A stretch of DNA of 64,000 nt from Candidatus Latescibacterota bacterium (GTDB taxonomy: Bacteria; Latescibacterota; UBA2968; UBA8231): contig OZ244561.1 in the NCBI GenBank assembly GCA_965217585.1, positions 4,224,001-4,288,000 of the forward strand. The letters are read 5' to 3'. A model generated the notes under the pieces. That model saw nothing but the letters and a program-made list of their open reading frames with translations, had not been told where the DNA came from and did not search any database. The translations under genes were made by a program, and so were the position numbers. Position 1 is the stretch's first letter; each line of letters opens with the position of its first letter. This document shows, piece after piece, positions 1-64,000 of this stretch.

Positions 1-1
1 C

Positions 2-1891
2 GACTACGTGCCGCTCTATCGCGCCCCCAAAGACGGGAGGATAACCACCCAGTTCGTCGGCGAGACCTGCATGGACATCGGCTTGCTGAAGATTGACATC
101 TTGGGCTTGACGGCGCTATCGCTGGTCGATGAGGCCGTGCGGCTGATTCAACTCAAGGAGCCGGACTTTGATTTGGAAGTCATTCCGTGGGACGACCGGG
201 CCACTTTCGACTTGTTCGGCCGCGGCGAGACGATTGGCGTTTTCCAGTTTGAATCCGCGGGGATGCGCGAATATCTGAGCAAGTTCAAGCCGGACACCAT
301 CGAAGACATTATCGCCATGAACGCCCTCTACCGCCCAGGGCCGATGGACAAGATCCCGACCTTCATCGCCCGCAAGCACGGCGAAGAGGCCGTTGCGTAC
401 GACCACCCCAAGTTAGAGTCGATTTTGGAGCCAACCTATGGGGTTATGGTCTATCAGGAGCAGGTCATGCGCATTGCCCAAGAGTTGGCCGGTTTCACCC
501 TCGGCCAAGCCGATATTTTGCGCAAGGCAATGGGTAAGAAAAAGCCCGAGGAAATGGCCAAGGTCAAAAAAGACTTCGTCGTCGGCTGCGTCGCACACGA
601 GGTGGAAAGGACATTGGCCAACAAGCTGTTCGGCGAGATCGAGATTTTTGCCGGCTATGGCTTCAACAAGGCGCACGCGGCCTGCTATGCCGAAGGCGCG
701 TACAAAAACGCGTATCTCAAGACCCATTACCCCCAAGAATACATGGCCGCCAGCCTGACCATTGAGCGCAACAATACCGATCGGCTGACCGTCTTGCTCG
801 ACGATTGCCGCCGCATGGACATCCGAGTCCTGCCGCCGGACATCAACCAGAGCACGCTCAACTTCACGCCGACGGACGAGGGCATTCGCTACGGCTTAGC
901 GGCAATCAAGAACGTCGGCGAGGGCGCGGCGCAGAGCGTGGTCGATACGCGGATTGCCGACGGTCCTTTTACCACCCTCTTTGAGTTCTGCGAGCGCATC
1001 GACCTGCGCGCCGTCAACCGACGCGTGGTCGAGAGCCTGATTGCTGCTGGGGCATTGGACAGCCTCGAAGGCCACCGCGCCCAAAAGATGGAAGCCCTCG
1101 AATCGGCGTTCAAAGCCGCGAGTAAGGCCCAGGAAGCCCGCGAGAAGGGGCAGATCAGCCTCTTCGACGGCGGCGGCTCGTCCGAGTTGGAACGCTGGGA
1201 CTTACCCGAGGTCGCGGAGTGGTCCGAGCGCGAGAAGCTGGCCAAGGAACGCGACCTATTGGGCTTCTATATCTCCAGCCATCCGCTCAAGCCCTACGCC
1301 CGCGACCTAAAAAACTTCGCTCGACCCCTAAGCGAGATAGACGGGCAGCACAACGGTGCGCCGCTGCGGGTCGGCGGTCTAGTCGAGGAGGTGCGCAAGC
1401 TCTTCGATCGCCGTAGCAATCCCTTTGCCTTTGTCACGCTCAAAGACCTCAACAGCACGGGCGATATCGCGTTTTTCGCCGAAGCCTTCGCCAACCACCA
1501 ACAGCTACTTGTGGAAGGCGAAACCATCCTCGTAGAGGGGCGTGTTTGCGAGCGCAACGGACGCCTGAGTTTACAGGCCGACCGCGCCCTGCTCCTCAAA
1601 TCGGCGCGGGCGGAACTGACCAAGTCCATCACTTTGTCGCTGTCCTACCAGAAAGTGGGCGACCCCCTTCTCAGCCGGCTGCGCCGCCTCTGCGAGCGCC
1701 ACATGGGCGATTGCGAACTGTGGCTCCAGCTCAAAAACGGCGACGAGCAGGACAAGATGGTGCGCTCGAAGACGATTCGCGTCGATCCCTGCGATGATTT
1801 GCTGCGCGGCATTGAGGAATTGATCGGCCCCCGATCCACCCGGCTGACGCCCAAGGTGCAAGCACCCGTGGGCTTCCGCCATTCGAGTTAA
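2..1891 (+). CDS. dnaE: DNA polymerase III alpha subunit, C-terminal part (5'-truncated at window edge)
   Basis: Motifs GLLKIDILGL, GVFQFES, ALYRPGPM, MVYQEQVM, ADILRKAMGKKK, FAGYGFNKAH, LPPDINQS, IRYGLAAIKNVG, LGFYISSHPL, then OB fold. Frame is open to the left edge. Confidence 0.97.
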   Translation, partial: DYVPLYRAPKDGRITTQFVGETCMDIGLLKIDILGLTALSLVDEAVRLIQLKEPDFDLEVIPWDDRATFDLFGRGETIGVFQFESAGMREYLSKFKPDTIEDIIAMNALYRPGPMDKIPTFIARKHGEEAVAYDHPKLESILEPTYGVMVYQEQVMRIAQELAGFTLGQADILRKAMGKKKPEEMAKVKKDFVVGCVAHEVERTLANKLFGEIEIFAGYGFNKAHAACYAEGAYKNAYLKTHYPQEYMAASLTIERNNTDRLTVLLDDCRRMDIRVLPPDINQSTLNFTPTDEGIRYGLAAIKNVGEGAAQSVVDTRIADGPFTTLFEFCERIDLRAVNRRVVESLIAAGALDSLEGHRAQKMEALESAFKAASKAQEAREKGQISLFDGGGSSELERWDLPEVAEWSEREKLAKERDLLGFYISSHPLKPYARDLKNFARPLSEIDGQHNGAPLRVGGLVEEVRKLFDRRSNPFAFVTLKDLNSTGDIAFFAEAFANHQQLLVEGETILVEGRVCERNGRLSLQADRALLLKSARAELTKSITLSLSYQKVGDPLLSRLRRLCERHMGDCELWLQLKNGDEQDKMVRSKTIRVDPCDDLLRGIEELIGPRSTRLTPKVQAPVGFRHSS

Positions 1892-1905
1892 ATACAGGAC
1901 GTACT

Positions 1906-2463
1906 ATGAGCGCAATGGCGATCAAAGGGCTTGTGACCGGGTTGGCACTCCTAGGGCTGGGCTGTGCCCCATCCGAGCCGCAAGGGGACAAGCTCTTCCC
2001 CCCGCAGTCTGCTAAGTGGAGCGACTATCAGGGCCGGAGCGTGGATTTGCGCGATTACGAGGGCAAGGTTGTCTTGGTCAACTTCTGGGCGACGTGGTGC
2101 GGCCCGTGCCGCTACGAGATTCCAGCTTTGGTCGAGATGAGCAACGAGTACGACCCCGAGCAGGTGGCGATCATTGGCATTTCCCTAGATCAAGGCCCCC
2201 CCGAGCGCGTCCTACCCCTAATAGGCGAGTTCGTCGAGCGCTTGGCCATTAACTACCCAGTGGTTCACGACAGCCAACTCGAACTGCTTCGCGCCTTCTA
2301 CAAAAAAAACCTAGCGAAGGTGGGCGTGCCGCTCACCTTTATTTTTGATCGCGCGGGCCGCGTGTACAAGACGCACTTAGGCGTGCCGAGCGACCGGAGC
2401 GGTCGGCCCAATCCCCGCGGGGTATTCGGCGAGGATATCGAGACCCTGTTGGCCCGCTCGTAG
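1906..2463 (+). CDS. TlpA/ResA-like thiol-disulfide oxidoreductase, predicted lipoprotein
   Basis: GKVVLVNFWATWCGPC motif; lipobox-like LLGLGC; cis-Pro loop GVP. Confidence 0.9.
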   Translation: MSAMAIKGLVTGLALLGLGCAPSEPQGDKLFPPQSAKWSDYQGRSVDLRDYEGKVVLVNFWATWCGPCRYEIPALVEMSNEYDPEQVAIIGISLDQGPPERVLPLIGEFVERLAINYPVVHDSQLELLRAFYKKNLAKVGVPLTFIFDRAGRVYKTHLGVPSDRSGRPNPRGVFGEDIETLLARS

Positions 2464-2477
2464 GGCGTCGGGATGTA

Positions 2478-2521
2478 ACAAAAGAAGGGATGGTCCGCAG
2501 TGGGACCATCCCTTCTTTTGT
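2478..2521. terminator. Bidirectional intrinsic terminator
   Basis: Perfect inverted repeat ACAAAAGAAGGGATGGTCC-gcagtg-GGACCATCCCTTCTTTTGT between convergent genes. Confidence 0.9.
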
Positions 2522-2542
2522 GTGTAGGTGTTGAGCTTTGCC

Positions 2543-2836
2543 CTAGTGGTTCGAGTAGTGCTCCTCTAAGACTTGCTTGCCGTGGCGCTGGACCAGCACT
2601 TCTTTGAACGTAGCGATGGAGTCGCCAGTGCGCAGGTGCTTGAGCATCTCGCTTTTGGACATGACCATCAGCGTGCCATTTTTGTAGTCGGGGAAGCGAC
2701 AAAAGCTGAATTCGATTGGCTCGCCGGTGACGCAGCAGGTGTCTTCGAGTTCTAGCTCGATCTGCGTGCCGGGATCAAACGAAAATTCAGCGTTGTCGTC
2801 GTCGCTGTTGGATTGGACTTTTTTGGGCCTTGCCAT
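2543..2836 (-). CDS. Small hypothetical protein (97 aa)
   Basis: Strong RBS (GAGGAG) before ATG; lies between map and the terminator; CCVTG motif. Confidence 0.75.
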   Translation of the reverse strand: MARPKKVQSNSDDDNAEFSFDPGTQIELELEDTCCVTGEPIEFSFCRFPDYKNGTLMVMSKSEMLKHLRTGDSIATFKEVLVQRHGKQVLEEHYSNH

Positions 2837-2893
2837 GCTATTCTCCTCGTGAAATGAACTTAAAAAATAAGAAAATGCCGCCGCTGAGCAAGC

Positions 2894-3655
2894 TCAGTAC
2901 GGCAGATCGGCAAAGCGCGATAGCACATCCGGCCCGTCGTTGGTGACGGCCACGGTGTGCTCGTATTGAGCCGAGAGCTTGCCGTCGGCTGTGACGGCCG
3001 TCCAGTCGTCGTCGAGCACGCGCGTTTCGTGCTCGCCCTCGTTGACCATCGGCTCGATGGTCAAGACCATGCCGTTTTGCAGGCGGCGGCCCGTACCGAC
3101 CTTGCCGTAGTGGAGCAACTGGGGTTCCTCGTGGAAGTTGCGGCCAATGCCGTGGCCGCAGTACGCGCGCACGATGGAAAAGCCGCGCGCTTCGACATAG
3201 CTTTGGATGGCGTGGCCAATGTCGCCGAGGCGTCGCCCGGGCGCACAAGCGGCCAACCCCTCCTCCAAGCTCTGGCGCGTGGTGTCGAGCAGGTGTTGGG
3301 CTTTGGGGGGCACGCAGCCGGCTTTCATGGTGACGTTCATGTCGCCGTGAAAGCCATCCTTTTTAACGGCAATGTCAACGGCGAGGATGTCCCCGTCTTG
3401 CAGGACGCGGTCTCCGGGGATGCCGTGGACGACTTCGTCGTTGACGGAGACGCAGATGCTGCGGGGAAAGCCGCGGTAGCCCAAGGCACTGGCAACCGCC
3501 CCTTGGCTGCGGATGTAGCGGTCGGCTATTTGGTCGAGGTCGAGGGTGGTGACCCCGGGCGCGAGGGCCTCTTCGACGCAGAGCATGGCTTCGGCGGCAA
3601 TGCGGCAACTGGCGCGGATGCGGTCGATTTCCAAGGCTGATTTGAGATGTACCAT
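2894..3655 (-). CDS. map: Type I methionine aminopeptidase
   Basis: SICVSVNDEVVHGIP, GFHGD, YCGHGIGRNFHEEP, TIEPMVN, SAQYEHT. Confidence 0.97.
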   Translation of the reverse strand: MVHLKSALEIDRIRASCRIAAEAMLCVEEALAPGVTTLDLDQIADRYIRSQGAVASALGYRGFPRSICVSVNDEVVHGIPGDRVLQDGDILAVDIAVKKDGFHGDMNVTMKAGCVPPKAQHLLDTTRQSLEEGLAACAPGRRLGDIGHAIQSYVEARGFSIVRAYCGHGIGRNFHEEPQLLHYGKVGTGRRLQNGMVLTIEPMVNEGEHETRVLDDDWTAVTADGKLSAQYEHTVAVTNDGPDVLSRFADLPY

Positions 3656-3712
3656 AGGGATTAAAAATCGGGTATTGAGCGGAAAAATGTCAAGCTCTTA
3701 TAACGAGCAACC

Positions 3713-4735
3713 ATGAAAACGCCCCGCGTATCGGTACTACTACCCGTGTTCAACGCAGCCGCCACACTGGCGGAAACCTTGGAGAGCATCCAAGCGCAGA
3801 GCTGCGAAGATTTTGAGGTCGTGGCCATAGACGACGGCTCGGAGGACGAGAGCGGGGACATACTCTTGGAATGGAGTTGCCGCGACCCCCGCTTTAGAGT
3901 TTTGCTCGCCGACCACCAAGGCATTGTCGAGGCCCCTAACCGAGGTTTGGCCTTGTGTCGGGGCGCGTACGTAGCGCGCATGGACGCCGACGACCGGATG
4001 CACCCCGAGCGCTTAGAAAAACAACTCGCGTGGTTGGAAGGGGATCCCGGGCTAAGCGTCGTGAGCTGTTTGGTGGAGATCTTTCCGCGTGAGGAGACCG
4101 GAGAGGGGATGTTGGTGTACGAGGCTTGGTTGAACGGCTTGGTGGATAGCGCGGCGATTGAACGAGAGTTTTTTGTCGAGAGTCCCATCGCCAATCCGTC
4201 GGCCATGATGCGTCGCGAGGAGTTGGTGGCCTTGGGGGGCTACCAAGATCGGGGATGGCCGGAAGACTACGATCTGTGGTTGCGCTATCGGGCGGCGGGC
4301 CGGCGCTTTGCCAAGGTGCCGGAGGTCTTGCACTACTGGCGCGAGCATCCGCGGCGGGCCACACACGTGCAGGGCCGCTACTCAGTGGAGAATTTCCTCC
4401 GCGCCAAAGCGCATTATCTTTGCGCCGGGCCGCTGCAAGAGCGGGATGGGCTGGCCGTCTGGGGCGCGGGCAAGACCGGCCGCCGGCTCGCCAAGCACTT
4501 GGAGCGCGAAGGCCGTGCTCCCGATGTATTTGTCGATATCGCGCCCAAGAAAATCGGCGGCACCTTGCGGCGTAAGCCCGTGATCGGACCGGATGACTTA
4601 CCGGCTTGGTGGACGCGCCACGAGCGGCCGATCCTATTGGCGGCCGTGGCGTCGCGGGGGGCGCGGGCGCTGATTCGGGAGGCGTTGGATGGATGGGGAC
4701 TGATAGAGGGGAATGATTTTTTATGTGTGGCTTAA
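3713..4735 (+). CDS. Family 2 glycosyltransferase with C-terminal Rossmann-like domain
   Basis: VSVLLPVFN, IDDGSED, ARMDADD, EDYDLWLR; C-terminal VWGAGKTG. Confidence 0.9.
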   Translation: MKTPRVSVLLPVFNAAATLAETLESIQAQSCEDFEVVAIDDGSEDESGDILLEWSCRDPRFRVLLADHQGIVEAPNRGLALCRGAYVARMDADDRMHPERLEKQLAWLEGDPGLSVVSCLVEIFPREETGEGMLVYEAWLNGLVDSAAIEREFFVESPIANPSAMMRREELVALGGYQDRGWPEDYDLWLRYRAAGRRFAKVPEVLHYWREHPRRATHVQGRYSVENFLRAKAHYLCAGPLQERDGLAVWGAGKTGRRLAKHLEREGRAPDVFVDIAPKKIGGTLRRKPVIGPDDLPAWWTRHERPILLAAVASRGARALIREALDGWGLIEGNDFLCVA

Positions 4736-4757
4736 CAAGAACGAGAAAGGAAGCAAT

Positions 4758-5570
4758 ATGACGGTGCAATACGCTCTCAACACATCGACGATCCGCCCGG
4801 CATCGCTGATGGAGAAAATCCGCATCGCCGGACAGATCGGCTACCAAGGCATCGAACTGTGGAACGATGACTTGACCGCGCACGAGCAGCAGGGCGGTTC
4901 GCTCGCGGACGTGCGACAGACACTGGCCGACCACGGGTTGGCGGTGCCGACCGTCATTGCACTCCACGGCTGGTTGGGGGCTGAGGGTGCGGCGCGGGCA
5001 CAGGCATTGGAGGAAGTTCGGCGGCGGATGGCGCAGGCGGTAGCGGTGGGGGCCGAGTTTATCGTCGCCAGCCCGCCGCTGGATTCCTGCGATCTGAGCC
5101 GGGGCGGGGACGATTACCGCGAACTGCTGGAGATCGGCAAAGAAATCGGCGTGCGACCGGCGATGGAGTACCTAGGCTTTGTGCAGAGCGTATATACCAT
5201 CGACCAAGCTTGGCAGATTGCCGAGGATGCCGACCATCCAGATGCAAGTTTGATCATGGATCCATTTCACATTCTACGCGGTGGCGGCCCTATTGCGAGC
5301 ATTGCCAAGGTGCCTGGCGACAAGGTCGCGGTCTGGCACTGGAACGATGCCCCCGGCGACAAGCCCTTTGCCGAACAAAGCGACGCCGACCGGGTGATGC
5401 CGGGCGACGGGGCCGGGCCACTGCGCGAGATCGAGCGGCTGGCGCAAGCGCAGGGATACGAGGGGTTTGTGTCGTTGGAGTTGTTTAATCCGGGGCTATG
5501 GGAGCAGGATCCGGCGGATGTCGCCCGGGTCGGTTTGGAGAAGATGCGGGCGTATTTCGCCGCTTTATAG
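4758..5570 (+). CDS. Sugar phosphate isomerase/epimerase (xylose isomerase-like TIM barrel)
   Basis: GYQGIELW, AMEYLG, MDPFH, WHWND, DRVMPGDG, VSLELF. Start chosen at ATG 4758 after GAAAGGAAG. Confidence 0.88.
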   Translation: MTVQYALNTSTIRPASLMEKIRIAGQIGYQGIELWNDDLTAHEQQGGSLADVRQTLADHGLAVPTVIALHGWLGAEGAARAQALEEVRRRMAQAVAVGAEFIVASPPLDSCDLSRGGDDYRELLEIGKEIGVRPAMEYLGFVQSVYTIDQAWQIAEDADHPDASLIMDPFHILRGGGPIASIAKVPGDKVAVWHWNDAPGDKPFAEQSDADRVMPGDGAGPLREIERLAQAQGYEGFVSLELFNPGLWEQDPADVARVGLEKMRAYFAAL

Positions 5571-5591
5571 AGAGCTAATAGGATGAGCAAA

Positions 5592-7196
5592 TTAGTGCTG
5601 CTGCGCTGATTCAATCTTACTGGTCAGGTTTCTAAGTCCCTCCTCGATAGCCCTGCGATCCTCGGGCAGCAAAAAATCGACCATCCGGAAGAGGAATACC
5701 ATCCCTTTGCGCTCCGCAAAGTTTCTGCGTTGAGTCGCTTCGAATTGGGAAACATCCTCTATTTGTCGGCCCATGAGTTCGGCGACGTATCGACGCAATA
5801 CCGCCGGCGGTTCGCGGTAGGGCATCTTGCGCAGGAAGAGTATCAGGTCGTTGCGGTAGAAGACGCGGTCCCACAGCGAATAACCGAGTTGGCGGGCATA
5901 GGCTTCATAGTTTTTCAGCCTACCCGTATCGCCCACTCCCCAGTTTGCACCGACAGCACTCTGCGCCAGATCCTCGACCATGGAGCGGGCGATTAGGTAA
6001 TGCCCATACACAGTTGGATGCAAGTACTCAGCGATCAATTCGTTCCCGACAATGCCGTGCGGCGAGTTGGCGGCAAAGGCTTTTTCCACATCGCTCAACA
6101 GGATCTGGCCCTCGGCCGCGCCGGCCAGCTTGCGGATGATCTGATTGAATACCGTGGGGGCGCGAAAAGGTAGCCTGTCCATGTCTCGGGCGTAGACAAA
6201 GGCCTTGTGGGCCTTGCTGTGCGCCCTGCGCCTATAGTGCAGTCGGCCCAATTCAAAGTGGATGCCGGCGCAATAGGGGTCCTCATCGAGTGCTTCCTCG
6301 CAGACGGCTATGGCTTCCTGCAGTCGGCCTTGGCGTACTAGGCCGTCCAGCTCTCGCGATAAATCCCCGCCGTCGCAGTCCGAGCGCAGCGGATAGAAGT
6401 CCTTTAGATTGGCAACCAGAGTCGAAAGCAGCACCGGAGTCCCGTGCTGACGGGCCTGCAGCAGTATTTCCCCTAGATTGTCCCGGTAGTTTTCCGCAGT
6501 GACTTGGTGTTCCTCATCGAGCAGGCCAATTTCCCTGCCGACCAGATGGAGTCCGAACTTCTCCTCTGCGGGGCTCCACCACTTTTGCAGACGGTAGATC
6601 GCCTCGCTGAGAAAGTAGTAGATTCTGGAGCGCTGCAACTCCATGTAGAGCCGGATCCAGGTCCGATTGTTGCCGAATTTGCGGAAGGGAGTGGTGACCC
6701 CGTAAGGGCCGACAAATTCGTTGTGCCCCGCGTAGAGGATGATCAAGTCCGGCTCATACCCGATGATTTCGGCCGCGAAGTCCAGCAGACAGAAGGTATT
6801 GATGGCGGTCATGCCGCAGTTGATGACCTCGAAGTGTCTGTCCGGATAGACCTCGGCCAGCATTGCTGCGAGAAAATGCGGAAAAGCCGTATTGGGCGGG
6901 TTGGGAAAACCGAGCAGAGTAGAGGCCCCTAGGACAAAAATGCGCACCGTGTCAGGTGGTTTTTTTTGTGGGAAACTCGGATCGTAAGGTACGGGACGCC
7001 GGTACTGCTGTTGAAAGAAACGGTGGCCGACGTGCGGGTTGACCTCGTATACGACCTCGCCATCCCGGTGGAACGCCAGAAAAAGCCGACTGGAAGGGCC
7101 TGCATCCACTAGGTAGAGGGCAACTTCGAGCAGTACTAGAGCCCCCATCCCCAGCAGAACCGCCAGAAGATTTAGGAAAAGCGATTTCTTCAGCAT
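5592..7196 (-). CDS. Membrane-anchored SGNH/GDSL-like hydrolase with TPR segment
   Basis: N-terminal TM helix; blocks VLGAST, EVINCG, YAGHNEF, EYLHPTVYGH; TPR-like IHFELGRLHY. Confidence 0.8.
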   Translation of the reverse strand: MLKKSLFLNLLAVLLGMGALVLLEVALYLVDAGPSSRLFLAFHRDGEVVYEVNPHVGHRFFQQQYRRPVPYDPSFPQKKPPDTVRIFVLGASTLLGFPNPPNTAFPHFLAAMLAEVYPDRHFEVINCGMTAINTFCLLDFAAEIIGYEPDLIILYAGHNEFVGPYGVTTPFRKFGNNRTWIRLYMELQRSRIYYFLSEAIYRLQKWWSPAEEKFGLHLVGREIGLLDEEHQVTAENYRDNLGEILLQARQHGTPVLLSTLVANLKDFYPLRSDCDGGDLSRELDGLVRQGRLQEAIAVCEEALDEDPYCAGIHFELGRLHYRRRAHSKAHKAFVYARDMDRLPFRAPTVFNQIIRKLAGAAEGQILLSDVEKAFAANSPHGIVGNELIAEYLHPTVYGHYLIARSMVEDLAQSAVGANWGVGDTGRLKNYEAYARQLGYSLWDRVFYRNDLILFLRKMPYREPPAVLRRYVAELMGRQIEDVSQFEATQRRNFAERKGMVFLFRMVDFLLPEDRRAIEEGLRNLTSKIESAQQH

Positions 7197-7221
7197 CGAT
7201 GCGCCAACGCCAACCAGCTAC

Positions 7222-10200
7222 CTAATACACCACGGCAATCACCCGATAGTCCACCGTGTGAGTAGCCTCCACCGCGTCCGCATCCACCGCGATCTTGCAC
7301 AGATAGAGACCAGGCGGAACTACCTTCTGCGCCTCGTCCCAGCCCTCCCACACCACGCTCTGTTCGCCAAACCCCATCTGGACTTTGTGCCAGACTCGAC
7401 GGCCGCTGAGGTCGAAAATCTCGACCCGTATTTCGCGATCTGCATTGAGGTTGCCCAGGGAGAAGCGGATCTGCATCTGATCGTTGACGCCGTCGGCGTT
7501 GGGGGTAAAGGGATTGGGAGAGATCACCACATCCCGCACCACCCGGGCGTTGATCGGTACGGCGATACTCATAGTGCTTCCCTCTCTTAGAGAGGTCGCA
7601 TCCCCGGCATCCACCTGCTGCCATATTGCCGGCCCACCGGCATCGCGGATTGATGCGTCGATCGTGCTTCCATTCAATATCACCTTGGCCTTAAAACGGA
7701 CCCGGACCAGTTCCCCTGCAGCTACAATCGATCCTTTTTCGTCCGTTGGCAACGCGTTGTACGCGGCCTGGGACAGCGGCTGCCCTGCCCGGTCAAAGGG
7801 AAATTCTCCACCCCTGCCGATCAACTTGCGAAAATAGAGAATCTCCCCTTTCAGAGAATCCTCCAGACTCTTGTACTGAAAATTGGTGACTTCTTCCTCG
7901 ATAAACGTGCCATCCGGGTTCTTACCGACAACCTGGAAGTAGACCGTGCGCCCCTGCTGCTCTGAAGGCAGGCTCAAATAAGTGAGCTGGTTCAACGGGC
8001 GACCGTCCTCATCCACGGGGACTTCTTCCCCCTCTTCCAAGATGAGCCGATTGTAGAACCGCGATTTCTCCGCTTGGGGCAACAGACCGACCTTGTGCGG
8101 CAGACGCATCAGCAGTTTGGATCCGGCCGCATCGGCATCCCCGGCGGCGATTCCTCCCTGGAAGACTTTGAGCGTATCGCCGGAGGCGGGATCAATCAAG
8201 ACCTGAAAACGCTCTCCGGCGTCCTCGAACCAGTAGTCCTGCTCTCCCGCGACCAGACGCGACCCGAGTTCGGTGAAATTCTGTCCAGTGTCATTTTGCA
8301 AGTCCTCCTCCGGCCCTATGCTCACATCTAGGAGTTTGATCGCCCGAATGGGATCGGCATCAATGAGGATCTCGTCGAAGCGCCGACTCCCCTGACCATC
8401 GGGCTCGCGCTCTACAAAGGTGGGATTGAGATAGACCTCAAAATCCTGCAGCGTGCCCAGAGATACCTCGTTGGGCCAGATTTCGCCGGTCGCTCGGCGG
8501 GCTACCGGCGGGAGAAAATGCACCCGTACAGAGCGGATACTAGCGACCATGTCGGGCACCCGGGAAACCATCTTCACCTGAATCTGCAAAAACCGCCTCG
8601 GGCTGGGAGAAGTGATGGGCTCGCCTGACTCGATGTATTTCTGACTCCAGGGGCTCCATCCACCTCCCGGTATCCTGCTGGTGACCATAGGGCCTTGGAA
8701 CTTGGCGGGCAATTTATTGTAGTCCGCTTCGGTCTTGGAATCGCCGCCGCTGCCGTAGTATTCGGTTATCTCTATCAAACGGTCTCCGGTGCGGGTGCGG
8801 ATCTCCACATCGACCAGATCGGGATCGGGGATATCGGCTTCCCACTCTATCTTGCCCAGGACGAACACGCCCGGCAATTCGATCAGGGGCGAAGTCAGAA
8901 CAACCTCCGGGGGATACCCCTCGCCAAAGACCTGCACTTCCCTGAACCCGTCCGCGAGGATCCCACTTCCCGCGGCGCGCTGGAAATCTACCGTGGACCG
9001 GGACCACAAGTAGCGTACCCGCATGGGACGCTCCAAGAGTTGTTCGTAATTTACCCGGGTCACGCCTTTCTCGCTCCGGTCTATTTGCATCCACTTCAGA
9101 TTGCCATTGGTATCTCTGCTTCCGTCCGAGACGCGGGTCAAGTACTCATGGCGGCTAGAAATACTTCCCACCCAGCGCAATTGATCGATCCAGAAGACGG
9201 CTCCCAGATCTACGATGAGTGTACCTCTATCCTCAAAGCGGGGGTCTGGTTGCCAGACCTCCTGCCTAAAATGGGTGTCGTAGATCCCGTCAAATCCCTC
9301 TGCCGCCGTCAATGGCCCGAGCAGGTCAACACTGCCGCCGCCCTCGATAATGCCTAGGGCGATATTGTTCCCTTGGGACCACACCTCGATATCCGCTAGG
9401 CGGGGGCGCTCCCGCTGGTAGGAGGCCAGTCGGCTCTGGCGATCGGCGGGAACCTGATCGAAGACCGCCTTGTCCACCTTAGTCTCTTTGCCAACTGCAT
9501 TCACAATGAAGTAATCGATGCCCCCCTGGTCCCCCAGAGGCAGGTCTATATATTCTCGCTCGGAGATTTCCTTGAACTTGTCGAATTTGCTGTCCGTGAT
9601 CTGAATGCGTAGCCGGTGTACTAGCAGGTAATTCCTACTCGGATCGTTTGCAATCAAATTGTCGAATTCGACTACTCGCCGATCCTCGTTAGGTGTCACC
9701 GTGCGCGCGGTCAAGCTCAAAGTGGCGTCCCGCTTTTGCGAAGGCGTGGTGAGGATGCGGAACTGGCGGAAGGGCTCGCCCACCTCTTCGTCCACAAAGC
9801 GCAGCACGATCTTCGAGACCGGCACCACCCGGCCCAACTCCACATCCACGTACCACTTTTCTAGGGAGCGGCTGTTATACTGGATCCGCCGCCCACTGGT
9901 GCTGGTCTGCTCGTAGGTATTCCGGCCCACGCGACGCTCCTGGCCGGCCGCGTCTTTGGCGAAATAATAAATGGACCCCTGTTCACCCAGAGGCAGGGCA
10001 TGGTACTCTTCCTCGCTCACCTCGGTGCTCGGCTCCCAATAGGTACTCGGATCGCCGTCGAGGATATTGGCGGCCATTTCCGAGCGGTAGGGCACCTCCC
10101 TAATGCCTCCCTGGTAGAAGTACCAAATCACGGGATCGCCTACTTCTATGCCTTTCTTGGCGTCCGCTTTCAAGTGCAAAATTGGGGACCCGGCTACATG

Positions 10201-10575
10201 GGCCGGACCCGTGACTATGTTGAGCGGCAGCGAGGCACCCTCTCGCTTGAGGGTCTTGACCAGTTTATCATATGCCTTCTGGTCGCCGATCCTGATGCGG
10301 AACCGCTCCATATCTTCTATGACGTTGATGTTTTTGCTAATGCGGCGCGGCGCGGCCGTGTGGGTCACGGGATCTATTGCCACTGCGTGCTCGGGCCGCC
10401 CCCACACTTCCCATTGCTCGGCCCTGTCCACCACGATTCCTTCCGCGGACATGCTGTAGCCCTGCTCGGGCGTCTGCGCCCGACTCCGATCCGTCCAACA
10501 GGCCAAAAGGCACAGCGAGAACACAGCGAGCAAGTAGACCTGCTCCAATCGGGAGGTACTTTTGCAATGAGCCAT
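7222..10575 (-). CDS. Large secreted protein (about 1117 aa) with C-terminal FlgD-Ig/CHU_C-type domain
   Basis: RBS AAGAGGAG before ATG 10575; signal peptide; discoidin-like DGDPSTYW; IRTRTG..WSPWS..SPSPRRFLQ; SPNPFTPNADGVND..IFDLSGRRV..WEGWDE..PPGLY..AVVY. Confidence 0.85.
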   Translation of the reverse strand: MAHCKSTSRLEQVYLLAVFSLCLLACWTDRSRAQTPEQGYSMSAEGIVVDRAEQWEVWGRPEHAVAIDPVTHTAAPRRISKNINVIEDMERFRIRIGDQKAYDKLVKTLKREGASLPLNIVTGPAHVAGSPILHLKADAKKGIEVGDPVIWYFYQGGIREVPYRSEMAANILDGDPSTYWEPSTEVSEEEYHALPLGEQGSIYYFAKDAAGQERRVGRNTYEQTSTSGRRIQYNSRSLEKWYVDVELGRVVPVSKIVLRFVDEEVGEPFRQFRILTTPSQKRDATLSLTARTVTPNEDRRVVEFDNLIANDPSRNYLLVHRLRIQITDSKFDKFKEISEREYIDLPLGDQGGIDYFIVNAVGKETKVDKAVFDQVPADRQSRLASYQRERPRLADIEVWSQGNNIALGIIEGGGSVDLLGPLTAAEGFDGIYDTHFRQEVWQPDPRFEDRGTLIVDLGAVFWIDQLRWVGSISSRHEYLTRVSDGSRDTNGNLKWMQIDRSEKGVTRVNYEQLLERPMRVRYLWSRSTVDFQRAAGSGILADGFREVQVFGEGYPPEVVLTSPLIELPGVFVLGKIEWEADIPDPDLVDVEIRTRTGDRLIEITEYYGSGGDSKTEADYNKLPAKFQGPMVTSRIPGGGWSPWSQKYIESGEPITSPSPRRFLQIQVKMVSRVPDMVASIRSVRVHFLPPVARRATGEIWPNEVSLGTLQDFEVYLNPTFVEREPDGQGSRRFDEILIDADPIRAIKLLDVSIGPEEDLQNDTGQNFTELGSRLVAGEQDYWFEDAGERFQVLIDPASGDTLKVFQGGIAAGDADAAGSKLLMRLPHKVGLLPQAEKSRFYNRLILEEGEEVPVDEDGRPLNQLTYLSLPSEQQGRTVYFQVVGKNPDGTFIEEEVTNFQYKSLEDSLKGEILYFRKLIGRGGEFPFDRAGQPLSQAAYNALPTDEKGSIVAAGELVRVRFKAKVILNGSTIDASIRDAGGPAIWQQVDAGDATSLREGSTMSIAVPINARVVRDVVISPNPFTPNADGVNDQMQIRFSLGNLNADREIRVEIFDLSGRRVWHKVQMGFGEQSVVWEGWDEAQKVVPPGLYLCKIAVDADAVEATHTVDYRVIAVVY

Positions 10576-10696
10576 TTCTGATATCTCCTCTTTCCAGAGT
10601 GAGTAGGCCGACTTTGCCATTTGCCATAAATAATAAAGGGCTGGGGCACAACTCAAATCGAGTTCCTCCCTCCCTCATAGGACTATGGGATTGGCA

Positions 10697-12688
10697 TCAA
10701 AAATATCCCGACATGTAATTGTACCCTCCGGGAATTTTGGTGAAATAGCTGACTGCCAGCCAGAAACCAGCGGTGACGAACTGTCCCAAGATCAACCCTA
10801 AAAAAAAGGGGCGCGTCTTCAAATACAATTGGGGACCGCCGTACTTAATCACCACCATCTTGATCAGCCATGCCAGCAAGACGCTGAAAAACACGGTGCC
10901 GAAGAGCAGGCTGACCGGAAAACCGAGCGGGTGAAAAGGCCACCACAAGAAGCGCTGGCGCGCTACCATCAGCAGCCCCATGATGGTGCCCCCAATGCCC
11001 GTGTAGATCCAGTTTTCCCAGTGCGGCCCTTCGGGAACTTGCATGCGAAAAGCGGCATTTTCAAATGGATAGCGCGAACCCACGCCAAAAAACCACCCGT
11101 CTGTATTGATGCCGCCGTATTTATACGCTATGGCCAGCATGGCCCACACCGAGCTGGCGATAGCCACTAGGATGGCTACGACCATGCCCCAGAAAATCAA
11201 ACGCCGATTCCGCCTAATCGTCTCCTCGGCCAGCTTTAGACCATTGGCGCAGGAGGCCATCACAAAGGTGAGAATGTCGCTGGCCCAGATGAATGTGAAC
11301 GCCATCGCCACAATCCCCGAAGGGCCCAACGCCCGCGTCCCAAAGCCGGCCACCACGAAGTCCGAGGCCGTCATTGGGGCAAAAATGTAAACTATCCCCC
11401 CTTCAGCTACGATGCGCGTTAGACCGATGAAGAGAATGAAGGCCAGAAAAAGATAAAAGGGCGTGATCCAGGCCGGCATCCCCGACTGCCAAATCCACAC
11501 TCCCATAAAGAGCAGACTGCCGCCCAGCACTAGGACTGCTGCCCGGTAGGAGAGTATCTCGTCGCTGTCGTCGACGGCGGAGTTTTTCTGCAGCGCTTTG
11601 CTCAAGACGGCGCGCAAATGCCCTCGGGCGGTCCACAGGCCAAAGAGGACCAAGACGATGAAGGCACCCAGCCCCTGGTGGGCGACCATGGGGCCGCCGC
11701 GGGTGTAGACACTGAGCAGCGGATCGATTTTCTGGATCCCCAGATAGGCGAAGATGCCTTGCTGGATGACATTGAGCAGATGGAAGAAGCACAGGCCGAA
11801 GAGGATATCTCGGTTGACAAAATAGGAAAAGCCCAGCATCTGGAAGCTCAGAATGAACGGGATAGTGATGGTATCGCCGAAAAGGGAAAGTTGCGTGCCC
11901 CAATAGAGGCGAGGGATGGAGGGGAAATAGGGGTTGAGCCCGTTGAGGCTCTGGAGAATGGCCGGTATGGCAAAACCCAGCCACATCAGCGGATTTTTGA
12001 AAAACGGCTTGATCAGCGAGGGCCCGGTGGCGTCGTCCTGGATCATAGCAAGGGGCACCTGGACCACGGGAAAGACGAGGCGCTCGTGCTCGACCCACTG
12101 CTTGCGCAAGATCACCATAATGGAGATCATGGCCAAGTAGAGGGCTAGGACGAAGGGAATCCAGTAGGCCAGGGGCCGCAGCCACAGCATCCAGGGAATG
12201 CCTTGGCCTTTGGGCGCTCCTTCAAAAAAATTCTGTACCTGGGCGAAGTCGTGGTGGGGAATGATCCAGTCCGGGATGAAGGGGTGCAGCAATTCGGCCC
12301 AGTTGTTCTCGGGCGTAGCGTTGTAGATCGGACTGGTGATATCCGTCAGCAGAAAGCTGGTCAGGCCCCACTCGGGGATGGCGGTGGCCACGATCCACAT
12401 GATGTAGATCAGGGCGAGTTCGGCGCGATTGAGCATCCACGAGCGGCGGATCAGGCCCAGCGCGGTATTGCCAAAGAAAACCAGAACGAAGAACAGGATG
12501 AGGGCCGCAGGGGTATTGAAATACGAAGCGATGCGGGAGCCCTGCAGCACCATATTGCAGTAGAGAACACCGGCACCGATCGCCCCGGACCCCACGGCAC
12601 CGATGAGGAGCGCGCGAAAACCGGGAGCTTCAAAGGGGATTTTAGCCAAAGCAGATTTCCTGCACTTGGAATGTTTCGACTCTGGCAA
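10697..12688 (-). CDS. DUF6785/DUF6784 polytopic membrane protein (OPT-like transporter candidate)
   Basis: Many TM segments; QWVEHERLVFP, FFKNPLMWLGF, WWPFHPLGFP, KYGG..RPFFLGLILG; paralog of 51366-53336. TTG start is uncertain. Confidence 0.8.
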   Translation of the reverse strand: MPESKHSKCRKSALAKIPFEAPGFRALLIGAVGSGAIGAGVLYCNMVLQGSRIASYFNTPAALILFFVLVFFGNTALGLIRRSWMLNRAELALIYIMWIVATAIPEWGLTSFLLTDITSPIYNATPENNWAELLHPFIPDWIIPHHDFAQVQNFFEGAPKGQGIPWMLWLRPLAYWIPFVLALYLAMISIMVILRKQWVEHERLVFPVVQVPLAMIQDDATGPSLIKPFFKNPLMWLGFAIPAILQSLNGLNPYFPSIPRLYWGTQLSLFGDTITIPFILSFQMLGFSYFVNRDILFGLCFFHLLNVIQQGIFAYLGIQKIDPLLSVYTRGGPMVAHQGLGAFIVLVLFGLWTARGHLRAVLSKALQKNSAVDDSDEILSYRAAVLVLGGSLLFMGVWIWQSGMPAWITPFYLFLAFILFIGLTRIVAEGGIVYIFAPMTASDFVVAGFGTRALGPSGIVAMAFTFIWASDILTFVMASCANGLKLAEETIRRNRRLIFWGMVVAILVAIASSVWAMLAIAYKYGGINTDGWFFGVGSRYPFENAAFRMQVPEGPHWENWIYTGIGGTIMGLLMVARQRFLWWPFHPLGFPVSLLFGTVFFSVLLAWLIKMVVIKYGGPQLYLKTRPFFLGLILGQFVTAGFWLAVSYFTKIPGGYNYMSGYF

Positions 12689-12699
12689 TTTTTATCTGC

Positions 12700-14409
12700 T
12701 CAGGGTTCCTCTGCCGAACTAGCCAGCAGGGCTTCTGGCAGGGCCTCTTTTAGACGGTCTGCATAAACCTCAGTCTGGTCCTGGTACTTCTGGTGCAGCC
12801 CGTTGAGCAACTCGTCAAAGCGCTGGCGTTCCAGGCGCTGGACCAGAGAGGCCCGCGCTCTTTTGCGGGCCTGTTCAAAGGGCTGTTGCCGTCCTTCCTC
12901 GCGCCTTAGAACCTTGAAGATGACATACCCTTCTCCAGCGAGTACAGGGCCGCGCAATTCTCCCACGGGTGCCGCCTTGAGAGCCTCCCATAGCTGGGGA
13001 TAGGCCACCTTGTAATACTTGTTCATACAGACCAAGCCATCCGTCCCCCGGCGCCTCGTAGGCAGATTTTTTGCCTTGGCCAGTTCCAATAGATGGGTGT
13101 CTTTATCGATTTCCGTCCTGAGATTTTGTCCTTCTGCCAGAGTGGGGGTCAGCAATTCATCAAAGCATATAAGTTCTGGAAGGTAGAATTTCTCGCGGTA
13201 TTCCTCGTAGAATTGCCGCACGTCCTCTTCGCTCGGCGAGATGCTGGCGCTGACTTCCCGCTGCCGCAGCTGGATCAGCATCAATTCTTCTTTTGCTGTC
13301 TCTATCCACTGTAGAACCTCCGGCTCCTCAGGGATACCGAGTCGGGCCGCCGCAACCCCAAACATGGCAGGTGTCAGCAAAAACCGGCGCGCCACCGAGG
13401 CGATGAAGGTGCTGTCCCGAAAAGCCTGCGGATTAGCGATTCTATGGGCGCGCAATACCTCGAGGTACTCGCCCAGGGCGATCTCGTTCCCCTCGTACAT
13501 GAAGAGCGGGACCTCGCTCTGCTCTGCGGTGAACGACACCCTCTCCTTTCCCTTTGCCGACTTTGCACCTTGGCGCAAAAGCGCCAATCCTTCCGGTGCC
13601 ATGCGCCAGCCGAGTTCATGGGCCAGTAATTCCACTTTCTGAGCTTCTATCTCCTGGGCCTTCTCTGCCACCAACTGCCGTGCGATCCTAGTCCGATAGA
13701 CTTCCAGATCTGCGCGGCGGTCTGCCAAGAAGCGGACCAGTTGGTAATTCTCCCCAATGGAAAGGAGAGGCGATACGACGCCCGTTTGCAGCGAGTCAAA
13801 TACAGCTACGGGTATCCCCATGCGCTCAGCCCGGGGGCGATTGACAAATCTTATCTCTCCTCCTCGCTCGGCCGACCTAGTGTCCAACGAATGGGTCCGG
13901 GCCAGTACCGCAAAACTGTCGCCTTTGTGGATCTGCTGCCGGATCCACTGACCCTCGTCTTCGGTCTCCACGACGATAGTGGCGAGAAAACGCTCCTGGG
14001 CCATTGCCCGTTCTGCAAAAAAGCGGTGGATCTCCTCCTCGGAAACCGCAATCTGCGGTCTGATTTCCCGTTTAAAAAAGATCGCGACGATATGCTCCTG
14101 CTCTTTGGCCCTGTGCGCTTTGAGCAATTCGGGATCTTTGTCCAGTCCCTGGTCGTAGGCTTCCACGAGCAGAACCTGCCGGTCAATCAGGGTTTGCAGA
14201 TAGTCCTCCCTGGCCTTCTGCCCTTCTTCGTTCGAGCGCAGTCCCGGCAGCAGATTGAGCACGAATTTGCGCACATCTCCCGCAGTGATTTGTCGCTCTC
14301 CCACTACAGCCACGACGTCTTCCCGAGGCTCCCGGCCGCAGGTGGCCAAGGCGCAGAGCAATCCTATAAAAAACAGCACGGAGGAAGGGGTTACACTGGC
14401 TCTTTTCAT
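12700..14409 (-). CDS. PpiC/SurA-PrsA-like peptidyl-prolyl isomerase lipoprotein (two rotamase-like units)
   Basis: Lipobox LATC; VAVVGERQIT; GDSFAVLARTHSLD..SAERGGEI; second unit with GELRGPV..GYVIFKV. Confidence 0.85.
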   Translation of the reverse strand: MKRASVTPSSVLFFIGLLCALATCGREPREDVVAVVGERQITAGDVRKFVLNLLPGLRSNEEGQKAREDYLQTLIDRQVLLVEAYDQGLDKDPELLKAHRAKEQEHIVAIFFKREIRPQIAVSEEEIHRFFAERAMAQERFLATIVVETEDEGQWIRQQIHKGDSFAVLARTHSLDTRSAERGGEIRFVNRPRAERMGIPVAVFDSLQTGVVSPLLSIGENYQLVRFLADRRADLEVYRTRIARQLVAEKAQEIEAQKVELLAHELGWRMAPEGLALLRQGAKSAKGKERVSFTAEQSEVPLFMYEGNEIALGEYLEVLRAHRIANPQAFRDSTFIASVARRFLLTPAMFGVAAARLGIPEEPEVLQWIETAKEELMLIQLRQREVSASISPSEEDVRQFYEEYREKFYLPELICFDELLTPTLAEGQNLRTEIDKDTHLLELAKAKNLPTRRRGTDGLVCMNKYYKVAYPQLWEALKAAPVGELRGPVLAGEGYVIFKVLRREEGRQQPFEQARKRARASLVQRLERQRFDELLNGLHQKYQDQTEVYADRLKEALPEALLASSAEEP

Positions 14410-14657
14410 TTTCTCTATTTAAGGTGGCCCAGGACAGTAAACGACAGACTTGGATGTAGGAAATGATCGGGGATTGGGGGCCGTCAGCCGGAAAATCGAA
14501 AACCCACTTGGCTTGCTGCAATATATCTGGCAAAACTACCTGATGCAAGCTCGCTTGAATTTTCGCTTTTGCCGGAACTTGTATGCATTAATAGTTCGGA
14601 CACTTTTTGCACTTTTGGCCCAATTTGGCAAAAATAATATTTTCATAAATTATCAAA

Positions 14658-14670
14658 AATAAATAAGTTG
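14658..14670 (+). promoter_or_regulatory. Possible IHF-binding site
   Basis: AATAAATAAGTTG has one mismatch to WATCAANNNNTTR and lies in an AT-rich divergent intergenic region. Confidence 0.3.
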
Positions 14671-14709
14671 TATTTATCTTGTCTATCTTTTGCTCTTCTT
14701 GTTTTTTGC

Positions 14710-14738
14710 TTGACCCAGACTGTTGAATTGAGTATTTA
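14710..14738 (+). promoter_or_regulatory. Putative sigma70-type promoter for the 14871 gene
   Basis: TTGACC-N17-TATTTA with an AT-rich upstream tract. Confidence 0.5.
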
Positions 14739-14778
14739 TACAAACACATAAATTCAAAATACTCCTGAAATCACCATA

Positions 14779-14823
14779 GCCCTGTTGTCAAACTCGAGAA
14801 AGGAGGTGGATTTAGACAAGGGC
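14779..14823 (+). promoter_or_regulatory. Leader hairpin with AAGGAGGTG exposed in its loop
   Basis: GCCC(TG)TTGTCAAA(C)TC pairs with GATTT(A)GACAAGGGC around loop GAGAAAGGAGGTG. Confidence 0.45.
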
Positions 14824-14870
14824 AAGCACCACCAGAACTGTCTCTTTATTTTCTAGCTAAGGAGGAATAT

Positions 14871-15755
14871 ATGCGAAGGGTATGGACATCGGTTGTTCTC
14901 CTGACCCTGTGCATGGCAGTTGGGGCATGGGGGCACGCGTGGAACAATTCGTTATTCTTCGCCGTTCAGTTCCCGGACGAGAATGTTCCGGTGGTGGACG
15001 GCAACCTCGCCGATTGGGCTGTGGTACCCGACGTACCCTATCTGATCGGCAGCGAGGTGCTGGCCGACTCGTATTACGCCAATAATGAACAGGGCGAAAT
15101 CGATGTCAGCGATATGGCCATCCGCTCGTTTTGGGGCTGGAACGACAACAACGACCGGCTCTACGCCATGGCCGAAGTCTTCGACGATAAACATATTACG
15201 GATCGCTCTGCCCCAGACGAGTGGTGGGCCGACGATGCGTGGGAGATCTACATCGATGTGGCCCACCTCGATATCGAAGAGCAGAGATGGGAGGACGGTA
15301 CCAGGCAGTCTTGGAACGTATCCGTCCCCATAGCCGCCGATAACCTGGGTCAGATGCTCCCGGCACATGCCTGGCGCACAGATCCAGACACCAGCCCCTA
15401 CTGGGGTTTCGGCTGGAGTTTCGAGGGCGAGGAATACGGCGAGAGCACCTACTTTTACGAGATCTGGATGCAGCCCTTCGAGTTTATCGCGGAGGACGGC
15501 AATCTAGATAATTCACCTCTCGCACCACTCGAAGTAGACCAACTCATTCACATGAGCATGGCCTTCGACGATGACGATGACGGAGGCACCGAGCGCACGA
15601 ACTTTTGGACTACTACAGATGGTGGGTGCTGTAAGGCCGATAGCGATATGATTCTAAACGAACTGGATGATAGCATTGACTGGGGCTCCCAGGAGGTCAC
15701 AGCCGTGCAGGCCGATTCTTGGGGTCGCATCAAGTCCCAGTTTATTACCCAGTAG
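14871..15755 (+). CDS. Secreted acidic CBM9/DOMON-like protein with C-terminal TAVxxxSWGRIK tail
   Basis: RBS AAGGAGGA; signal peptide ending AWG|H; PVVDGNLADW, WGWNDNNDRLY..VFDD, DDAWEIYID, TYFYEIW; ends VTAVQADSWGRIKSQFITQ. Confidence 0.75.
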   Translation: MRRVWTSVVLLTLCMAVGAWGHAWNNSLFFAVQFPDENVPVVDGNLADWAVVPDVPYLIGSEVLADSYYANNEQGEIDVSDMAIRSFWGWNDNNDRLYAMAEVFDDKHITDRSAPDEWWADDAWEIYIDVAHLDIEEQRWEDGTRQSWNVSVPIAADNLGQMLPAHAWRTDPDTSPYWGFGWSFEGEEYGESTYFYEIWMQPFEFIAEDGNLDNSPLAPLEVDQLIHMSMAFDDDDDGGTERTNFWTTTDGGCCKADSDMILNELDDSIDWGSQEVTAVQADSWGRIKSQFITQ

Positions 15756-15818
15756 CCGTAGAGTCATATCATGCGTCGCCCGTGTGGCGACTTCACTTTG
15801 CAGTTTGCTTCATTCCAC

Positions 15819-15853
15819 GGGCGGTGGGCGCTTCAATCCACCGTCCTTTTTTT
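15819..15853 (+). terminator. Intrinsic terminator after the CBM9-like gene
   Basis: GGGCGGTGG-loop-CCACCGTCC followed by T7. Confidence 0.75.
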
Positions 15854-15946
15854 ATCGTTCCACAGGAGGTCTATCCGCTTTGACCGGGGGCGTGCATTTT
15901 CTTGCACTGCGCCATTTTACCACCGCCCTCCGCGGAGGAAATACCC

Positions 15947-18679
15947 ATGAAAACGTCGTCTCATCTCTTTAAAATAGTATGCGCGTTTGCACTCTGGCTG
16001 CTAGGGCCAGAGCATCTGGCCTTGGCGCAGGACTACGGTAGCCGTCTGGGAGTTCGCCGGGGTGGAGAGGTGAGCTTCGAACCCCAGGGATCGGGCGTCC
16101 TCTTCGATGCCTTGGACCCGGCGGTGAAAAGATGGTATATCCCCCAGGAACTTTACAGCGAATACAACTGGAGACAATGGGAGTATTCCAACTACGCCCG
16201 CGATCTTTACCAGCGCTATGTAGATACTGCACTGGAAGGCGATTATTTCTACGATCTCTTCGGCAACTTTGTTACCAAAGGATGGCTGATCCTCCTCAAT
16301 GAACAGAGCCAGCCTCTGCAACAGGGCAATCGGCTGTTCAAGGACATGAGATTCAGAAACTGGTTCAGTGGGTTGGTCATTGCCTCGGACACCAAGGGCC
16401 AGTACCACTACGCTATCACCATGGGAGACGCCATTCGCACCACCCTGACGCCTATGACCTTCTCCAAACCCAGTTTTGACGGGGTCCAATTCGACCTAGC
16501 CACTGACAAATACATGATCACTTTCCTCTATTCCAGAGCCAGCAGTGCGGGGGGATCGGTGACGCCCGACGACGGCCTCAACCGGACTAACAATACCCTC
16601 TTGATGGGCGGACGCACCACCGTCCAGGTCGGCGACTTTACCACCCTGGGTTTCAATTTTGTCAATGCCCACCAGTCCAACACCCTCACGGACGGTTTCA
16701 GCGGCAATCCGCTCAGCGGAGAGTTGACCGTAGACCAGAAGGTAGAGCCGATCTCTTGGATCGAGGTTCTCCTCAGCGATGATTCGCCGGGGGACAACGA
16801 AGGAGGAGCGGCCTTCTTTCCAGCGGGCTCAGACATCACCATTACTTACCTAGACGGCACCGAGGAACGCGGCAAGGAAATCGGCTTTGAGCCGGTCGCC
16901 GAAGGGGGCTTTCCGCGCGAGGGATTTATCTCTGCAGACGGCAACGAACAGATCAAGTTGCGCTACGATTTCAACAGCGCCGATTTTCTGCTCACTGCTG
17001 CCCAAGACAAGACCCAGATCAGAAAAGTCGAATTCGACTTGGTCTTGGGCAATGATTACAAGGTACAGGTCACTTCCGACCGCCAGACGGATCGCAGTGG
17101 TGCGCCCGTATTTCTGCTGGTCACCCAAGCGAGGAACAATGTAAAAGACAATACCAATATCAAGGTGGTCTCCTTTGAATACGGTCTGCCCACGGCCACC
17201 CAGATCTATGGCTTTACGGTAGAATTCGCCGATGTGATGGGTTTTGACGTATACGGAGAATTCGACAACAGCCGGGTGTACAGGAAGTATCCCTACCCCA
17301 GCACCGACCAGGGCAACACCGATCACAGTACTTCGTCGGGTATCTCGGGCAAATCCTCGGCCAATGCTTGGATGATCAATCTGTCCAAAAAAGAGTACCC
17401 GTGGTTTTTATTCGGCGAGGCCTTCGCCATGGATCGGGATTACGCCAGCACTACCTATCTCACCGAGGGCGACGGAAAGATGGATTACACCTCCGGCTAT
17501 TTCGAAAACGGGGAGAACAGCAGCATCACCGAGCGCTTCCTGTGGGAGTTCGTAGAGGACAACGACGACCAGGACCGCATCCCCGACTGGGGCCGCAACG
17601 ACGCTCTCAGTACGGACCGGGCGGTATTTCCCGGCTGGGATGAGAACAACGACTTTGTCCCCGACTTCAACCAGAACGACAATACGCGCCGAACCAACTT
17701 GGTTCCCGACTACGAAGAGCCCTTCCTGAGGCAAAACGTCGACCGACCGGAATTCCTCTATGGCATAGACGCCAACAACAACGCTTGGATAGACCGGTTC
17801 GAGAACGACAACGAACCCGATTTCCCCTACAAGCGGGACCGCCGGGGATTCAATGTCTATGGTGGAGCCTATGTAACCCCGCGGATGCGCATTACCTTTG
17901 GTCACCTCCGCGACGAGAAAATCTCCACTGATCAGAGGAATTACGCCACCTACGGCCTGCTCAATATCGACCTAGAGCACCAGATCTGGGGACGGCTCCG
18001 GATCCTAGAGGTAGTTAAGAGTATAAAGGATGACATTGCCGATAATTTGCTCCAGTGGGACAATAGAAGCGGCATAAGAAGCGATCGCAACATCGAAGTG
18101 GTCGATCCAATGCTCGGCCGCGACACTTTTTTTAATTCGCTCTACATCGGCCACGAGTACTCGCCCCAAAAGAACCTGACCTTCAAAAACTCGCTCAAAC
18201 ACGACCTCTGGCACCAGCGCATGGACGCGGCCGAGCGCGCTACTTTCGGCCTAGAGTCTGATGAGTTCTTCTTCGGCATCATCAACAAGCTGGAGTACTT
18301 TTACGAATTGGGCCGAGTTCGCCTCATGCCGCGGTGGAAGAGCGAGTACCGTCGGTCGACCTACGATCTCTTCTCGCAACAGGATCGGGACGAATTGACG
18401 GAGATATTCGGCACCATCGTCCGGCTGCCGTTTCTGGCACGCACCACCTTGACGATGGGAATCGAGTACGTCCTCTTCAAGGATCTGGATGCAAAAATCA
18501 ATAATTTCCAGTCCTTTATTACCGCCGGCCAACTCACCAATACATCCGCCTATCAGGGTTATGAATTGAACACTCAGGTCGGCCTGAAATTCGATGCACG
18601 CGATTTTGAGGATCCCGGCGTCAAGACCAAGACCATACTCGAAGCATTCATCACGGTGTACGCGGGGCTAGGGGAATAG
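15947..18679 (+). CDS. 910-aa secreted, probable outer-membrane protein of unknown family
   Basis: RBS GGAGG; signal peptide ending ALA|Q; alternating aromatic beta-strand pattern in the C-terminal third ending AFITVYAGLGE; Asp/Asn-rich Ca-binding-like loops. Confidence 0.75.
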   Translation: MKTSSHLFKIVCAFALWLLGPEHLALAQDYGSRLGVRRGGEVSFEPQGSGVLFDALDPAVKRWYIPQELYSEYNWRQWEYSNYARDLYQRYVDTALEGDYFYDLFGNFVTKGWLILLNEQSQPLQQGNRLFKDMRFRNWFSGLVIASDTKGQYHYAITMGDAIRTTLTPMTFSKPSFDGVQFDLATDKYMITFLYSRASSAGGSVTPDDGLNRTNNTLLMGGRTTVQVGDFTTLGFNFVNAHQSNTLTDGFSGNPLSGELTVDQKVEPISWIEVLLSDDSPGDNEGGAAFFPAGSDITITYLDGTEERGKEIGFEPVAEGGFPREGFISADGNEQIKLRYDFNSADFLLTAAQDKTQIRKVEFDLVLGNDYKVQVTSDRQTDRSGAPVFLLVTQARNNVKDNTNIKVVSFEYGLPTATQIYGFTVEFADVMGFDVYGEFDNSRVYRKYPYPSTDQGNTDHSTSSGISGKSSANAWMINLSKKEYPWFLFGEAFAMDRDYASTTYLTEGDGKMDYTSGYFENGENSSITERFLWEFVEDNDDQDRIPDWGRNDALSTDRAVFPGWDENNDFVPDFNQNDNTRRTNLVPDYEEPFLRQNVDRPEFLYGIDANNNAWIDRFENDNEPDFPYKRDRRGFNVYGGAYVTPRMRITFGHLRDEKISTDQRNYATYGLLNIDLEHQIWGRLRILEVVKSIKDDIADNLLQWDNRSGIRSDRNIEVVDPMLGRDTFFNSLYIGHEYSPQKNLTFKNSLKHDLWHQRMDAAERATFGLESDEFFFGIINKLEYFYELGRVRLMPRWKSEYRRSTYDLFSQQDRDELTEIFGTIVRLPFLARTTLTMGIEYVLFKDLDAKINNFQSFITAGQLTNTSAYQGYELNTQVGLKFDARDFEDPGVKTKTILEAFITVYAGLGE

Positions 18680-18689
18680 CTCGGCTTAG

Positions 18690-20924
18690 ATGACAAAGAG
18701 AGAACGACTGCTCGTCGGCCTGCTGGGACTTATTGCCTTCGGTCTGCGCTGTCTCTACGTCTACCAGAGCGAAGCTAGCCCGTTTTTCGACTTCCCCCAG
18801 GTCGACGCCAAAACCTACACTCAAGCCGCGACCCGGATGGCCGTGGACGGCCATTGGCGAGGCGACCCGACCCCCTTCTGGCAGCCTCCGCTCTATCCCT
18901 ACTTCCTCGGCCTAGTATTCGCACTCTTTGGTCCCGACTACTACATTGCCCGCCTCGTCCAGGCCGTCTTGGGAGCGGTGAACTGCGTACTCATCTACTT
19001 TTTGGGACGCCGGATATTCTCTAGTGCCGTGGGACTTGCAGCGGCTGGCCTCGCCGCCATCTACGGCCCTCTGCTCTTCTTTGACGCCGAATTTCTACCT
19101 CCAGTACTGGCTGTATTTCTCGATCTGTTGCTCATCCTCTCCCTGCTGTGGGCGACTTCCGGAGGTTATCTGAGGCGCTTGGTACCCGGCTTGCTCTTCG
19201 GCCTTGCCGCGCTGTGCGTGGCCAATATCCTCCTCTTTCTGCCTTTTGCCCTCGGGTGGCTTCTATGGCGGGACGCTAACCTCCCTTGGAAACAGCGCCT
19301 GCTGCGCACCTTTCCCCTTCTCCTAGGTGCCCTCCTAGTCATCGCTCCAGTCTCGCTACGCAACTACTTGGTGGGCAACGATTGGGTGCTGATCTCGTCC
19401 AATGCGGGGATCAACTTCTTCATCGGCAACAACGCCGACTACCACAAGACTGTGTCCATTCAGCCCGGCCCCGAATGGCGGAAGCTGGTCGCCAGACCTA
19501 AGAGCGAAGCCGGCCTCGACCGTCCTTCGCAGAAATCCCATTTCTTTTTCTCCCGAGCCTGGGAATTCATCCGCACCCACCCTTTGGACTATGGTCGCCT
19601 CCTGCTCGACAAGATCTATCTCTTTTGGCATGGCCACGAGATCGGCCGCAACCAGGACCTCTACTATGCCCGCAACTTCTCCGCCCTGCTGAGTATGCTG
19701 CTGTGGAAGTCCTCCATTGCCTTCCCCTTCGGGGTGCTGGCTCCTCTGGCCCTGCTGGGCATCGGTCTTTTGTGGAGAGAAGGGCTGCACCGCAAATCCG
19801 GCTCTGCTCTCCTCCTGCTCTTTCTTTTCTCCTATGCCCTCTCGGTCGTCCTCTTCTTCGCAACAGCGCGCTATCGCCTGCCCGTCGTGCCGGTCTTGCT
19901 CCTGTTCGCCGTCCATGGTGCCAAGCGGTGCTACTGCCTCGCGCAAGAGCGGCAGATGCGTCCTCTTATCGGCGCAGCCATCGCCGGTCTGTCCCTGTTG
20001 GCAGTGAGCAATTTCCGAGTGGGGGGCATGGAGGAGGATGCAGAGATCCACTATCGGCTGGGTATGGTATTTCAGCAGCAAGGCCTGCCCGCCAATGCTA
20101 TCGCTGCCTACCGCCAAGCCCTCGCCCTAGATTCGACCCTGCAGGAGTCGCGTTTCAACCTGGGCTCGCTCTACGCCCGGCAGGGACGTTACCAGAAGGC
20201 AATCGCCGAGTATCAGCAGTTTATCGAGCACTTTCCCGAGCATCCCGAGGCCCGCTATAGCTTGGGCAATGTCTTCTTAAAAATTCAGAACTACGGCGAT
20301 GCCTTGGCTCAGTACGAGCAACTTCTTGCAGAGGATGCGGAGGTGGACAAGGTCGATATCCAGGGACTGGTGGCCTATACCTATGTGCAGTTGGGACAAT
20401 TGGAACAGGCCACTCGAGCCTATGAGGATCTGCTCCAGAGCAGGCCGGATTCCCTCAACGCCCGCTATCAGTTGGGACGCGTGTACGAGGCGCGGCAAAT
20501 GCCTGTGGCAGCCGGGCGGGAATACGCCCAGATCTTGGAGCGAGATTCGACCCATGTAGAAGCTCGCTACCGCCTAGCGCTTTTCGCCCTTCGCGGGAAC
20601 GAGTCCGCCGCGAGCAAGGAGCACCTGCAGCTCCTCATCGCCCACAATCCGAACCACATCCAGGGGCGCTGGCTCCTAGCGGCGCAATACGTTATCGAGC
20701 ACAGAGGGGTTGCAGCGCTGGAACAGCTCGAAACCATCCTCGAGATCGAGCCGACCCATATCCAGGCCAACTGGCTAGCGGGCCACTTGACCTATATGGT
20801 CAGAGGGGATACCCTGGCTGGCCGGGCCAAAGTGGATCTGTCTACCAAATATTCTATTGAGAAAAGGGCCCAAGAGTTGGGGAGTATCTTAAGACAGAGG
20901 TTCGAAGACGTGGTGTCCAAATAG
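18690..20924 (+). CDS. GT39/PMT_2 (GT-C fold) glycosyltransferase with C-terminal TPRs
   Basis: DAKTY, PFWQPPLYPYFL, multiple TMs, RNYLV..SNAGINFFIGNN, ARYRLPVVP; about 8 TPR-like repeats. Confidence 0.88.
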   Translation: MTKRERLLVGLLGLIAFGLRCLYVYQSEASPFFDFPQVDAKTYTQAATRMAVDGHWRGDPTPFWQPPLYPYFLGLVFALFGPDYYIARLVQAVLGAVNCVLIYFLGRRIFSSAVGLAAAGLAAIYGPLLFFDAEFLPPVLAVFLDLLLILSLLWATSGGYLRRLVPGLLFGLAALCVANILLFLPFALGWLLWRDANLPWKQRLLRTFPLLLGALLVIAPVSLRNYLVGNDWVLISSNAGINFFIGNNADYHKTVSIQPGPEWRKLVARPKSEAGLDRPSQKSHFFFSRAWEFIRTHPLDYGRLLLDKIYLFWHGHEIGRNQDLYYARNFSALLSMLLWKSSIAFPFGVLAPLALLGIGLLWREGLHRKSGSALLLLFLFSYALSVVLFFATARYRLPVVPVLLLFAVHGAKRCYCLAQERQMRPLIGAAIAGLSLLAVSNFRVGGMEEDAEIHYRLGMVFQQQGLPANAIAAYRQALALDSTLQESRFNLGSLYARQGRYQKAIAEYQQFIEHFPEHPEARYSLGNVFLKIQNYGDALAQYEQLLAEDAEVDKVDIQGLVAYTYVQLGQLEQATRAYEDLLQSRPDSLNARYQLGRVYEARQMPVAAGREYAQILERDSTHVEARYRLALFALRGNESAASKEHLQLLIAHNPNHIQGRWLLAAQYVIEHRGVAALEQLETILEIEPTHIQANWLAGHLTYMVRGDTLAGRAKVDLSTKYSIEKRAQELGSILRQRFEDVVSK

Positions 20925-20932
20925 GTGCACTA

Positions 20933-23698
20933 TTAATAGACCACCGCTACGGGCCTTATCTGCTCGCTGTCCTTGGCGTCTCCCTCGACCACAACCCGCA
21001 ATAGATAGATCCCTGGAGGCACCAGATTTCCGGCCGCATCCCTCCCATTCCATCCGAGGCCGGGAATAACACTCTGATCATAGTGGCCGCTCAACCCCTC
21101 GCTGTCGTGGAGCGCGAATACCAGTTGGCCCGAAAGGTCGAAGAGGTGCAGGCTGATTTTAGCTTCGCGGGTAATGGTCAGGACATCGTACTCAATGCTC
21201 AGAATATCGTTGATTCCATCATCGTTGGGCGTAAAGGGATTGGGAGATACCCTTAGAGAGCCGATGAGCTCTCCTCGGGCGATGGCCGGACTCAACACCG
21301 TGATGCCCGAAGCCGTCGGCAGATCTCCTTCCCCTAATAGCGTTGCATTTCCAGGGGTAATTCGCTGTATGGCGCCTTCCTGGGTTGACAGGATGGCCTG
21401 CCCCGCGACCACAGTGCTGTAGAGCAGCACCTTGCTGCGGAAGAATATCTTCAGCAGTCTCTCTCCACCTTCGGCTGGTCTGGCAATGTGGGGAAATTTT
21501 ACCGTGAAGTTGCGCTCCGCCACCTCCGCAATCGCAAAGGTATCGCCGGCGGCAGCTACCGAATAGGGCAGGACGTGTATACTGCCGTCCTCGAGTTGCA
21601 CGACAGAATTTCCCTCGCTATCGAGGGCGATATCCGCATTCAGGTCCCGTTCGGCTAGGACTGAACCAACTTCGTCTACAATCTGGATTTTGTCGATGCC
21701 CAGAACCTGGGTGGGAGTTTCAATCTGGAAGGCATCAAACCCCGCCACCCCCTCGATGTCCATCAGCGCTTTCACCGCATAGGTGAACTGCACCGTCTCA
21801 AAGGCTTCTACTTCGCGCGGATAAATTTCGGCGATCAGGTCGTCAGCCAGCGGCGGTGCCAGGTACTCGATAGTCAATTGCTCTATCATTTTGGTGGCGT
21901 CTATGCGGCTGTTCTGGAACTCTAGCGAGAACTGGATGTAGCGCCGCGGACCGGGCGAGAGAATTGACGTGCCTCCAGGTGCATCCCCGCCGCTATAAGG
22001 TGCCGACCAAGGGCTCCAGTTTTGTAGGTCTTCCTCAACCGCCCACTGGACCCACGGGTCCTCCAGTTTTAGGTATTCCTCGCGGCCGAGTGGTTCGTTG
22101 GGGTTTTTCAGTGAAGTCGCCTGTTCGGGATCGGCGAGCCGCTGGATATTTCTGCGCTTATAGACAATGGGGGTGGGATCGCTCCCCGTCCGGGTGCGAA
22201 TGAGGATATCGGTGGCGACTCGACGACCCGGCGGGGCGACGCGTTCGGTCCAACTGATATTGCCCCAGGTGGCGACCTCCCCTAGATCGAAGACGGGAGA
22301 AATGTAGGAACTGGCGGCGACAAATCCTTGTCCGTAGACCTCCAATTCGTCTATCTCATAGGGGAAGGACGAGGTGGATTTAATGCGCACGTAGCGCACC
22401 AAGCGGGCCGGCTTCACCTCTATATCGAGTACGGGCTCCTCATTTTCCGCGCTCCTCAACAGGGGCACATAGTCGTTGGTGCGGGGCGAAAACCTGCCAA
22501 AACTGTCGCGCACCAAGTTGCGGCCGTCGTGCAGCAAAAGCTCGAATTGTCGGAGAAAATCGTTCTGGAAAGGGAATTGCGGGGCGTTCTGGACCGTATT
22601 GCGCGGATAGAAGCGGATCCTATTGATGCCAATGGGAGTGCCCAAATCGAGCACGATGAAAGTACCCAGTATCGGCTGGTCCCCTTTGCGTTCAAAGGCG
22701 TCTTCTGATCCACCCGGCTCAATCAATTCTAGCAGAATAGGTGCCAGGGCGGTCGTGGAAAGATCTTTGACCGACGGCGCTGTAATTTCGCCGTTGAACT
22801 CGAGGGCTCTTTGAGCCACGTTTTCACCTAGGGCAATGTGAACCGGGCTCAGCGCCACCGGCAACACCACGGGATTCTTGGTCCCGGGAGGCAGCCGTTG
22901 CCCCTCGTCTTCGTCCTGCAAGCTTTTTGCCGCTGGGCGGGCGACCAACTTGCCCCGCTGTCTTCCTGGTCTCTGTGTCTGCTCCCCTGTTTCCTTGTTT
23001 TTACAGATCACCTTATAACAGTCTGCAAGCGTCTTTTGCTCCGCGCCCACCTGCTGGAAGTAAGTCTCGCACTCTCCCCAATCTTCCGGGATGAGACCGG
23101 TTCCCTGGGCGACATGGGCACCGGAAATCTGCAATTCGAAGGTCTTCGCTTCCTCGGCACAACTGAGGTCGCCTCCTTCCTCCTCGGCAAAGCCGTCCCT
23201 GGTCTCTCCCTCCGGCCGGATCGGGTCCAGGGCCTCGCCGACCTGCTGCATGCGTTCTGCGAGATCGTCCCCGACCTGGAATCCGATTAACACGGTGGAC
23301 AGGTTGCCTTGGACGCTGGTCTCCAAGCTGGCGATCCCGCTGAGCGGAGAGGTCGCCTCTATCAGCATCTGGTTGACTAGGTCCATTTGCTCTGCGAGGA
23401 GTTCGGGCTCAACATCAACCACGGTCTTGATCTGAACGGAGGGAACGACGTCGTCCAAGATCGACAGATCGATCAGATTGCCAGGGGCACTGCCCACCTC
23501 GGTCGACTTCAGTCCCACTATGTGTTCGGCGGGAAAAGTGGTTATATTCCCCCCCAAGGTCGTGCCCCCCCAAGAGACATTGCCGTTGACGCCGACCCGC
23601 AAGAACTCCACCGCCCTAGCCTCGTCTGTCCACATGGGACCTAAAACTCCAATGGTGAAAAACGCGGATAGAAGCTGATACAGTGGATGGCGCACCAT
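20933..23698 (-). CDS. Secreted FlgD-Ig/CHU_C-terminated paralog (921 aa) with N-terminal insertion
   Basis: RBS GGAGG; signal peptide; LDLG..INRIRFYPR, IRTRTG, WSPWSAPY, SPGPRRYIQ, AEIYP, SPNPFTPNDDGIND..PPGIY..AVVY. Confidence 0.85.
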   Translation of the reverse strand: MVRHPLYQLLSAFFTIGVLGPMWTDEARAVEFLRVGVNGNVSWGGTTLGGNITTFPAEHIVGLKSTEVGSAPGNLIDLSILDDVVPSVQIKTVVDVEPELLAEQMDLVNQMLIEATSPLSGIASLETSVQGNLSTVLIGFQVGDDLAERMQQVGEALDPIRPEGETRDGFAEEEGGDLSCAEEAKTFELQISGAHVAQGTGLIPEDWGECETYFQQVGAEQKTLADCYKVICKNKETGEQTQRPGRQRGKLVARPAAKSLQDEDEGQRLPPGTKNPVVLPVALSPVHIALGENVAQRALEFNGEITAPSVKDLSTTALAPILLELIEPGGSEDAFERKGDQPILGTFIVLDLGTPIGINRIRFYPRNTVQNAPQFPFQNDFLRQFELLLHDGRNLVRDSFGRFSPRTNDYVPLLRSAENEEPVLDIEVKPARLVRYVRIKSTSSFPYEIDELEVYGQGFVAASSYISPVFDLGEVATWGNISWTERVAPPGRRVATDILIRTRTGSDPTPIVYKRRNIQRLADPEQATSLKNPNEPLGREEYLKLEDPWVQWAVEEDLQNWSPWSAPYSGGDAPGGTSILSPGPRRYIQFSLEFQNSRIDATKMIEQLTIEYLAPPLADDLIAEIYPREVEAFETVQFTYAVKALMDIEGVAGFDAFQIETPTQVLGIDKIQIVDEVGSVLAERDLNADIALDSEGNSVVQLEDGSIHVLPYSVAAAGDTFAIAEVAERNFTVKFPHIARPAEGGERLLKIFFRSKVLLYSTVVAGQAILSTQEGAIQRITPGNATLLGEGDLPTASGITVLSPAIARGELIGSLRVSPNPFTPNDDGINDILSIEYDVLTITREAKISLHLFDLSGQLVFALHDSEGLSGHYDQSVIPGLGWNGRDAAGNLVPPGIYLLRVVVEGDAKDSEQIRPVAVVY

Positions 23699-23859
23699 AA
23701 GAAGTCCTCCGCCGTCGAAAGAAAATCTTCCCGTAGTCCCGTAGTATAGTAAAATTCCGCGCCCATTAAAAATTTCATTCTCACCGCATCTTTGACTAAA
23801 TTAGGGCTGCCAGAATTGGAACCAACGCCGCGTTTTAATTTCTGAGGAGGGCACAGGGG

Positions 23860-25992
23860 ATGTCGATCCGTTATGCGTCTCTACTTCTCACCTTTCTGGT
23901 TCTCCTATGCGCCAGGACCAACGCCTTCAATGTGTATCACCTAGGCGGCACCGACGGCCATCCGTGGCAGACGGCCCTGTCCTACGAGCCAGGGGACTAT
24001 CTGGTGCTCAAACCCGATGGCACGGCCGACCAGCGTCTGCCCCTCGCGGCTCCCTCCGCCCATCCGACTTGGGAGGACACTCTAGCTGATCGCATAGACA
24101 GTTTGGGCGGGCAATGGCTGCGACCCTTCTTCCTCCCCGATACCCTCAACCTAGCCCAAGATGGGATCCGGGAACGCTACGATAACGACTTCTTTGTCGA
24201 CGGCAACCTGTTTACCAGCGGTGCGAGCTACGATGTGGAATCTCAGACGAGGCTGATGCGTCCGGCGGTCGATGGCGATCCGCAGACGGCTTCTTTCTAC
24301 ACGGCTTCGGCTTCGAGCGATCCGACCATTCGCCGGGGCATCTACATTCAGAACAATATTGTAGATCTGGGGGTAAACTATCCGGTCAATCGCATCCGCT
24401 TCTTTCCCCGTCTGGGCACCAGCAATCCCAATATCGATGCGATTCTCGCGGCGATGGCCCCTCCCAAGCTGCACAAAGAGGATCTGCTGGAGGAGGATTT
24501 CTCCGCCAATTTCATGCCTTGGTTCGAAGTGGCCGCCGCCAACAGCGACCAGAATCTGGGGCCTTTCACTGGTGGATGGCTGCGAGGAATCATCCCCGGC
24601 ATCCCCAACGCCAAAAGTGATTCGCGCTTCACCGTCCTCTTCACTGACCGAGAGAATCTGGACGTGCTGGTGGATTTTCGCTTTCCCACCCAGCAGTTGC
24701 GCTGGATTGCCTACCGCGTCCTCGACCCCATCCGCAACTACGAAATTGCCGAATTTCAAGTGTTCGGCTCGGGCTATATCCAACGCGCGGTCTACACCAC
24801 GGCCGTATTGGACTTCGGCCAGCCCATGGCCTGGGGCAACATCCGCTGGAAGGGAACACGCGATCCTCAGGCCAAACTCCTCATCCGCACCCGCACCGGC
24901 CACGACGACGAGCCGCTGCTCTACTGGCAGAAAACCAGTATCCCCGGCGAGTTCAAGCAAGTCACCCGCAAGGAATACGATATCACCCTCAAACGCGAAC
25001 GACGCCTTACTCTCGACGAACAAAACTGGAGTTTCTGGTCGGCACCTTATGCTTGGCCGGCTGGGTTGGCCGATACCACCTTGGAGGCTGCAGCCTGGCA
25101 GGATGGCACGCCTATTCTGTCGCCGGGTCCGGCGCGCTACCTGCAACTGCAACTGCTTTTTCTCTCCACCCAGACGGATGCGGCCAAACTGCGGGAGTTG
25201 GAAATCCAGTTTTCGCCTCCGGCTGCCCTGCGCGCCGTCGGTGAGATCTGGCCGTTGGATGTGTCCCGTACCCACAGTACCGCCTTCACCTATAGTGTCC
25301 TACCCACCTTTGATCGCGACACCCAGGGTTTTGACCGACTGGAGATTTTTACCCTGACTCGGGCTGACACTGTGCGCTCGGTGCGCGTCGATGGGGCGGA
25401 GGTGAGCGATCAGTTTCCACCCCAAATCCAAAAGGACCGGATTCTGGTCGCCCTACCTCGGTTGCAAGGGGGGGACGACACCTTCAAGCTAGTCGAAATC
25501 GAGTTCGACGCGCGCGTGGTGCGCTACGGCACGGAATTCCAGGGCTGGATCTTCGACAGCGAGGGCACGGGGGTCAAACAGTTGATTGAGCCGGGCGATG
25601 CCACGGTGGATTTTCCCGGCAATGCGCTGGGGGTGCGTCCGACCGGGCTGGGCGATGCGTTGCTGACACAGGTGTCGGTCTTTCCCAATCCGTTCACGCC
25701 CAACGGCGATGGTCTCAACGATGTGGCTCGCTTTCAGTTTCAACTCCACGAGGTATCTGCCCCGCGCGATTTGCGGCTGCGGGTGTATGATGTGTCGGGT
25801 CGGCTGGTGCGTCAGTTGGATCGTCAGTTGGCCATTCGGGGTCTGTTTGGCGAGGGGGTTGAGGATCCGGTCTGGGATGGTCTGGATGAGGGCGGTGGTT
25901 TGGTTGCGCCGGGGATTTACCTCTACCGGATTTCGCTGGACACAGACGAGGGAGCAAGAGAAAAGCTAGGCACTATCTCGGTCGTCTATTGA
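23860..25992 (+). CDS. Secreted FlgD-Ig/CHU_C-terminated paralog, tandem copy A (710 aa)
   Basis: RBS GAGGAGG; signal peptide; DLG..VNRIRFFPR, IRTRTG, WSFWSAPY, SPGPARYLQ, FPNPFTPNGDGLND..APGIY..SVVY. Confidence 0.88.
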   Translation: MSIRYASLLLTFLVLLCARTNAFNVYHLGGTDGHPWQTALSYEPGDYLVLKPDGTADQRLPLAAPSAHPTWEDTLADRIDSLGGQWLRPFFLPDTLNLAQDGIRERYDNDFFVDGNLFTSGASYDVESQTRLMRPAVDGDPQTASFYTASASSDPTIRRGIYIQNNIVDLGVNYPVNRIRFFPRLGTSNPNIDAILAAMAPPKLHKEDLLEEDFSANFMPWFEVAAANSDQNLGPFTGGWLRGIIPGIPNAKSDSRFTVLFTDRENLDVLVDFRFPTQQLRWIAYRVLDPIRNYEIAEFQVFGSGYIQRAVYTTAVLDFGQPMAWGNIRWKGTRDPQAKLLIRTRTGHDDEPLLYWQKTSIPGEFKQVTRKEYDITLKRERRLTLDEQNWSFWSAPYAWPAGLADTTLEAAAWQDGTPILSPGPARYLQLQLLFLSTQTDAAKLRELEIQFSPPAALRAVGEIWPLDVSRTHSTAFTYSVLPTFDRDTQGFDRLEIFTLTRADTVRSVRVDGAEVSDQFPPQIQKDRILVALPRLQGGDDTFKLVEIEFDARVVRYGTEFQGWIFDSEGTGVKQLIEPGDATVDFPGNALGVRPTGLGDALLTQVSVFPNPFTPNGDGLNDVARFQFQLHEVSAPRDLRLRVYDVSGRLVRQLDRQLAIRGLFGEGVEDPVWDGLDEGGGLVAPGIYLYRISLDTDEGAREKLGTISVVY

Positions 25993-26015
25993 CTCAATTG
26001 AGAGGAAAACAGGAT

Positions 26016-28148
26016 ATGTCGGCCCGTTATGCGCCTCTACTTCTCACCTTTCTAATTCTCCTATGTGCCAAGACCAGTGCCTTCAATGTGTATCATCTGG
26101 GCGGCACAGACGGCAATCAGTGGCAGACAGCCCTGTCCTACGAGCCAGGGGAGTATCAGGTCCTCAACCCCGATGGCACTGCCAGCCAGCGCCTCCCCCT
26201 CATAGCCCCCTCCACCCACCCGACCTGGGAGGACACTCTGGCCGATCGCATAGACAGTGTGGGCGGGCAATGGCTGCGGCCCTTCTTCGTCCCCGATACC
26301 CTCAACCTAGCCCAGGATGGGATCCGGGAACGCTACAGAAATGACTTCTTTGTCGACGGCAACCTGTTTACCAGCGGCCCGAGCTACGAAGTGAGTGCCC
26401 AGACGGGGCTGATGAGACCGGCGGTCGACGGCGACCCGCAGACGGCCTCTTTCTACACCGCCTCAGCCACGAGCGATCCGACCATTCGCAGGGGCATCTA
26501 CATCCAGAACAATGTCGTAGATCTGGGGGTAAACTATCCGGTCAATCGCATCCGCTTTTTTCCCCGTCTGGGCACCAGCAATCCCAGAATCGACGAGATT
26601 CTCGAGGACATGGCCCCTCCCAAGCTACGCAAAGAGGACCTGCTGGAGGAGGATTTCTCCGTCAATTTCATGCCTTGGTTCGAACTGGCCGCCGCCAACA
26701 GCGACCAGACTCTGGTGTCGGACGCTGGGGCGTATCTGCGAGGAATCATCCCCGGCGTCCCCAACGCCAAGAGTGATTCGCGCTTCACCGTCCTCTTCGC
26801 CGACCGGGAGAATCTGGACGTGGTCATGGATTTTCGCTTTCCCACCCAGCAGTTGCGCTGGATTTCCTATCGCGTCCTCGACCCCATCCGCAACTACGAA
26901 ATTGCCGAATTTCAAGTATTCGGCTCGGGCTATATCCAACGAGCGGTCTACACTACTGCAGTACTAGACTTCGGCCAGCCCATGGCCTGGGGCAACATCC
27001 GCTGGAAAGGAGAACGCGACCCCCAGGCCCAACTCCTCATCCGCACCCGCACCGGCCACGACGACGAGCCGCTGCTCTACTGGCAGAAAACCAGTATACC
27101 CGGCGAGTTCAAGAAAATCACCCGCAAGGAATACAATATCACCCTCAAACGCGAACGACGCCTCACCCTCGACGAACAAAACTGGAGCTTCTGGTCGGCT
27201 CCTTATGCTTGGCACGCCGGCTTGGCCGATTCCACCCTGGAGGCCGCCGCTTGGCGGGATGGCACCCCCATCCTGTCGCCGGGGCCGGCGCGCTACCTGC
27301 AACTGCAGCTCCTCTTCCTCTCCACCCAGACGGATGCGGCCAAGCTGCGGGAATTGGAAATCCAGTTTTCGCCTCCGGCTGCCCTGCGCGCCGTCGGTGA
27401 GATCTGGCCGTTGGACGTGTCCCGCACCCACAGCACCGCCTTCACCTACAGTATTCTGCCCACCTTTGATCGCGACACCCAAGGTTTTGACCAGCTAGAG
27501 ATTTTCACCCTGACTCGGGCCGACACCGTGCGCTCGGTACGCGTTGATGGGGTGGAAGTGCGCGACCAGTTCCCACCCGAAATCCAAGCGGACCGGATTC
27601 TGGTCGGCCTGCCCCGGCTGCAAGGGAGCGACGACACCTTCAAGCTGGTCGAAGTCGAGTTCGACGCGCGCGTGGTGCGCTACGGCACGGAATTCCAGGG
27701 CTGGATCTTCGACAGCGAGGGCACGGGGGTCAAACAGTTGATTGAGCCGGGCGATGCCACGGTGGATTTTCCCGGCAATGCGCTGGGGGTGCGTTCTGCC
27801 GGGCTGGGCGATGAGTTGCTGACTCGGGTGTCGATCTTTCCCAATCCGTTCACGCCCAACGGCGATGGTCTCAACGATGTAGCTCGCTTTCAGTTTCAAC
27901 TCCACGAGGTATCCGCCCCACGCGACTTGCGGCTGCGTCTGTATGATGTGTCGGGTCGGCTGGTGCGGCAGTTGGATCGTCAGTTGGCCATTCGGGGTCT
28001 GTTTGGCGAGGGGGTCGAGGATCCGGTCTGGGATGGTCTGGATGAGGGCGGTGGTTTGGTTGCGCCCGGGATTTACCTCTATCGGATTTCGCTGGACACA
28101 GACGAGGGAAGAAAGGAAAAGGTAGGCACTATCTCGGTCGCCTATTAG
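26016..28148 (+). CDS. Secreted FlgD-Ig/CHU_C-terminated paralog, tandem copy B (710 aa)
   Basis: Colinear with copy A at offset 2156 nt and identical in length; ATG 26016 after GAGGA. Confidence 0.88.
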   Translation: MSARYAPLLLTFLILLCAKTSAFNVYHLGGTDGNQWQTALSYEPGEYQVLNPDGTASQRLPLIAPSTHPTWEDTLADRIDSVGGQWLRPFFVPDTLNLAQDGIRERYRNDFFVDGNLFTSGPSYEVSAQTGLMRPAVDGDPQTASFYTASATSDPTIRRGIYIQNNVVDLGVNYPVNRIRFFPRLGTSNPRIDEILEDMAPPKLRKEDLLEEDFSVNFMPWFELAAANSDQTLVSDAGAYLRGIIPGVPNAKSDSRFTVLFADRENLDVVMDFRFPTQQLRWISYRVLDPIRNYEIAEFQVFGSGYIQRAVYTTAVLDFGQPMAWGNIRWKGERDPQAQLLIRTRTGHDDEPLLYWQKTSIPGEFKKITRKEYNITLKRERRLTLDEQNWSFWSAPYAWHAGLADSTLEAAAWRDGTPILSPGPARYLQLQLLFLSTQTDAAKLRELEIQFSPPAALRAVGEIWPLDVSRTHSTAFTYSILPTFDRDTQGFDQLEIFTLTRADTVRSVRVDGVEVRDQFPPEIQADRILVGLPRLQGSDDTFKLVEVEFDARVVRYGTEFQGWIFDSEGTGVKQLIEPGDATVDFPGNALGVRSAGLGDELLTRVSIFPNPFTPNGDGLNDVARFQFQLHEVSAPRDLRLRLYDVSGRLVRQLDRQLAIRGLFGEGVEDPVWDGLDEGGGLVAPGIYLYRISLDTDEGRKEKVGTISVAY

Positions 28149-28279
28149 GCCCGTTTGCGCAGGAGCGATGTTTCCAGCCACGGCAAGCTCTGGAAGGGCC
28201 TTCCTGATTGCCTATCTGGCGACTGCGAAGCACTGGAAACGGAGTTGATTTCACGGGTACGCAACCCCGATCCTACCCA

Positions 28280-28783
28280 TTAAAGCCCCAGAATTTCGCG
28301 CGTTTTTTGCGGCAGCGCTCGCCAGTTGGCGATCAGATAGCGGTTGCCATCGACATCCTCGATGATGGTCCGGCCGCCAGAGAGGATGCGCACATTGGTG
28401 CGGTAGCTGCGGATTTCGAGTTGGCGGGGGCCGCTGGTGGTTTCGATCTGGCCGCGCAGCACCCCGAATTCCTCGTCGAGGTTGTTGAAAGCGAGAACCT
28501 GCGGTTGAAAGTAAATCTTGTCGAGCTCGTCTAAGAGCACTTGGCGACTTTGGTCGTCGAGCTGCTGCGGGTCTTCGATTAGGCCGAGTTCTTGGTCTTC
28601 GGCGGCAGAGACGCCGATATAGCGGTCGGCCTCTTCTAATGGGAAGGCGAGGCGGATCTTGAGGTCAGTGTATTCCTCGCCGTCGAGTCTGAGGATCAAG
28701 CTGCCACGCTCGGAGCGGCTGAAGCGCATCTTTTGCGGGTCGAGCAGAAAATCCTCGTAGGAATAGCCGCGTGCTTCGCTCAT
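28280..28783 (-). CDS. DUF1854 family protein
   Basis: RLAFPL..RYIGV..ELGLIED..LD..SRQVL..EL..YFQP, ETTSGPR, IEDVDGNRYLI; ATGA overlap with the ABC gene. Confidence 0.8.
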   Translation of the reverse strand: MSEARGYSYEDFLLDPQKMRFSRSERGSLILRLDGEEYTDLKIRLAFPLEEADRYIGVSAAEDQELGLIEDPQQLDDQSRQVLLDELDKIYFQPQVLAFNNLDEEFGVLRGQIETTSGPRQLEIRSYRTNVRILSGGRTIIEDVDGNRYLIANWRALPQKTREILGL

Positions 28784-31071
28784 AGTGCCCGTACTTTCGC
28801 CATTTCGGTTTGCATATTGACCAGCCGGCGATAGACGCCGTCCTCCATATTGAGCAACTCTTCGTGGGTGCCGACCTCGGCGATGCGCCCTCTTTCTAAC
28901 ACCAGCAGTCGGTCGGCGTTTTTGAGCGTCGAGAGCCGGTGGGCGATGGCAAAGGTGGTGCGCCCGGTGACTAGCCGCTCAAGCGCCTCTTGGATCTCGA
29001 ATTCGGTTTGGGTATCGACCGAGGCGGTGGCCTCGTCGAGGATCAGGATGCGCGGGTTGCCGATCAGGGCGCGGGCAATGGAAATGCGCTGGCGCTCGCC
29101 GCCGGAGAGCCGACCGCCGCGCTCGCCAACTTGGGTGTCGTAGCCATCGGGAAAATTCATGATGAACTTGTGGGCATTGGCCGCGCGGGCCGCCTCGATG
29201 ACTTCTTGGCGCGTCGCGTTGGGGTGGCCGTAGGCGATATTGCTGGCGATGGAGCCTTGGAAGAGCAACGGCTCTTGCAAGACCACGCCGATTTGGTTGC
29301 GCAGCGCCTGCTGTTTGAGCCGGGTAATGGGCTGGCCGTCGATGCGGACTTGGCCGTCGGTGGCGTCGTAGAACCGCGAGATGAGGTTGACCAAGGTTGA
29401 CTTGCCAGCGCCGCTGGGGCCAACGATGCCGATCATCTCGCCGGGTTGGGTCTTAAAGTGGATGCGGTCGAGAATGCGCGCCGAGCCGTCGTACGTGAAG
29501 CTGACGTTGCGGAATTCTACTTCGCCTGTAAGCGGGCCGGGGTCGATAGCGTCGGGGTCGTCTTGGACTTCGGGCTCGGTGTCGATGATCTCGAAGACGC
29601 GCTCGGCGGTCGTCGCTGCGGTCTCTAGCTGCTCGGTGAGGTTACACAGCGAGCGCACGGGCGCGTAGAACATGACCATGTACGAGATAAAAGCCTGCAA
29701 GTCGCCCAAGGTCAGCGTGTTGCTGAGTACCCGGTTGCCGCCAAACCACCACAGGACGATCGAGCCGACCGAGGTTATAAAGGCGATCGTCGGGATGTAA
29801 TAGGAGCGCATCTTGAAGGCGGTCATCTGCGAGTCGCGCAGGTCTATATTGCGCTCGTTGAAGCGGTCGAGCTCGCGGTTTTCTTGGGCAAAGGCCTTGA
29901 CGACCTTGACGCCGGGGATGGAGTCGGCGAGCATGGAGTTGAGGGTGGCAATGCGGCGCCATATCCGGTGGAAAATCCAGTGGATGCGGTTGCGGTAGAT
30001 GATGGTGCCGACGATCATGAAGGGGATTGGGATCAGCGACAAAAGCGCCAATTCCCAATTCATTACAAATAGCATCGTGCAGATGCCGATGATGGTCAGC
30101 CCGTCGATGATAATGTCTTGGAATCCCGAGGTGATAAAGCTGCGCATGCGCTCGGTGTCGCTGGTAACGCGAGTCATGATCCGCCCAGTGCTGAGCTGGT
30201 TGTAAAACGTCAGCGACAGCAATTGCAAGTGTTGGAAAATTTGCATCTGCAAATCGTACACGACGCGCTGGCCGAGCCACCCTAGGGCGTACATCCGCAC
30301 GCCGCTGATGATGCTGCGGCCGATATAGATACCGAGCAGGCCGAGCACTACCCACAGCAGGAGTTGGACGCTCCAGTCAGGGGCCGAGGTCGCCTCGCCC
30401 TCGATGATACCCGCTTTCTCGTATTCGACGAGGACAGGGACGATGAGATCGTCGATGAGGATGCGGTTGAGCTGGGGCGGCAGCAGGCCGATGGCCGTCA
30501 GCACAATCGTCAGTGTGAACCCGAGCAGTGCCTTGCTTTTATAAGGCTTGATATAGGAAAACAACCGCCAGAAGGTCTCGGTCTGGCGCAAGCAGTTGGG
30601 GCAGACTTTGGAGCCGGAGCGGAGGGCGCGTCCGCAGGTGGAGCAGTGCTCTACTACTTTGACTGGATCGACCTGCGGCGGCCCGTCCTCTTCTGCGTCT
30701 TCTTCCTCGACCAAGCCAGCGCCTTCAATGGCTTGGGGCACGCCGGAGAATTTGTAGTACGCACTCTGCGAAAAGCGCAGCAGCTCGACGGTCTCATCCT
30801 CCAGCTCGACGACGAGGGCACCGCTGCCCACGTAGTTGCGGGTCTGGATGCCTTGCACTTCGTCCAAACCGAGGCGCACGGTCTCGGGCTTATCTGCGCC
30901 ATTGGGATGAAAGACGAGCATCCGCTCGTCGGTGAGCGCAAACCAAGAGTCGCCGTACTGCCCGTCGGGGCGAATGTCGGCGGCGAGAAGGACGATGAGC
31001 AGCTCACCGGGTTGCAATTCGCTGCGAATATGGGGCAATAGGCGTTCGGGTATAGGTTCGACTAGGTCCAA
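28780..31071 (-). CDS. ABC transporter, fused permease/ATPase, with N-terminal PH-like domain and CxxC..CxxC ribbon
   Basis: [30 protein letters not shown]; 6-TM domain; CSTC..CPNC; TTG start. Confidence 0.92.
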
Positions 31072-31290
31072 AACGGTCCTATCCTATTGTTTTGTTTAAA
31101 CCGCGATTTGTATTGGGGGGAGGAGTGAGGCTCCGAGGTGGGGCGGGAGACTATCTGGGCGTCACTGTTTAAAAAGTTAAGGGTTTTTAGCAAAAGGGCA
31201 AACTCGGTGCGGCCCAAGCGAGTTTGCCCGATGGTTATTTAATGGTTGTATTGAAAGCTCACGGCAAAGCAACTGAAAAAGAGGAAGGCT

Positions 31291-32295
31291 ATGGCTATTA
31301 GCCAAGAGGAACTAAGGGGGCGGTTGGCCCAATTGCCGCGGTTGCAGCTCGCGTCTTTGCCCACGCCCTTGGAGGAATTAAAGCGCCTCAGCGCCCACCT
31401 AGCCGGCCCGCAAATTTGGGTCAAGCGCGACGATTTGACCGGTTTGGCTTTCGGCGGCAACAAGATCCGCGAGTTTGAATACCAGATCGCCCAAGCCGTA
31501 GAGCAGGGCTGCGACGTGCTGGTACACTCGGCCGCCGCCCAGTCGAATCAATCGCGGCAGACGGCCGCAGTGGCCGCAAAATTGGGGCTGTCTGCGGTGG
31601 TCGTTGGCCGCGACGACGCCCACGCCCAGACGCAGGGGAACCTGCTGTTGACCCGTCTCTTTGGCGCGGAGGTGGACCTGCCAGCGCCCGAGAATCAGTC
31701 GCGAACTGTGGCCGAGAAGATGTCCGCGCTGACCGCGGCCGGCCACCGCCCCTTTCACACCAGCTCGGACGCGCGCATCTTCCGCACTGTAGCGTACGTC
31801 GATGGGGCGTTGGAACTATTGGCCCAATGCGAAGAACAGGGCGTTGAGCCAGCGGCGATCTATCTGTGTTCGGGGGCGCATACCCACGTGGGCTTGGTGG
31901 TGGCGTTCAAGGCGCTGGGCATTGATATGCGGGTGGTGGGCATCAGCCCCTCGCCGCGCGACGATCAGCAGGCGGCAAAGGGGCATCTTGCGCTGGGGCG
32001 GGAATGCGCCGAGATCCTGGGACTAGACCTATCGCTGAAGGTGGAGGATTTTGAGAGTTATGCTGCGTTTGTCGGCCCGGATTACGGCGTCGTAACCGCC
32101 GACAGTCGCCAAGCACTGCACTTGGTGGCACAGCAGGAAGGGCTGTTACTCGATCCTTCCTATACCAGCAAAGCCATGGCCGGGCTTTTGGCGCATGTGC
32201 GCGCTGGTTGGTGGCGTCCTGAGCAGAGCCTTATCTTTCTCCACACTGGCGGTACGCCCGCGCTTTTTGCTTACGCCAAAGACTTGGGCTACTAA
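31291..32295 (+). CDS. D-cysteine desulfhydrase / ACC deaminase family PLP enzyme
   Basis: PTPLE, WVKRDDLTGLAFGGNKIR, QSNQ, GNLLL, EGLLLDPSYTSKA, FLHTGG. Confidence 0.88.
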   Translation: MAISQEELRGRLAQLPRLQLASLPTPLEELKRLSAHLAGPQIWVKRDDLTGLAFGGNKIREFEYQIAQAVEQGCDVLVHSAAAQSNQSRQTAAVAAKLGLSAVVVGRDDAHAQTQGNLLLTRLFGAEVDLPAPENQSRTVAEKMSALTAAGHRPFHTSSDARIFRTVAYVDGALELLAQCEEQGVEPAAIYLCSGAHTHVGLVVAFKALGIDMRVVGISPSPRDDQQAAKGHLALGRECAEILGLDLSLKVEDFESYAAFVGPDYGVVTADSRQALHLVAQQEGLLLDPSYTSKAMAGLLAHVRAGWWRPEQSLIFLHTGGTPALFAYAKDLGY

Positions 32296-32298
32296 CTA

Positions 32299-32595
32299 AT
32301 GCACAATCCTCCGCATCCAGGTGGAATCGTACGACGGCAGTGTCTGCAGCCGCTTGGTCTGTCCGTGACTAGGGCGGCGGCGGGTCTGGGCGTAACCCGT
32401 CAGGCACTGTCCGATCTCGTAAACGAGAGGAGGGGCATCTCGACCGAAATGGCCATTCGCCTGTCCAAGGCGTTCGGCTCTACGCCGGAAACTTGGCTCG
32501 GAATGCAGATGGCCTATGACCTCTGGCAGGCCCGCGAACGCGCCGAGCATATTGAGATCGAAATGTTTGAGATGCCGGCGACGACGGGCCGCTAG
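32299..32595 (+). CDS. higA: HigA-family addiction-module antitoxin (HTH)
   Basis: MHNPPHPG..LGVTRQALSDLVN..GISTEMAIRLSKAFGSTPETWLGMQMAYDL. Confidence 0.92.
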   Translation: MHNPPHPGGIVRRQCLQPLGLSVTRAAAGLGVTRQALSDLVNERRGISTEMAIRLSKAFGSTPETWLGMQMAYDLWQARERAEHIEIEMFEMPATTGR

Positions 32596-32628
32596 GGTAT
32601 AGGAACTCCGCAGAAAGGAGCTTATATC

Positions 32629-32805
32629 ATGTCCAACGATCAGCAACATGAAGCGAACATCCGCGAAGTGCAACGCAGCTTATATGGCCTTATGAATAGC
32701 ATAGCGTCGGATAATCTAGGGGATAAGGACGAATGTTTAGAAAATCTTAGGACTGCTGTAGAATATCTTGGCTGGGCGATAGATAAGTTGAAAGAGGACG
32801 ACTAG
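32629..32805 (+). CDS. Small acidic hypothetical protein (58 aa; absent from the supplied ORF track)
   Basis: RBS AGAAAGGAG 8 nt before ATG; MSNDQQHEANIREVQRSLYGLMNSIASDNLGDKDECLENLRTAVEYLGWAIDKLKEDD*; AT-richer than its neighbours. Confidence 0.6.
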   Translation: MSNDQQHEANIREVQRSLYGLMNSIASDNLGDKDECLENLRTAVEYLGWAIDKLKEDD

Positions 32806-32814
32806 TTACTAATA

Positions 32815-34302
32815 ATGCAACTTCCCACCCCCGATCCCACCCGCTTCAAGCGGCGCAAAGCCCTCATCGGCCTCCTGCGCGAACACTTGCGCGCCGATCA
32901 GATTATTCATCACCGCGAGGACGTAGTCGCCTATGAATGCGACGGCCTGTCGGCGTATCGCCAGCGGCCCATGTTGGTCGCCTTGCCGGATAGCACTGAG
33001 CAAGTCGCGGCCGTACTCCGGTCTTGCTCTGAACTCGACATTCCCATCGTTCCTTGGGGTGCCGGTACCGGGCTTTCGGGGGGTGCCCTGCCGAGGGAAG
33101 ATGGAGTCGTGTTGAGTACGGCGCGGATGCGAGCGGTTCTCGACATCGACTTGGAAAACCGCACGGTGACTGTGCAGCCGGGCGTGACCAACCGAGCCGT
33201 GACCGAAGCGGTGGAGCAGAGCGGCTTCTACTACGCGCCCGATCCTTCGAGTCAGATCGCCTGCTCAATCGGCGGCAATATCGCCGAGAATTCAGGTGGG
33301 GTACACTGCCTCAAGTACGGCACGACGACTAACAATCTGCTCGGCTTGGAGGTAGTGTTGGCCGACGGCGAGGTGGTGCGGGTTGGGGGCAAGGGAATGG
33401 ACCAAGCGGGCTACGACTTGCTCGGGCTACTGACGGGTTCGGAAGGCCTGTTGGCCATTACCACGGAGGCCACGCTACGGATCTTGCCTAAGCCAGAAGT
33501 GGCACAGGCTGTGATGGCCGTGTACGATTCGGTCGCCGCGGCTGGGCAGGCGGTGGCCGAGATCATCGCCGCGGGCATGGTGCCGGCTGGCATGGAAATC
33601 ATGGATCAGCTATCTGTTGAAGCGGTGGAGGGTTTTGTCGGCGCGGGCTATCCACTCGGGGTCGCGGCGCTCTTGCTGGTTGAATTGGACGGGCCGCAAA
33701 GCGAGGTCGAGTGCCAAAGCCGCGTGCTAGAATCGCTCTTGCAGCAGACCGGCGCGACCGCGCTTTCCCGCGCTACAACCGAGGCCGAGCGGCAAAAGCT
33801 GTGGGCCGGCCGCAAAGCGGCCTTTCCGGCGATGGGCCGGATTAGTCCCGACTACTACTGCATGGACGGGACCATCCCTCGGGGCGCGCTGCCGCAGGTG
33901 CTAGAGAGAATCGGCGAGCTGTCGGCCGCGTATGGCCTGCGGGTGGCTAACGTCTTCCACGCGGGCGATGGCAACCTGCATCCGCTCGTGTTGTACGATA
34001 GCAATGTCGAGGGCGATCTGGAGAAGGCCGAGTCGCTAGGGGCCGAGATTTTGAAGCTCTGTGTCGAGGTGGGAGGTGTGTTGAGTGGGGAGCATGGGAT
34101 TGGCATTGAGAAGCGAGATTTAATGCCGTGCATGTTCAAGGACGCGGATTTGGACGCCCAGGAGCAGGTCAAGGTCGAGTTTGACCCGCAGCAGGTATTG
34201 AATCCGGGCAAAGTGTTCCCCACCTTGCGGCGGTGCGCTGAGGGCGGGGCCATGCACGTGCATAGAGGCGAGGAAAAATTCCCGGAGTTAGAACGGTTCT
34301 GA
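32815..34302 (+). CDS. glcD: Glycolate oxidase subunit GlcD-like FAD-linked oxidase
   Basis: AYECDGLSAYRQ, GAGTGLSGGALP, YAPDPSSQIACSIGGN, ENSGGVHCLKYG, YYCMDGTIPR, NVFHAGDGNLHP, GEHGIGIEK. Confidence 0.88.
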   Translation: MQLPTPDPTRFKRRKALIGLLREHLRADQIIHHREDVVAYECDGLSAYRQRPMLVALPDSTEQVAAVLRSCSELDIPIVPWGAGTGLSGGALPREDGVVLSTARMRAVLDIDLENRTVTVQPGVTNRAVTEAVEQSGFYYAPDPSSQIACSIGGNIAENSGGVHCLKYGTTTNNLLGLEVVLADGEVVRVGGKGMDQAGYDLLGLLTGSEGLLAITTEATLRILPKPEVAQAVMAVYDSVAAAGQAVAEIIAAGMVPAGMEIMDQLSVEAVEGFVGAGYPLGVAALLLVELDGPQSEVECQSRVLESLLQQTGATALSRATTEAERQKLWAGRKAAFPAMGRISPDYYCMDGTIPRGALPQVLERIGELSAAYGLRVANVFHAGDGNLHPLVLYDSNVEGDLEKAESLGAEILKLCVEVGGVLSGEHGIGIEKRDLMPCMFKDADLDAQEQVKVEFDPQQVLNPGKVFPTLRRCAEGGAMHVHRGEEKFPELERF

Positions 34303-34313
34303 GGAGGCGATTC

Positions 34314-35042
34314 ATGGCTACGGCTTTTGCCCTAGTGGGCGACCGCTATCACACGTCTGATTACATCCGCACGGCTTTGGGCCGCACTTTGGTCCAAGGC
34401 ATAGGCTTGTCTGTTGATTTTACCGACGAGCTTACGCTGCTCAACGCCCAACATCTGTCGAGCTACCGGCTGGTAATCGTCTTCCGCGACGGCATGATCT
34501 GGCCCAATGGCTACGGCCTAGAGGCTGCGCCTGTCAGCGAACCGCCCGTCCAAGCCGAGGAATCCCGTCCCGTGCAGTGGATTACCGAGGACCAAGGCCG
34601 CGCCGTGCGGAGCTTTGTGGAGGCGGGTGGAGCAGCTCTTTTCTACCACAATACCACGTACATCGCCCCGGGCAGCAGCGACTTCCGCCACGTGCTAGGT
34701 GCCGCGACGCAAGGGCACCCGCCGGTGCGTCCCTACCGAGTGCACATCACGCGCACAGACCATCCCATAACGCGCGGCGTGGAGGACTTTGTCGTCGAGG
34801 ACGAGCAGCACTTCATGCACTACGACAAGGACCCAGCCCATGTCTTGGCCGTCAGCATCAACGACGACGGGCACGTTTGGCAGGACTCGGGCACCACTTG
34901 CGAGGCGGCTTGGGCTTACGAGTACGGCGCGGGCCGGGTGTGCTATCTATCGCCGGGACACACCATCCCTGCGCTGTGGAATCCGTCCTACGAGAAGTTG
35001 CAGCAGAACGCCGTGCGCTGGCTGCTGCGCGACGCCTTGTAG
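34314..35042 (+). CDS. ThuA-like (class I GATase-like) domain protein
   Basis: FVEAGG..FYH, GHPP, HPITRGVEDF..EDEQH, AWAYEYGAGRVCYLSPGH, NAVRW. Confidence 0.82.
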   Translation: MATAFALVGDRYHTSDYIRTALGRTLVQGIGLSVDFTDELTLLNAQHLSSYRLVIVFRDGMIWPNGYGLEAAPVSEPPVQAEESRPVQWITEDQGRAVRSFVEAGGAALFYHNTTYIAPGSSDFRHVLGAATQGHPPVRPYRVHITRTDHPITRGVEDFVVEDEQHFMHYDKDPAHVLAVSINDDGHVWQDSGTTCEAAWAYEYGAGRVCYLSPGHTIPALWNPSYEKLQQNAVRWLLRDAL

Positions 35043-35273
35043 AGGTGCTCGGCAGCTAATGATAATAGGGATCGACGGGTTTTTGGGGAATCGCTATGCC
35101 GGACAAAGTGGCTGCCGACATCGTCCGCGTCTATTAGGTAAAAGAAAGGCGTGTTCTACACGCCGTTTTTTGACACTTCAAGAGCATCCCCAAGCACATT
35201 TTTAAGAGGCTGAATTGCTATCTCAGTGCGGACGAATTCACTCATCGCTTACCATTCATAACTCACCACTAAC

Positions 35274-38200
35274 ATGCAATCTTTAGCAGAGAAACTGGAA
35301 GTCAGCCGGTCGGAATTATTGGATATGGGCCTGCGTGGCAATACGCTGCTCAACTTTCGTCCCGGCGCGAAAACGCTTGAAGTGATCGACGAGAAGTCGA
35401 GAGAGGTGTTTCGGATATTGGTCGCTGAGCAAAAGCCCATGGCATTTATTCCGGTGCCCGCGTCGCTGGAGGACGAAAGCGAGCAGCAAGCACTGCACCA
35501 AATTTTGGAAGACCAGTACGCAGACCGCCGCCATACCGACAACCGCCTGCAAACCAAACTCACCGCGGATGCGCTGGATAAAAGCCTACTGAAGATCAGC
35601 ACGGAGGCCGAAGGCTACTACCAAGAGCAGGGCGTTGATCTTTTGTATTTGGCCTTGGGTTTCTTGACCTGGTATGAACACGAAAGCTCCTCCACGCCCC
35701 GCAAAGCACCTCTCGTATTAGTGCCGGTCGCTTTGGAGCGCGGCAGTGCGAGAGCGCGCTACAAGGTGGCGTACACCCAGGCTGATCTCGGCCCGAATCT
35801 GACGCTTGCCAACAAATTAAAAAGCGAGTTCGAGATAACGCTGCCGGAATTCGGGGAAGAGTTAGACATTGATGAGTACTTAAAAGAAGTGGCCGGTAGC
35901 GTGGATCACCAGCCGCGCTGGCAGGTGCAGGCAGATGAAATCGCGCTCGGCTTTTTTTCTTTTGGCAAGTTTCAGATGTATCAGGATTTAGACCCGGATA
36001 ATTGGCCCGAAGACCACAAGCCCTACGACCACGAGGTGTTGCAAAGATTGCTCGACGGCGGATTTGAGGGCGTCGGCGATGGATTACTCTCAACGCCGAG
36101 TGAAGAGACGTCATCCGAGTTGCTCAATCTCACGGATCTCCACTTTGTGTTGGACGCAGACTCCAGCCAAACGCAAGCAGTCATGGCGGTGAAGCAAGAC
36201 GCCAACTTGGTAATTCAAGGCCCTCCGGGCACGGGCAAATCGCAGACCATTACCAATATTATCGCTGAGGCCCTTGCCGACGGAAAAACCGTGCTCTTTG
36301 TAGCCGAAAAAATGGCTGCCTTAGAGGTGGTAAAACGTCGCCTCGACGAATGCCACTTGGGCGATGCCGTGCTGGAACTTCACAGCCATAAGAGCAATAA
36401 GAGTGCCGTTCTGCAAGAATTGAGGCGCACGTTGGAACTCGGCCCGCCGGCCGTGGAGAATCACGCAGCCAAAAAGCGTCGCCACACCCAGTTACGCGAA
36501 CAACTCGATGCGTATTGTGGCGAGGTGAACCGCTCCATTCTGACTTCGGGAACGAGCTATATAAATGCCCAAGGACACCTCTTGAATCTGAGAGAAGAAG
36601 CTGGTGAGCGCGAACTGCCGGCCTTGGACTTTGCCGAGTTCCGCCATTGGGACGGGGATGCTTTTACAAACGCCTGCGCGAATGTGCGCGAACTGGTTGA
36701 ACATTTAGAGGCGATGGGCACTCCGGCCCAGAATCCTTTTGCCCAATCGACGCTAGAGCACATCTCACCGATTGAGCAAAACGAGGTGGTTACTTGCTTG
36801 ACTAAAGCACTCGCATCGCTCAGCGACTGCTGGAAATTGGGTGACACCCTGTCCGAAGAGATGGGTCTAGACGGCCCAGAAAACCTCGCCGACATGAGGG
36901 CCATTTGCCGCGCTGGCGAGCGCGTGCTGAATGCACCGTCCTTGGAGGGAGTACAGCTAACCGCTTCGGATTGGAAACACCGCGGTGAGCAAATCGAGGC
37001 TCTGATCCAAGCCGGCGAAGAAATGACATCGTTGCAAGACAAGCGGCGCGAGCAATTGATCGAGCAGGCTTGGCAGGCCAACCTGTTGAGTGTGCGCCAA
37101 GCGTGGGCCACTACGGGCCGTCACTGGTGGCGTTTTATTTTTCCCAGCTTCCGCCGAGCCCAACGCACTCTGCAAGGTTTGGTGAAAGGCGAACTGCCAG
37201 CCGGTGCGGAAGCATGCGTGGCACTCATCGACGACATTCTCAAATACCAAGCCCTGCGCGAGCCATACACCGAGCACGAGTGCTTGGGCGAAAGCCTGTT
37301 GGGGATACAATGGAAAGGGCCGCGTAGCGATTGGAGTTCACTGAAGGTACTTAGTGCCTGGGTCGTCGAGTTGTACAAAGAAGTAGGCGAGGGCACGGTG
37401 CCGGAAGGCTTGCTAAAATTCTTGGAGAGCGGCAGAAAACTCAAAGGCGGCGAGGAGCAGTTGGAGGGGCTTGAGCGCACCGCTGGCGAACTGAAAGAGC
37501 TAATCGACGAGGTGAGCCAGCGTTTGGGGATGGAAGCGCGATCCATTGAAGAGCAACCGTTGGGCGCAATGGAAGACGAGCTCAATCATTGGCGCGACCG
37601 AATCGGCACCTTAGAGCAGATGGCGCGCTATAACCATCTGAGAAAAAAACTTTGCGCCAGCGAGTTGGAACAAATCGACCGATTGTCTTACGACTGGACA
37701 TGGCCACCAGCTTTGTTGCTGACATCCCTGAAGAAAGCCTATTACGAGGGCTTGGTGAATGAGGCGTATAACAAGAGTGAGACGCTCAAGCGGTTTAATC
37801 GGATGAGCCACGAAAGCGCCATCGCTGAATTTAGACGCTTAGATGAAGATCTGTTGTATCACGCCCAAGAAGAGTTGGTCTTGAAACACTACCACAGCTT
37901 GCCGGCGGCCAACGCCGCTGGCGAGATGGCGATTATTCGCCGCGAGATAAACAAGAAGCGCCGCCACATGCCGATTCGTCGGCTAATCACCCAAGCCGGC
38001 CGCGCGATCCAGCAAATAAAGCCCGTGTTTATGATGGGCCCTATGTCGGTAGCGACCTACTTGGAGCAAGGGGCGCTGGACTTTGAATTGGTGGTATTTG
38101 ACGAAGCTAGTCAAGTGAAAGTAGTGGATGCAATCGGCCCGATTCTGCGCGGTAAACAGGTTGTGGTGGTTGGGGACACGCGCCAGATGCCGCCGACGGA

Positions 38201-39932
38201 CTTTTTTACTAAAGCCTTGGAGCTAGACGACGAAGAAAGTCAGACCGCCGACATTGAGAGTATTCTGAGTATGTTCTTGTCGCAAGGGGTACCGGAGTCC
38301 ATGTTGCGCTGGCACTATCGGAGCCGACACGATTCCCTAATTGCCGTTTCCAATCGGGAATTTTACGATGGCCGCTTGATGATCTTCCCCAGCCCCGGGG
38401 TGAATCCCTACGCCAAGGGCTTGACATTTAACCATCTGCCCGAGTCAGTGTACGAGCGCGGTAGTTCGCGCACTAACCCGATGGAGGCGCGCGCCGTAGC
38501 CGAGGCGGTCATGCGCCACGCCAAAGCGCACCCGGATATGACCTTGGGAGTGGTCGCGTTTTCGACGGCTCAACGCGATTGTATTTTGCTGGAAATCGAG
38601 CGGTTGCGGCGTTTAGAGCCGAGTTGTGAGGAATTTTTTACTACGGGCGCGCTAGAAGGCTTTTTTGTAAAAAACTTGGAGAACGTGCAGGGGGATGAGC
38701 GCGATGTGATTTTCATCAGCATTGGCTATGGCCGTACGGCCGCTGGCAACATAAGCACGAGTTTTGGTCCGGTGAACCGCGAGGGCGGTGAGCGCCGCTT
38801 GAATGTGTTGATCACGCGCGCACGCTTGGCGATGGAGGTCTTTAGCAATTTTACGGCGGACGACATTAAAACCGAGATCAATTCGCCGTTTGGGGTTCGC
38901 GCCTTGAAGAGCTTCTTGCACTACGCGCAGACCGGTGAATTAGATCATCGCCACGAAACCGGGAAGGAGGCGGATTCGCCGTTTGAAGAGGCCGTGAGCG
39001 ACGCCATTCGCCATCTAGGCTATGACATTGAGCCGCAAGTGGGTTCGGCAGGCTTCTATATTGACATTGCCGTGCGCGACCCCGAAAAGCCCGGCCGCTA
39101 TATTTTGGCAGTAGAGTGCGACGGTGCGAGTTATCACAGCTCGGCAACGGCCCGTGATCGCGACCGTTTGCGCCAAAGCGTGCTAGAGGGATTGGGCTGG
39201 CGCTTCCATCGCATTTGGAGTACCGACTGGTTCCGGGACCCTCATAAAGAAAGCGTGCGCCTCAAGGATTCTATTGACCGAGCGCTGCGCTTTTACGAGG
39301 CGGAAGAAACCCACGCCGAGCAACCCCGTGTCGCAGCGCAGCCCAAGCGCATCGAGCGCGACGAGCCGACGGAAAAAGATTTGCGGGCCGACGCCTATGT
39401 GTTGGCCACGGGCGATTTGGGCATTGCTAATTTCGCTGAAATCCACGAGTTACCATTAAACAACGTCGCTCAAGCCATGCGCAAGGTAATTGACATTGAA
39501 GGCCCCGTTCACCTGACAGAGGCGGCGCGGCGACTCGCTGAATCGGCTGGCTTTGCCCGCGTGGGTTCGCGAATGCTAGGGCATATAAAACGAGCCGCCG
39601 CATACGGTCAAAGAAACGGTTTCCTCTACTTAGAAGGCGACTTTCTATTTGTCGATAGCGATAAGCCTGTACGGGTGCGCGATCGCTCGGACATGCCACT
39701 CACCGTTAAGAAAATCGAGTTGGTGCCCGACGAAGAAATTCACGTGGCCCTGATTACGGCAATCCGCGCGGCCTTTAGCCTGTCGGAAGATGATGCTATT
39801 TCTGAGGCCCTATCGCTGATGGGCTTTCGCCGCGTAACGGCCAAAGCGAATCGGAAGGTAGGATCCGCGCTGAGAAAGCTGGTGCAGGACGGCGCGGTAA
39901 CGGTTGAGGACGACAAGGTTGCAGTCGCTTGA
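35274..39932 (+). CDS. DUF4011 - SF1 (Upf1-like) helicase - Vsr-like/REase - DUF3320 protein (Hhe-type anti-phage candidate)
   Basis: LLDMGLRGNTLLNF, EQGVDLLYLALGFL, APLVLVPV; QGPPGTGKSQT, VFDEASQ, WHYRS, NVQGDERD, RLNVLITRAR; ECDGASYHS..RDRDRLRQ..LGW..RIWSTDW; C-terminal wHTH EGPVH. Confidence 0.9.
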   Translation: MQSLAEKLEVSRSELLDMGLRGNTLLNFRPGAKTLEVIDEKSREVFRILVAEQKPMAFIPVPASLEDESEQQALHQILEDQYADRRHTDNRLQTKLTADALDKSLLKISTEAEGYYQEQGVDLLYLALGFLTWYEHESSSTPRKAPLVLVPVALERGSARARYKVAYTQADLGPNLTLANKLKSEFEITLPEFGEELDIDEYLKEVAGSVDHQPRWQVQADEIALGFFSFGKFQMYQDLDPDNWPEDHKPYDHEVLQRLLDGGFEGVGDGLLSTPSEETSSELLNLTDLHFVLDADSSQTQAVMAVKQDANLVIQGPPGTGKSQTITNIIAEALADGKTVLFVAEKMAALEVVKRRLDECHLGDAVLELHSHKSNKSAVLQELRRTLELGPPAVENHAAKKRRHTQLREQLDAYCGEVNRSILTSGTSYINAQGHLLNLREEAGERELPALDFAEFRHWDGDAFTNACANVRELVEHLEAMGTPAQNPFAQSTLEHISPIEQNEVVTCLTKALASLSDCWKLGDTLSEEMGLDGPENLADMRAICRAGERVLNAPSLEGVQLTASDWKHRGEQIEALIQAGEEMTSLQDKRREQLIEQAWQANLLSVRQAWATTGRHWWRFIFPSFRRAQRTLQGLVKGELPAGAEACVALIDDILKYQALREPYTEHECLGESLLGIQWKGPRSDWSSLKVLSAWVVELYKEVGEGTVPEGLLKFLESGRKLKGGEEQLEGLERTAGELKELIDEVSQRLGMEARSIEEQPLGAMEDELNHWRDRIGTLEQMARYNHLRKKLCASELEQIDRLSYDWTWPPALLLTSLKKAYYEGLVNEAYNKSETLKRFNRMSHESAIAEFRRLDEDLLYHAQEELVLKHYHSLPAANAAGEMAIIRREINKKRRHMPIRRLITQAGRAIQQIKPVFMMGPMSVATYLEQGALDFELVVFDEASQVKVVDAIGPILRGKQVVVVGDTRQMPPTDFFTKALELDDEESQTADIESILSMFLSQGVPESMLRWHYRSRHDSLIAVSNREFYDGRLMIFPSPGVNPYAKGLTFNHLPESVYERGSSRTNPMEARAVAEAVMRHAKAHPDMTLGVVAFSTAQRDCILLEIERLRRLEPSCEEFFTTGALEGFFVKNLENVQGDERDVIFISIGYGRTAAGNISTSFGPVNREGGERRLNVLITRARLAMEVFSNFTADDIKTEINSPFGVRALKSFLHYAQTGELDHRHETGKEADSPFEEAVSDAIRHLGYDIEPQVGSAGFYIDIAVRDPEKPGRYILAVECDGASYHSSATARDRDRLRQSVLEGLGWRFHRIWSTDWFRDPHKESVRLKDSIDRALRFYEAEETHAEQPRVAAQPKRIERDEPTEKDLRADAYVLATGDLGIANFAEIHELPLNNVAQAMRKVIDIEGPVHLTEAARRLAESAGFARVGSRMLGHIKRAAAYGQRNGFLYLEGDFLFVDSDKPVRVRDRSDMPLTVKKIELVPDEEIHVALITAIRAAFSLSEDDAISEALSLMGFRRVTAKANRKVGSALRKLVQDGAVTVEDDKVAVA

Positions 39933-39946
39933 GTGCCCGCCACGAA

Positions 39947-42121
39947 TCAATCGCTCGGCAGTGTCGGTTCCAGTGGGATGGCTTGTCCCGCTTCCAGCAC
40001 CGCGCCGACCTCGCCGCGCAGCCGCTCTTTGAGCGTGGTGTAGCGCTGGGTGACCTTGTCGTTGGCAATGGCCAGCTTGAGGGCCTTGGGGGTGCCGACG
40101 ATGACAATCATTTGTTTGGCGCGGGTAATCGCCGTGTAGAGCAGGTTGCGCTGGAGCATCACGTAGTGCTGAGTCGTCAACGGCAGCACCACCACGGGAA
40201 ATTCCGACCCCTGAGAGCGGTGGATGCTGATGGCGTAGGCGAGGGTGAGCTGGTCGAGATCGACTTGATCGTATTCCAAGGTGTAGTCAAAGCGCACGTA
40301 GAGGACCTGCTTTTCTGCGTCGAGCCGCTCGACCGTGCCGATGTCGCCGTTAAAAACGCCCTTGTCGTAGTTGTTTTTGACCTGCATGACCTTGTCGCCC
40401 ACCCGGAACTCAGCCTCCCGATGGCGGTGCGCCTGACCGTGCGGGTTGAGGCGCTGTTGCAGCCGCTGATTGAGGTTGAGCGCACCGGTCTCACCTCGGT
40501 ACATGGGCGAAAGCACTTGGATGTCGGCGCGTTGATCCCACCCCCGATAGCTGGGCAGCCGCGTGGCGCACAATTCCTCCACCAGCTCGACCACCCGCTC
40601 CGGGTCGCCTTCTTGGAGGAAGTAGAAATCCGCGTCCGCATGGTTCTCAACGATGGGCATTTCGCCGCTGTTGATGCGGTGCGCGTTGCGGATGATGTGG
40701 CTTTTTTGGGCCTGGCGAAAAATCTGCGTCAGGCGCACCACCGGCACTTGTGCAGAGTCGATGACATCGCGGAGTACGTTGCCCGGCCCCACCGAGGGCA
40801 ACTGGTCGATGTCGCCGACTAGCACTAGCCGAGCGTGGTCGGGCAGGGCGCGCAGGAGCGCGTTCATCAGCACCACGTCGATCATGGAAGCCTCATCGAC
40901 GATCAGCGCGTCGACTTCGAGGCGGTCGTCGTAGCCCTTTTTGAATTGCCGCTCGCCCGGCTGAAATCCCAGCAGCCGATGAATGGTCTTGGCCTCGCGT
41001 CCGCTGGCCTCGCTCAGTCGCTTGGCGGCGCGGCCCGTAGGCGAGCACAGCCCGACCTTGAGGCCACCTTCCTCCAAGAGGTGCAAAATGCGCCGCGTGA
41101 CCGTAGTCTTGCCGGTGCCCGGCCCGCCGGTTAGCACCAGCACTTTGCTGGTGGCAACCAGTTCCACGGCTTGTATTTGCGCCGGGGCCAATTCCAGCCC
41201 GTCCTCCGCTGCTGCGGGCACGGCCAATGCTTCGGCCGGTGCTTGCAAGAGCCGCTTTAGCGACGATGCTGCACCCACTTCGGAGCGGTGGAGTGGCGGC
41301 AGATAGTAGCGCAGATCTTCGGTGACTGCTCCGTCGCTGGTGCGCAGGGCCTCTAATGCCGGCGGCAACAGCTCGGCGTTGATTTCCAAAATTTCGACGG
41401 CCCGCTCCATCATTTCGACGGCCGGCAGGTACACGTGGCCTTCGTCAGCCGCTTCGGAGAGCAGGTAGCGGATACCGGCCTGCACGCGCTCGGGTGCATC
41501 GTGGCCCAGGCCCAAGCGCTGGGCAATGCGATCGGCGATGCGGAAGCCGATCCCATCCACATCGCGCTCTAGGCGATAGGGATCGCTGCGCACCTTTTGA
41601 ATGGCCTCTTGGCCATAGGTCTTGAAGATTTTTACCGCGTAGCCGGTGGTAATCCCGTGCGACTGCAAAAAGACCATCACGTCCTTGATTTGCCGCTGCT
41701 CGTCCCAAGCCTCGGCAATCAGCTCGACTCTCTTCTTGCCCAGCTTGGGCACTTCCGCTAGCCGGTGGGGGTCCGCGTCGATGATGTCGAGCGTTTCCGC
41801 GCCAAAGTGCTCGACGATGCGCTTGGCCGATCTCGGCCCGACGCCTTTGATCAAACCGGACCCGAGGTACTTTTGCATCCCTTCGAGGGTCGAGGGATAA
41901 ACGGTCTTATAGCGCTCCACCTTGAGCTGTTTGCCGTATTTGGGATGATTGGTCCACACGCCTTCGACTTCGATGCTCTCGCCCTCTTGGATGGAGGCAA
42001 TCGCCCCCACGATTGCGATCCGCTCCCGCTGGCCCTCGACGACTAAGCGCGCAATGGTATAGCCGTTTTCCGGGTTGTGGTAGGTCAGGCGATCTATAAA
42101 GCCTTTATACGATTGGTTCAT
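39947..42121 (-). CDS. recD2: ATP-dependent RecD-like DNA helicase RecD2
   Basis: HPKYGKQ, YLGSGLIKGVG, GIGFRIAD, TGGPGTGKTT, PTGRAAKR, DEASM, QLPSVGPG, TQIFRQA, IHRSQGSEF, YTAITRAK. Confidence 0.95.
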   Translation of the reverse strand: MNQSYKGFIDRLTYHNPENGYTIARLVVEGQRERIAIVGAIASIQEGESIEVEGVWTNHPKYGKQLKVERYKTVYPSTLEGMQKYLGSGLIKGVGPRSAKRIVEHFGAETLDIIDADPHRLAEVPKLGKKRVELIAEAWDEQRQIKDVMVFLQSHGITTGYAVKIFKTYGQEAIQKVRSDPYRLERDVDGIGFRIADRIAQRLGLGHDAPERVQAGIRYLLSEAADEGHVYLPAVEMMERAVEILEINAELLPPALEALRTSDGAVTEDLRYYLPPLHRSEVGAASSLKRLLQAPAEALAVPAAAEDGLELAPAQIQAVELVATSKVLVLTGGPGTGKTTVTRRILHLLEEGGLKVGLCSPTGRAAKRLSEASGREAKTIHRLLGFQPGERQFKKGYDDRLEVDALIVDEASMIDVVLMNALLRALPDHARLVLVGDIDQLPSVGPGNVLRDVIDSAQVPVVRLTQIFRQAQKSHIIRNAHRINSGEMPIVENHADADFYFLQEGDPERVVELVEELCATRLPSYRGWDQRADIQVLSPMYRGETGALNLNQRLQQRLNPHGQAHRHREAEFRVGDKVMQVKNNYDKGVFNGDIGTVERLDAEKQVLYVRFDYTLEYDQVDLDQLTLAYAISIHRSQGSEFPVVVLPLTTQHYVMLQRNLLYTAITRAKQMIVIVGTPKALKLAIANDKVTQRYTTLKERLRGEVGAVLEAGQAIPLEPTLPSD

Positions 42122-42130
42122 GTGCCGTGC

Positions 42131-42751
42131 TCACAACATGAAAGCATTGTACAGTAGTGCCGTGCTCCCCGCGCCCAGCGCGCCGCCCGCGCCGAGTTGC
42201 ATCGGAGTATGCGCCCGCAAGTAAAGCCGCGCCCAAGCGACGGCCGGCCAACTCAGCAAGAAGGGCCACGCCGCACTGCCGACGCTGACCAACAATATGC
42301 AGGTCGCCCCCCCGACGCCAGCCGCGTGAATGCTGATTTTATAGGAGCGATTGATCCACCAGACCAAGAGCGTGTTGACGACACAGGACGCGGCCGTGAC
42401 TAGCATCAGGGGCGGGGCACTGATCCCGTAGAGGGCCGCCCCCCCCAAAGCGTAGCAACAAGCGCCCAGCAAGAGCAGGGTAGCGCGCTTGTCGCGGTCA
42501 TCTGTATAGGCTTTATCGAGATACCCCGAGCGCACCAAGTGCCAGAGTAGTAACCCGGGCACCACAGAGAAGGTGCCAATGGCCACCGCGCCGGCGAGCC
42601 AGTCGCCCAGCACGCGCGCTTGGACGCCGAAGACCAAGAGCGCCAACAGCGCAGGATTGAGCAAGTGGGAGAGGAAGCGTGCGACGCGGTGCGGGTGCAG
42701 ACGAAAAAAGGGACGAGCTAATTGCTCGCCCCTCGTTACTTCTTTTGCCAT
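42131..42751 (-). CDS. PAP2-like small membrane protein
   Basis: About 6 TMs; KISIHAAG and WARLYLRAHT motifs resembling PAP2 C2/C3. Confidence 0.65.
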   Translation of the reverse strand: MAKEVTRGEQLARPFFRLHPHRVARFLSHLLNPALLALLVFGVQARVLGDWLAGAVAIGTFSVVPGLLLWHLVRSGYLDKAYTDDRDKRATLLLLGACCYALGGAALYGISAPPLMLVTAASCVVNTLLVWWINRSYKISIHAAGVGGATCILLVSVGSAAWPFLLSWPAVAWARLYLRAHTPMQLGAGGALGAGSTALLYNAFML

Positions 42752-43167
42752 TTTTTTCCGCTAGCCGTGCCGCGGTCGGGCGGCCTGTCTTCGCCTGCTA
42801 GCACAAAGCCGACAAAGCGCTTCTGGCCAAGAGTTTTCAAATATTGGAGCAGGGAGACCTCGGCCTCCTTGCGGTTGAGTTGGTACTTTTCGCTGAGCAA
42901 TTCGATCATCTTACCGACCGAGTTGCGGCCGTTGCACATCCGCCAGACCTCGCTGCCGACCTCGTCGAGGGTGATTTTGCGCTGCCTGGGTATGTAGAAA
43001 AACTTGGACAGCAGCCGCACCTTCCAGGTCTCTTGGCGCTTTATTGAGACCTGGACCTCGTCGTTGTCGTTGTTCTCCCAGCTCAGGGACTCATTGCGCG
43101 TTGGCCGCGACGCCAGCATGGCGGCCCGGCTCAGCTTGGGTCCCTTGTCTTTCGATAAAATGCCCAT
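42736..43167 (-). CDS. PqqD-family protein (RiPP recognition element fold)
   Basis: ITLDEVGSEVWRMCNGRNSVGKMIELLSEKY..AEVSLLQYLKTL..KRFV. Confidence 0.82.
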   Translation of the reverse strand: MGILSKDKGPKLSRAAMLASRPTRNESLSWENNDNDEVQVSIKRQETWKVRLLSKFFYIPRQRKITLDEVGSEVWRMCNGRNSVGKMIELLSEKYQLNRKEAEVSLLQYLKTLGQKRFVGFVLAGEDRPPDRGTASGKKWQKK

Positions 43168-44083
43168 CTACTACCTTGGCGACTAGCTCGTCTGCTGTGT
43201 CTTTCTTGCGGTAGAGGTGCTCGACGATGAATATCTTGTCGAGGCTGGCATCGCGCCAGACGCGCCCTCGCAGATACAGGCGCGGCCTCGGGTTCATAAA
43301 GGGCAGGGGACGGATCAACTGACGCCAACGGCTGCGCGGCCGCCCCTCGACGCGAATGCCCTCGTGTTCCTGCACGGCCTCTGGATCAATGTCCACCACG
43401 AAGTCGCGCAATTGCTTCTTAAAAAAGACCGGATACCAGTCTTGAACGTGCGCTTCTTTGAGCATGATCCGGGCCATGCTCAACCGATGCACCCGTAGAA
43501 CCTGTTTACCGAGAGTGAACTCTAGCTGGATGTGGCCCGACTTGAGGGAATGGCTTTGTAGCTTGAGGTCGCTGGGCGCGAAAAACCGCAAGCCGTACAC
43601 GCTCCACATATAAGCGGCCTCGGCTTCTTGGTCGGCGAGCGAGCGGAACACGGCCTCGGCTTGCTCGGGCAAGGACTCGTCTAGTCTGGCCAGCACTCTC
43701 AGGAGCACTACCCGCCCGGACTTCAAGGCGAGCGCTAGATTGTACGCGCGGAAGTCGGCCTCCCAGATGAAGACCTCGTATTCGCGGCCTTCGAGGAATT
43801 TCTTGTTTTTGAGGAATCGGGCGCGGCGCTGGACCTCAAAGGGGGCATCGACCTTTTGGGCCTTCTTTTGCAGGTTGGCCAAGTAGCGATCTACCAACTC
43901 GGTCAGGCGCAGGGCCTCGCCGCGGCCTTTGAGACGCCGCCATTCGATTTCGGCACGCACGATTTCGGCGTCGTCGAGGCGGGCATAGCCCTTTTCAAAA
44001 TCCCCGTCAACTCGGCCGAGATTCCAGTCGTCAGGCACGGACAACCGCAGCCCTTGCCAAGCGAAATCCACCCGATCGCTCAT
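43091..44083 (-). CDS. Hypothetical cytoplasmic protein (330 aa), two similar halves
   Basis: Starts 1 nt after the OPT-like stop; halves begin WQGLRLSVP and VYGLRFFAP; 77-nt overlap with the PqqD gene. Confidence 0.75.
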   Translation of the reverse strand: MSDRVDFAWQGLRLSVPDDWNLGRVDGDFEKGYARLDDAEIVRAEIEWRRLKGRGEALRLTELVDRYLANLQKKAQKVDAPFEVQRRARFLKNKKFLEGREYEVFIWEADFRAYNLALALKSGRVVLLRVLARLDESLPEQAEAVFRSLADQEAEAAYMWSVYGLRFFAPSDLKLQSHSLKSGHIQLEFTLGKQVLRVHRLSMARIMLKEAHVQDWYPVFFKKQLRDFVVDIDPEAVQEHEGIRVEGRPRSRWRQLIRPLPFMNPRPRLYLRGRVWRDASLDKIFIVEHLYRKKDTADELVAKVVDGHFIERQGTQAEPGRHAGVAANAQ

Positions 44084-44084
44084 G

Positions 44085-46505
44085 CTAGAAGATCAGCACG
44101 GAGACCGATTTCTGGATCAGGGCGATCCCCACCGCCGCCATGCCCATCAAGGCCATGCCGCAGGAAAAGCCCACCGCCAGAATCGGGGCAAACAGCCGCC
44201 ACTCTTGCCGCCCGTACTTGTTCCAGAAGTAGTAGCGAGCCAAGAGCGCGCCGATGATCTCGGTCACCACGAAATGCGGCAGTTGCGTCAGCGAGCGCAC
44301 GAAGCCAAAGATCAGCAGGATCGGCAGCCCGAGGATGGAGAGCAGAATGAAACTCACCAGCCCGAAGCCGGCACCAAAGGCGATGACCTCTAGTTTCAGT
44401 GCCCTAAAGAGCCAAGGCACGTCGGTGGATCGCTGGATCCAAGAGCTGGTAAAGAGCGGGTCGGTATCGACCTCAAAGTAGAAGAACCATCCCGCCGGCA
44501 CGGCTCGCTCGATCTTCACTTCGAGGGTCGGGCGGGGATCGCGGATGACGGTGTCCATAGCCGGTCCCAAGGGCGCAATCGCCGGCAGACCCGCGACAAC
44601 TTCATCTTCGACTAGCAGCTCGTCGCGCAGGTAGCGCTCGGCGACGATGTCGGGTGCCCCTTGATCGAAGTACGAGTAGAAAACTTGGGTCGGCATCCAC
44701 GGACCGCCTTGGCCGCGCTTGCCTTCGGAGTCCAGCCATTCCTGATCCACCAGCCGCGTCCGCCAGTACCACCACTCGTTATCGATTAGATTGGCCGGAG
44801 TCCATCCCGCGCGGTCGTTGTCTACGGCCAGTTCGCTGCGCATGGTGCCGGTGATATAGAGGCATTGCTGGTAGGCGCGCAGCCGCCAGATGAGCTGGGC
44901 ATAGGGGTAGGAGGCCGAAGGGATCGGTGCCAGTTTCCAGATATAGGAGCCGTAGAGAAAACTGGTAAAGAGCACGACGGGCACCATGAAAATCTCGGCG
45001 CGAATGATGCTGGTAAACTGGGTGCCGGTCAGTTCGATTTCGCGGAACTTCTGGGTCTGGGCACCGTAGTTACCCAAGGGAAACGGAATGAACCAGATGT
45101 CAACGCCGCGATACCCAGAGAAGATAATCGTCGCCTCGCGCACGAAGGGGATGTCCACCGTCTGTCCCACCATCCCGACTAGGCGGGCGTTGACGAAGGA
45201 TTGAAAGGGCGTGAATACGAAACCAAAGAAGAGGAAAAACCATATAAATTGAGCAATGCCCGGCAGCAGCCAAGCGGCGACGCCGATCAGGCCGGCCGTG
45301 GCTAAAGAGTACAGTGCCAACGCCAACCAGATGGGGAAATCGCCGCGGCCGGCGGGGGTGGCAAAGCTGCGCTTGGGACTGCCATCATCCCCGTTGTTAG
45401 CCCTAGCACTGAGCACGCTCTGAACTATCTGATAGATGCCGATGACGGCGATGGCGAAGGTAGTGCCGAGGCCAAAGCTCATCCAGAAATCGACTTGGTT
45501 GACGAAGACGGTCTCGATCGTGCCCATGCCTTGCTGCCACAAGTTCAGATACGGCATCTCGCGCCACGAAGGCGTCCAAGTATAGAGCAGCGGGTTGGCA
45601 ATGGAGGCGACGACCACGCCGATAAAGGTGCCAATCACGCCCCAGAACGGCACCACTAAACCGACGAATATCGGCCCCAAGTGCGCGGTAAATCCCAGCG
45701 GAGTGGCCGGGATAAAGTTGCCGGTGACTTGCGTGAAGTCGACAAAGGGAATGGGTATGAGTTGGATTGGTTCGGTCAGCAGCGCGCCGGTAATCGCCGG
45801 CAGGGCCACGTAGATCGTGCCAAAGACCAAGCCGATCATCGCCCCTGCCGAGAATACCCGCCAGCGCCACGTCTCAACCCCTTGGGTGGTCTCAGCTAGC
45901 GCCATAGCGCCTTGGGCGTTTACGGGTGCGAAGGGAAAGGGCAGACGCTCGTAGTCGGAGGTGAGCCGGAAGAGCGCGTACGACATAGTGAACCAGTTGA
46001 TGCGCGAGATGATCATCCCCAAGACTAGGAGTACGATCGGCATCGCCCAATCCGAGTGTAGGAAGGTGCGCTCGAGGATGGCGGCGGAGTTGAGCGGCGG
46101 TGCCACCCAAGTGGGGATCAGCTTGGTGATGCCGAACTGCTTGGCCGCCGGCGATTGCACCAAGTACTGGTTGTAGAGCAATCCCTCAAAGGCGCCGGTC
46201 TCCGCGGCAATCAGCGAGGCGGCCACGTAGAACAGCACATAGACTTCTTGGCGCCGGAGGGTGGAAAAGGAGCGCTTGGTGATTTCGGCGAAGAGGATGA
46301 TAGTCACCCACTCGGCCGCCGCCCCCAAAGAGCCACCGATCATCAGGCTCAAGTACATGTTGCCCGGCACCATGATAAAGGCGACGAAGAACACGCCGAG
46401 GATGGCCTTGATCGTAAAGCCGTTCTCGAAGTGGTCCGGGACCTGCATTAAATCCCGATATTCTTCGATCTCTTGGTTCGGGTTTCTATTTTTGCTTCCG
46501 AGCAC
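44085..46505 (-). CDS. OPT-like (oligopeptide transporter superfamily) membrane protein with periplasmic insertion
   Basis: GTG start with GGAGG RBS; GFTIKAILG, LRRQE, ERLPFP, WKLAPIPSASYPYA; many TMs. Confidence 0.72.
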   Translation of the reverse strand: MLGSKNRNPNQEIEEYRDLMQVPDHFENGFTIKAILGVFFVAFIMVPGNMYLSLMIGGSLGAAAEWVTIILFAEITKRSFSTLRRQEVYVLFYVAASLIAAETGAFEGLLYNQYLVQSPAAKQFGITKLIPTWVAPPLNSAAILERTFLHSDWAMPIVLLVLGMIISRINWFTMSYALFRLTSDYERLPFPFAPVNAQGAMALAETTQGVETWRWRVFSAGAMIGLVFGTIYVALPAITGALLTEPIQLIPIPFVDFTQVTGNFIPATPLGFTAHLGPIFVGLVVPFWGVIGTFIGVVVASIANPLLYTWTPSWREMPYLNLWQQGMGTIETVFVNQVDFWMSFGLGTTFAIAVIGIYQIVQSVLSARANNGDDGSPKRSFATPAGRGDFPIWLALALYSLATAGLIGVAAWLLPGIAQFIWFFLFFGFVFTPFQSFVNARLVGMVGQTVDIPFVREATIIFSGYRGVDIWFIPFPLGNYGAQTQKFREIELTGTQFTSIIRAEIFMVPVVLFTSFLYGSYIWKLAPIPSASYPYAQLIWRLRAYQQCLYITGTMRSELAVDNDRAGWTPANLIDNEWWYWRTRLVDQEWLDSEGKRGQGGPWMPTQVFYSYFDQGAPDIVAERYLRDELLVEDEVVAGLPAIAPLGPAMDTVIRDPRPTLEVKIERAVPAGWFFYFEVDTDPLFTSSWIQRSTDVPWLFRALKLEVIAFGAGFGLVSFILLSILGLPILLIFGFVRSLTQLPHFVVTEIIGALLARYYFWNKYGRQEWRLFAPILAVGFSCGMALMGMAAVGIALIQKSVSVLIF

Positions 46506-46518
46506 TCGCTAGCCTCCC

Positions 46519-49500
46519 TTACGCCGACACTTCGCTGCGCAGCCCTTGCAGAATTTCCGCGCCCTGTTGGCGGTAGCCTTCTTTGGCCTCGGCATCCACC
46601 GTGCGCCAGATGAGGAACTGTTTGCGGATGACGTTCATAAAGCGCTGGTTGACCCTCCGCCACGAGGCGTCCTCGCCGCTGAGTCGCTTGATTTGCAGGC
46701 CGACTGCGTAAATGTTGTGCTCGGCCTCTGGCATGGCCTGCACGGTGACGTGTTGGCTGACGCCCAAGTCGAAAGGAGCCAGCCAGATATTCATGTCGAT
46801 GAGGTACCCTTCGCCGTTGGGCGTTTCTTCGCGTCTCAAGCTGGCACCGTCGGTGTAGAAGGTGCCGATGGACTCCTCACTGTAGGAGTCGAAGTAGCCG
46901 ATGAGGAATACGCTCAAGCCCAAGACCTCGTGGCCGCTGACCGTAAAGGGGAACTCGAAATCCCACTGGTCACCGTCGGGCGGCGGCAGCTTCCACTTGC
47001 GGGTCACGTCCGGCACGGCCATCTGCGAAGCCTTGCGCGCTGGATAAATCGTCGAGAGCATGACCACGGCCATCACCAGCATACAGGACAGCACCGCTGC
47101 TACTGAGGAGTAGTTGAGCGTGAAGCCGCCCAGCAGATCGAACTCGATGAGCACTTTGGCGATTACTTGGCCGCTGAGATAACCAGCGACGACGCCCAGC
47201 ACCGAATAGACGCAACTCTCGGCGATAAAGAGCCAAGAGATATGGCCGGGGGCTAGGCCCACCGAAGAGTAGATGCCGATTTCGCGGAAGCGCTCGTACA
47301 CGCTGCCCATCATGGTGTTGAGCACGATCAGCGAGGCGATCAGCATGGGGATAAACAAGTTGCTCATGCCGGAAAAGGAGGTCAGCCCCAGCGATGAGTA
47401 AATCGCCACCTTGATGTATTCATCGCCGGGCTCCTTGACTCCGGCGAACAGCGTCACCGCGAGGCGCGCGAGAAACTCCTCGACCTCGCCGCGCACGTCG
47501 GTGCCCCCGGGAAAGCGCACGGCCACCGATTGCAGGGGGTTGCCGCTGCCGACGTTGCGCAGCGTGTGGTAGGGCGTGATTAGGATGTTGGCCGGTTCTA
47601 GATGGACAAAGGGCTTGATGACGACCTTGGCGTCCTCCAAGCCCTGCTTTTCGCGCTTTTCTTCCTCGGCGATTTCCTGTACGGCTTGGCCGCCGGTGAC
47701 GGCGAAGTCGGCTGGCGTCAGGATTTCATCGTCGAGGTCTTTGAGGTCCTTCATCCGCTTGGAGTCGAGGACGCCAACGACCGTGAACAAGTCGCCGAAG
47801 ACCCTGACTTTCGCTCGGCCGACATCGGCTAAGTCAATGTCGAGATGGGCCTCCTTAACCATGTCGATGGGCAGGATGCAAACCTTGTCCTCGCCCGGCC
47901 CAAACCACCGCCCGGCGACTAGGGCTTGGTCCAGCCCGGTGACCTCGGTTTCCTCCGGGGTCAATCCGAGGACACCGAGCGCGTTATGGGCCTTGTCACC
48001 GTGTTTTATTTTGATGTGCGCCTTGGCCTTGTTGCTGTACCAGCTGCGCGGTGCGACCGCGGCCCGATCACCGAAATTGCTGCGGGCGTATTCGAGCACG
48101 GAATCTTCCATCGGATTCCATGCCTTGCTGCGGATTAGGATGCCTTCGTAGAGGCCCTCGTTGTCGCGGCTGATTTGGTTGAACCGCAGGCCCGTGCGGA
48201 TGGAGGTGAAAGACAGCACCGTAAAGGTCAGCAGCAAGAGCGTGGTAAAGGTGAGAACCGTGCGCGTCTTGCGCCGCTTCATGTTGGAAATCCCGAGCTC
48301 GAAGGCCGTTACCGAAGCCGAAGAGCGGCTGACGTCCGTGTCGTGGATCACGGCCACCTCGGTGCGCAGCTTTTTCATCTGCTCGTTGAAGCGGCCGGAA
48401 ATGATCGACATCACGAGAGCGGCCAGCGCGATGATGATGAAAGCGAGCAGAATGACGAAGGGATTGGATAGCTGAAAGGCCGGATGCACCATCCACAGCA
48501 CGATCCAGATCACTAGGAATACCCCGACGAATCCGATGATCTGATTGCGGATCGTGGCGGCGGAAAAAATGAGTCGCTCGGTAAAAAAGGCGCAGGGAAT
48601 GACGAGGGCCATAAAGAAGATAATGCCCTGAACGACGTCGTTTTGGGTGGATTTGACGTCTGGATAGGCGCGCGACTCCAGCCCAAAGGCCGCGCGCGTG
48701 TGACGCACAAAGTCGCGCCAACGCAGCTCGGCACCCGCCGTCGCGGCTTGAGCTAACTCGGTCTCGGCCCGGTAGTGGAGATCGTTGAGACGCTGGTTCT
48801 CAATCGCAAAGCTCCGCAACTCGCGCATCCGCGACTCGTCGAGATTCCACATGTCTTGGGCGGCTTGGAAGGTCGTGCGGGCAAAGGAAGTACCGGGGCG
48901 GATCTCAAAGCCCTCGCCCTCGGCCTTGTCTTTGTCGGTGGCACTGGTGGAGTTGAGCAGCAGCGAGCGAAATCCCAGCAGGCCAGCGCCAAAACCCATC
49001 TTGACGCGCGAGCCGGGCCGCGCGAAGAGCACCCCAACCGGCTCGTTTTGGGCCGAGGGGCCTTCGCCGATGGTGTAACCGTACTCCACGGGTGCGCCGT
49101 TTGTCTCGTCGAAGACCGCCACGTTGGATAGCTTGGTGAGATAGCGCGGATCGACGATGTCGAAGAAGTTGTAGGGCACGCAGGGGAAGAGGATGACCAT
49201 CCACTGCTTGTCGCGCCAGTCCATGGAGACCCTCATCGGGTAGCTCTCGTCGCCTTGCACGCCGCGATCCGGGGCGTAGGTGATGCGGCCGGTGATCGGG
49301 TCCATGTAGTAGCCCTCGATCTGCACGTTGTTGACCCGCACCCGATTTACGTAAAAGGCCCCCTTATCATCGACGACCTCGTAGTACTCGCCGCGCACGC
49401 CTTTGTACGACTTTTTCTTGCCGTTGCGCACGACGGCCACTGCGTCTGCACGCGGTAGGTCGGGGATGATGCTGCGGCGCGGAAAGACCATGGTCCGACC

Positions 49501-51348
49501 GCGCAGCGAGCGCAGATTGTCGCGCAGGCGCATCTTGAAGTCCGGGAAAAGCTCTGGGTCTTCAAAGGCCATCTCGAACATGCCGGCGAGCACCCGGATC
49601 TGTTTGGCGAGATTGGCGTGGTTGACGTGCTCGGCTCGATCTAAGGGCGTATCGACGAGGAAGCGCGCATCGTTGACGGTGACAAAGGCCAACGCCGGCG
49701 TACCCGTCGCCAACACCAATTCGCTATTGACCGATATTTCGCCCGGCACAAAGGTCTGCCAGCTCATCCCGCCTTCGGGACTGATGCCATTGACCAACAC
49801 GTCGCGCCGCTGGTAGCCCAACTCGCGGCTGATCTTGCGCGCATAACCCATAAAGTTCTTGCCGAAGGGCGCGAAGTAGCGCTTGTAGTAAAAGCTGGTA
49901 TTGCTATTCCATACTCCGAGCTCGTCGGTCTGCGACGACAGGTCGAGGCTGATGAAGAGCTTGACCGCGAGCGAATCGACTTTGGGATCGACCCAGCGCT
50001 TGTAGAGCGCAAGGCGCAAGTCGTCGTCCGAGTGCAACTCATCAACCAGTTCGTCGCGGTTTTTGAATTGCTTGCCGGCGAGGTGCAGTGCGCCTTCTTC
50101 TCGACTCAGCAGCCCCTTAATGCCCTCTATTGTCTTCTTCCACAAGCCCCACGAACTGCTGGCTGCGTCTTCCTCTTGGCTCAGCAGCCCTTCGGCGAGT
50201 GCGGCGTCGGCAATGTGCGCGGCCAAGTCGGTACGTCCTTCGGCAACGCTCCGCACGAGGGCTTCCTTGCCGGTAAACTCCTCCTCCTCGCCGATGGCGT
50301 AGTGGATGCCGTCTTGGGCGACCATGTTCCGCGCAAGTGCGGCATCGACGACCCGCCGTACCAGCATGTGTTCGATAAAGGGATCCTCTTTGCGCAAATA
50401 GCGCTGGATGAAATCATCGACCCCGCGCAGGCCCAAGTGGTGCGCCGAAGTGGCGAGAAAGACGATCGTGCGCGCCGGTGGGTTGGCGCGAAAATAGCGC
50501 GCCAGCTCTAAAAGCGCAGTAATGCTGGAGGCCTGCTCGGCACCCGGGGCGAGGGCTGGCACGACCGACATGGCGTCGTAGTACGCCTCCAGCACGATTA
50601 CGTCTTCTTTCAGCAAGGGATCGTATCCGGGGATCGTGCCGAGGATATTCCAAGCAGAACGCCGCTCCCAATCCATGCGGTACTCGAGGTGGAGCGTCTG
50701 CTCGCCCGCGGCGGCCAACTGGTGGCGCAAGTGATGGCCGGCTTGGCGATTGATCCAGAACCTCGGCAGGTCGAGCGGCATGGAGAGGAACTTTTTTTCG
50801 CCCTCCAGGTACACGGTGGAGTCCGGCTCGATAAAGAGGATGGCCTGCGCCCCGAGATAGGCGGCATTGAGCCAAGCGTCGCCCGAATTGAAGTCCATCA
50901 GGGCCACGGCTCCTTCGACTTGTTTGCCGTCCATGTCCGCGTACTCGCCCGCGCCGGCGTCGATCAAGCGCCCGGTCACCCCGCCTTCGGGCAGCGTCGA
51001 GGTTTTGACTAGATTGGGCCAGAGGCCGTGGATTGGCACTGATTCGTCGCTGCCGACGACTTGCAGAAACCCACCCTTATCGACCGGAATCGAGACATCG
51101 TATTCGTGGATTGCGATGTCGTCGAGGCCGATTGCACGGAAGCGCTCCTGCACGATCTGGGCCGCTTGGTCGGCACCTGGGTAGCCGGCGATTCTAGATC
51201 CCAAGCTGGCAAAGGTGTCCATCGTCTGCTGCACGCGCTCGACTGGGGTCGTGCGCGCCAACTCGGCAAAATCGACCTCGGCTTGGGCTAGTGTTGCGCC
51301 GGCCAGAACCCAGCCGAAGGCCATCCACCTCACCGCGAACTTAGGCAT
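46519..51348 (-). CDS. Giant M28-peptidase-like + PA + FtsX/MacB-like permease fusion (about 1609 aa)
   Basis: Signal peptide from ATG 51348; SRIAGYPG, PA domain, NILGTIPG..VLEAYYD; TM bundle; NMKRRKTRTVLT, FTVVGVLD, MGSVYERFREIGIYSSVG, YPARKAS (FtsX signatures). Confidence 0.85.
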   Translation of the reverse strand: MPKFAVRWMAFGWVLAGATLAQAEVDFAELARTTPVERVQQTMDTFASLGSRIAGYPGADQAAQIVQERFRAIGLDDIAIHEYDVSIPVDKGGFLQVVGSDESVPIHGLWPNLVKTSTLPEGGVTGRLIDAGAGEYADMDGKQVEGAVALMDFNSGDAWLNAAYLGAQAILFIEPDSTVYLEGEKKFLSMPLDLPRFWINRQAGHHLRHQLAAAGEQTLHLEYRMDWERRSAWNILGTIPGYDPLLKEDVIVLEAYYDAMSVVPALAPGAEQASSITALLELARYFRANPPARTIVFLATSAHHLGLRGVDDFIQRYLRKEDPFIEHMLVRRVVDAALARNMVAQDGIHYAIGEEEEFTGKEALVRSVAEGRTDLAAHIADAALAEGLLSQEEDAASSSWGLWKKTIEGIKGLLSREEGALHLAGKQFKNRDELVDELHSDDDLRLALYKRWVDPKVDSLAVKLFISLDLSSQTDELGVWNSNTSFYYKRYFAPFGKNFMGYARKISRELGYQRRDVLVNGISPEGGMSWQTFVPGEISVNSELVLATGTPALAFVTVNDARFLVDTPLDRAEHVNHANLAKQIRVLAGMFEMAFEDPELFPDFKMRLRDNLRSLRGRTMVFPRRSIIPDLPRADAVAVVRNGKKKSYKGVRGEYYEVVDDKGAFYVNRVRVNNVQIEGYYMDPITGRITYAPDRGVQGDESYPMRVSMDWRDKQWMVILFPCVPYNFFDIVDPRYLTKLSNVAVFDETNGAPVEYGYTIGEGPSAQNEPVGVLFARPGSRVKMGFGAGLLGFRSLLLNSTSATDKDKAEGEGFEIRPGTSFARTTFQAAQDMWNLDESRMRELRSFAIENQRLNDLHYRAETELAQAATAGAELRWRDFVRHTRAAFGLESRAYPDVKSTQNDVVQGIIFFMALVIPCAFFTERLIFSAATIRNQIIGFVGVFLVIWIVLWMVHPAFQLSNPFVILLAFIIIALAALVMSIISGRFNEQMKKLRTEVAVIHDTDVSRSSASVTAFELGISNMKRRKTRTVLTFTTLLLLTFTVLSFTSIRTGLRFNQISRDNEGLYEGILIRSKAWNPMEDSVLEYARSNFGDRAAVAPRSWYSNKAKAHIKIKHGDKAHNALGVLGLTPEETEVTGLDQALVAGRWFGPGEDKVCILPIDMVKEAHLDIDLADVGRAKVRVFGDLFTVVGVLDSKRMKDLKDLDDEILTPADFAVTGGQAVQEIAEEEKREKQGLEDAKVVIKPFVHLEPANILITPYHTLRNVGSGNPLQSVAVRFPGGTDVRGEVEEFLARLAVTLFAGVKEPGDEYIKVAIYSSLGLTSFSGMSNLFIPMLIASLIVLNTMMGSVYERFREIGIYSSVGLAPGHISWLFIAESCVYSVLGVVAGYLSGQVIAKVLIEFDLLGGFTLNYSSVAAVLSCMLVMAVVMLSTIYPARKASQMAVPDVTRKWKLPPPDGDQWDFEFPFTVSGHEVLGLSVFLIGYFDSYSEESIGTFYTDGASLRREETPNGEGYLIDMNIWLAPFDLGVSQHVTVQAMPEAEHNIYAVGLQIKRLSGEDASWRRVNQRFMNVIRKQFLIWRTVDAEAKEGYRQQGAEILQGLRSEVSA

Positions 51349-51365
51349 AATTGTAAGTGCCTTTC

Positions 51366-53336
51366 TCAGATCCAGAAGACCACATTGTCGGTCATACCCA
51401 TAAAAAAGTCGATAATCAACCAAAGCCCGGCGATGAAAAACTGGCCTATGATCAGGCCTAAAAAGAAGGGACGCGCCCGGCGAAAAAGGCTGGGACCGCC
51501 GTATTTCATCGCCAATAGCTTTAAGAGCCAAGCAAGGGCAATGCTAAACCACAACTGATCCATCAGCCATACGGCACCAATGGGGTATCCAATGGGATGC
51601 AGAGGCCACCACAAGAGCCGCTGGCGCGCCCACATGAGCAGGGCCATGATGCCCCCGCCGACAAAAGTGTGAATCCAGCCATCGATGTTCGGCTTGGTGG
51701 GCGCGCTTAACTTGGTGGTAATATAATCAAAAGGGGCGCGAGTTCCACCACCAAAAAACCACCCGTTGAGATTGATGCCGCCGTATTCGTAGGCGAGGTA
51801 CAAAATCGCTGCGACCGAACCGACAATGCTGACAAAAATCGCCAGCAGCATGTACCAAAAAAGCGGTCGCAGCCGCGGCCCCAGTTCTTCGCCCAGCTTG
51901 AGGCCGTGTGCGCAGGAAGCCATGACAAACGTGCGGATATCCGCCGCCCACACATAGGTGTACGCAAGGCCCACCATGCCCGCCGGTCCGATCGCCGAAG
52001 AGCCTACGGCCGAGACCAAGGCCGACGAAGAAATCATCGGCCCGACTGCCGCTGCCACGCCCCCCTCTACTACCACTCGGGTCAGGCCGATGAAGATAAG
52101 AATGGCCAGCATCAGGGTCAAAAGGGACGCCCACAGCGGCAAGCCGGACTGCCACAGCCAGATGGTCATCACCGCGACTCCGGCGAGCCAGGTTAAGACC
52201 GCCGCCCGGTAGGACAGCATCTCGCCGCGGTCGTCGATGCGGTCGTCGCCCGTGAGGGCCTTGCGCAGTACGTCGCGCAGGTGTTCGCGGCCGACCCATA
52301 GGCCGAAGAACACTAAGACGATCATCGCCCCCTGCCCTTGGTGGGCGAGAATTGGCTCGCTAGGAGCGCCGTAAATGCCCAGCTTTTCGGTGCTGCCGAC
52401 TCCTAAAACCCCCAGCCCCCCTCGGATCAGCTTGGCGATGGTGTTGAAAAACCACAGACTGAAGGCGATGTCGAGGTTGATTAAATAGGCGAACCCCACC
52501 ATGGGAAAGCTCAGGCGGAAGATCAGGCTGACGGTATTGCGCAGGATCGGAACGGAGGAGACGAGCTGGATGGCGGGAATGAAGTTGAAGTACGCGTGTA
52601 GGGCGTTGAGGCTGCTGACGAGCACAGGCAAGGCAAAGCCGATCCACATGATCGGGTTTTTGAAGAAAGGACCTAGCGCCTGTCCGCGGTCTCCGCTCTC
52701 CACCATGGCCAAGGGCACTTGCACCAGCGGGTAAACTAGCCGCTCCCGCTCCACCCACTGGCGGCGCAGAATGACCATAGACGAGATCATAACCAAGTAC
52801 AGGGCCACGATCAGCACGGCCCAATAGCACAGCGGGCCACCCCAGACGGCCCAAGGCACCCCAGCGGTGCGCGGTGCTCCTTCGTAAAACCACTTGATCG
52901 ACTCGGGATCCTGCGGCGCGATCCACTCGGGAAGGTGCGGCAGGATGTGCAAGGCCCACTCGTTTTCCGGGGTGGCGTAGTACTGAGCGCCGGTGATGAT
53001 CGTCAGCCAGTACTCGCTGAGGCCCATCGTGGGGATGGCCGAGGCCGTGAGCATCATAATGTACGCGACGATGAGCTCGCAGCGCCCGAGGGCCACAGGG
53101 GCGGCGAAGCGAGTCAGCAAGGCGTTGAACAAGCCCGTCAGCACGAAGAAGAGGAACAGGGCACCCGCCGCGCTGAAATCAATCGACATGTAGGAGCCGC
53201 GGATGACCATATTGCCGTACGGTGCCCCCACGGCGATGCACAGTGACCCTAGGGTGCCCGCCACCAGCGCTTTGGCGCTGAAGACCGGCTCGGCTCGTAC
53301 TGGGGCCTGAGAGGTAGGCTCTTTCGACAAATCCAT
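51366..53336 (-). CDS. DUF6785/DUF6784 polytopic membrane protein
   Basis: QWVERERLVYP, FFKNPIMWIGF, AHQGQGA, LSYRAAV, WWPLHPIGY, KYGG..RPFFLGLIIG. Confidence 0.8.
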   Translation of the reverse strand: MDLSKEPTSQAPVRAEPVFSAKALVAGTLGSLCIAVGAPYGNMVIRGSYMSIDFSAAGALFLFFVLTGLFNALLTRFAAPVALGRCELIVAYIMMLTASAIPTMGLSEYWLTIITGAQYYATPENEWALHILPHLPEWIAPQDPESIKWFYEGAPRTAGVPWAVWGGPLCYWAVLIVALYLVMISSMVILRRQWVERERLVYPLVQVPLAMVESGDRGQALGPFFKNPIMWIGFALPVLVSSLNALHAYFNFIPAIQLVSSVPILRNTVSLIFRLSFPMVGFAYLINLDIAFSLWFFNTIAKLIRGGLGVLGVGSTEKLGIYGAPSEPILAHQGQGAMIVLVFFGLWVGREHLRDVLRKALTGDDRIDDRGEMLSYRAAVLTWLAGVAVMTIWLWQSGLPLWASLLTLMLAILIFIGLTRVVVEGGVAAAVGPMISSSALVSAVGSSAIGPAGMVGLAYTYVWAADIRTFVMASCAHGLKLGEELGPRLRPLFWYMLLAIFVSIVGSVAAILYLAYEYGGINLNGWFFGGGTRAPFDYITTKLSAPTKPNIDGWIHTFVGGGIMALLMWARQRLLWWPLHPIGYPIGAVWLMDQLWFSIALAWLLKLLAMKYGGPSLFRRARPFFLGLIIGQFFIAGLWLIIDFFMGMTDNVVFWI

Positions 53337-53371
53337 TGAGATGATCTAAAGAAAAGGTCTATACATTTATA

Positions 53372-53893
53372 TTATTGGCCCTGGTCCAACCAGCCTATTT
53401 TTGCTAGTTGTTCCAAGGTCCACCAAGCCAAAAACCCGATCACTCCTCCGCTGACCAAAGCGCTGAACAAGGCCAGCGGCAACAGTGCGAACAGACCGCT
53501 GTGGCCGATATAGCCAGAGGCGAGGACGAGCTGGCTGAGCTGGTGCGCCAACGCGCCCCAGATGCTCAGACCCACGACGCTGAAAAGCCGCGCTCCCATG
53601 CGGCGGACCGCAACCATGACCAACCAGCTCGCCAAGCCAGCCCCACCGCCAATGACAAAGGCCGGACCGGCAAATCCCCCGCTGAGCAAGCCGCCAGCTA
53701 CGAGCTTGATGGCACTAACGGCCAACGCCGGACCGCCGCCAAAGCTCACCAGCGCGACCAAGACCGGCAGATTGCCGAGCCCCAACTTCATCCAGGGCAA
53801 GGGTTTGGGCACCAGCGCTTCAAAGGCGAAGAGCACGATTGCCGCACTGGCTATAAGCCCCAAACGGGCCACGTCTCTAGGCTGCGCAAACAT
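53372..53893 (-). CDS. Gx transporter family (heptaprenyl diphosphate synthase component I-like)
   Basis: EALVPKPLPWMKLGLGN, SVVGLSIWGALAHQLSQL; ATG overlaps the upstream stop (TGATG). Confidence 0.85.
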   Translation of the reverse strand: MFAQPRDVARLGLIASAAIVLFAFEALVPKPLPWMKLGLGNLPVLVALVSFGGGPALAVSAIKLVAGGLLSGGFAGPAFVIGGGAGLASWLVMVAVRRMGARLFSVVGLSIWGALAHQLSQLVLASGYIGHSGLFALLPLALFSALVSGGVIGFLAWWTLEQLAKIGWLDQGQ

Positions 53894-54282
53894 CAGCGAA
53901 TCATCGCGTCTATGGGCGCGGCTCCAGCGATCCTCAGCACTAGGCCGTTGGGCACGCACGCGGCTACGTCGCCCGCCTGCCGCATCCAGCCCTGCCGCAT
54001 GCAGATCTTGTGGACGCAGGGCGCGGAAATCACGCGCACCCCCTTGGGGCCGATCTCGATTTCGCTCGCTCCCAAAGGTCCTACAACCGGCAAGACCCCG
54101 TAGCTGGAGAGGGCATGTGCGGCGGGCGCGGCCCCTGCCAACTCGACGATGAGCACGCCGCCGGCCTCGGCCGTGTAGCGGCCGTAGAGTACCAGCCCGA
54201 TCGCACTCAAGCCCACGACGAGCGCGAGGATTTTATCCGCTCGCGTCAACGCCGGTGCGTTTTCGGTATTTAGCCGCCACAT
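53893..54282 (-). CDS. NusG domain II-containing membrane-anchored protein
   Basis: N-terminal TM; GPLG..EI..VRVISAPCVHKICMRQGW..ACVPN. Confidence 0.85.
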   Translation of the reverse strand: MWRLNTENAPALTRADKILALVVGLSAIGLVLYGRYTAEAGGVLIVELAGAAPAAHALSSYGVLPVVGPLGASEIEIGPKGVRVISAPCVHKICMRQGWMRQAGDVAACVPNGLVLRIAGAAPIDAMIR

Positions 54283-54421
54283 CCTGCGTCCTTTTCTATT
54301 TCCATTTTAATCTAACTTCTACTGCGCGTGCAAACGAGTGGGTAACTTCTGCTTGTATGTACTTGTTTTTTTTCTAAATACTTATTTATATTGACGGGCA
54401 AATAGAAGAACAAAGGATCCC

Positions 54422-56623
54422 ATGGTCGAAACCACTCCCACGCCTCTTCCGGCCCTCCCGAATACCTACTTGGACGAACTCGTCGAGCAGGGGGGCGACG
54501 AGTTGCGGCTGTCGATGCTGCTGATCGAGGTCTCCTCCTGCAACGACCAAGCCGATTTCGCGCTGATCAACCGCGCCTATCACTTCGCCAAGGAGCATCA
54601 CAAGGGCCAGATCCGCAAGTCCGGCGAGCCGTTCCTAGCCCACTGCGTCGAAGTAGCTCGGCTCCTCGCCCAGCTAGGCTTGGATCACACCACGGTTGCA
54701 GCCGGGCTTTTGCACGACGTCATCGAGGATACACCGGCCACGTATGCAGAGGTCGCCGAGCAATTTGGCGACAAGATCGCCGAACTGATCGCCGGGGTTA
54801 CCAAAATCGATCAGATAACCTACGAAAGCCGCGAGGCGCGCCAAGCCGAGACCTACCGCAAGATGCTGCTCTCCATGGTCAAGGACATCCGCGTCATGCT
54901 CATCAAGCTGGCCGACCGCCTGCACAACATGCGCACGCTCCAATACCTAAGCCCCCAATCCCGCGAGCGGACCGCGAGTGAAACGCTCGAAGTGTACGCG
55001 CCGCTGGCCCACCGCTTTGGGCTGGCGCGGATCCGCTGGCAGCTAGAGGACCAAAGCCTCAAGTTCCTCGAACCCGACATTTACCAAGAACTGCGCAACA
55101 ACGTGGCCATGACGCGCCGAGAGCGCGAAGACTATATAAAGGAATTTAAGGTCCCGCTCGAAGAGAGCCTGCACGCCAATGGCATTAAAGCCGAGTTTAC
55201 GAGCCGCGCCAAGAACTTCTACAGCATCTACAACAAGATGAAGGCGCGGAGTAAGCCCTTTGAGGAAATCTACGACCTGCTGGCTGTGCGCATCATCACC
55301 GGCACCGTGCGCGAATGCTATCAAATTCTCGGCTGGGTCCACCACATTTACACTCCCATCCCCGGGCGCATCAAAGACTATATATCGACTCCCAAGAGCA
55401 ACATGTACCAGTCGCTGCACACTTCGGTGATCGGCCCTAAAGGCCAATACGTCGAAGTGCAAATCCGCACCGCGCAGATGCACCACACGGCCGAAATCGG
55501 CATCGCCGCCCACTGGCGCTACAAATCCAACGACACGGGTCCCAGCGATTTAAACCAACACATGAGCTGGCTGCACCAAGTCATCGACTGGCAACAAGAG
55601 GCCACCGACCCGGTCGAGTTCATGGAAAGCCTGAAGACCGAGCTGGCGTCTCAGGACGAGATTTTCGTCTTCACCCCCAAAGGCGACCTGCACCAGTTGC
55701 CCAAGGGGGCCACGCCGATTGACTTCGCCTTCGCCATCCACACCGACATCGGGCTGCACTGTTCGACCGCCAAAGTAAACGACCAAGTCGTGCCGCTGAG
55801 CGCGACGTTGAGCAGCGGCGAAACCGTGGAGATCGCCACGACGCCGCAGCAAAAGCCCAAACTCACTTGGCTGGATCAAGTTAAGACCGCCAAGGCCCGC
55901 CAAGCCATCCGCCGCTGGCTGCGGGAGGAGCAATACGACCACAACGTGCGCTTCGGCAAGGAGGCGCTCGACAGGGGGTTGAAGCACTATCGGGCCGCCA
56001 ATCCACCAGACTTCGATGCCGTGGCTGAGGAGTTCGGATTCGGCGACGCCGAGCACCTCTACGCGGCCCTCGGCAACGGGGACCTGTCCATCGGCAGGGT
56101 CATCGGCAAAATAGCCCCGCTCAAGCCCAAGCGGCGCGCGCTCCGGCCCCAAGACCGCAGAGACATCCGCATTCAAGGCATGCAAAACCTGATGATCCGC
56201 TTCGGCAAGTGCTGTGGTCCCATCCCGGGCGACGAGATTGTCGGCCTAGTCACCCGCGGCCGCGGCGTCACTGTCCATCGCACCAACTGCCCGAACATCG
56301 GCCGGATTTCTGCAGAGCCAGACCGCTTGCTCGCGGTCGAGTGGGAAATGGAGGACGAACCGGCCTTTACCGTTCAGCTACGCACCCGTAGCTGGGACCG
56401 CACGTACTTGCTCGCGGACATCGCGCGGGCGATCAGCGACGCTGGCTCCAACATCCGCGACTCTACTACCCGCACCGATGGCCACATCGTCGAACAGGAC
56501 TTCTGGATCGATGTCGCCGACAACGAGCAGTTGCGCCAGGCCATGGACCAAATCGAGCGCATCGAGGGCGTCTTGGTAGTGCTGCGGGTGGATGAGCCTG
56601 CAAACGGCGACCTGCTGCCTTAG
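54422..56623 (+). CDS. rel: Bifunctional (p)ppGpp synthetase/hydrolase (long RSH)
   Basis: RKSGEPF..H, LLHDVIEDT, IKLADRLHNMRTL, RIKDY, YQSLHT, EVQIRT, AAHWRYK, TGS (FTPKG..DFAFAIHT), CC.PIPGD, ACT. Confidence 0.95.
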   Translation: MVETTPTPLPALPNTYLDELVEQGGDELRLSMLLIEVSSCNDQADFALINRAYHFAKEHHKGQIRKSGEPFLAHCVEVARLLAQLGLDHTTVAAGLLHDVIEDTPATYAEVAEQFGDKIAELIAGVTKIDQITYESREARQAETYRKMLLSMVKDIRVMLIKLADRLHNMRTLQYLSPQSRERTASETLEVYAPLAHRFGLARIRWQLEDQSLKFLEPDIYQELRNNVAMTRREREDYIKEFKVPLEESLHANGIKAEFTSRAKNFYSIYNKMKARSKPFEEIYDLLAVRIITGTVRECYQILGWVHHIYTPIPGRIKDYISTPKSNMYQSLHTSVIGPKGQYVEVQIRTAQMHHTAEIGIAAHWRYKSNDTGPSDLNQHMSWLHQVIDWQQEATDPVEFMESLKTELASQDEIFVFTPKGDLHQLPKGATPIDFAFAIHTDIGLHCSTAKVNDQVVPLSATLSSGETVEIATTPQQKPKLTWLDQVKTAKARQAIRRWLREEQYDHNVRFGKEALDRGLKHYRAANPPDFDAVAEEFGFGDAEHLYAALGNGDLSIGRVIGKIAPLKPKRRALRPQDRRDIRIQGMQNLMIRFGKCCGPIPGDEIVGLVTRGRGVTVHRTNCPNIGRISAEPDRLLAVEWEMEDEPAFTVQLRTRSWDRTYLLADIARAISDAGSNIRDSTTRTDGHIVEQDFWIDVADNEQLRQAMDQIERIEGVLVVLRVDEPANGDLLP

Positions 56624-56625
56624 CC

Positions 56626-57690
56626 GTGTCGGACCTGTTTCGCCCCAATATCGCCCGTCTGCGCGGCTATGTCCCCGGGGAACAGCCCCGCGACAAGGGC
56701 TATATCAAGCTCAATACCAACGAAAACCCCTATCCGCCCTCCCCCTTAGTGCTAGCGCGGCTGCGCGATGCCTGCGCGGCTGATCTGCGCCTCTATCCCG
56801 ACCCGGACGCTTGGGCCCTGCGCCGCAAGTTGGGCGAGGTATTCGCCATTGCCCCCCAACAGATTATGGTCGGCAACGGCTCGGACGAGCTGCTCAACGT
56901 CATCATCCGCAGCTTCGCCGGCGAGGGCGACAAAATCGCCTATCCCCATCCCACGTATGGCTATTACAAGCCGCTGATCGACATCCAGGGAGCTGAGGCG
57001 GTCCCGGTCGAGTTCGGCGAGGACTTCGCCCTGCCCGAGGGTATGGCCGTGCCCGGGGCCCGCATCACCTTTCTCGCCAATCCCAATGCGCCCTCGGGTA
57101 CCCTCGTGCCCTACGACGAGGTCGCCGCGCTCTGTGCGCGGGTTGACGGCGTCTTGGTCGTGGATGAAGCGTATATCGATTTTTCGCAGGGTGGCTGCGT
57201 TCAGCTCATCGAGGAACACCCCAACGCCATCGTCGTGCGCACCATGTCCAAATCCTTTTCCCTCGCCGGCATGCGCATTGGCTTTGCCTTTGCTCCGGCC
57301 ACGCTAATCGAGGGGATGTGGAAGGTCAAGGACCACTACAACCTCAATCGGCTGAGTCTGGTGGCCGCCGAGGCTGCCGTAGAAGATATCGACGCAATGC
57401 GCGCAAACGCCGCCCGCGTCTGCGCGACGCGCGCGCACCTGTGTGCTGGGCTGCGGGCGTTGGGTTTTTACGTGTGGGATTCGCAGGCGAACTTCGTGCT
57501 CGCCAAGCTCGGTGAGCGCTGGGCCAACTGCGCCGCTGAGGCGCTCTACGCACAGCTCAAGGAGCGCCGGATCTTGGTGCGCTACTTTGCCGCGCCGCCG
57601 CGCTTGGCCGACTGTCTGCGCATTTCGGTGGGTACGGACGCAGAGATCGCCGCGTTGCTGGCGGCCCTAAAAGAGCTATCATCCGTTTAA
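56626..57690 (+). CDS. hisC: Histidinol-phosphate aminotransferase
   Basis: YVPGEQP, KLNTNENPYPPSP, GNGSDE, NPNAPSG, VDEAY, RTMSKSFSLAGMRIG, LRISVGT. Confidence 0.95.
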   Translation: MSDLFRPNIARLRGYVPGEQPRDKGYIKLNTNENPYPPSPLVLARLRDACAADLRLYPDPDAWALRRKLGEVFAIAPQQIMVGNGSDELLNVIIRSFAGEGDKIAYPHPTYGYYKPLIDIQGAEAVPVEFGEDFALPEGMAVPGARITFLANPNAPSGTLVPYDEVAALCARVDGVLVVDEAYIDFSQGGCVQLIEEHPNAIVVRTMSKSFSLAGMRIGFAFAPATLIEGMWKVKDHYNLNRLSLVAAEAAVEDIDAMRANAARVCATRAHLCAGLRALGFYVWDSQANFVLAKLGERWANCAAEALYAQLKERRILVRYFAAPPRLADCLRISVGTDAEIAALLAALKELSSV

Positions 57691-58647
57691 GCGCTCGGCA
57701 ATGCGCGGGGTGCGCCCGCCGCGCTGGTGCATACTGGCGATCATGTCTCCTAAGAAGCCGATGGAGAAGCACTGAATGCCGACGATGATCAGCAGGATGC
57801 CCAGCATGAGCAGGGGATGGCGGTTTTGGATGTTGCCGTGCTCGTAGCGCAGCAAGGCCACATAGGCGCAGATGACCGATCCGCAAAGCGTGGAGCCAAG
57901 ACCCAAAGTACCGAAGACGTGCATGGGCGTGGTCATAAAGCGCACGACGAAGGTCACGGTCAGCAGGTCCAAAAACCCGTTTAGCAACCGCTTGGCCCCG
58001 AATTTGGAATGGCCGAAGCGGCGGGGATGGTGTTGCACCGGAATCTCGCCGACTCGATAGCCCATCCAGTGGGCCACGGCGGGCAAAAACCGATACAATT
58101 CTCCGTAGAGGTAAGGCAGCGCGTCTTCGGCCACCTCGCGCCGATACGCCTTGAGGCCGCAGTTGAAATCGCGCAGGCGAACCCCGGAGACCAGCGAGGT
58201 GATCCAGTTGAACAAACGGGAAGGGAGGGTCTTGCTCAAAGGGTCGCGGCGCTTCGCCTTCCAGCCTGAGACCAAGTCGTAATCGCGGTTGAGCTCGGCC
58301 AACAGCCGGGGGATTTCGCGGGGGTCGTCTTGCAGGTCGGCGTCCATGGTGATGATGACTTGGCCGCGCGACTGCTTGAAGCCGGCGGCGAGGGCCGCGG
58401 CCTTGCGGTAGTTGCGGCGGAAGCGCAAGGCGCGCACCTGCGGATGCTGTTTGGCCAACTCTCCTAAGACCGCAAACGAGGCGTCCGTACTCCCGTCGTC
58501 CACGAAAATGGCCTCCCAAGCCCATTCCGCGGTTGCGAGGGCGCGGTCGATCTGGACCCACAGATGGGGCAGGCTTTCCTCTTCGTTAAAAACGGGAATG
58601 ACAAGGGAGAGAAAAATCTCCTCTGCCGCTTCTTTCTCTTGGCCCAT
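57679..58647 (-). CDS. Family 2 polyprenol-phosphate glycosyltransferase (ArnC/GtrB-like)
   Basis: VIPVFNEE, VDDGSTD, TMDADLQDDP, DFNCGLKAYR, YGELYRF; two C-terminal TMs; RBS GAGGAG. Confidence 0.9.
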   Translation of the reverse strand: MGQEKEAAEEIFLSLVIPVFNEEESLPHLWVQIDRALATAEWAWEAIFVDDGSTDASFAVLGELAKQHPQVRALRFRRNYRKAAALAAGFKQSRGQVIITMDADLQDDPREIPRLLAELNRDYDLVSGWKAKRRDPLSKTLPSRLFNWITSLVSGVRLRDFNCGLKAYRREVAEDALPYLYGELYRFLPAVAHWMGYRVGEIPVQHHPRRFGHSKFGAKRLLNGFLDLLTVTFVVRFMTTPMHVFGTLGLGSTLCGSVICAYVALLRYEHGNIQNRHPLLMLGILLIIVGIQCFSIGFLGDMIASMHQRGGRTPRIAERLNG

Positions 58648-58722
58648 GATCTCCTCTCTTGCAAGCAAGTGCTTCCACAATAAAACAATCGCCGCTTGCC
58701 GAGCACAAACGGCCCGATTCTC

Positions 58723-58752
58723 TTGACACCTGCATCTCCCCAACGGTATATA
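58723..58752 (+). promoter_or_regulatory. Putative sigma70 promoter directly upstream of the mpl start (possibly leaderless)
   Basis: TTGACA-N18-TATATA, then 5 nt to ATG 58758. Confidence 0.45.
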
Positions 58753-58757
58753 CGGAC

Positions 58758-60185
58758 ATGCAGCTTCCCTTGGGTTCCCACATTCATTTGATTGGCGCTT
58801 GCGGCACGGCCATGGGGTCTTTGGCCGGCATGCTGCGCGAGCGGGGATATCGCGTCACCGGGTCGGACAGCCACGTCTATCCTCCGATGAGCACCCTGCT
58901 CGAAGATTTGGGGATCGACGTGCGGGCCGGCTTCTCGGCGGATCACTTAGTGCCAGCACCGGATTTGGTCGTAATTGGCAACGCAGTCTCGCGTGGCAAC
59001 CCAGAGGCCGAGGCCGTACTCTCGCGCCGGATCCCGTACCTGTCGCTACCGGAAGTGCTGCGCGAGTTCTTCATCCGCGGCAAGCGCTCGGTAGTAGTAA
59101 CCGGAACCCACGGCAAGACCACCACTACCGCGCTCATCGCCCACCTCTTCACCGCCTGCAACCTGGACCCTTCCTTTCTAGTTGCCGGGGTGCCGCAAAA
59201 CTTCGACCGCTCCTACCGGCTCGGCCAAGGCACGCACTTCATAGTCGAAGGCGACGAATACGACAGCGCTTTTTTTGCCAAGTGGGCGAAGTTTTTCTAT
59301 TACCTACCCGATGTGCTAATCGTCAACAACATCGAATTCGACCACGCCGACATTTACCAAGACCTTGGCGAAATCGTCAAAGCCTTCCGCCAACTCGTCA
59401 ACATGGTGCCACAAAACGGCCTGATTCTAGCCAACGGCACCGACCCCAATATCGCCGAACTCCTCCCCGACGCGCCGGCACCGGTGGAGACCTTTGGCCT
59501 TGAAGAAGGCGCATTTTGGCGCGCTACCAACCTCCGGGCCCGTGCCGAGGGCACGCGCTTCACCTTGTGCCGGGAGGGTCGAGAAATGGGGGTTTTCGAC
59601 TTGCCGCTGAGCGGCGATTACAACGTCTGCAATGCTCTCGCCAGCTTGGCCGCTGGTTTCCACGCTGGCCTGACTGCCGGTGACCTGCACACGGCCCTGG
59701 CCAGCTTTGCCGGCGTCAAGCGCCGACAAGAGCAGATAGGCCTCATCGACGACATTCTCCTCATCGACGACTTCGCCCACCATCCCACTGCGGTCGCCTC
59801 CACTCTAGAAGGGCTGCGTCGGTCCCATCCCGGACGCAGGCTCCTCGCGGTTTTTGAGCCGGCCAGCGCGACCAACGCCCGCGCTATCTTTGAGGACCGC
59901 TATATCGAGGCGTTTGCCTTGGCCGACGCTTTCGTCGCAACCGCGGTCCCCCGCCCCGAACGCGCCCGAGACGACGAGCCTTTCGCGCCTGAGCGCTTAG
60001 TGGAACGTCTCCGCATCACCGGCAAGACGGCGCACTACCTGCCCGACGCCGAATCGATGGCCGCTTTTTTAGCTGCGGAAGCCCGCCCGGGCGATTTGGT
60101 GGTTTTTATGAGCAATGGCGGTTTCGGCGGCCTGCAACAGAAGCTGTGCACGGCACTCGCCGCCCGCGCACACTGTATCGACTAG
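58758..60185 (+). CDS. mpl: UDP-MurNAc:L-Ala-gamma-D-Glu-meso-DAP ligase (murein peptide ligase)
   Basis: IHLIGACGTAMG, VYPPMS, GTHGKTTT, EGDEYDSAFF, NIEFDHADI, DDFAHHPTA, MSNGGFGG. Confidence 0.9.
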   Translation: MQLPLGSHIHLIGACGTAMGSLAGMLRERGYRVTGSDSHVYPPMSTLLEDLGIDVRAGFSADHLVPAPDLVVIGNAVSRGNPEAEAVLSRRIPYLSLPEVLREFFIRGKRSVVVTGTHGKTTTTALIAHLFTACNLDPSFLVAGVPQNFDRSYRLGQGTHFIVEGDEYDSAFFAKWAKFFYYLPDVLIVNNIEFDHADIYQDLGEIVKAFRQLVNMVPQNGLILANGTDPNIAELLPDAPAPVETFGLEEGAFWRATNLRARAEGTRFTLCREGREMGVFDLPLSGDYNVCNALASLAAGFHAGLTAGDLHTALASFAGVKRRQEQIGLIDDILLIDDFAHHPTAVASTLEGLRRSHPGRRLLAVFEPASATNARAIFEDRYIEAFALADAFVATAVPRPERARDDEPFAPERLVERLRITGKTAHYLPDAESMAAFLAAEARPGDLVVFMSNGGFGGLQQKLCTALAARAHCID

Positions 60186-60289
60186 GTGTCAGAACTGTTG
60201 CCGGACAGACGCGCTAGGCGCGGATGAGATGCGCAGCGCGAATTCTCTACTTACCTATTTTACAATATGTTATAAAAAGTAAAACCCTA

Positions 60290-60305
60290 GGGTACGCATA
60301 TTGCA
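60290..60305 (+). promoter_or_regulatory. Putative sigma54 (-24/-12) promoter
   Basis: GGGTACGCATATTGCA = GG-N10-GC, close to TGGCACG-N4-TTGCA; AT-rich tract upstream. Confidence 0.45.
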
Positions 60306-60350
60306 TTAAACGCATGGCACTTGCCATCTCACCCCAACCTGGAGGCTGCC

Positions 60351-61025
60351 ATGCGCTCTTTTATCGCCTTTGTCTTTTTCGCTCTTGCCGCACCTATCTC
60401 GGCCCAAGCCGGCCCGGTCGTCATCTCCGAACTGATGTGGCCGGGTAGTACGGCATCTACTGCCGACGAGTGGATCGAACTCTACAACTCCAGCGACGCA
60501 ACGGTTGATCTGGCCGGCTGGACCTTGATCTACCGCAGCGGCGACGAGGACAAGGTAATGCTCGTCCTCGAGGCTGCTGCGATCCCTCCCGGACAGACCT
60601 TTCTCATCGCCAACTATGCCGCCGATCACAAAAAATCCCTCCTCGCCGTCCAGCCCCAGCACGTTGACGCAGCCGTTTCGCTACCCAACACCAAGCTGCT
60701 CTTACATCTATACGACGGCGACCCGCAAGCTGGGGGCCAGCTCATCGACGTGGCCGACGATGGCCGCGGGGCCCCTTTCGCCGGCGACTCAGCCAACAAA
60801 AGCGCCATGGTGCGCATTGCCTTGGACCAGCCCGGTGACCAGCCCGCAAGCTGGGCGACGGCAACCGAACAAAGCGGCTGGGATGCGGGTGCCAGCGAAT
60901 TGGGCACGCCGGGATCCATTCCCGCGTACCTGCTCTTGGACGGGGGTGAAGCGCCCGAGCGCGTCATGGGAACGAACATTTTACCGACGCCTTGGGCCTT
61001 GGTAAAAGAGAGTCTATATCCATAG
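60351..61025 (+). CDS. Secreted lamin-tail-domain protein with C-terminal TxxxxxxWxxVK tail
   Basis: RBS GGAGG; signal peptide; VVISELM..DEWIELYN..VDLAGWTL..IPPGQTFLI; GTPG; ends TNILPTPWALVKESLYP. Confidence 0.85.
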   Translation: MRSFIAFVFFALAAPISAQAGPVVISELMWPGSTASTADEWIELYNSSDATVDLAGWTLIYRSGDEDKVMLVLEAAAIPPGQTFLIANYAADHKKSLLAVQPQHVDAAVSLPNTKLLLHLYDGDPQAGGQLIDVADDGRGAPFAGDSANKSAMVRIALDQPGDQPASWATATEQSGWDAGASELGTPGSIPAYLLLDGGEAPERVMGTNILPTPWALVKESLYP

Positions 61026-61039
61026 CGCGGATTGCAACA

Positions 61040-61075
61040 AAAAAAGGCACCTACTTGCGGGTAGGTGCCTTTTTT
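61040..61075. terminator. Bidirectional intrinsic terminator
   Basis: AAAAAAGGCACCTAC-ttgcgg-GTAGGTGCCTTTTTT. Confidence 0.9.
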
Positions 61076-61089
61076 AGCACAAAAAAGGA

Positions 61090-61128
61090 AAAGGCCGTGG
61101 AAGCTAAAATGCGCTTCGCACGGCCTTT
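61090..61128 (-). terminator. Hairpin just 3' of tRNA-Val (likely terminator)
   Basis: AAAGGCCGTG-GAAGC..GCTTC-g-CACGGCCTTT, followed on the minus strand by a T-rich tract. Confidence 0.6.
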
Positions 61129-61132
61129 GCGA

Positions 61133-61209
61133 TGGTGGGCAATCGCAGATTTGAACTGCGGACCTCCGGTATGTGAGACCGGCGCTCTAACCAACTGAGC
61201 TAATCGCCC
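61133..61209 (-). tRNA. tRNA-Val (anticodon CAC)
   Basis: GGGCGATTAGCTCAGTTGGTTAGAGCG-CCGGT-CTCACAT-ACCGG-AGGTC-CGCAGTTCAAATCTGCG-ATTGCCC-ACCA; full cloverleaf with encoded CCA. Confidence 0.97.
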
Positions 61210-61247
61210 AAGAGCATTTTTTAAATTAGCCCCCCACGGCTACTGAG

Positions 61248-63449
61248 TCAATGTCCGTTGTGCCTGGCGGCAAAGTGGAATTTCGGCAGGGTTACTTCAA
61301 TCGCCGCCTCGTGGCCCTCGCGCAGGCGATACGCTCGGTCGAGCTTCAGCTCCTGCCAGCGCTGCGTCTGCTGAGTCGCCGGCCAGGTGATTTCCACAAA
61401 CTCCAATGCCACAGCGTCGCCCAGCCCGAGCTGCGGCGCGAGCGGGTTGGCCCCAAAGCTGCCTCCCGAGCCGATGAGGTGGTGGATGTCGCGGGTGCCG
61501 CCGTCCGGTCGCCGCACGCGCACGCGCACGCGCACGCGGCCGCCAATAGCACCTCGATTCGACTGCACGCCTTGGGGAAACAGCCGCAGCCAGCGATTGC
61601 CGTGCCCGGGATTTTCGTAGAGCACGTTCTGGTAGAGGTCGCCTTCAAAGGCACCGCCCATGACCTCAAAGACGTCTTGGTCTCCATCGTTGTCGAAGTC
61701 TGCAAAGGACACGCCGTGTCCTTTCTGCACGTTGCCGAAGCCGCCTGTCGTGGTGACGTCCAAAAACCGCACACCACCGTCGTTGCGCAGCATGCGGTTG
61801 GGCGTGAGCGAGCGCAGGTCGGGAATCCCGGTGCCCACGTAGCAGTCGGGGAACCCATCGTTGTCCAAGTCGCCGTAGTTGGCACCCATGGCTAGGATGA
61901 CTTGGCCAAAGCTCCCCAGCGATTCGGTGACCTCGGTGAAGGTGCCGTCGCCGTCGTTGCGGTACACGCGTGCGCGATCGGCGGCAAATTCCTCGCCGAG
62001 GTACGCGCGCGCCATGTCGCCGAGGTCGTCCATGTTGTAGCCGCCGGCAAACAAATCGAGCCAGCCGTCGTTGTCGTAGTCCCAAAACCAAGTGGGAAAG
62101 CTCTCGGTCGGCCCTGGCGCGACGACCGTTGCTGCAAAGCGCCAGCCCTCCGGCGCGTCGCCGAGGTTGCGGTAGAGGACGTTTTCGCGGTAGAACTGGG
62201 ATACGTACAGGTCGATCAAACCGTCGTTGTCTATATCGCCCCAGGCAACCCCCTTTACAAAGCCCACGTGATCGACGCCGACCGCGGGGGCTACATCGAC
62301 AAAACCGCCGTCTCCTTGGTTGCGAAACAACTGGCATGGGTGGGGCTGCTTGCCGGATTCGTTGCCGACGAACAGATCCAACCAGCCGTCGTTGTCGTAA
62401 TCGGCAAAGGCCGCTGCGTGGGTCGGGTGCAAGGTGAACAAGCCGGCGCGCCGCGTCACGTCCGCAAAGGTGCCGTCGCCGTTGTTCCGCAACAGGGAGT
62501 TCGGCATACGGCCCTCTTCCCCCATCCAAGCACCGCGCAAAACGAACAGATCGACATCGCCGTCGTTGTCGTAGTCGGCTTGCTCTAGATTGATCCCCCC
62601 GATTTGCCCAGCTAGCCCGGCCGCTGTCGTGGCCTCAGTGAAAGTGCCATCGCCCTCGTTGTGGAAGTAGCGCAGCGGATCGCGCAGCCCCCACGAGGAG
62701 ACCGCGATATCCAGCAGACCGTCGCCGTCGAAGTCCTCGACCGCGCTGCCGCCCGCTAGGCCTACAGCCGCGATTCCAGCCGCCGGTGCTACGTCGCGGA
62801 AGCGCTGGATCCCGCCGCGGTCGCCGTCGAATACGCGCGGGGGAATGCGCCAAGGTTGTGGTACCCCTTCCGGGTATTCGCCCAAGGTCATGTACGCCAA
62901 GTTCAGCAGCCAGCGCGTCCCCAGATCGCTTGGGCGCTTGTTCAGGTTTATGGTGTAGTGCTCGATGGCGCGGCGGGAACCTTCCTGCAAGCGATGGACG
63001 CCGTCGTCGCGGATCGGCAGCAAGCAGGAATTCGTGGTGTGGTTGCGCAGGCAGTTCTCCTGCTCCCCGAGGCGCAGATAGGCGATGGCGAGCTGGTCGT
63101 GCAGCCCATAGACGAAGCCCTCGGTTGCCGGTACCTGCCCAGCCTCTACGGCCGCTAGAACGCGTTGCATCTCTTCGATGCCTGAGCGCAAATCTCCGGC
63201 CCGCACCCGCTCTTGGGCAATCCGCAGGCGCATATTCAGCCGCTTGCCCGCGCTCATCGGTTGCCCCAGCAGGGCACTAAGGCCCTCGGCGCGGGCTTGG
63301 TTTAGATAGATGTTGGCAATGGGATCGGCCCGCTGGGCGAGGCGCGCCAGCACAGTCGCCATAAAACGCGAATCCCCGCGATCGACGCCGGCGTCGACCT
63401 GCCCCAAGACGGCTGTGGCCCATAGAAGGATGGCTATAGTGCTCTGCAT
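61248..63449 (-). CDS. CRTAC1-family protein (FG-GAP/VCBS repeats + ASPIC/UnbV domain)
   Basis: Repeated DYDNDGxxDLFV and NNGDGTF motifs; SNRGAIGGRV..GLG..VEITWP. Confidence 0.92.
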   Translation of the reverse strand: MQSTIAILLWATAVLGQVDAGVDRGDSRFMATVLARLAQRADPIANIYLNQARAEGLSALLGQPMSAGKRLNMRLRIAQERVRAGDLRSGIEEMQRVLAAVEAGQVPATEGFVYGLHDQLAIAYLRLGEQENCLRNHTTNSCLLPIRDDGVHRLQEGSRRAIEHYTINLNKRPSDLGTRWLLNLAYMTLGEYPEGVPQPWRIPPRVFDGDRGGIQRFRDVAPAAGIAAVGLAGGSAVEDFDGDGLLDIAVSSWGLRDPLRYFHNEGDGTFTEATTAAGLAGQIGGINLEQADYDNDGDVDLFVLRGAWMGEEGRMPNSLLRNNGDGTFADVTRRAGLFTLHPTHAAAFADYDNDGWLDLFVGNESGKQPHPCQLFRNQGDGGFVDVAPAVGVDHVGFVKGVAWGDIDNDGLIDLYVSQFYRENVLYRNLGDAPEGWRFAATVVAPGPTESFPTWFWDYDNDGWLDLFAGGYNMDDLGDMARAYLGEEFAADRARVYRNDGDGTFTEVTESLGSFGQVILAMGANYGDLDNDGFPDCYVGTGIPDLRSLTPNRMLRNDGGVRFLDVTTTGGFGNVQKGHGVSFADFDNDGDQDVFEVMGGAFEGDLYQNVLYENPGHGNRWLRLFPQGVQSNRGAIGGRVRVRVRVRRPDGGTRDIHHLIGSGGSFGANPLAPQLGLGDAVALEFVEITWPATQQTQRWQELKLDRAYRLREGHEAAIEVTLPKFHFAARHNGH

Positions 63450-63513
63450 AATAAAAAACGGCTACAAAAATTGGCTGCCCCAATCCTCGTAACCGCGCAT
63501 GTCGCAAAATTAA

Positions 63514-63590
<77 letters not shown>

Positions 63591-63606
63591 ATTAAGGTTA
63601 GCTAAA

Positions 63607-63634
63607 AACCTAGGATTTTTCCCAAGTAGGTCAA
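63607..63634 (-). promoter_or_regulatory. Putative sigma70 promoter for the tRNA
   Basis: TTGACC-N16-TAGGTT on the minus strand, overlapping the upstream stop codon. Confidence 0.45.
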
Positions 63635-64000
63635 GAGCTTTGTTGGGCAGCGACCGCTTGGCGTTCTTGATTGAGCGCGACGAGCTCGGCGCTGATGCGC
63701 GCAATTTCGCCGTCGTCGGATGCCGCGGCGAGGGCTTGACGCGCGTTGGCGATGCGCTGTTGCAGCGCATTTTTCTGAAAATAAAGCAAATAGTCGCGCC
63801 ATTGCCTGTCGATTTGTTCCTCGTCGAAACCCAGGGCCGCGCATTGGGCAACGAGCTGCGCGAGTGCGTCGTCCTCTAGCTCGGTGATGATCATTGCAAG
63901 GTCGATGGCTTTGCTGTGGGCATGGCGGTCGAGGAGCATGCGGCACAGGGCCTGAGTGCGGGCGTCGGTGAGTGCATCTGGAGCGAATTCCTTCGCGGTA
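63631..64000 (-). CDS. 3' end of a gene truncated at the window edge; resembles the DnaG primase C-terminal helicase-binding domain
   Basis: Open frame TAKEFAPDALTDARTQALCRMLL..LQQRI..ELVALNQER, all-helical; no catalytic motif is visible in the window. Confidence 0.55.
   Translation of the reverse strand, partial: TAKEFAPDALTDARTQALCRMLLDRHAHSKAIDLAMIITELEDDALAQLVAQCAALGFDEEQIDRQWRDYLLYFQKNALQQRIANARQALAAASDDGEIARISAELVALNQERQAVAAQQSS

Follow-up and report, generated by a model that had tools for sequence, protein, structure and literature searches.

A recurring Latescibacterota gene cassette that combines a predicted outer-membrane barrel with CHU_C-tailed putative surface proteins

Gene content of the locus

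The locus consists of 10 genes, all confirmed, in a 22.5-kb stretch of the window (the whole 64,000 nucleotides of DNA that were analysed; Table 1). The left arm lies on the minus strand and encodes, outward from the spacer, the PpiC-type protein, the DUF6785+DUF6784 protein, the 1144-aa CHU_C protein and the SGNH-like/TPR protein, while the right arm is ordered as CBM9-like protein, 910-aa protein, PMT_2+TPR enzyme and the 921-, 710- and 719-aa CHU_C proteins. The first-pass annotation had described divergent arms around an AT-rich spacer of about 460 bp. The gene set and the spacer are present as described, but the 921-aa gene (20933-23698) is found on the minus strand and faces the glycosyltransferase gene in convergent orientation, so the right arm comprises more than one transcription unit. 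Short TGGCAAAA-type repeats occur in the spacer. Orthologous loci carry an additional TMTC_DUF1736+TPR gene at the spacer position, and a search of the window for a remnant of this gene found none. Four promoter-like sites are present in positions 5000-24999, two of them in the spacer, against a shuffle mean of 8.8, which gives them no statistical support; terminator-like sites in the region are not enriched either (23 versus a shuffle mean of 19.6).

Table 1. Features of the locus, with positions in the window
Feature	Position	Strand	Evidence or remark
SGNH-like/TPR protein, 534 aa, membrane-anchored, accessory	5592..7196	-	Lipase_GDSL_2 29.6 bits (cut-off 32.9), TPR_19 26.9 bits
Class A paralog, 1144-aa ORF, ends VVY	7222..10656	-	CHU_C 36.9 bits
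DUF6785+DUF6784 protein, 663 aa, polytopic inner-membrane	10697..12688	-	Pfam 419.9 and 93.7 bits
PpiC-type SurA-like protein, 569 aa, periplasmic	12700..14409	-	Rotamase_2 63.5 bits, Rotamase 38.2 bits
Divergent intergenic spacer, AT-rich	14410..14870	.	461 bp, GC 38.6% vs window 58.8%
CBM9/DOMON-like secreted protein, 294 aa	14871..15755	+	CBM9_1 20 bits (cut-off 23.4)
Terminator-like hairpin between CBM9-like and barrel genes	15819..15846	+	10-bp stem, 7 G-C pairs, then T run
Predicted outer-membrane beta-barrel, 910 aa, signal peptide	15947..18679	+	No Pfam/NCBIfam model
GT-C glycosyltransferase, PMT_2/GT39-like with C-terminal TPR, 744 aa	18690..20924	+	PMT_2 48.1 bits and many TPR families
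Class B paralog, 921 aa, ends VVY	20933..23698	-	CHU_C 32.7 bits
Class C paralog, 710 aa, all-beta multidomain	23860..25992	+	CHU_C 31.3 bits
Second class C paralog, 719 aa, tandem duplicate	25989..28148	+	CHU_C 31.7 bits

No family match to a TonB receptor, SusD, PorP/SprF or Por/Gld protein was found among the 10 locus proteins or the 27 further window ORFs of at least 150 aa, in agreement with the first-pass annotation, which had reported no SusC/TonB or Por/Gld gene in the window. T9SS core genes were not seen in the window proteins scanned, and the window's own locus includes no glycoside hydrolase or peptidase.

Several of the proteins resemble periplasmic or inner-membrane helpers. The PpiC protein has two parvulin domains (its SurA_N_3 match of 19.8 bits is below the cut-off) and an N-terminal signal sequence with LATC, and is possibly a lipoprotein. 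The DUF6785 protein is a candidate inner-membrane permease with 12 hydrophobic segments; its look-alikes in the Atlas are 'peptide transporter'/OPT clusters at 0.77-0.79, a weak lead only, and a PDB profile search returned no matches. The 744-aa enzyme, with about 10 hydrophobic segments, shares its GT-C and TPR domains with the eukaryotic TMTC O-mannosyltransferases and PMT/ArnT-like PMT_2 enzymes, while a TMTC_DUF1736 match is found in the second enzyme of the orthologous loci. TMTC enzymes glycosylate beta-sandwich (cadherin) domains. The SGNH-like/TPR protein has one N-terminal hydrophobic segment and relatives in 6 of 53 loci with full flanks, all of them orthologous loci. An unrelated GDSL protein is present in the loci of L051 type.

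A His directly follows the predicted signal peptide of the CBM9-like protein and of its relatives (100/100, and 30/30 in a smaller set), and a further His is conserved in 97 of 102; the CBM9_1 model matches 8 of 30 relatives. The histidine-brace copper proteins (LPMOs AA9-AA17, CopC) share the predicted mature N-terminal His, the second His and the presumed secreted beta-sandwich-type character, making the protein a candidate copper histidine-brace (LPMO-like) protein in the sense defined in PMC10952591 and PMC7529816, although it has no sequence match to LPMOs or CopC and its sole match is the weak one to CBM9_1.

The predicted barrel and the tailed paralogs

The 910-aa protein has no sequence relatives in Pfam, NCBIfam or PDB, and its family comprises 731 cluster representatives. 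The first-pass annotation had named it a putative outer-membrane protein and made its barrel fold one test of the proposal; structure prediction with AF2 gives a confident barrel (pLDDT 82.6, pTM 0.81) of about 24 strands, with 23 long strands outside the insert, a surface-loop beta domain at residues ~246-405 and an Asp/Asn-rich loop region at ~496-631. All best Foldseek matches listed are outer-membrane barrels, with TM-scores not exceeding 0.38. The best of them, MtrB of MtrCAB, LptD-LptE, the FimD usher and Deinococcus SlpA, are large barrels that function together with partner proteins and are comparable in size and number of strands. However, the TM-scores to these four are only 0.14-0.33, sequence similarity is absent, and none of them is accompanied by CHU_C-tailed partners. 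The model predicts a large outer-membrane barrel of a new kind. It has no recognisable Plug domain or energy coupling, and no Pfam match to Plug, TonB_dep_Rec or DUF6029 even at E up to 10. PorP_SprF does not match it either; the PorP/SprF shuttles are about one third of its size.

The four CHU_C proteins had been described as FlgD-Ig paralogs with shared motifs and a terminal Tyr. All four contain the motifs IRTRTG, WSxWS, SPxPxRxxQ, EI(W/Y)P and PNPFTPNxDGxND without variation, and their C-termini read VVY, VVY, VVY and VAY. BLASTP similarity (1144- versus 921-aa protein, E 2.5e-23; 921 versus 710, E 3.2e-56; 710 and 719, 90% identical) indicates that the shared motifs reflect real paralogy and not chance. 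With cut-offs of 27 bits for both Pfam models, the C-terminal domain fits CHU_C (31.3-36.9 bits) better than FlgD_ig (13.9-18.4 bits). CHU_C scores above gathering in 4/4 window paralogs and matches every class C relative examined (34/34, E up to 0.001); the NCBIfam type-B model TIGR04131 reaches 19-22 bits, under its cut-off of 35. A class C profile matches FlgD and the PorU C-terminal domain in PDB.

A tree of 203 paralogs shows three clean class splits with support values of 1.0 (A), 0.993 (B) and 0.855. V-[AV]-Y forms the C-terminus of 202 of the 203, and the terminal Tyr is present in all class A (69/69) and class B (70/70) proteins. This terminal Phi-x-Phi-x-Tyr pattern is similar to the signal at the C-terminus of outer-membrane proteins. 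The AF2 model of the 710-aa class C protein (pLDDT 83.2) is a chain of beta-sandwich domains, with Foldseek matches to PorU, PrgB Ig domains, galactose oxidase, C5a peptidase, Ig-like adhesin stalks, alpha-2-macroglobulin and an S-layer protein, among others; no single catalytic fold is repeated in the class C matches. Inspection of the surface-protein N-termini by eye reveals no clear lipobox.

Recurrence of the cassette

At least 633 stretches in species-representative genomes encode relatives of the barrel. We kept 76 loci from 39 assemblies, of which 53 have full 10-kb flanks. CHU_C paralogs are found in 53/53 of the latter, with three copies in 45, and are accompanied by PpiC (52/53), the CBM9-like protein (43/53), strong relatives of the GT-C/TPR enzyme (42/53), DUF6785 (28/53) and a second barrel (20/53). 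In 44 of the 53 loci each class is represented by a single gene, and two class C copies, as in the window, are found in only 3. Judged by their sequences, the paralogs form three ancient classes kept at 1:1:1. This ratio, the near-invariant terminal Tyr across the family and the His-first CBM9-like protein are points that go beyond the first-pass annotation.

The genes recur together as one unit, which was the other test set in the first-pass annotation, with up to six loci on a single chromosome among the matches listed. Best hits to individual components fall among the three loci with the most similar barrel in 61/69 cases for A, 60/71 for B, 51/63 for C, 53/60 for PpiC, 44/55 for the glycosyltransferase, 45/60 for the CBM9-like protein and 24/30 for DUF6785, indicating that the cassette components stay together. 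Loci L001-L009 are plain orthologous, syntenic loci; paralogous cassettes in one genome display barrel identities of 45-56% and several different gene orders. Between paralogous cassettes, conservation is highest in the barrel and DUF6785 (median identity to the window proteins 51.5% and 44.5%), whereas A, B, C, the CBM9-like protein and PpiC retain 32-38%, in keeping with a channel that stays constant while the binders vary.

The flanks of related loci contain SBP_bac_1/5 with permeases, tandem enolase-superfamily genes, amidohydrolases, a sulfatase, GH2, GH42, a PcRGLX-like lyase and an S15 peptidase; the occurrence of catabolic genes is irregular. Scanning 133 ORFs of related loci revealed a single TonB receptor, and no PorP/SprF gene lies near any cassette examined. 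Type A tails are found on neighbouring genes, in a PAD_porph+Por_Secre_tail protein (L023:681-2633, 37 bits) and a small protein at L011, which suggests that T9SS is present in these genomes.

Possible function and relation to known systems

Among the most similar known systems, type-B cargo of T9SS with PorP/SprF (SprB-SprF of Flavobacterium johnsoniae, PG1035-PorP-PorE of Porphyromonas gingivalis) shares the PF13585-type tails, the beta-rich, adhesin-like character of the cargo, the adjacency of cargo and outer-membrane barrel genes and the presence of several such modules per genome. Type B tails are described as dependent on clustered PorP/SprF genes (PMC10202324, PMC9143113, PMC12618676), and the review PMC10202324 describes CHU_C-type tails as restricted to Bacteroidota. 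The cassette, by contrast, belongs to Latescibacterota, pairs its barrel of another family with three cargo classes in a fixed ratio and a near-invariant terminal V-[AV]-Y, scores below the TIGR04131 cut-off, and adds a chaperone, a GT-C/TPR enzyme and the His-first protein. The best reading of these sequences is that type-B-like T9SS tails are used with a novel barrel that replaces PorP/SprF. The proposed distinctness from canonical T9SS is supported only in part, by the lack of a nearby PorP/SprF gene; the tails match the Pfam type-B model. Polysaccharide utilisation loci (PULs) of Bacteroidota and their SusCD utilisomes share with the cassette the many diverged copies per genome and an outer-membrane barrel with surface binders of lectin-like beta-sandwich domains, and, as in many cassette loci, uptake and catabolic genes nearby. 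The locus is nevertheless distinct from Sus, as had been proposed: SusC, with its Plug and TonB-dependent barrel, and SusD are absent, the surface proteins bear secretion tails and no clear lipobox, and a chaperone and glycosyltransferase of its own are present without a regular regulator or CAZyme set.

Tentatively, and with slightly less than even confidence, we read the region as one copy of a recurring, self-contained Latescibacterota cassette for a modular, functionally PUL-like surface complex, a substrate-specific capture-and-uptake device. The predicted barrel would be the membrane platform. The all-beta, lectin-like, Sec-exported proteins of classes A, B and C (in this copy one A, one B and two C) would be placed on the surface by the T9SS of the cell through their type-B-like tails, and held there by the cassette's own barrel in the role of the Bacteroidota PorP/SprF shuttles. 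The His-first CBM9/DOMON-like protein may attack or bind a polymer, the SurA-like parvulin and the GT-C/TPR enzyme, families identified by their domains, may fold and glycosylate cassette parts in the periplasm, and the DUF6785 protein would be the inner-membrane permease. Several diverged cassettes per genome, together with ABC uptake and catabolic genes in the flanks, point to substrate-specific capture and uptake. The first-pass idea of a modular PUL-like or secretion locus thus stands in its architecture, through the predicted barrel and the recurring gene set; as for its purpose, we tentatively favour nutrient import over surface display alone.

Display alone is rather unlikely. A, B and C would then be ordinary T9SS type-B cargo, as SprB is, forming adhesin or coat modules anchored to a cognate barrel, stabilised by glycosylation and importing nothing, and with similarly low probability the multiple cassettes of a genome would represent different adhesive specificities or surface variation. 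PMC12618676 describes 12 type B substrates of F. johnsoniae as putative adhesins, often PorP/SprF-linked. The class C model resembles adhesin stalks, alpha-2-macroglobulin and an S-layer protein, the S-layer-linked SlpA is among the top barrel matches, and the window locus lacks a catabolic enzyme. The cassette-borne chaperone and glycosyltransferases would fit a structural surface coat equally with an uptake device. Such a coat sits less well with the DUF6785 proteins in about half of the loci, the frequent ABC uptake genes and catabolic enzymes in the flanks and the conserved histidine-brace-like secreted protein of most cassettes, and a barrel some three times the size of PorP/SprF exceeds the needs of an anchor.

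It is improbable that the barrel is instead a T9SS-independent translocon or assembly platform for A, B and C, usher or two-partner-like, and equally so that V-[AV]-Y is its recognition signal and the PpiC protein its periplasmic chaperone. The terminal Phi-x-Phi-x-Tyr in 202/203 proteins, the fast-evolving parvulin of each cassette, the lack of PorP/SprF near the cassettes examined and a literature search on Latescibacteria and T9SS that found no paper linking them would all suit such an arrangement; yet the tail fits Pfam's T9SS-signal model, adjacent genes in related genomes encode proteins with type A tails, and T9SS is possibly present in other FCB phyla according to PMC11285876. FimD/PapC ushers do appear among the fold matches, but full-length ushers reach TM-scores of only 0.15-0.26 and the isolated FimD translocation domain 0.35, and one translocon usually serves many cargo proteins, which makes many copies per genome odd. 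A divergent Sus-type TonB-dependent utilisation locus is very improbable: many paralogous loci per genome, TonB-dependent transporters among the lower fold matches and the nearest named Atlas cluster of the barrel ('TonB-dependent receptor-like beta-barrel', DUF6029, at 0.89, a lead only) are outweighed by contradiction on the defining features, Plug and SusD, and by the near absence of TonB receptors from the scanned ORFs of related loci. That there is no system at all, the neighbours merely seeming linked through synteny of close relatives as in L001-L009, is the least credible explanation, contradicted by the recurrence of the gene set in diverged, reordered paralogous cassettes of one genome and by the 1:1:1 ratio.

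Uncultured Latescibacterota carry this cassette several times per genome, and on the capture-and-uptake reading its probable task is the capture and import of food polymers in a mode so far undescribed. If that reading is true, the cassette would function like polysaccharide utilisation loci while being built from different parts.

Layout of the locus and the barrel protein

ORF listing and family scans confirm ten genes in the locus, arranged around a spacer of lower GC content (Table). The first-pass annotation had described two divergent arms; the ten genes and the AT-rich spacer stand, but the gene for the 921-aa protein in the right arm lies on the minus strand, and the right arm is therefore not one operon. 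Promoter and terminator scans showed no enrichment of sites over shuffled sequence. A strong terminator-like hairpin with a 10-bp stem, seven G-C pairs and a T run lies between the genes of the CBM9-like protein and the barrel, and might provide a higher dose of the small CBM9-like protein. The ten locus proteins and the 27 other window ORFs of at least 150 aa display no match to TonB receptor, SusD, PorP/SprF or Por/Gld families, in agreement with the earlier statement that the window contains no SusC/TonB receptor or Por/Gld gene.

Table. Features of the cassette, of its surroundings in the window and of related loci (window positions unless a related locus is named)
Feature	Position	Strand	Length	Remarks
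Cassette	5592-28148			ten genes
PpiC protein, left arm		-	569 aa	two parvulin (PpiC) domains
DUF6785 protein, left arm		-	663 aa	polytopic membrane protein, DUF6785+DUF6784
Class A tailed protein, left arm		-	1144 aa	bears CHU_C domain
SGNH/TPR protein, left arm		-	534 aa	membrane-anchored, SGNH-like; SGNH match under Pfam cut-off
Intergenic spacer	14410-14870		461 bp	GC 38.6% vs 58.8% window-wide
CBM9-like protein, right arm	14871-15755	+	294 aa	secreted; CBM9_1 match sub-threshold
Terminator-like hairpin	15819-15846			
Barrel protein, right arm	15947-18679	+	910 aa	signal peptide, without family
GT-C/TPR protein, right arm			744 aa	PMT_2 (GT-C) glycosyltransferase with long TPR tail
Class B tailed protein, right arm		-	921 aa	CHU_C protein
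Class C tailed proteins, right arm			710 and 719 aa	CHU_C proteins
Nuclease-helicase with adjoining helicase	35274-42121		1552 aa (nuclease-helicase)	DUF4011/AAA_11/AAA_12/MTES_1575
RecD2-type helicase	39947-42121			convergent with the nuclease-helicase
Gene row outside the cassette	42131-53336	-		
Second DUF6785+DUF6784 gene	51366-53336	-		heads the gene row
FG-GAP/UnbV_ASPIC protein	61248-63449		733 aa	far from the cassette
TPR membrane protein with TMTC_DUF1736 match	L001:6999-8783			same position in L002-L008
Por_Secre_tail protein	L023:681-2633			with PAD_porph domain
Por_Secre_tail protein	L011:3939-4544			

The 910-aa protein combines a signal peptide with long strands in its predicted structure and fold matches to known outer-membrane beta-barrels. 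Its AlphaFold2 model, built from 58 diverse relatives (mean pLDDT 82.6, pTM 0.81), contains 23 long strands at residues 143-907, plus four short N-terminal strands. The strands are broken by a beta-rich insert (~246-405) and by a second, Asp/Asn-rich stretch (~496-631) that has no regular structure. The latter holds the motifs best conserved in the family and is the source of both genome-scan patterns. If short periplasmic turns alternate with long external loops in the usual way, counting from the C-terminus would place both inserts on the outer side. All Foldseek matches listed from the PDB are outer-membrane barrels, among them MtrB, Deinococcus SlpA, LptD, the ushers FimD and PapC, OmpG, other porins and TonB-dependent transporters, with TM-scores of only 0.10-0.38: the fold class is clear, with no close structural relative. 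The earlier reading of this putative outer-membrane protein as a barrel is supported by the predicted fold.

The barrel belongs to no family in Pfam at E up to 10 or in NCBIfam, and has no match in the PDB by single sequence or by profile. The N-terminal Plug domain that marks TonB-dependent transporters is likewise absent at the same Pfam threshold. An Atlas lead to DUF6029 (0.89) was unconfirmed by Pfam and was discarded. The residues following the signal peptide (~28-98) are well conserved in close relatives, around the motifs W-Y-x-P-Q-E-L-Y and W-R-Q-W-E-Y-S-N-Y-A-R, and are modelled with pLDDT <50; they might act as a plug, or serve some periplasmic partner as a docking peptide. Exhaustive search at E up to 0.001 revealed 731 cluster representatives related to the barrel, and every relative named by its source is labelled "hypothetical protein". 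The relatives come mostly from genome bins of Candidatus Latescibacteria/Latescibacterota, with some bins labelled Gemmatimonadetes; in one distant cluster, the labels Ignavibacteria and Bacteroidota occur. Outside species-representative genomes, the distribution given here is that seen in protein databases.

Recurrence of the cassette and its tailed surface proteins

We scanned species-representative genomes with an alignment of 25 closer barrel sequences and found at least 633 stretches that encode barrel relatives. The best 80 of these correspond to 76 loci (L001-L076) in 39 assemblies, as counted from the table of hits; by title, 29 of these assemblies are Latescibacteria/Latescibacterota and seven are Gemmatimonadetes/-ota/-aceae, the remaining ones being one Handelsmanbacteria, one Woeseia bin and one "uncultured bacterium". 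Multiple copies per genome are found: at least six loci on one chromosome, at least five each on another chromosome and in one draft assembly, and at least four each in four assemblies.

All ORFs of the loci were translated and searched with the window proteins, and parts were counted over the 53 loci with full 10-kb flanks. In this set, drawn from the best 80 of at least 633 stretches, CHU_C paralogs are present in every locus (three copies in 45) and the PpiC protein in 52, which upholds the expectation that the gene set recurs as a unit. The CBM9-like protein is found in 43 of the 53 loci, a strong GT-C/TPR relative in 42, DUF6785 in 28 and a second barrel gene in 20, while the SGNH/TPR protein occurs in only six. 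Gene order varies among locus types, and the recurrence is therefore not mere synteny of close relatives. The best relative of each part falls into one of the three most barrel-similar loci in 75-89% of cases, against ~4% by chance. As judged by sequence similarity, this shows that parts do not mix between cassettes; since orthologous loci of related species share everything, it points to stable modules rather than strict co-evolution. Compared across paralogous cassettes, the barrel and DUF6785 have diverged least (median identity to the window proteins 51.5% and 44.5%), whereas classes A, B and C, the CBM9-like protein, the glycosyltransferase and, above all, PpiC retain 32-38%.

The four CHU_C proteins of the window are true paralogs (BLASTP E from 2.5e-23 to 0; the 710- and 719-aa proteins are 90% identical), and every shared motif reported for them in the first-pass annotation is present in all four, each ending in Tyr. 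Their reading as carriers of a type-B T9SS tail holds by Pfam PF13585 CHU_C (36.9, 32.7, 31.3 and 31.7 bits; gathering score 27) but not by NCBIfam TIGR04131, where all four fall below the cut-off of 35 (20.9, 22.3, 20.3 and 19.0 bits). Relatives of the 1144-aa protein (class A) have a median length of 1023 aa, those of the 921-aa protein (class B) 698 aa and those of the 710/719-aa pair (class C) 694 aa. By best hit, exactly one A, one B and one C are encoded in 44 of the 53 full-flank loci from the best 80 of at least 633 stretches; an A, a B and a tandem pair of C, as in the window, are encoded in three. In a maximum-likelihood tree of 203 tailed proteins the three classes form clean splits (support 1.0, 0.993 and 0.855 for A, B and C), and the trio is therefore older than the multiplication of the cassettes. 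Terminal Tyr is found in 202 of these 203 proteins, within the consensus hydrophobic-x-V-[AV]-Y. Public records give a name to a few of the tailed proteins.

WSxWS is present in 66/69 A, 35/70 B and 62/64 C proteins, and R[TS]R[TS]G in 61/69, 56/70 and 55/64. The near-invariant pair R-T-R-T-G and W-S-x-W-S of the tailed proteins is reminiscent of the Trp-Arg ladder in repeats of cytokine receptors and thrombospondin. In animals, GT-C enzymes C-mannosylate Trp at the W-x-x-W motif; the cassette encodes a GT-C/TPR enzyme. All 34 class C relatives scanned match CHU_C (E up to 0.001), and 30 of them match FlgD_ig as well. The class C model is all-beta and multidomain (pLDDT 83.2, pTM 0.70), with fold matches to PorU (via its C-terminal domain), PrgB Ig-like stalks, galactose oxidase, C5a peptidase, alpha-2-macroglobulin, complement C3, Eph ectodomains and an S-layer protein; among these matches, no one catalytic fold appears repeatedly. 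Profile search of the PDB with class C identifies FlgD, the Fn-type domain of C5a peptidase and the C-terminal domain of PorU, along with weak matches (E ~0.3) to fucolectin/CBM32-type modules. Complex prediction with part-length partners, barrel residues 28-910 and class C tail 598-710, scored 0.00 and speaks neither for nor against binding.

The His-first protein, helper parts and neighbouring genes

The "CBM9-like" label of the 294-aa protein keeps a weak CBM9_1 match, but at 20 bits this lies under the cut-off of Pfam PF06452 (23.4). CBM9_1 is matched (E up to 0.01) by only 8 of 30 relatives, some database relatives carry a precomputed CBM9 domain, and a PDB profile search produced one xylanase chain (E 0.18). 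In all 30 locus relatives, a His directly follows the signal peptide, with small residues at -3 and -1; the cleavage site was assigned by eye via the -3/-1 rule, not by a prediction program. The same His is found in 100 of the 100 covering proteins of a 103-protein database set, again after small residues at -3 and -1 and preceded by a median of 21 residues. This set also retains a second His (97/102) and a Tyr (102/103), with several Asp/Glu almost invariant. The extreme C-terminus carries a conserved SWGRIK-x-x-F motif, with W and K invariant in 30 aligned sequences. In LPMOs and CopC, the copper histidine brace is defined by an N-terminal His and a second His (PMC10952591, PMC7529816), and the predicted mature N-terminal His (His22) with the second conserved His (His132) would correspond to this pattern. 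By sequence, the protein joins neither the LPMO nor the CopC families and matches only CBM9_1, weakly. We regard it, as a lead, as a candidate histidine-brace protein in a family without LPMO annotation.

The GT-C assignment of the 744-aa protein is supported by Pfam PF13231 PMT_2 (48.1 bits, cut-off 26.1) and by ~10 hydrophobic segments. The PpiC protein, a candidate SurA-like periplasmic chaperone, carries two parvulin domains (Rotamase 38.2, Rotamase_2 63.5 bits); its match to the SurA N-terminal domain, SurA_N_3, is 19.8 bits with a cut-off of 27.2. DUF6785 and DUF6784 are recognized in the 663-aa protein by Pfam PF20581 (419.9 bits) and PF20580 (93.7 bits), and neither single-sequence nor profile search found anything for it in the PDB. 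Membership of DUF6785 in the OPT oligopeptide transporters is not supported: PF03169 does not match, the PDB profile search is empty, and only Atlas look-alikes (0.77-0.79) were found. In the open-access papers searched, we found none on DUF6785/DUF6784 (PF20581/PF20580), or pairing Latescibacteria with T9SS.

We surveyed the neighbours by scanning 133 of the 207 unassigned ORFs of related loci. Within the related cassettes or next to them lie FG-GAP/UnbV_ASPIC proteins, often with TPR (e.g. L010, L012, L016, L049, L058, L067); membrane proteins with a spermine-synthase-like domain, several with TPR; a GDSL protein; ABC binding proteins, permeases and five tandem enolase-superfamily genes (L063, L076); and amidohydrolases, a sulfatase, phosphodiesterase-family proteins, GH2, GH42, PcRGLX-like lyases and an S15 peptidase. 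PorP_SprF has no match in the 133 scanned ORFs, and the TonB receptor only one. An extra TPR membrane protein resembling the O-mannosyltransferase TMTC is encoded between the PpiC and CBM9-like genes in the orthologous loci L001-L008; the window has its 461-bp spacer at that position, which holds no remnant of the gene. Type A tails (Por_Secre_tail) are found near two cassettes, in L011 and in a Porphyromonas-type peptidyl-arginine deiminase of L023, and may indicate, indirectly and by sequence, that related organisms have a T9SS.

The window itself contains an FG-GAP/UnbV_ASPIC protein and a nuclease-helicase adjoining a convergent helicase (Table). Its second DUF6785+DUF6784 gene, 48% identical to the first, is followed in the row by genes for a 1670-aa protein that combines domains of M28 peptidase, MacB periplasmic core and FtsX permease, two proteins without family (806 aa, polytopic in the membrane, and 330 aa) and a weak PAP2-like protein; the 76 related loci from the best 80 of at least 633 stretches contain no counterpart of these. 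Comparison with the cassette showed no relationship of the 806- and 330-aa proteins to the barrel or the CBM9-like protein.

Proposed function and relation to known systems

The architectural reading survives the tests of barrel fold and gene-set recurrence, and from it we infer a function. Latescibacterota are widespread, uncultured and thought to degrade polymers; to our knowledge, their route of substrate uptake across the outer membrane is not known. In the cited part of a 2015 single-cell study, only non-specific porins were proposed for Latescibacteria (PMC4454575). Type B tails (PF13585/TIGR04131) are described in the cited passages as needing a PorP/SprF-family protein, usually encoded adjacent, which is thought to anchor the probably uncleaved tails (PMC10202324, PMC9143113, PMC12618676). 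The present system is an undescribed variant of this theme, in which tailed cargo goes with a cognate outer-membrane protein; its barrel family is new, and several of its fixed parts are unexpected. The barrel would take the PorP/SprF role, holding the Sec-exported beta-sandwich proteins A, B and C at the surface, while the parvulin protein and the GT-C/TPR enzyme would mature the parts of the cassette in the periplasm. The His-first protein would act on the substrate, and the barrel and DUF6785 would carry the products inwards, so that the whole cassette would constitute a device for substrate-specific capture and uptake.

Copy number, the combination of variable binders with a constant barrel, and catabolic and uptake genes in the neighbourhood favour this capture and uptake role. 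Two other explanations stay live: a pure display or coat role, in which the cassette would take no part in uptake, and a self-contained export pathway. Both draw on the same observations: the cassettes lack a feature for energy coupling and a regular set of enzymes, while every one of them has maturation enzymes. A T9SS type-B cargo module would be expected to include a clustered PorP/SprF gene, whereas none is found in the locus, in the 27 window ORFs or in the 133 ORFs of related loci. A Sus-like polysaccharide utilisation locus would pair a SusC-like TonB-dependent transporter with a SusD-like lipoprotein, neither of which is matched in the cassette by Pfam or NCBIfam.

Capture and uptake can be extended to a more novel proposal, which we consider rather improbable: that Latescibacterota possess an undescribed, TonB/Sus-independent machine for nutrient acquisition at the outer membrane, where the channel of each cassette would be a novel barrel with three glycosylated lectin-like subunits docked via the V-[AV]-Y tail and a new family of histidine-brace oxidative enzymes, the barrel serving both as docking/export partner and as uptake pore. 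If true, the type-B "T9SS" tail would be a docking device older and more general than the Bacteroidota T9SS literature assumes.

The cassette adds a barrel family absent from the curated family libraries searched, accompanied by a fixed trio of tailed surface proteins. With it, type-B secretion tails reach beyond Bacteroidota and are paired with a non-PorP barrel, which bears on tail recognition. A parvulin chaperone specific to the locus and GT-C enzymes with TPR suggest that surface proteins are matured in the periplasm by dedicated factors, and the His-first protein could represent a new copper-enzyme family. The multi-copy cassette is a strong candidate for the missing uptake machinery of Latescibacterota.

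Follow-up and report, generated by a model that had tools for sequence, protein, structure and literature searches.

A putative split type VII ABC machine associated with an OPT-fold carrier in Latescibacterota and other bacteria

We report here that a cluster of membrane-protein genes in the window, the 64,000-nt stretch of Latescibacterota DNA analysed in this work, belongs to a multi-subunit envelope system, as the preliminary description of this DNA had proposed, and that this system is recurrent. The system is very probably composed of a giant FtsX-type permease, a small FtsX protein (sFtsX), an ATPase, the OPT-fold protein P806, P330 and a PqqD-like protein. We tentatively read it, at somewhat less than even probability, as a split type VII ABC machine that works with an OPT-fold carrier, substrate uptake included, the direction of transport taken by itself being a shade more doubtful. 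A literature search found no published description of the system, nor had the preliminary description known of one for this combination, which would represent a widespread, unstudied bacterial membrane machine joining a MacB/Lol-type ATP engine to a carrier of the oligopeptide-transporter fold.

Results

The six genes initially described as a co-directional operon all lie on the minus strand; their coordinates were reproduced, with spacers of 17, 13 and 1 nt and overlaps of 77 and 16 nt as computed from the ORFs, but the run comprises eight tightly packed same-strand genes rather than six, including an Hpre_diP_synt_I gene at its 5′ side and a RecD2 gene at its 3′ side. According to a hydropathy script, the three large proteins contain 9, 7 and 11 hydrophobic segments, consistent with their earlier designation as polytopic. 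The arrangement recurs in seven paralogous loci of the same genome as well as in dozens of other genomes, and is therefore far beyond chance. The gene-neighbourhood survey suggested in the preliminary description confirmed the co-occurrence of the giant, P806, P330 and PqqD genes, although DUF6785 appeared optional and the PAP2-like gene stood apart. It is scarcely credible that unrelated membrane-protein genes were simply juxtaposed and retained by the shared ancestry of close relatives: the Hpre, PAP2-like and RecD2 genes do resemble inherited synteny only, but chance juxtaposition of the core genes is contradicted by their joint recurrence in at least two phyla with differing flanks, and one paralogue is a giant–DUF6785 fusion of 2118 aa (L039:7655-14008).

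The gene for the Hpre_diP_synt_I family (PF07456) membrane protein (53372..53959, minus strand; Pfam 110.4 bits) is located 35 nt upstream of the DUF6785 gene, and, of the 53 loci flanked by 5 kb or more of sequence on each side, 23 have a counterpart of it ahead of the giant or DUF6785. It was seen beside the system in Latescibacterota only and in none of the loci of other phyla, and its product is probably not a core component. At the opposite end, an intrinsic-terminator-like hairpin (42708..42734, minus strand; 11 pairs, 7 of them G-C, and a T-run) begins 2 nt past the PqqD stop codon. Strong hairpins of differing sequence occupy the same position in ten relatives (L053, L058, L059, L064, L066, L067, L068, L070, L073, L075), several of them followed by a T-run, and the hairpin is absent where an sFtsX gene comes next (L105, L114, L124). 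PqqD is probably the last gene of the operon, and the PAP2-like and RecD2 genes probably lie outside it, since the terminator is conserved in position. The weakly PAP2-like 5-TM protein of 206 aa (42131..42751, minus strand), whose ORF overlaps the hairpin, had been counted as an operon member, an assignment that we do not retain: it reaches 18 bits against a Pfam cut-off of 27.2, is encoded 1.5–2.8 kb past PqqD in ten relatives (L053, L058, L060, L064, L066, L068, L070, L073, L075, L111), was not found in loci of other phyla and is probably no part of the system. The RecD2-type helicase (39947..42121, minus strand; Pfam AAA_19, AAA_30, HHH_RecD2, OB_YrrC and SH3_13), encoded 9 nt downstream of it, travels with the PAP2-like gene within Latescibacterota only and is probably an unrelated bystander.

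The DUF6785 + DUF6784 polytopic membrane protein of 656 aa (51366..53336, minus strand; Pfam 416 and 107 bits) is a facultative neighbour of the giant. It recurs beside the giant, and one paralogue is fused to a giant, but many orthologous loci have no DUF6785 gene between the Hpre and giant genes (among them L054, L055, L058-L060, L065-L067, L070 and L075). The family has 78 matches in this genome and dozens of candidates per Latescibacterota genome, and the seven giant-adjacent copies are scattered across the paralogue tree, so that their adjacency could be incidental. Genes surrounding 76 of the copies encode secreted proteins with T9SS-type tails, PhyH, GFO/IDH/MocA, sulfatases, aldo-keto reductases, enolase-superfamily enzymes and SDRs. 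Comparison of DUF6785 with the P806 family by hhalign (probability 87.7%, E 3.4e-6, 190 columns) points to a remote relationship with this OPT-fold protein at the sequence-profile level.

The giant permease (46519..51348, minus strand; ORF 46519-51531) likely starts at the MPKF at 51348, giving a protein of 1609 aa with Pfam scores of 35.8 bits for M28, 33.1 for MacB_PCD and 56.7 for FtsX, the M28 match spanning only profile positions 1-79 of 193. From its N-terminus onwards it comprises a signal-like segment, a PA-domain M28-like pseudo-peptidase, ~350 aa of periplasmic, unassigned sequence, three TM segments and a MacB-type module (TM1, MacB_PCD, TM2-4) followed by a conserved cytoplasmic tail of 165 aa. 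PDB sequence matches include the PA-M28 aminopeptidases 2ek8 and 6hc6, MacB, YtrF, LolC, LolF and Nicalin. The genome encodes seven giant paralogues, which carry the motifs YYD, PGAE(Q) and SAH instead of HHD, GAnDD and GAEE; the substitution of metal and catalytic residues in the giant and its paralogues bears out the label pseudo-M28 given to it initially. The giant is well supported as one half of an FtsX-type permease whose very large head in the periplasm is made up of the pseudo-peptidase, the unassigned region and the MacB core domain, and its partners would be a small FtsX and an ATPase encoded outside the window (G000:C1:4649594-4651089).

As already noted in the preliminary description, the locus encodes no FtsX-type ATPase, the sole ABC_tran domain of the window belonging to a fused ABC_membrane exporter at 28780-31071. 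Likewise, none of the 27 orthologous loci has an ATPase gene, either inside it or up to 10 kb away, and OPT carriers are secondary transporters, observations that would suit the original proposal of an ATPase-independent, ion-driven translocation machine made up of the six window genes. This proposal now appears very improbable, since the genome-wide search for an orphan LolD/MacB-type ATPase suggested with it revealed one clear orthologous sFtsX/ATPase pair, 375 kb from the locus and adjoined by no large permease, in which sFtsX scored 211 bits (next match 47) and the ATPase 403 (next match 271). sFtsX is minimal, with 233 aa and an outside loop of ~45 aa, and is scored higher by MacB and LolCE models than by FtsX models; no canonical FtsX (~300 aa) appeared in the FtsX list of this genome. 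The highest-scoring matches of the ATPase are LolD, the MacB NBD, DarD, YbbA, FtsE and DevA, and its Walker A, LSGGQ signature and D-E motifs are all intact.

Further evidence against the ion-driven proposal comes from relatives, including other phyla, which carry these genes in the same cluster. Ten of the 80 related loci (L100, L103, L105, L106, L107, L109, L112, L114, L116, L124), all among the 22 most distant ones, contain sFtsX and ABC_tran genes clustered with the giant and P806, PqqD being also present in four of them. The locus L129, from another phylum, displays the complete order giant–P806–P330–PqqD–sFtsX–ABC, and in L081, L093, L096 and L097 a LolD/MacB-type ATPase gene lies just upstream of DUF6785–giant–P806. 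The distribution of the pair also follows that of the giant in 121 Latescibacterota genomes: 108 contain the giant (up to 9 matches per genome) and 101 contain sFtsX, invariably in a single copy and together with the giant; 13 genomes, all from one family (f10), have neither, and the seven with the giant and no sFtsX are all 60-89% complete. This co-variation hangs on essentially one clade (f10) and is thus close to a single event. The sFtsX/ATPase pair is presumably common to all seven giant paralogues of the genome.

P806 (806 aa; 44085..46505, minus strand) has no Pfam or NCBIfam match, Pfam OPT being absent even at E 10. Its AF2 model (pLDDT 77.4) matched barley YS1 (7wst/7wsr) in Foldseek with E 1.6e-8 and probability 1.0, and VIA-align against 7wsr_A gave Z 19.8 and an rmsd of 4.7 over 543 aligned residues, with the runner-up at Z 5.7. 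P806 is thus predicted to have the OPT/YSL fold, and the previous designation OPT-like is right at the fold level; the Pfam OPT cut-off is passed by 6 of 17 database relatives. Residues 554-694 form an inserted Ig-like β-sandwich in the model, and the inserts of relatives are PDZ, Reg_prop or WD40 domains, that is, ligand-binding folds. In 53 of the 69 loci whose downstream sequence reaches 3 kb or more, the P806 gene begins at most 600 nt from the end of the giant, and P806 and/or DUF6785 are found within 600 nt of the giant in 47 of the 53 loci that have 5 kb or more on either side. In four of these 53 the giant lacks an OPT-like neighbour, which counts against the coupled reading. On the whole, P806 is well supported as the giant's constant membrane partner.

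P330 (330 aa; 43091..44083, minus strand) is a single-copy protein with no Pfam or NCBIfam match, and its 128 relatives are all unnamed or 'hypothetical'. In Foldseek its AF2 model (pLDDT 85.3) matched the T6SS immunity proteins TplEi/Tli4 across its two domains (E about 1e-5) and, with a single domain, PsbP (TMt 0.5-0.6), and no signal peptide is visible in its sequence; it is predicted to be a tandem PsbP/Mog1-like cytoplasmic protein of no described family. The small cytoplasmic PqqD/RRE-like protein (143 aa; 42736..43167, minus strand) reaches 42.2 bits with Pfam PqqD (cut-off 23.4), though no NCBIfam PqqD-type model reaches its own cut-off, and its alignment shows a conserved N-terminal extension with the motif 'ML.SRP.RNE'. 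P330 is kept in 23 and PqqD in 22 of the 27 orthologous loci, and both occur also in another phylum. PqqD comes next after P330 or P806 in L100, L105, L114, L124, L126 and L129, and the Armatimonadota-type loci L107 and L112 contain P806 with neither PqqD nor P330 adjoining. Among 101 genomes of a second phylum, 81 encode the giant and 78 P330, always as one copy and all within those 81, P330 being missing from three giant-positive genomes. The role of both proteins as cytoplasmic accessory subunits is well supported. None of the 33 window proteins scanned is a radical SAM, YcaO or lasso enzyme, in accordance with the RiPP enzymes reported absent nearby.

Discussion

In the split ABC machine that we tentatively favour, the locus would provide the side that faces the substrate. 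ATP hydrolysis in the cytoplasm would act through the FtsX helices on the periplasmic head of the giant, which would bind a substrate, possibly peptide-like or oligomeric, and load it onto the carrier P806, by which it would be taken up. Substrate capture by the M28-like domain and hand-over by the RRE, as the preliminary description supposed, may occur. The carrier's variable loop domain, which is Ig-like in this protein and PDZ or β-propeller in relatives, could add to specificity, PqqD and P330 might bind the peptide or the tail of a partner on the cytoplasmic side, and DUF6785 may be recruited facultatively. Uptake is favoured because YS1, whose fold P806 is predicted to share, is an importer, and because of the context of DUF6785 and the ligand-binding inserts of the carrier. 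To our knowledge, every characterised type VII ABC system exports, extracts or signals, and none is known to feed an importer.

RRE/PqqD domains are known otherwise in peptide maturation and export pathways, and on this point export fits better than uptake. The same six-part machine could work outwards if PqqD/RRE and a P330 chaperone bound a cytoplasmic peptide or protein that crossed the inner membrane through P806, to be expelled or placed by the ABC head as in MacB or LolCDE. Characterised type VII ABC systems such as MacB, LolCDE and DevCA act outward, MacB, LolC, LolF, LolD, DarD and DevA are the nearest matches in PDB and NCBIfam, PqqD lies above the Pfam cut-off and the fold of P330 is that of protein-binding modules. 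However, no conserved precursor or modifying-enzyme gene was found beside the system in the loci examined, YS1, which is the one solved OPT-family structure matched, works as an importer, changing ligand-binding inserts (PDZ, propellers) would be unexpected in an exporting carrier, and DUF6785 relatives appear in a catabolic setting. We therefore regard export as unlikely.

One copy in about 80% of the second-phylum genomes looks more housekeeping than a nutrient-specific importer, which raises a further alternative, an FtsEX-like envelope-remodelling or signalling device in which the ATP-driven pseudo-peptidase head would steer a periplasmic process, for instance cell-wall or surface-protein processing, with P806 as scaffold or sensor instead of carrier. 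The inactivity of the peptidase-like domain, as in Nicalin, itself a PDB match, and the lack of a ~300-aa canonical FtsX in this genome's FtsX list are in line with such a device. We judge it improbable, though, as the expansion of giants (up to 9 matches) and of DUF6785 (dozens of candidates) in individual Latescibacterota genomes, near catabolic genes, does not suit one housekeeping task, and sFtsX prefers MacB/LolCE over FtsX models.

Compared with type VII or 'mechanotransmission' ABC systems (MacB, LolCDE, FtsEX, YtrF, LolF), the giant shares the FtsX four-TM arrangement with a MacB periplasmic core between TM1 and TM2, and, as in LolC/LolE, giant and sFtsX would be two unlike FtsX-type halves served by a LolD/MacB-class ATPase. 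In contrast to those systems, the giant half adds a PA/M28 pseudo-peptidase, three TM segments and a cytoplasmic tail of 165 aa, and its counterpart has a minimal size of 233 aa. The motor genes stand apart and occur once per genome, whereas the giants occur in several copies, and OPT-fold, PqqD-like and PsbP-like proteins constantly accompany the machine; the loci examined showed no adjoining membrane-fusion or TolC-like gene. P806 resembles OPT/YSL transporters (barley Yellow Stripe 1, 7wsr/7wst; PF03169) over its whole chain, but it lacks a Pfam OPT match, bears a soluble insert of variable type and is linked genetically to an ABC machine, whereas the OPT carriers are known as proton-coupled symporters that act alone. 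The PqqD-like protein meets Pfam PqqD like other PqqD/RiPP recognition elements, yet it has an extended N-terminus and no maturation enzyme or precursor gene in the window or related loci. Similarly, the two P330 domains share the fold of tandem PsbP/Mog1-like proteins (TplEi/Tli4; PsbP), albeit with 8-17% identity, whole-chain TM-scores of 0.33-0.41 and no T6SS context. The M28-like domain recalls Nicalin and other inactive M28-fold proteins in lacking catalytic and metal residues and being tethered to a membrane complex, although the match to Nicalin is weak (E 6.5e-5, ~75 residues) and concerns another kingdom and complex, so that homology of the complexes is not claimed. Finally, one ATPase/sFtsX pair per genome facing up to 9 giant matches is reminiscent of shared-ATPase ABC systems. 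MsiK of Streptomyces, for example, serves several permeases, but systems of that kind are type I importers of sugars that rely on binding proteins, whereas the shared unit proposed here would include half the permease.

Gene organization and transcription of the locus

Eight tightly spaced ORFs share the minus strand of the window between positions 39947 and 53959. In order of transcription, the first encodes an Hpre_diP_synt_I-family membrane protein (Hpre; 53372–53959, −), followed by a 656-aa protein matching both the DUF6785 and DUF6784 profiles (51366–53336, −; Pfam 416.1 and 106.6 bits) and by the ORF of a giant permease (46519–51531, −), whose likely start at 51348, with the signal-like N-terminus MPKF..., yields a product of 1609 aa. 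Downstream lie the polytopic 806-aa protein P806 (44085–46505, −) and the 330-aa protein P330 (43091–44083, −), both without Pfam or NCBIfam match, a PqqD-like protein (42736–43167, −; Pfam PqqD 42.2 bits, cut-off 23.4), a 206-aa PAP2-like protein with five TM segments (42131–42751, −) and, last, a RecD2 helicase (39947–42121, −). ORF coordinates and Pfam thus confirm the gene cluster outlined in the preliminary description, and its 17-nt gap before the giant gene is reproduced with the start at 51348. Its domain calls were also recovered by Pfam, with the sole exception of PAP2, which fell short of its cut-off of 27.2 bits (18 bits, E 0.0025). The RecD2 gene is convergent with a gene for a 1552-aa protein (35274–39932, +) that carries DUF4011, an AAA_11/AAA_12 helicase, a REase_MTES_1575 nuclease and DUF3320, the stop codons being 14 nt apart; this protein is possibly a defence-type helicase-nuclease.

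The best terminator-like site of the region, an 11-pair stem with seven G-C pairs and a subsequent T-run (42708–42734, −), begins 2 nt past the PqqD stop codon. Ten orthologous loci have a hairpin of differing sequence at this position, and none was found there in loci where a gene for a small FtsX-only protein (sFtsX) comes next. The PAP2-like gene is located 1.5–2.8 kb further downstream in many relatives and was not found in the other-phylum loci examined. On these grounds we place the PAP2-like and RecD2 genes outside the system, though read-through into the former could still occur, since its ORF overlaps the hairpin in this genus.

Four studies, two labelled sponge metagenome, supplied RNA-library contigs that contain the locus. 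One contig of 4577 nt (42749–47328) stretches from PqqD across P330 and P806 and enters the giant gene, and further contigs join the start of the giant gene to the 3′ part of DUF6785, such gene-spanning contigs being no proof of one transcript, as the libraries may contain DNA. Contig cover is much lower or nil over the PAP2-like and RecD2 genes and most of DUF6785, depth and holes carrying no evidential weight. Inside the DUF6785 gene there is a sigma-70-like site (52121–52093, −), and RNA-library contigs of two studies stop near 51959–52004, about 90–130 nt downstream of it; together these might point to transcription of the giant gene starting internally, a feature that contigs cannot show. 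The window stretch was likewise found in metatranscriptome and other sequencing runs (coded X1–X20) of six studies, several of them labelled sponge metagenome, and in one run 17 of 35 contigs were at least 99% like it. This places the organism, or one closely related to it, in sponge-associated communities.

The giant permease

The giant matches Pfam FtsX with 56.7 bits (cut-off 25.5) and MacB_PCD with 33.1 bits (cut-off 27). Hydropathy indicates three TM segments followed by FtsX TM1, a MacB periplasmic core domain and TM2–4, that is, one FtsX module with the four-TM arrangement in which the periplasmic core domain separates TM1 from TM2. In profile comparisons with PDB sequences, this C-terminal module matched MacB, YtrF, LolC and LolF, the N-terminal 330 residues matched the PA-domain M28 aminopeptidases 2ek8 (E 5e-15) and YwaD (6hc6), and Nicalin gave a weak match. 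The Pfam M28 match spans profile positions 1–79 of 193 only. In the alignments to 2ek8 and 6hc6 the aminopeptidase motifs HHD, GAnDD and GAEE appeared replaced by YYD, PGA-EQ and SAH(F), replacements that are invariant across all seven giant paralogues of the genome. The protein is consequently predicted to lack the two-zinc ligands and catalytic Glu required of an M28 enzyme (H, D, E-E, D/E, H). The domain is therefore regarded as a pseudo-peptidase, which upholds its earlier description as pseudo-M28. The giant ends in a conserved 165-aa tail with the motif WLAPFDLGVSQ, for which neither Pfam at E ≤ 10 nor an Atlas search with the C-terminal 170 aa retrieved relatives; Pfam at the same threshold returned nothing for the middle region.

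The seven giants of the genome are 36–47% identical and have their whole architecture in common, and one of them, of 2118 aa, carries a DUF6785 domain as an in-frame fusion. A similar fusion was considered for the long ORFs of loci L126, L128 and L129 and rejected, these being longer giants or over-extended ORFs. Giants 92–95% identical to that of the window occur in Candidatus Latescibacterota loci, and a scan of one genome per species revealed 583 relatives, of which 80 loci were kept for the comparison of neighbourhoods.

P806, P330 and the PqqD-like protein

The AF2 model of P806 (pLDDT 77.4) gave a single significant Foldseek match, the barley OPT/YSL transporter Yellow Stripe 1 (E 1.6e-8, probability 1.0). 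VIA-align, a comparison independent of Foldseek, returned the same protein with Z 19.8 and an rmsd of 4.7 over 543 residues; its remaining matches (Z ≤ 5.7) were Ig-like domains over the insert at residues 554–694. As modelled, P806 has the OPT/YSL fold, in agreement with its previous designation as OPT-like. Pfam OPT (PF03169) did not match P806 even at E ≤ 10, and a paralogue from the same genome (locus L044) stayed at 18.4 bits, short of the 25.8-bit cut-off; yet 6 of 17 database relatives exceed that cut-off, and hence we assign P806 to the OPT superfamily and not to the family. Its profile found nothing at E ≤ 1 among PDB sequences. The P806 family comprises 1157 representatives at E ≤ 1e-3 among 1.84 billion. 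In place of the insert, relatives carry PDZ domains, as does the L044 paralogue, Reg_prop propellers or WD40. By hhalign, P806 is remotely homologous to DUF6785 (probability 87.7%, E 3.4e-6). By phmmer on ORF calls the genome contains five P806 genes, one P330 and one PqqD, and all five P806 copies adjoin a giant or lie within about 10 kb of one.

Every one of the 128 relatives of P330 is unnamed or annotated as hypothetical; an Atlas search retrieved unnamed clusters only, and Pfam nothing at E ≤ 10. Its model (pLDDT 85.3) predicts tandem PsbP/Mog1-like domains, the nearest solved chains being the T6SS immunity proteins TplEi/Tli4 and PsbP. Complex prediction for P330 with the PqqD-like protein was uninformative either way (score 0.14, mark 0.32). 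The latter has a PqqD/RRE domain preceded by a conserved N-terminal extension. As the preliminary description had noted, neither radical SAM nor YcaO enzymes are encoded nearby: none occurs among the 33 window proteins scanned, which also include no lasso enzymes, and no RiPP maturation enzyme (radical SAM, YcaO, lasso B/C and similar) or evident precursor gene was found in the conserved neighbourhoods of related loci. A role in RiPP biosynthesis was rejected because these enzymes are lacking.

Conservation of the neighbourhood

P806 starts within 600 nt of the giant's end in 53 of the 69 loci with at least 3 kb of downstream sequence. Among the 53 loci flanked by at least 5 kb on both sides, both P806 and DUF6785 are adjacent in 21, only P806 in 17 and only DUF6785 in 9; the other six have neither within 600 nt, and four of these have none at all. 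In 27 orthologous-type loci, P806 was found 23 times, P330 23 times, PqqD 22 times and sFtsX never. The giant, P806, P330 and PqqD thus recur together; DUF6785 is an optional member, and many orthologous loci have no DUF6785 gene between Hpre and the giant. Four loci (L061, L063, L069 and L076) contain giants 67–68% identical to that of the window, with no P806, DUF6785, P330 or PqqD within 10 kb. At least two of them, L061 and L076, share contigs with the full loci L065 and L060, respectively, so that these giants look like duplicates without partners.

A probable detached motor

The preliminary description proposed that six genes of the window form an ion-driven translocation machine devoid of ATPase. 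The sole ABC ATPase among the 33 window proteins scanned is indeed part of a fused ABC_membrane exporter (28780–31071). This 763-aa ABC_membrane and ABC_tran protein, which is followed by a DUF1854 protein (the two within 28280–31071, −), is separate from the giant system. However, 10 of the 80 giant loci, all among the 22 most distant, include two extra genes, encoding an FtsX-domain-only protein of 214–255 aa (sFtsX) and an ABC_tran ATPase of 243–305 aa. Five loci (L100, L103, L105, L114 and L124) display the order giant-P806-[P330]-[PqqD]-sFtsX-ABC, L103 being without both P330 and PqqD; L107 and L112 show sFtsX-ABC-giant-P806, and in L106, L109 and L116 the order is sFtsX-ABC-giant, the contig stopping just past the giant. 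The complete series giant-P806-P330-PqqD-sFtsX-ABC occurs in L129, from a genome of a second phylum. Moreover, in four Latescibacterota loci (L081, L093, L096 and L097) an ATPase of the same type lies directly upstream of DUF6785-giant-P806.

Used as queries against the window's own genome, these proteins disclosed one outstanding pair, 375 kb from the locus, with sFtsX at G000:C1:4649594–4650295 and the ATPase at G000:C1:4650316–4651089 on the genome's contig. The sFtsX match reached 211 bits, whereas the next FtsX protein scored 47; for the ATPase and the next ATPase the scores were 403 and 271. The ATPase has intact Walker A, LSGGQ signature and D-E motifs; sFtsX, of 233 aa, combines four TM segments with a short outside loop (about 45 aa). 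The best NCBIfam matches of the ATPase (LolD, MacB NBD, DarD, YbbA, FtsE and DevA) were all under equivalog cut-offs. The neighbours of the pair encode RmlD, two GT2 glycosyltransferases, TauE and S8 peptidases, with no large permease among them. A cognate ATPase of the MacB/LolD/FtsE class is therefore encoded, though outside the locus, and the presence of this pair, together with the clustering of the same genes with giants elsewhere, contradicts the view of an ATPase-free system. We infer that the pair docks on the giants, forming with them two unlike halves in the manner of LolC/LolE. The same contig also contains, outside the window at G000:C1:2848000–2896000, a 48-kb array of about 20 tandem genes for duplicated, ADOP-like FtsX permeases of about 790–846 aa that bear two FtsX domains each, with at least one ABC ATPase within the array.

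Within Latescibacterota the giant was detected in 108 of 121 genomes (up to nine matches per genome), sFtsX in 101, always in exactly one copy, and DUF6785 in 107. Giant and sFtsX occur together in 101 genomes and the giant without sFtsX in seven, all of them 60–89% complete; sFtsX never occurs without a giant. The 13 genomes having neither all belong to one family (f10), which also has no DUF6785. The co-occurrence is thus supportive, but not strong alone, because the absences amount to nearly one evolutionary event. In a second sample, 101 genomes from the phylum of G121, whose locus L107 has the gene order of Armatimonadota loci, the giant was found in 81 and P330, by profile and always in one copy, in 78. 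All of these 78 fall within the 81, and 20 genomes have neither. One sFtsX was present in each of five further genomes tested.

Expansion of DUF6785

The genome, a single contig of 7.32 Mb, contains 78 DUF6785 matches (76 by phmmer on ORF calls). First-look candidates, from a survey that scored 11 per genome, number 15–88 in most class-level relatives and 1–11 in several basal families, and DUF6785 is absent from a control set of 14 well-known genomes. The seven giant-adjacent copies appeared scattered over the paralogue tree (FastTree, midpoint root), which supports only that they do not form a single clade. Around the 76 copies, up to three positions away, lie 392 genes, which grouped into 226 clusters; names come from the 25 largest, each represented by one or two proteins (30 in total). 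Secreted proteins with FlgD_ig, CHU_C or Por_Secre_tail ends predominate (29), followed by PhyH (20), an unknown family of about 900 aa (16), TPR proteins (15), FG-GAP/ASPIC (13), an unknown family of about 310 aa and GFO/IDH/MocA (11 each), sulfatases and aldo-keto reductases (6 each), and enolase-superfamily enzymes and SDRs (4 each). The setting of DUF6785 is catabolic and of the uptake type. A second DUF6785 and DUF6784 gene of the window (10697–12688, −; 420 and 94 bits), one of many in clusters without a giant, is flanked by genes for a 1144-aa protein with a CHU_C/T9SS-type tail (7222–10656, −) and a SurA-like double-PPIase protein (12700–14409, −). Large proteins whose sole Pfam match is a C-terminal CHU_C are encoded at 7222–10656, 20933–23698, 23860–25992 and 25989–28148; CHU_C is a type IX secretion signal domain, and such tails are the commonest DUF6785 neighbours genome-wide.

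Discussion

By its composition, the system is probably a split type VII ABC machine. P806 or DUF6785 may contact the giant, the substrate could be peptide-like or oligomeric, and transport may be directed inward. For its function we tentatively favour the loading of substrates for uptake, on account of the OPT fold, the catabolic setting of DUF6785 and the ligand-binding inserts in the carrier. Against uptake stand the outward or signalling action of type VII systems, to our knowledge common to all those described, the role that RRE domains usually play, and an almost universal occurrence as a single copy in the second phylum. An exporter appears less likely, and remodelling or signalling in the manner of FtsEX less likely still.

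Beyond uptake loading, a bolder and rather doubtful possibility is that of a hybrid transporter class, in which a type VII (mechanotransmission) ABC engine energises or loads an OPT-fold carrier, serving as the main nutrient-uptake platform of Latescibacterota. Primary-active assistance would then be given to a secondary-carrier fold; one ATPase/mini-FtsX engine would be common to several giants per Latescibacterota genome, and the giants would serve dozens of DUF6785 carriers within PUL-like catabolic clusters. If the coupling is real, a carrier fold would here be energised or gated in a new manner, and a function would be gained for two DUF families whose 78 copies account for about 1% of this genome's genes. 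For annotation, the lesson is that an ‘orphan’ FtsX permease may have a distant motor, common to its paralogues.

The six-part system is common, its parts being characterised by domain names only, and full-text literature searches returned, among titles and abstract openings, neither a description of it nor a paper on DUF6785/DUF6784. Type VII ABC systems, such as MacB, LolCDE, FtsEX and BceAB, are a young structural class, and we know of none with an OPT-fold, RRE-like or PsbP-like protein attached. The system described here is probably a type VII ABC transporter whose motor is detached and shared and whose partners form a set without known precedent, and, should the hybrid reading be true, it would represent the Latescibacterota counterpart of SusC/D in Bacteroidota.
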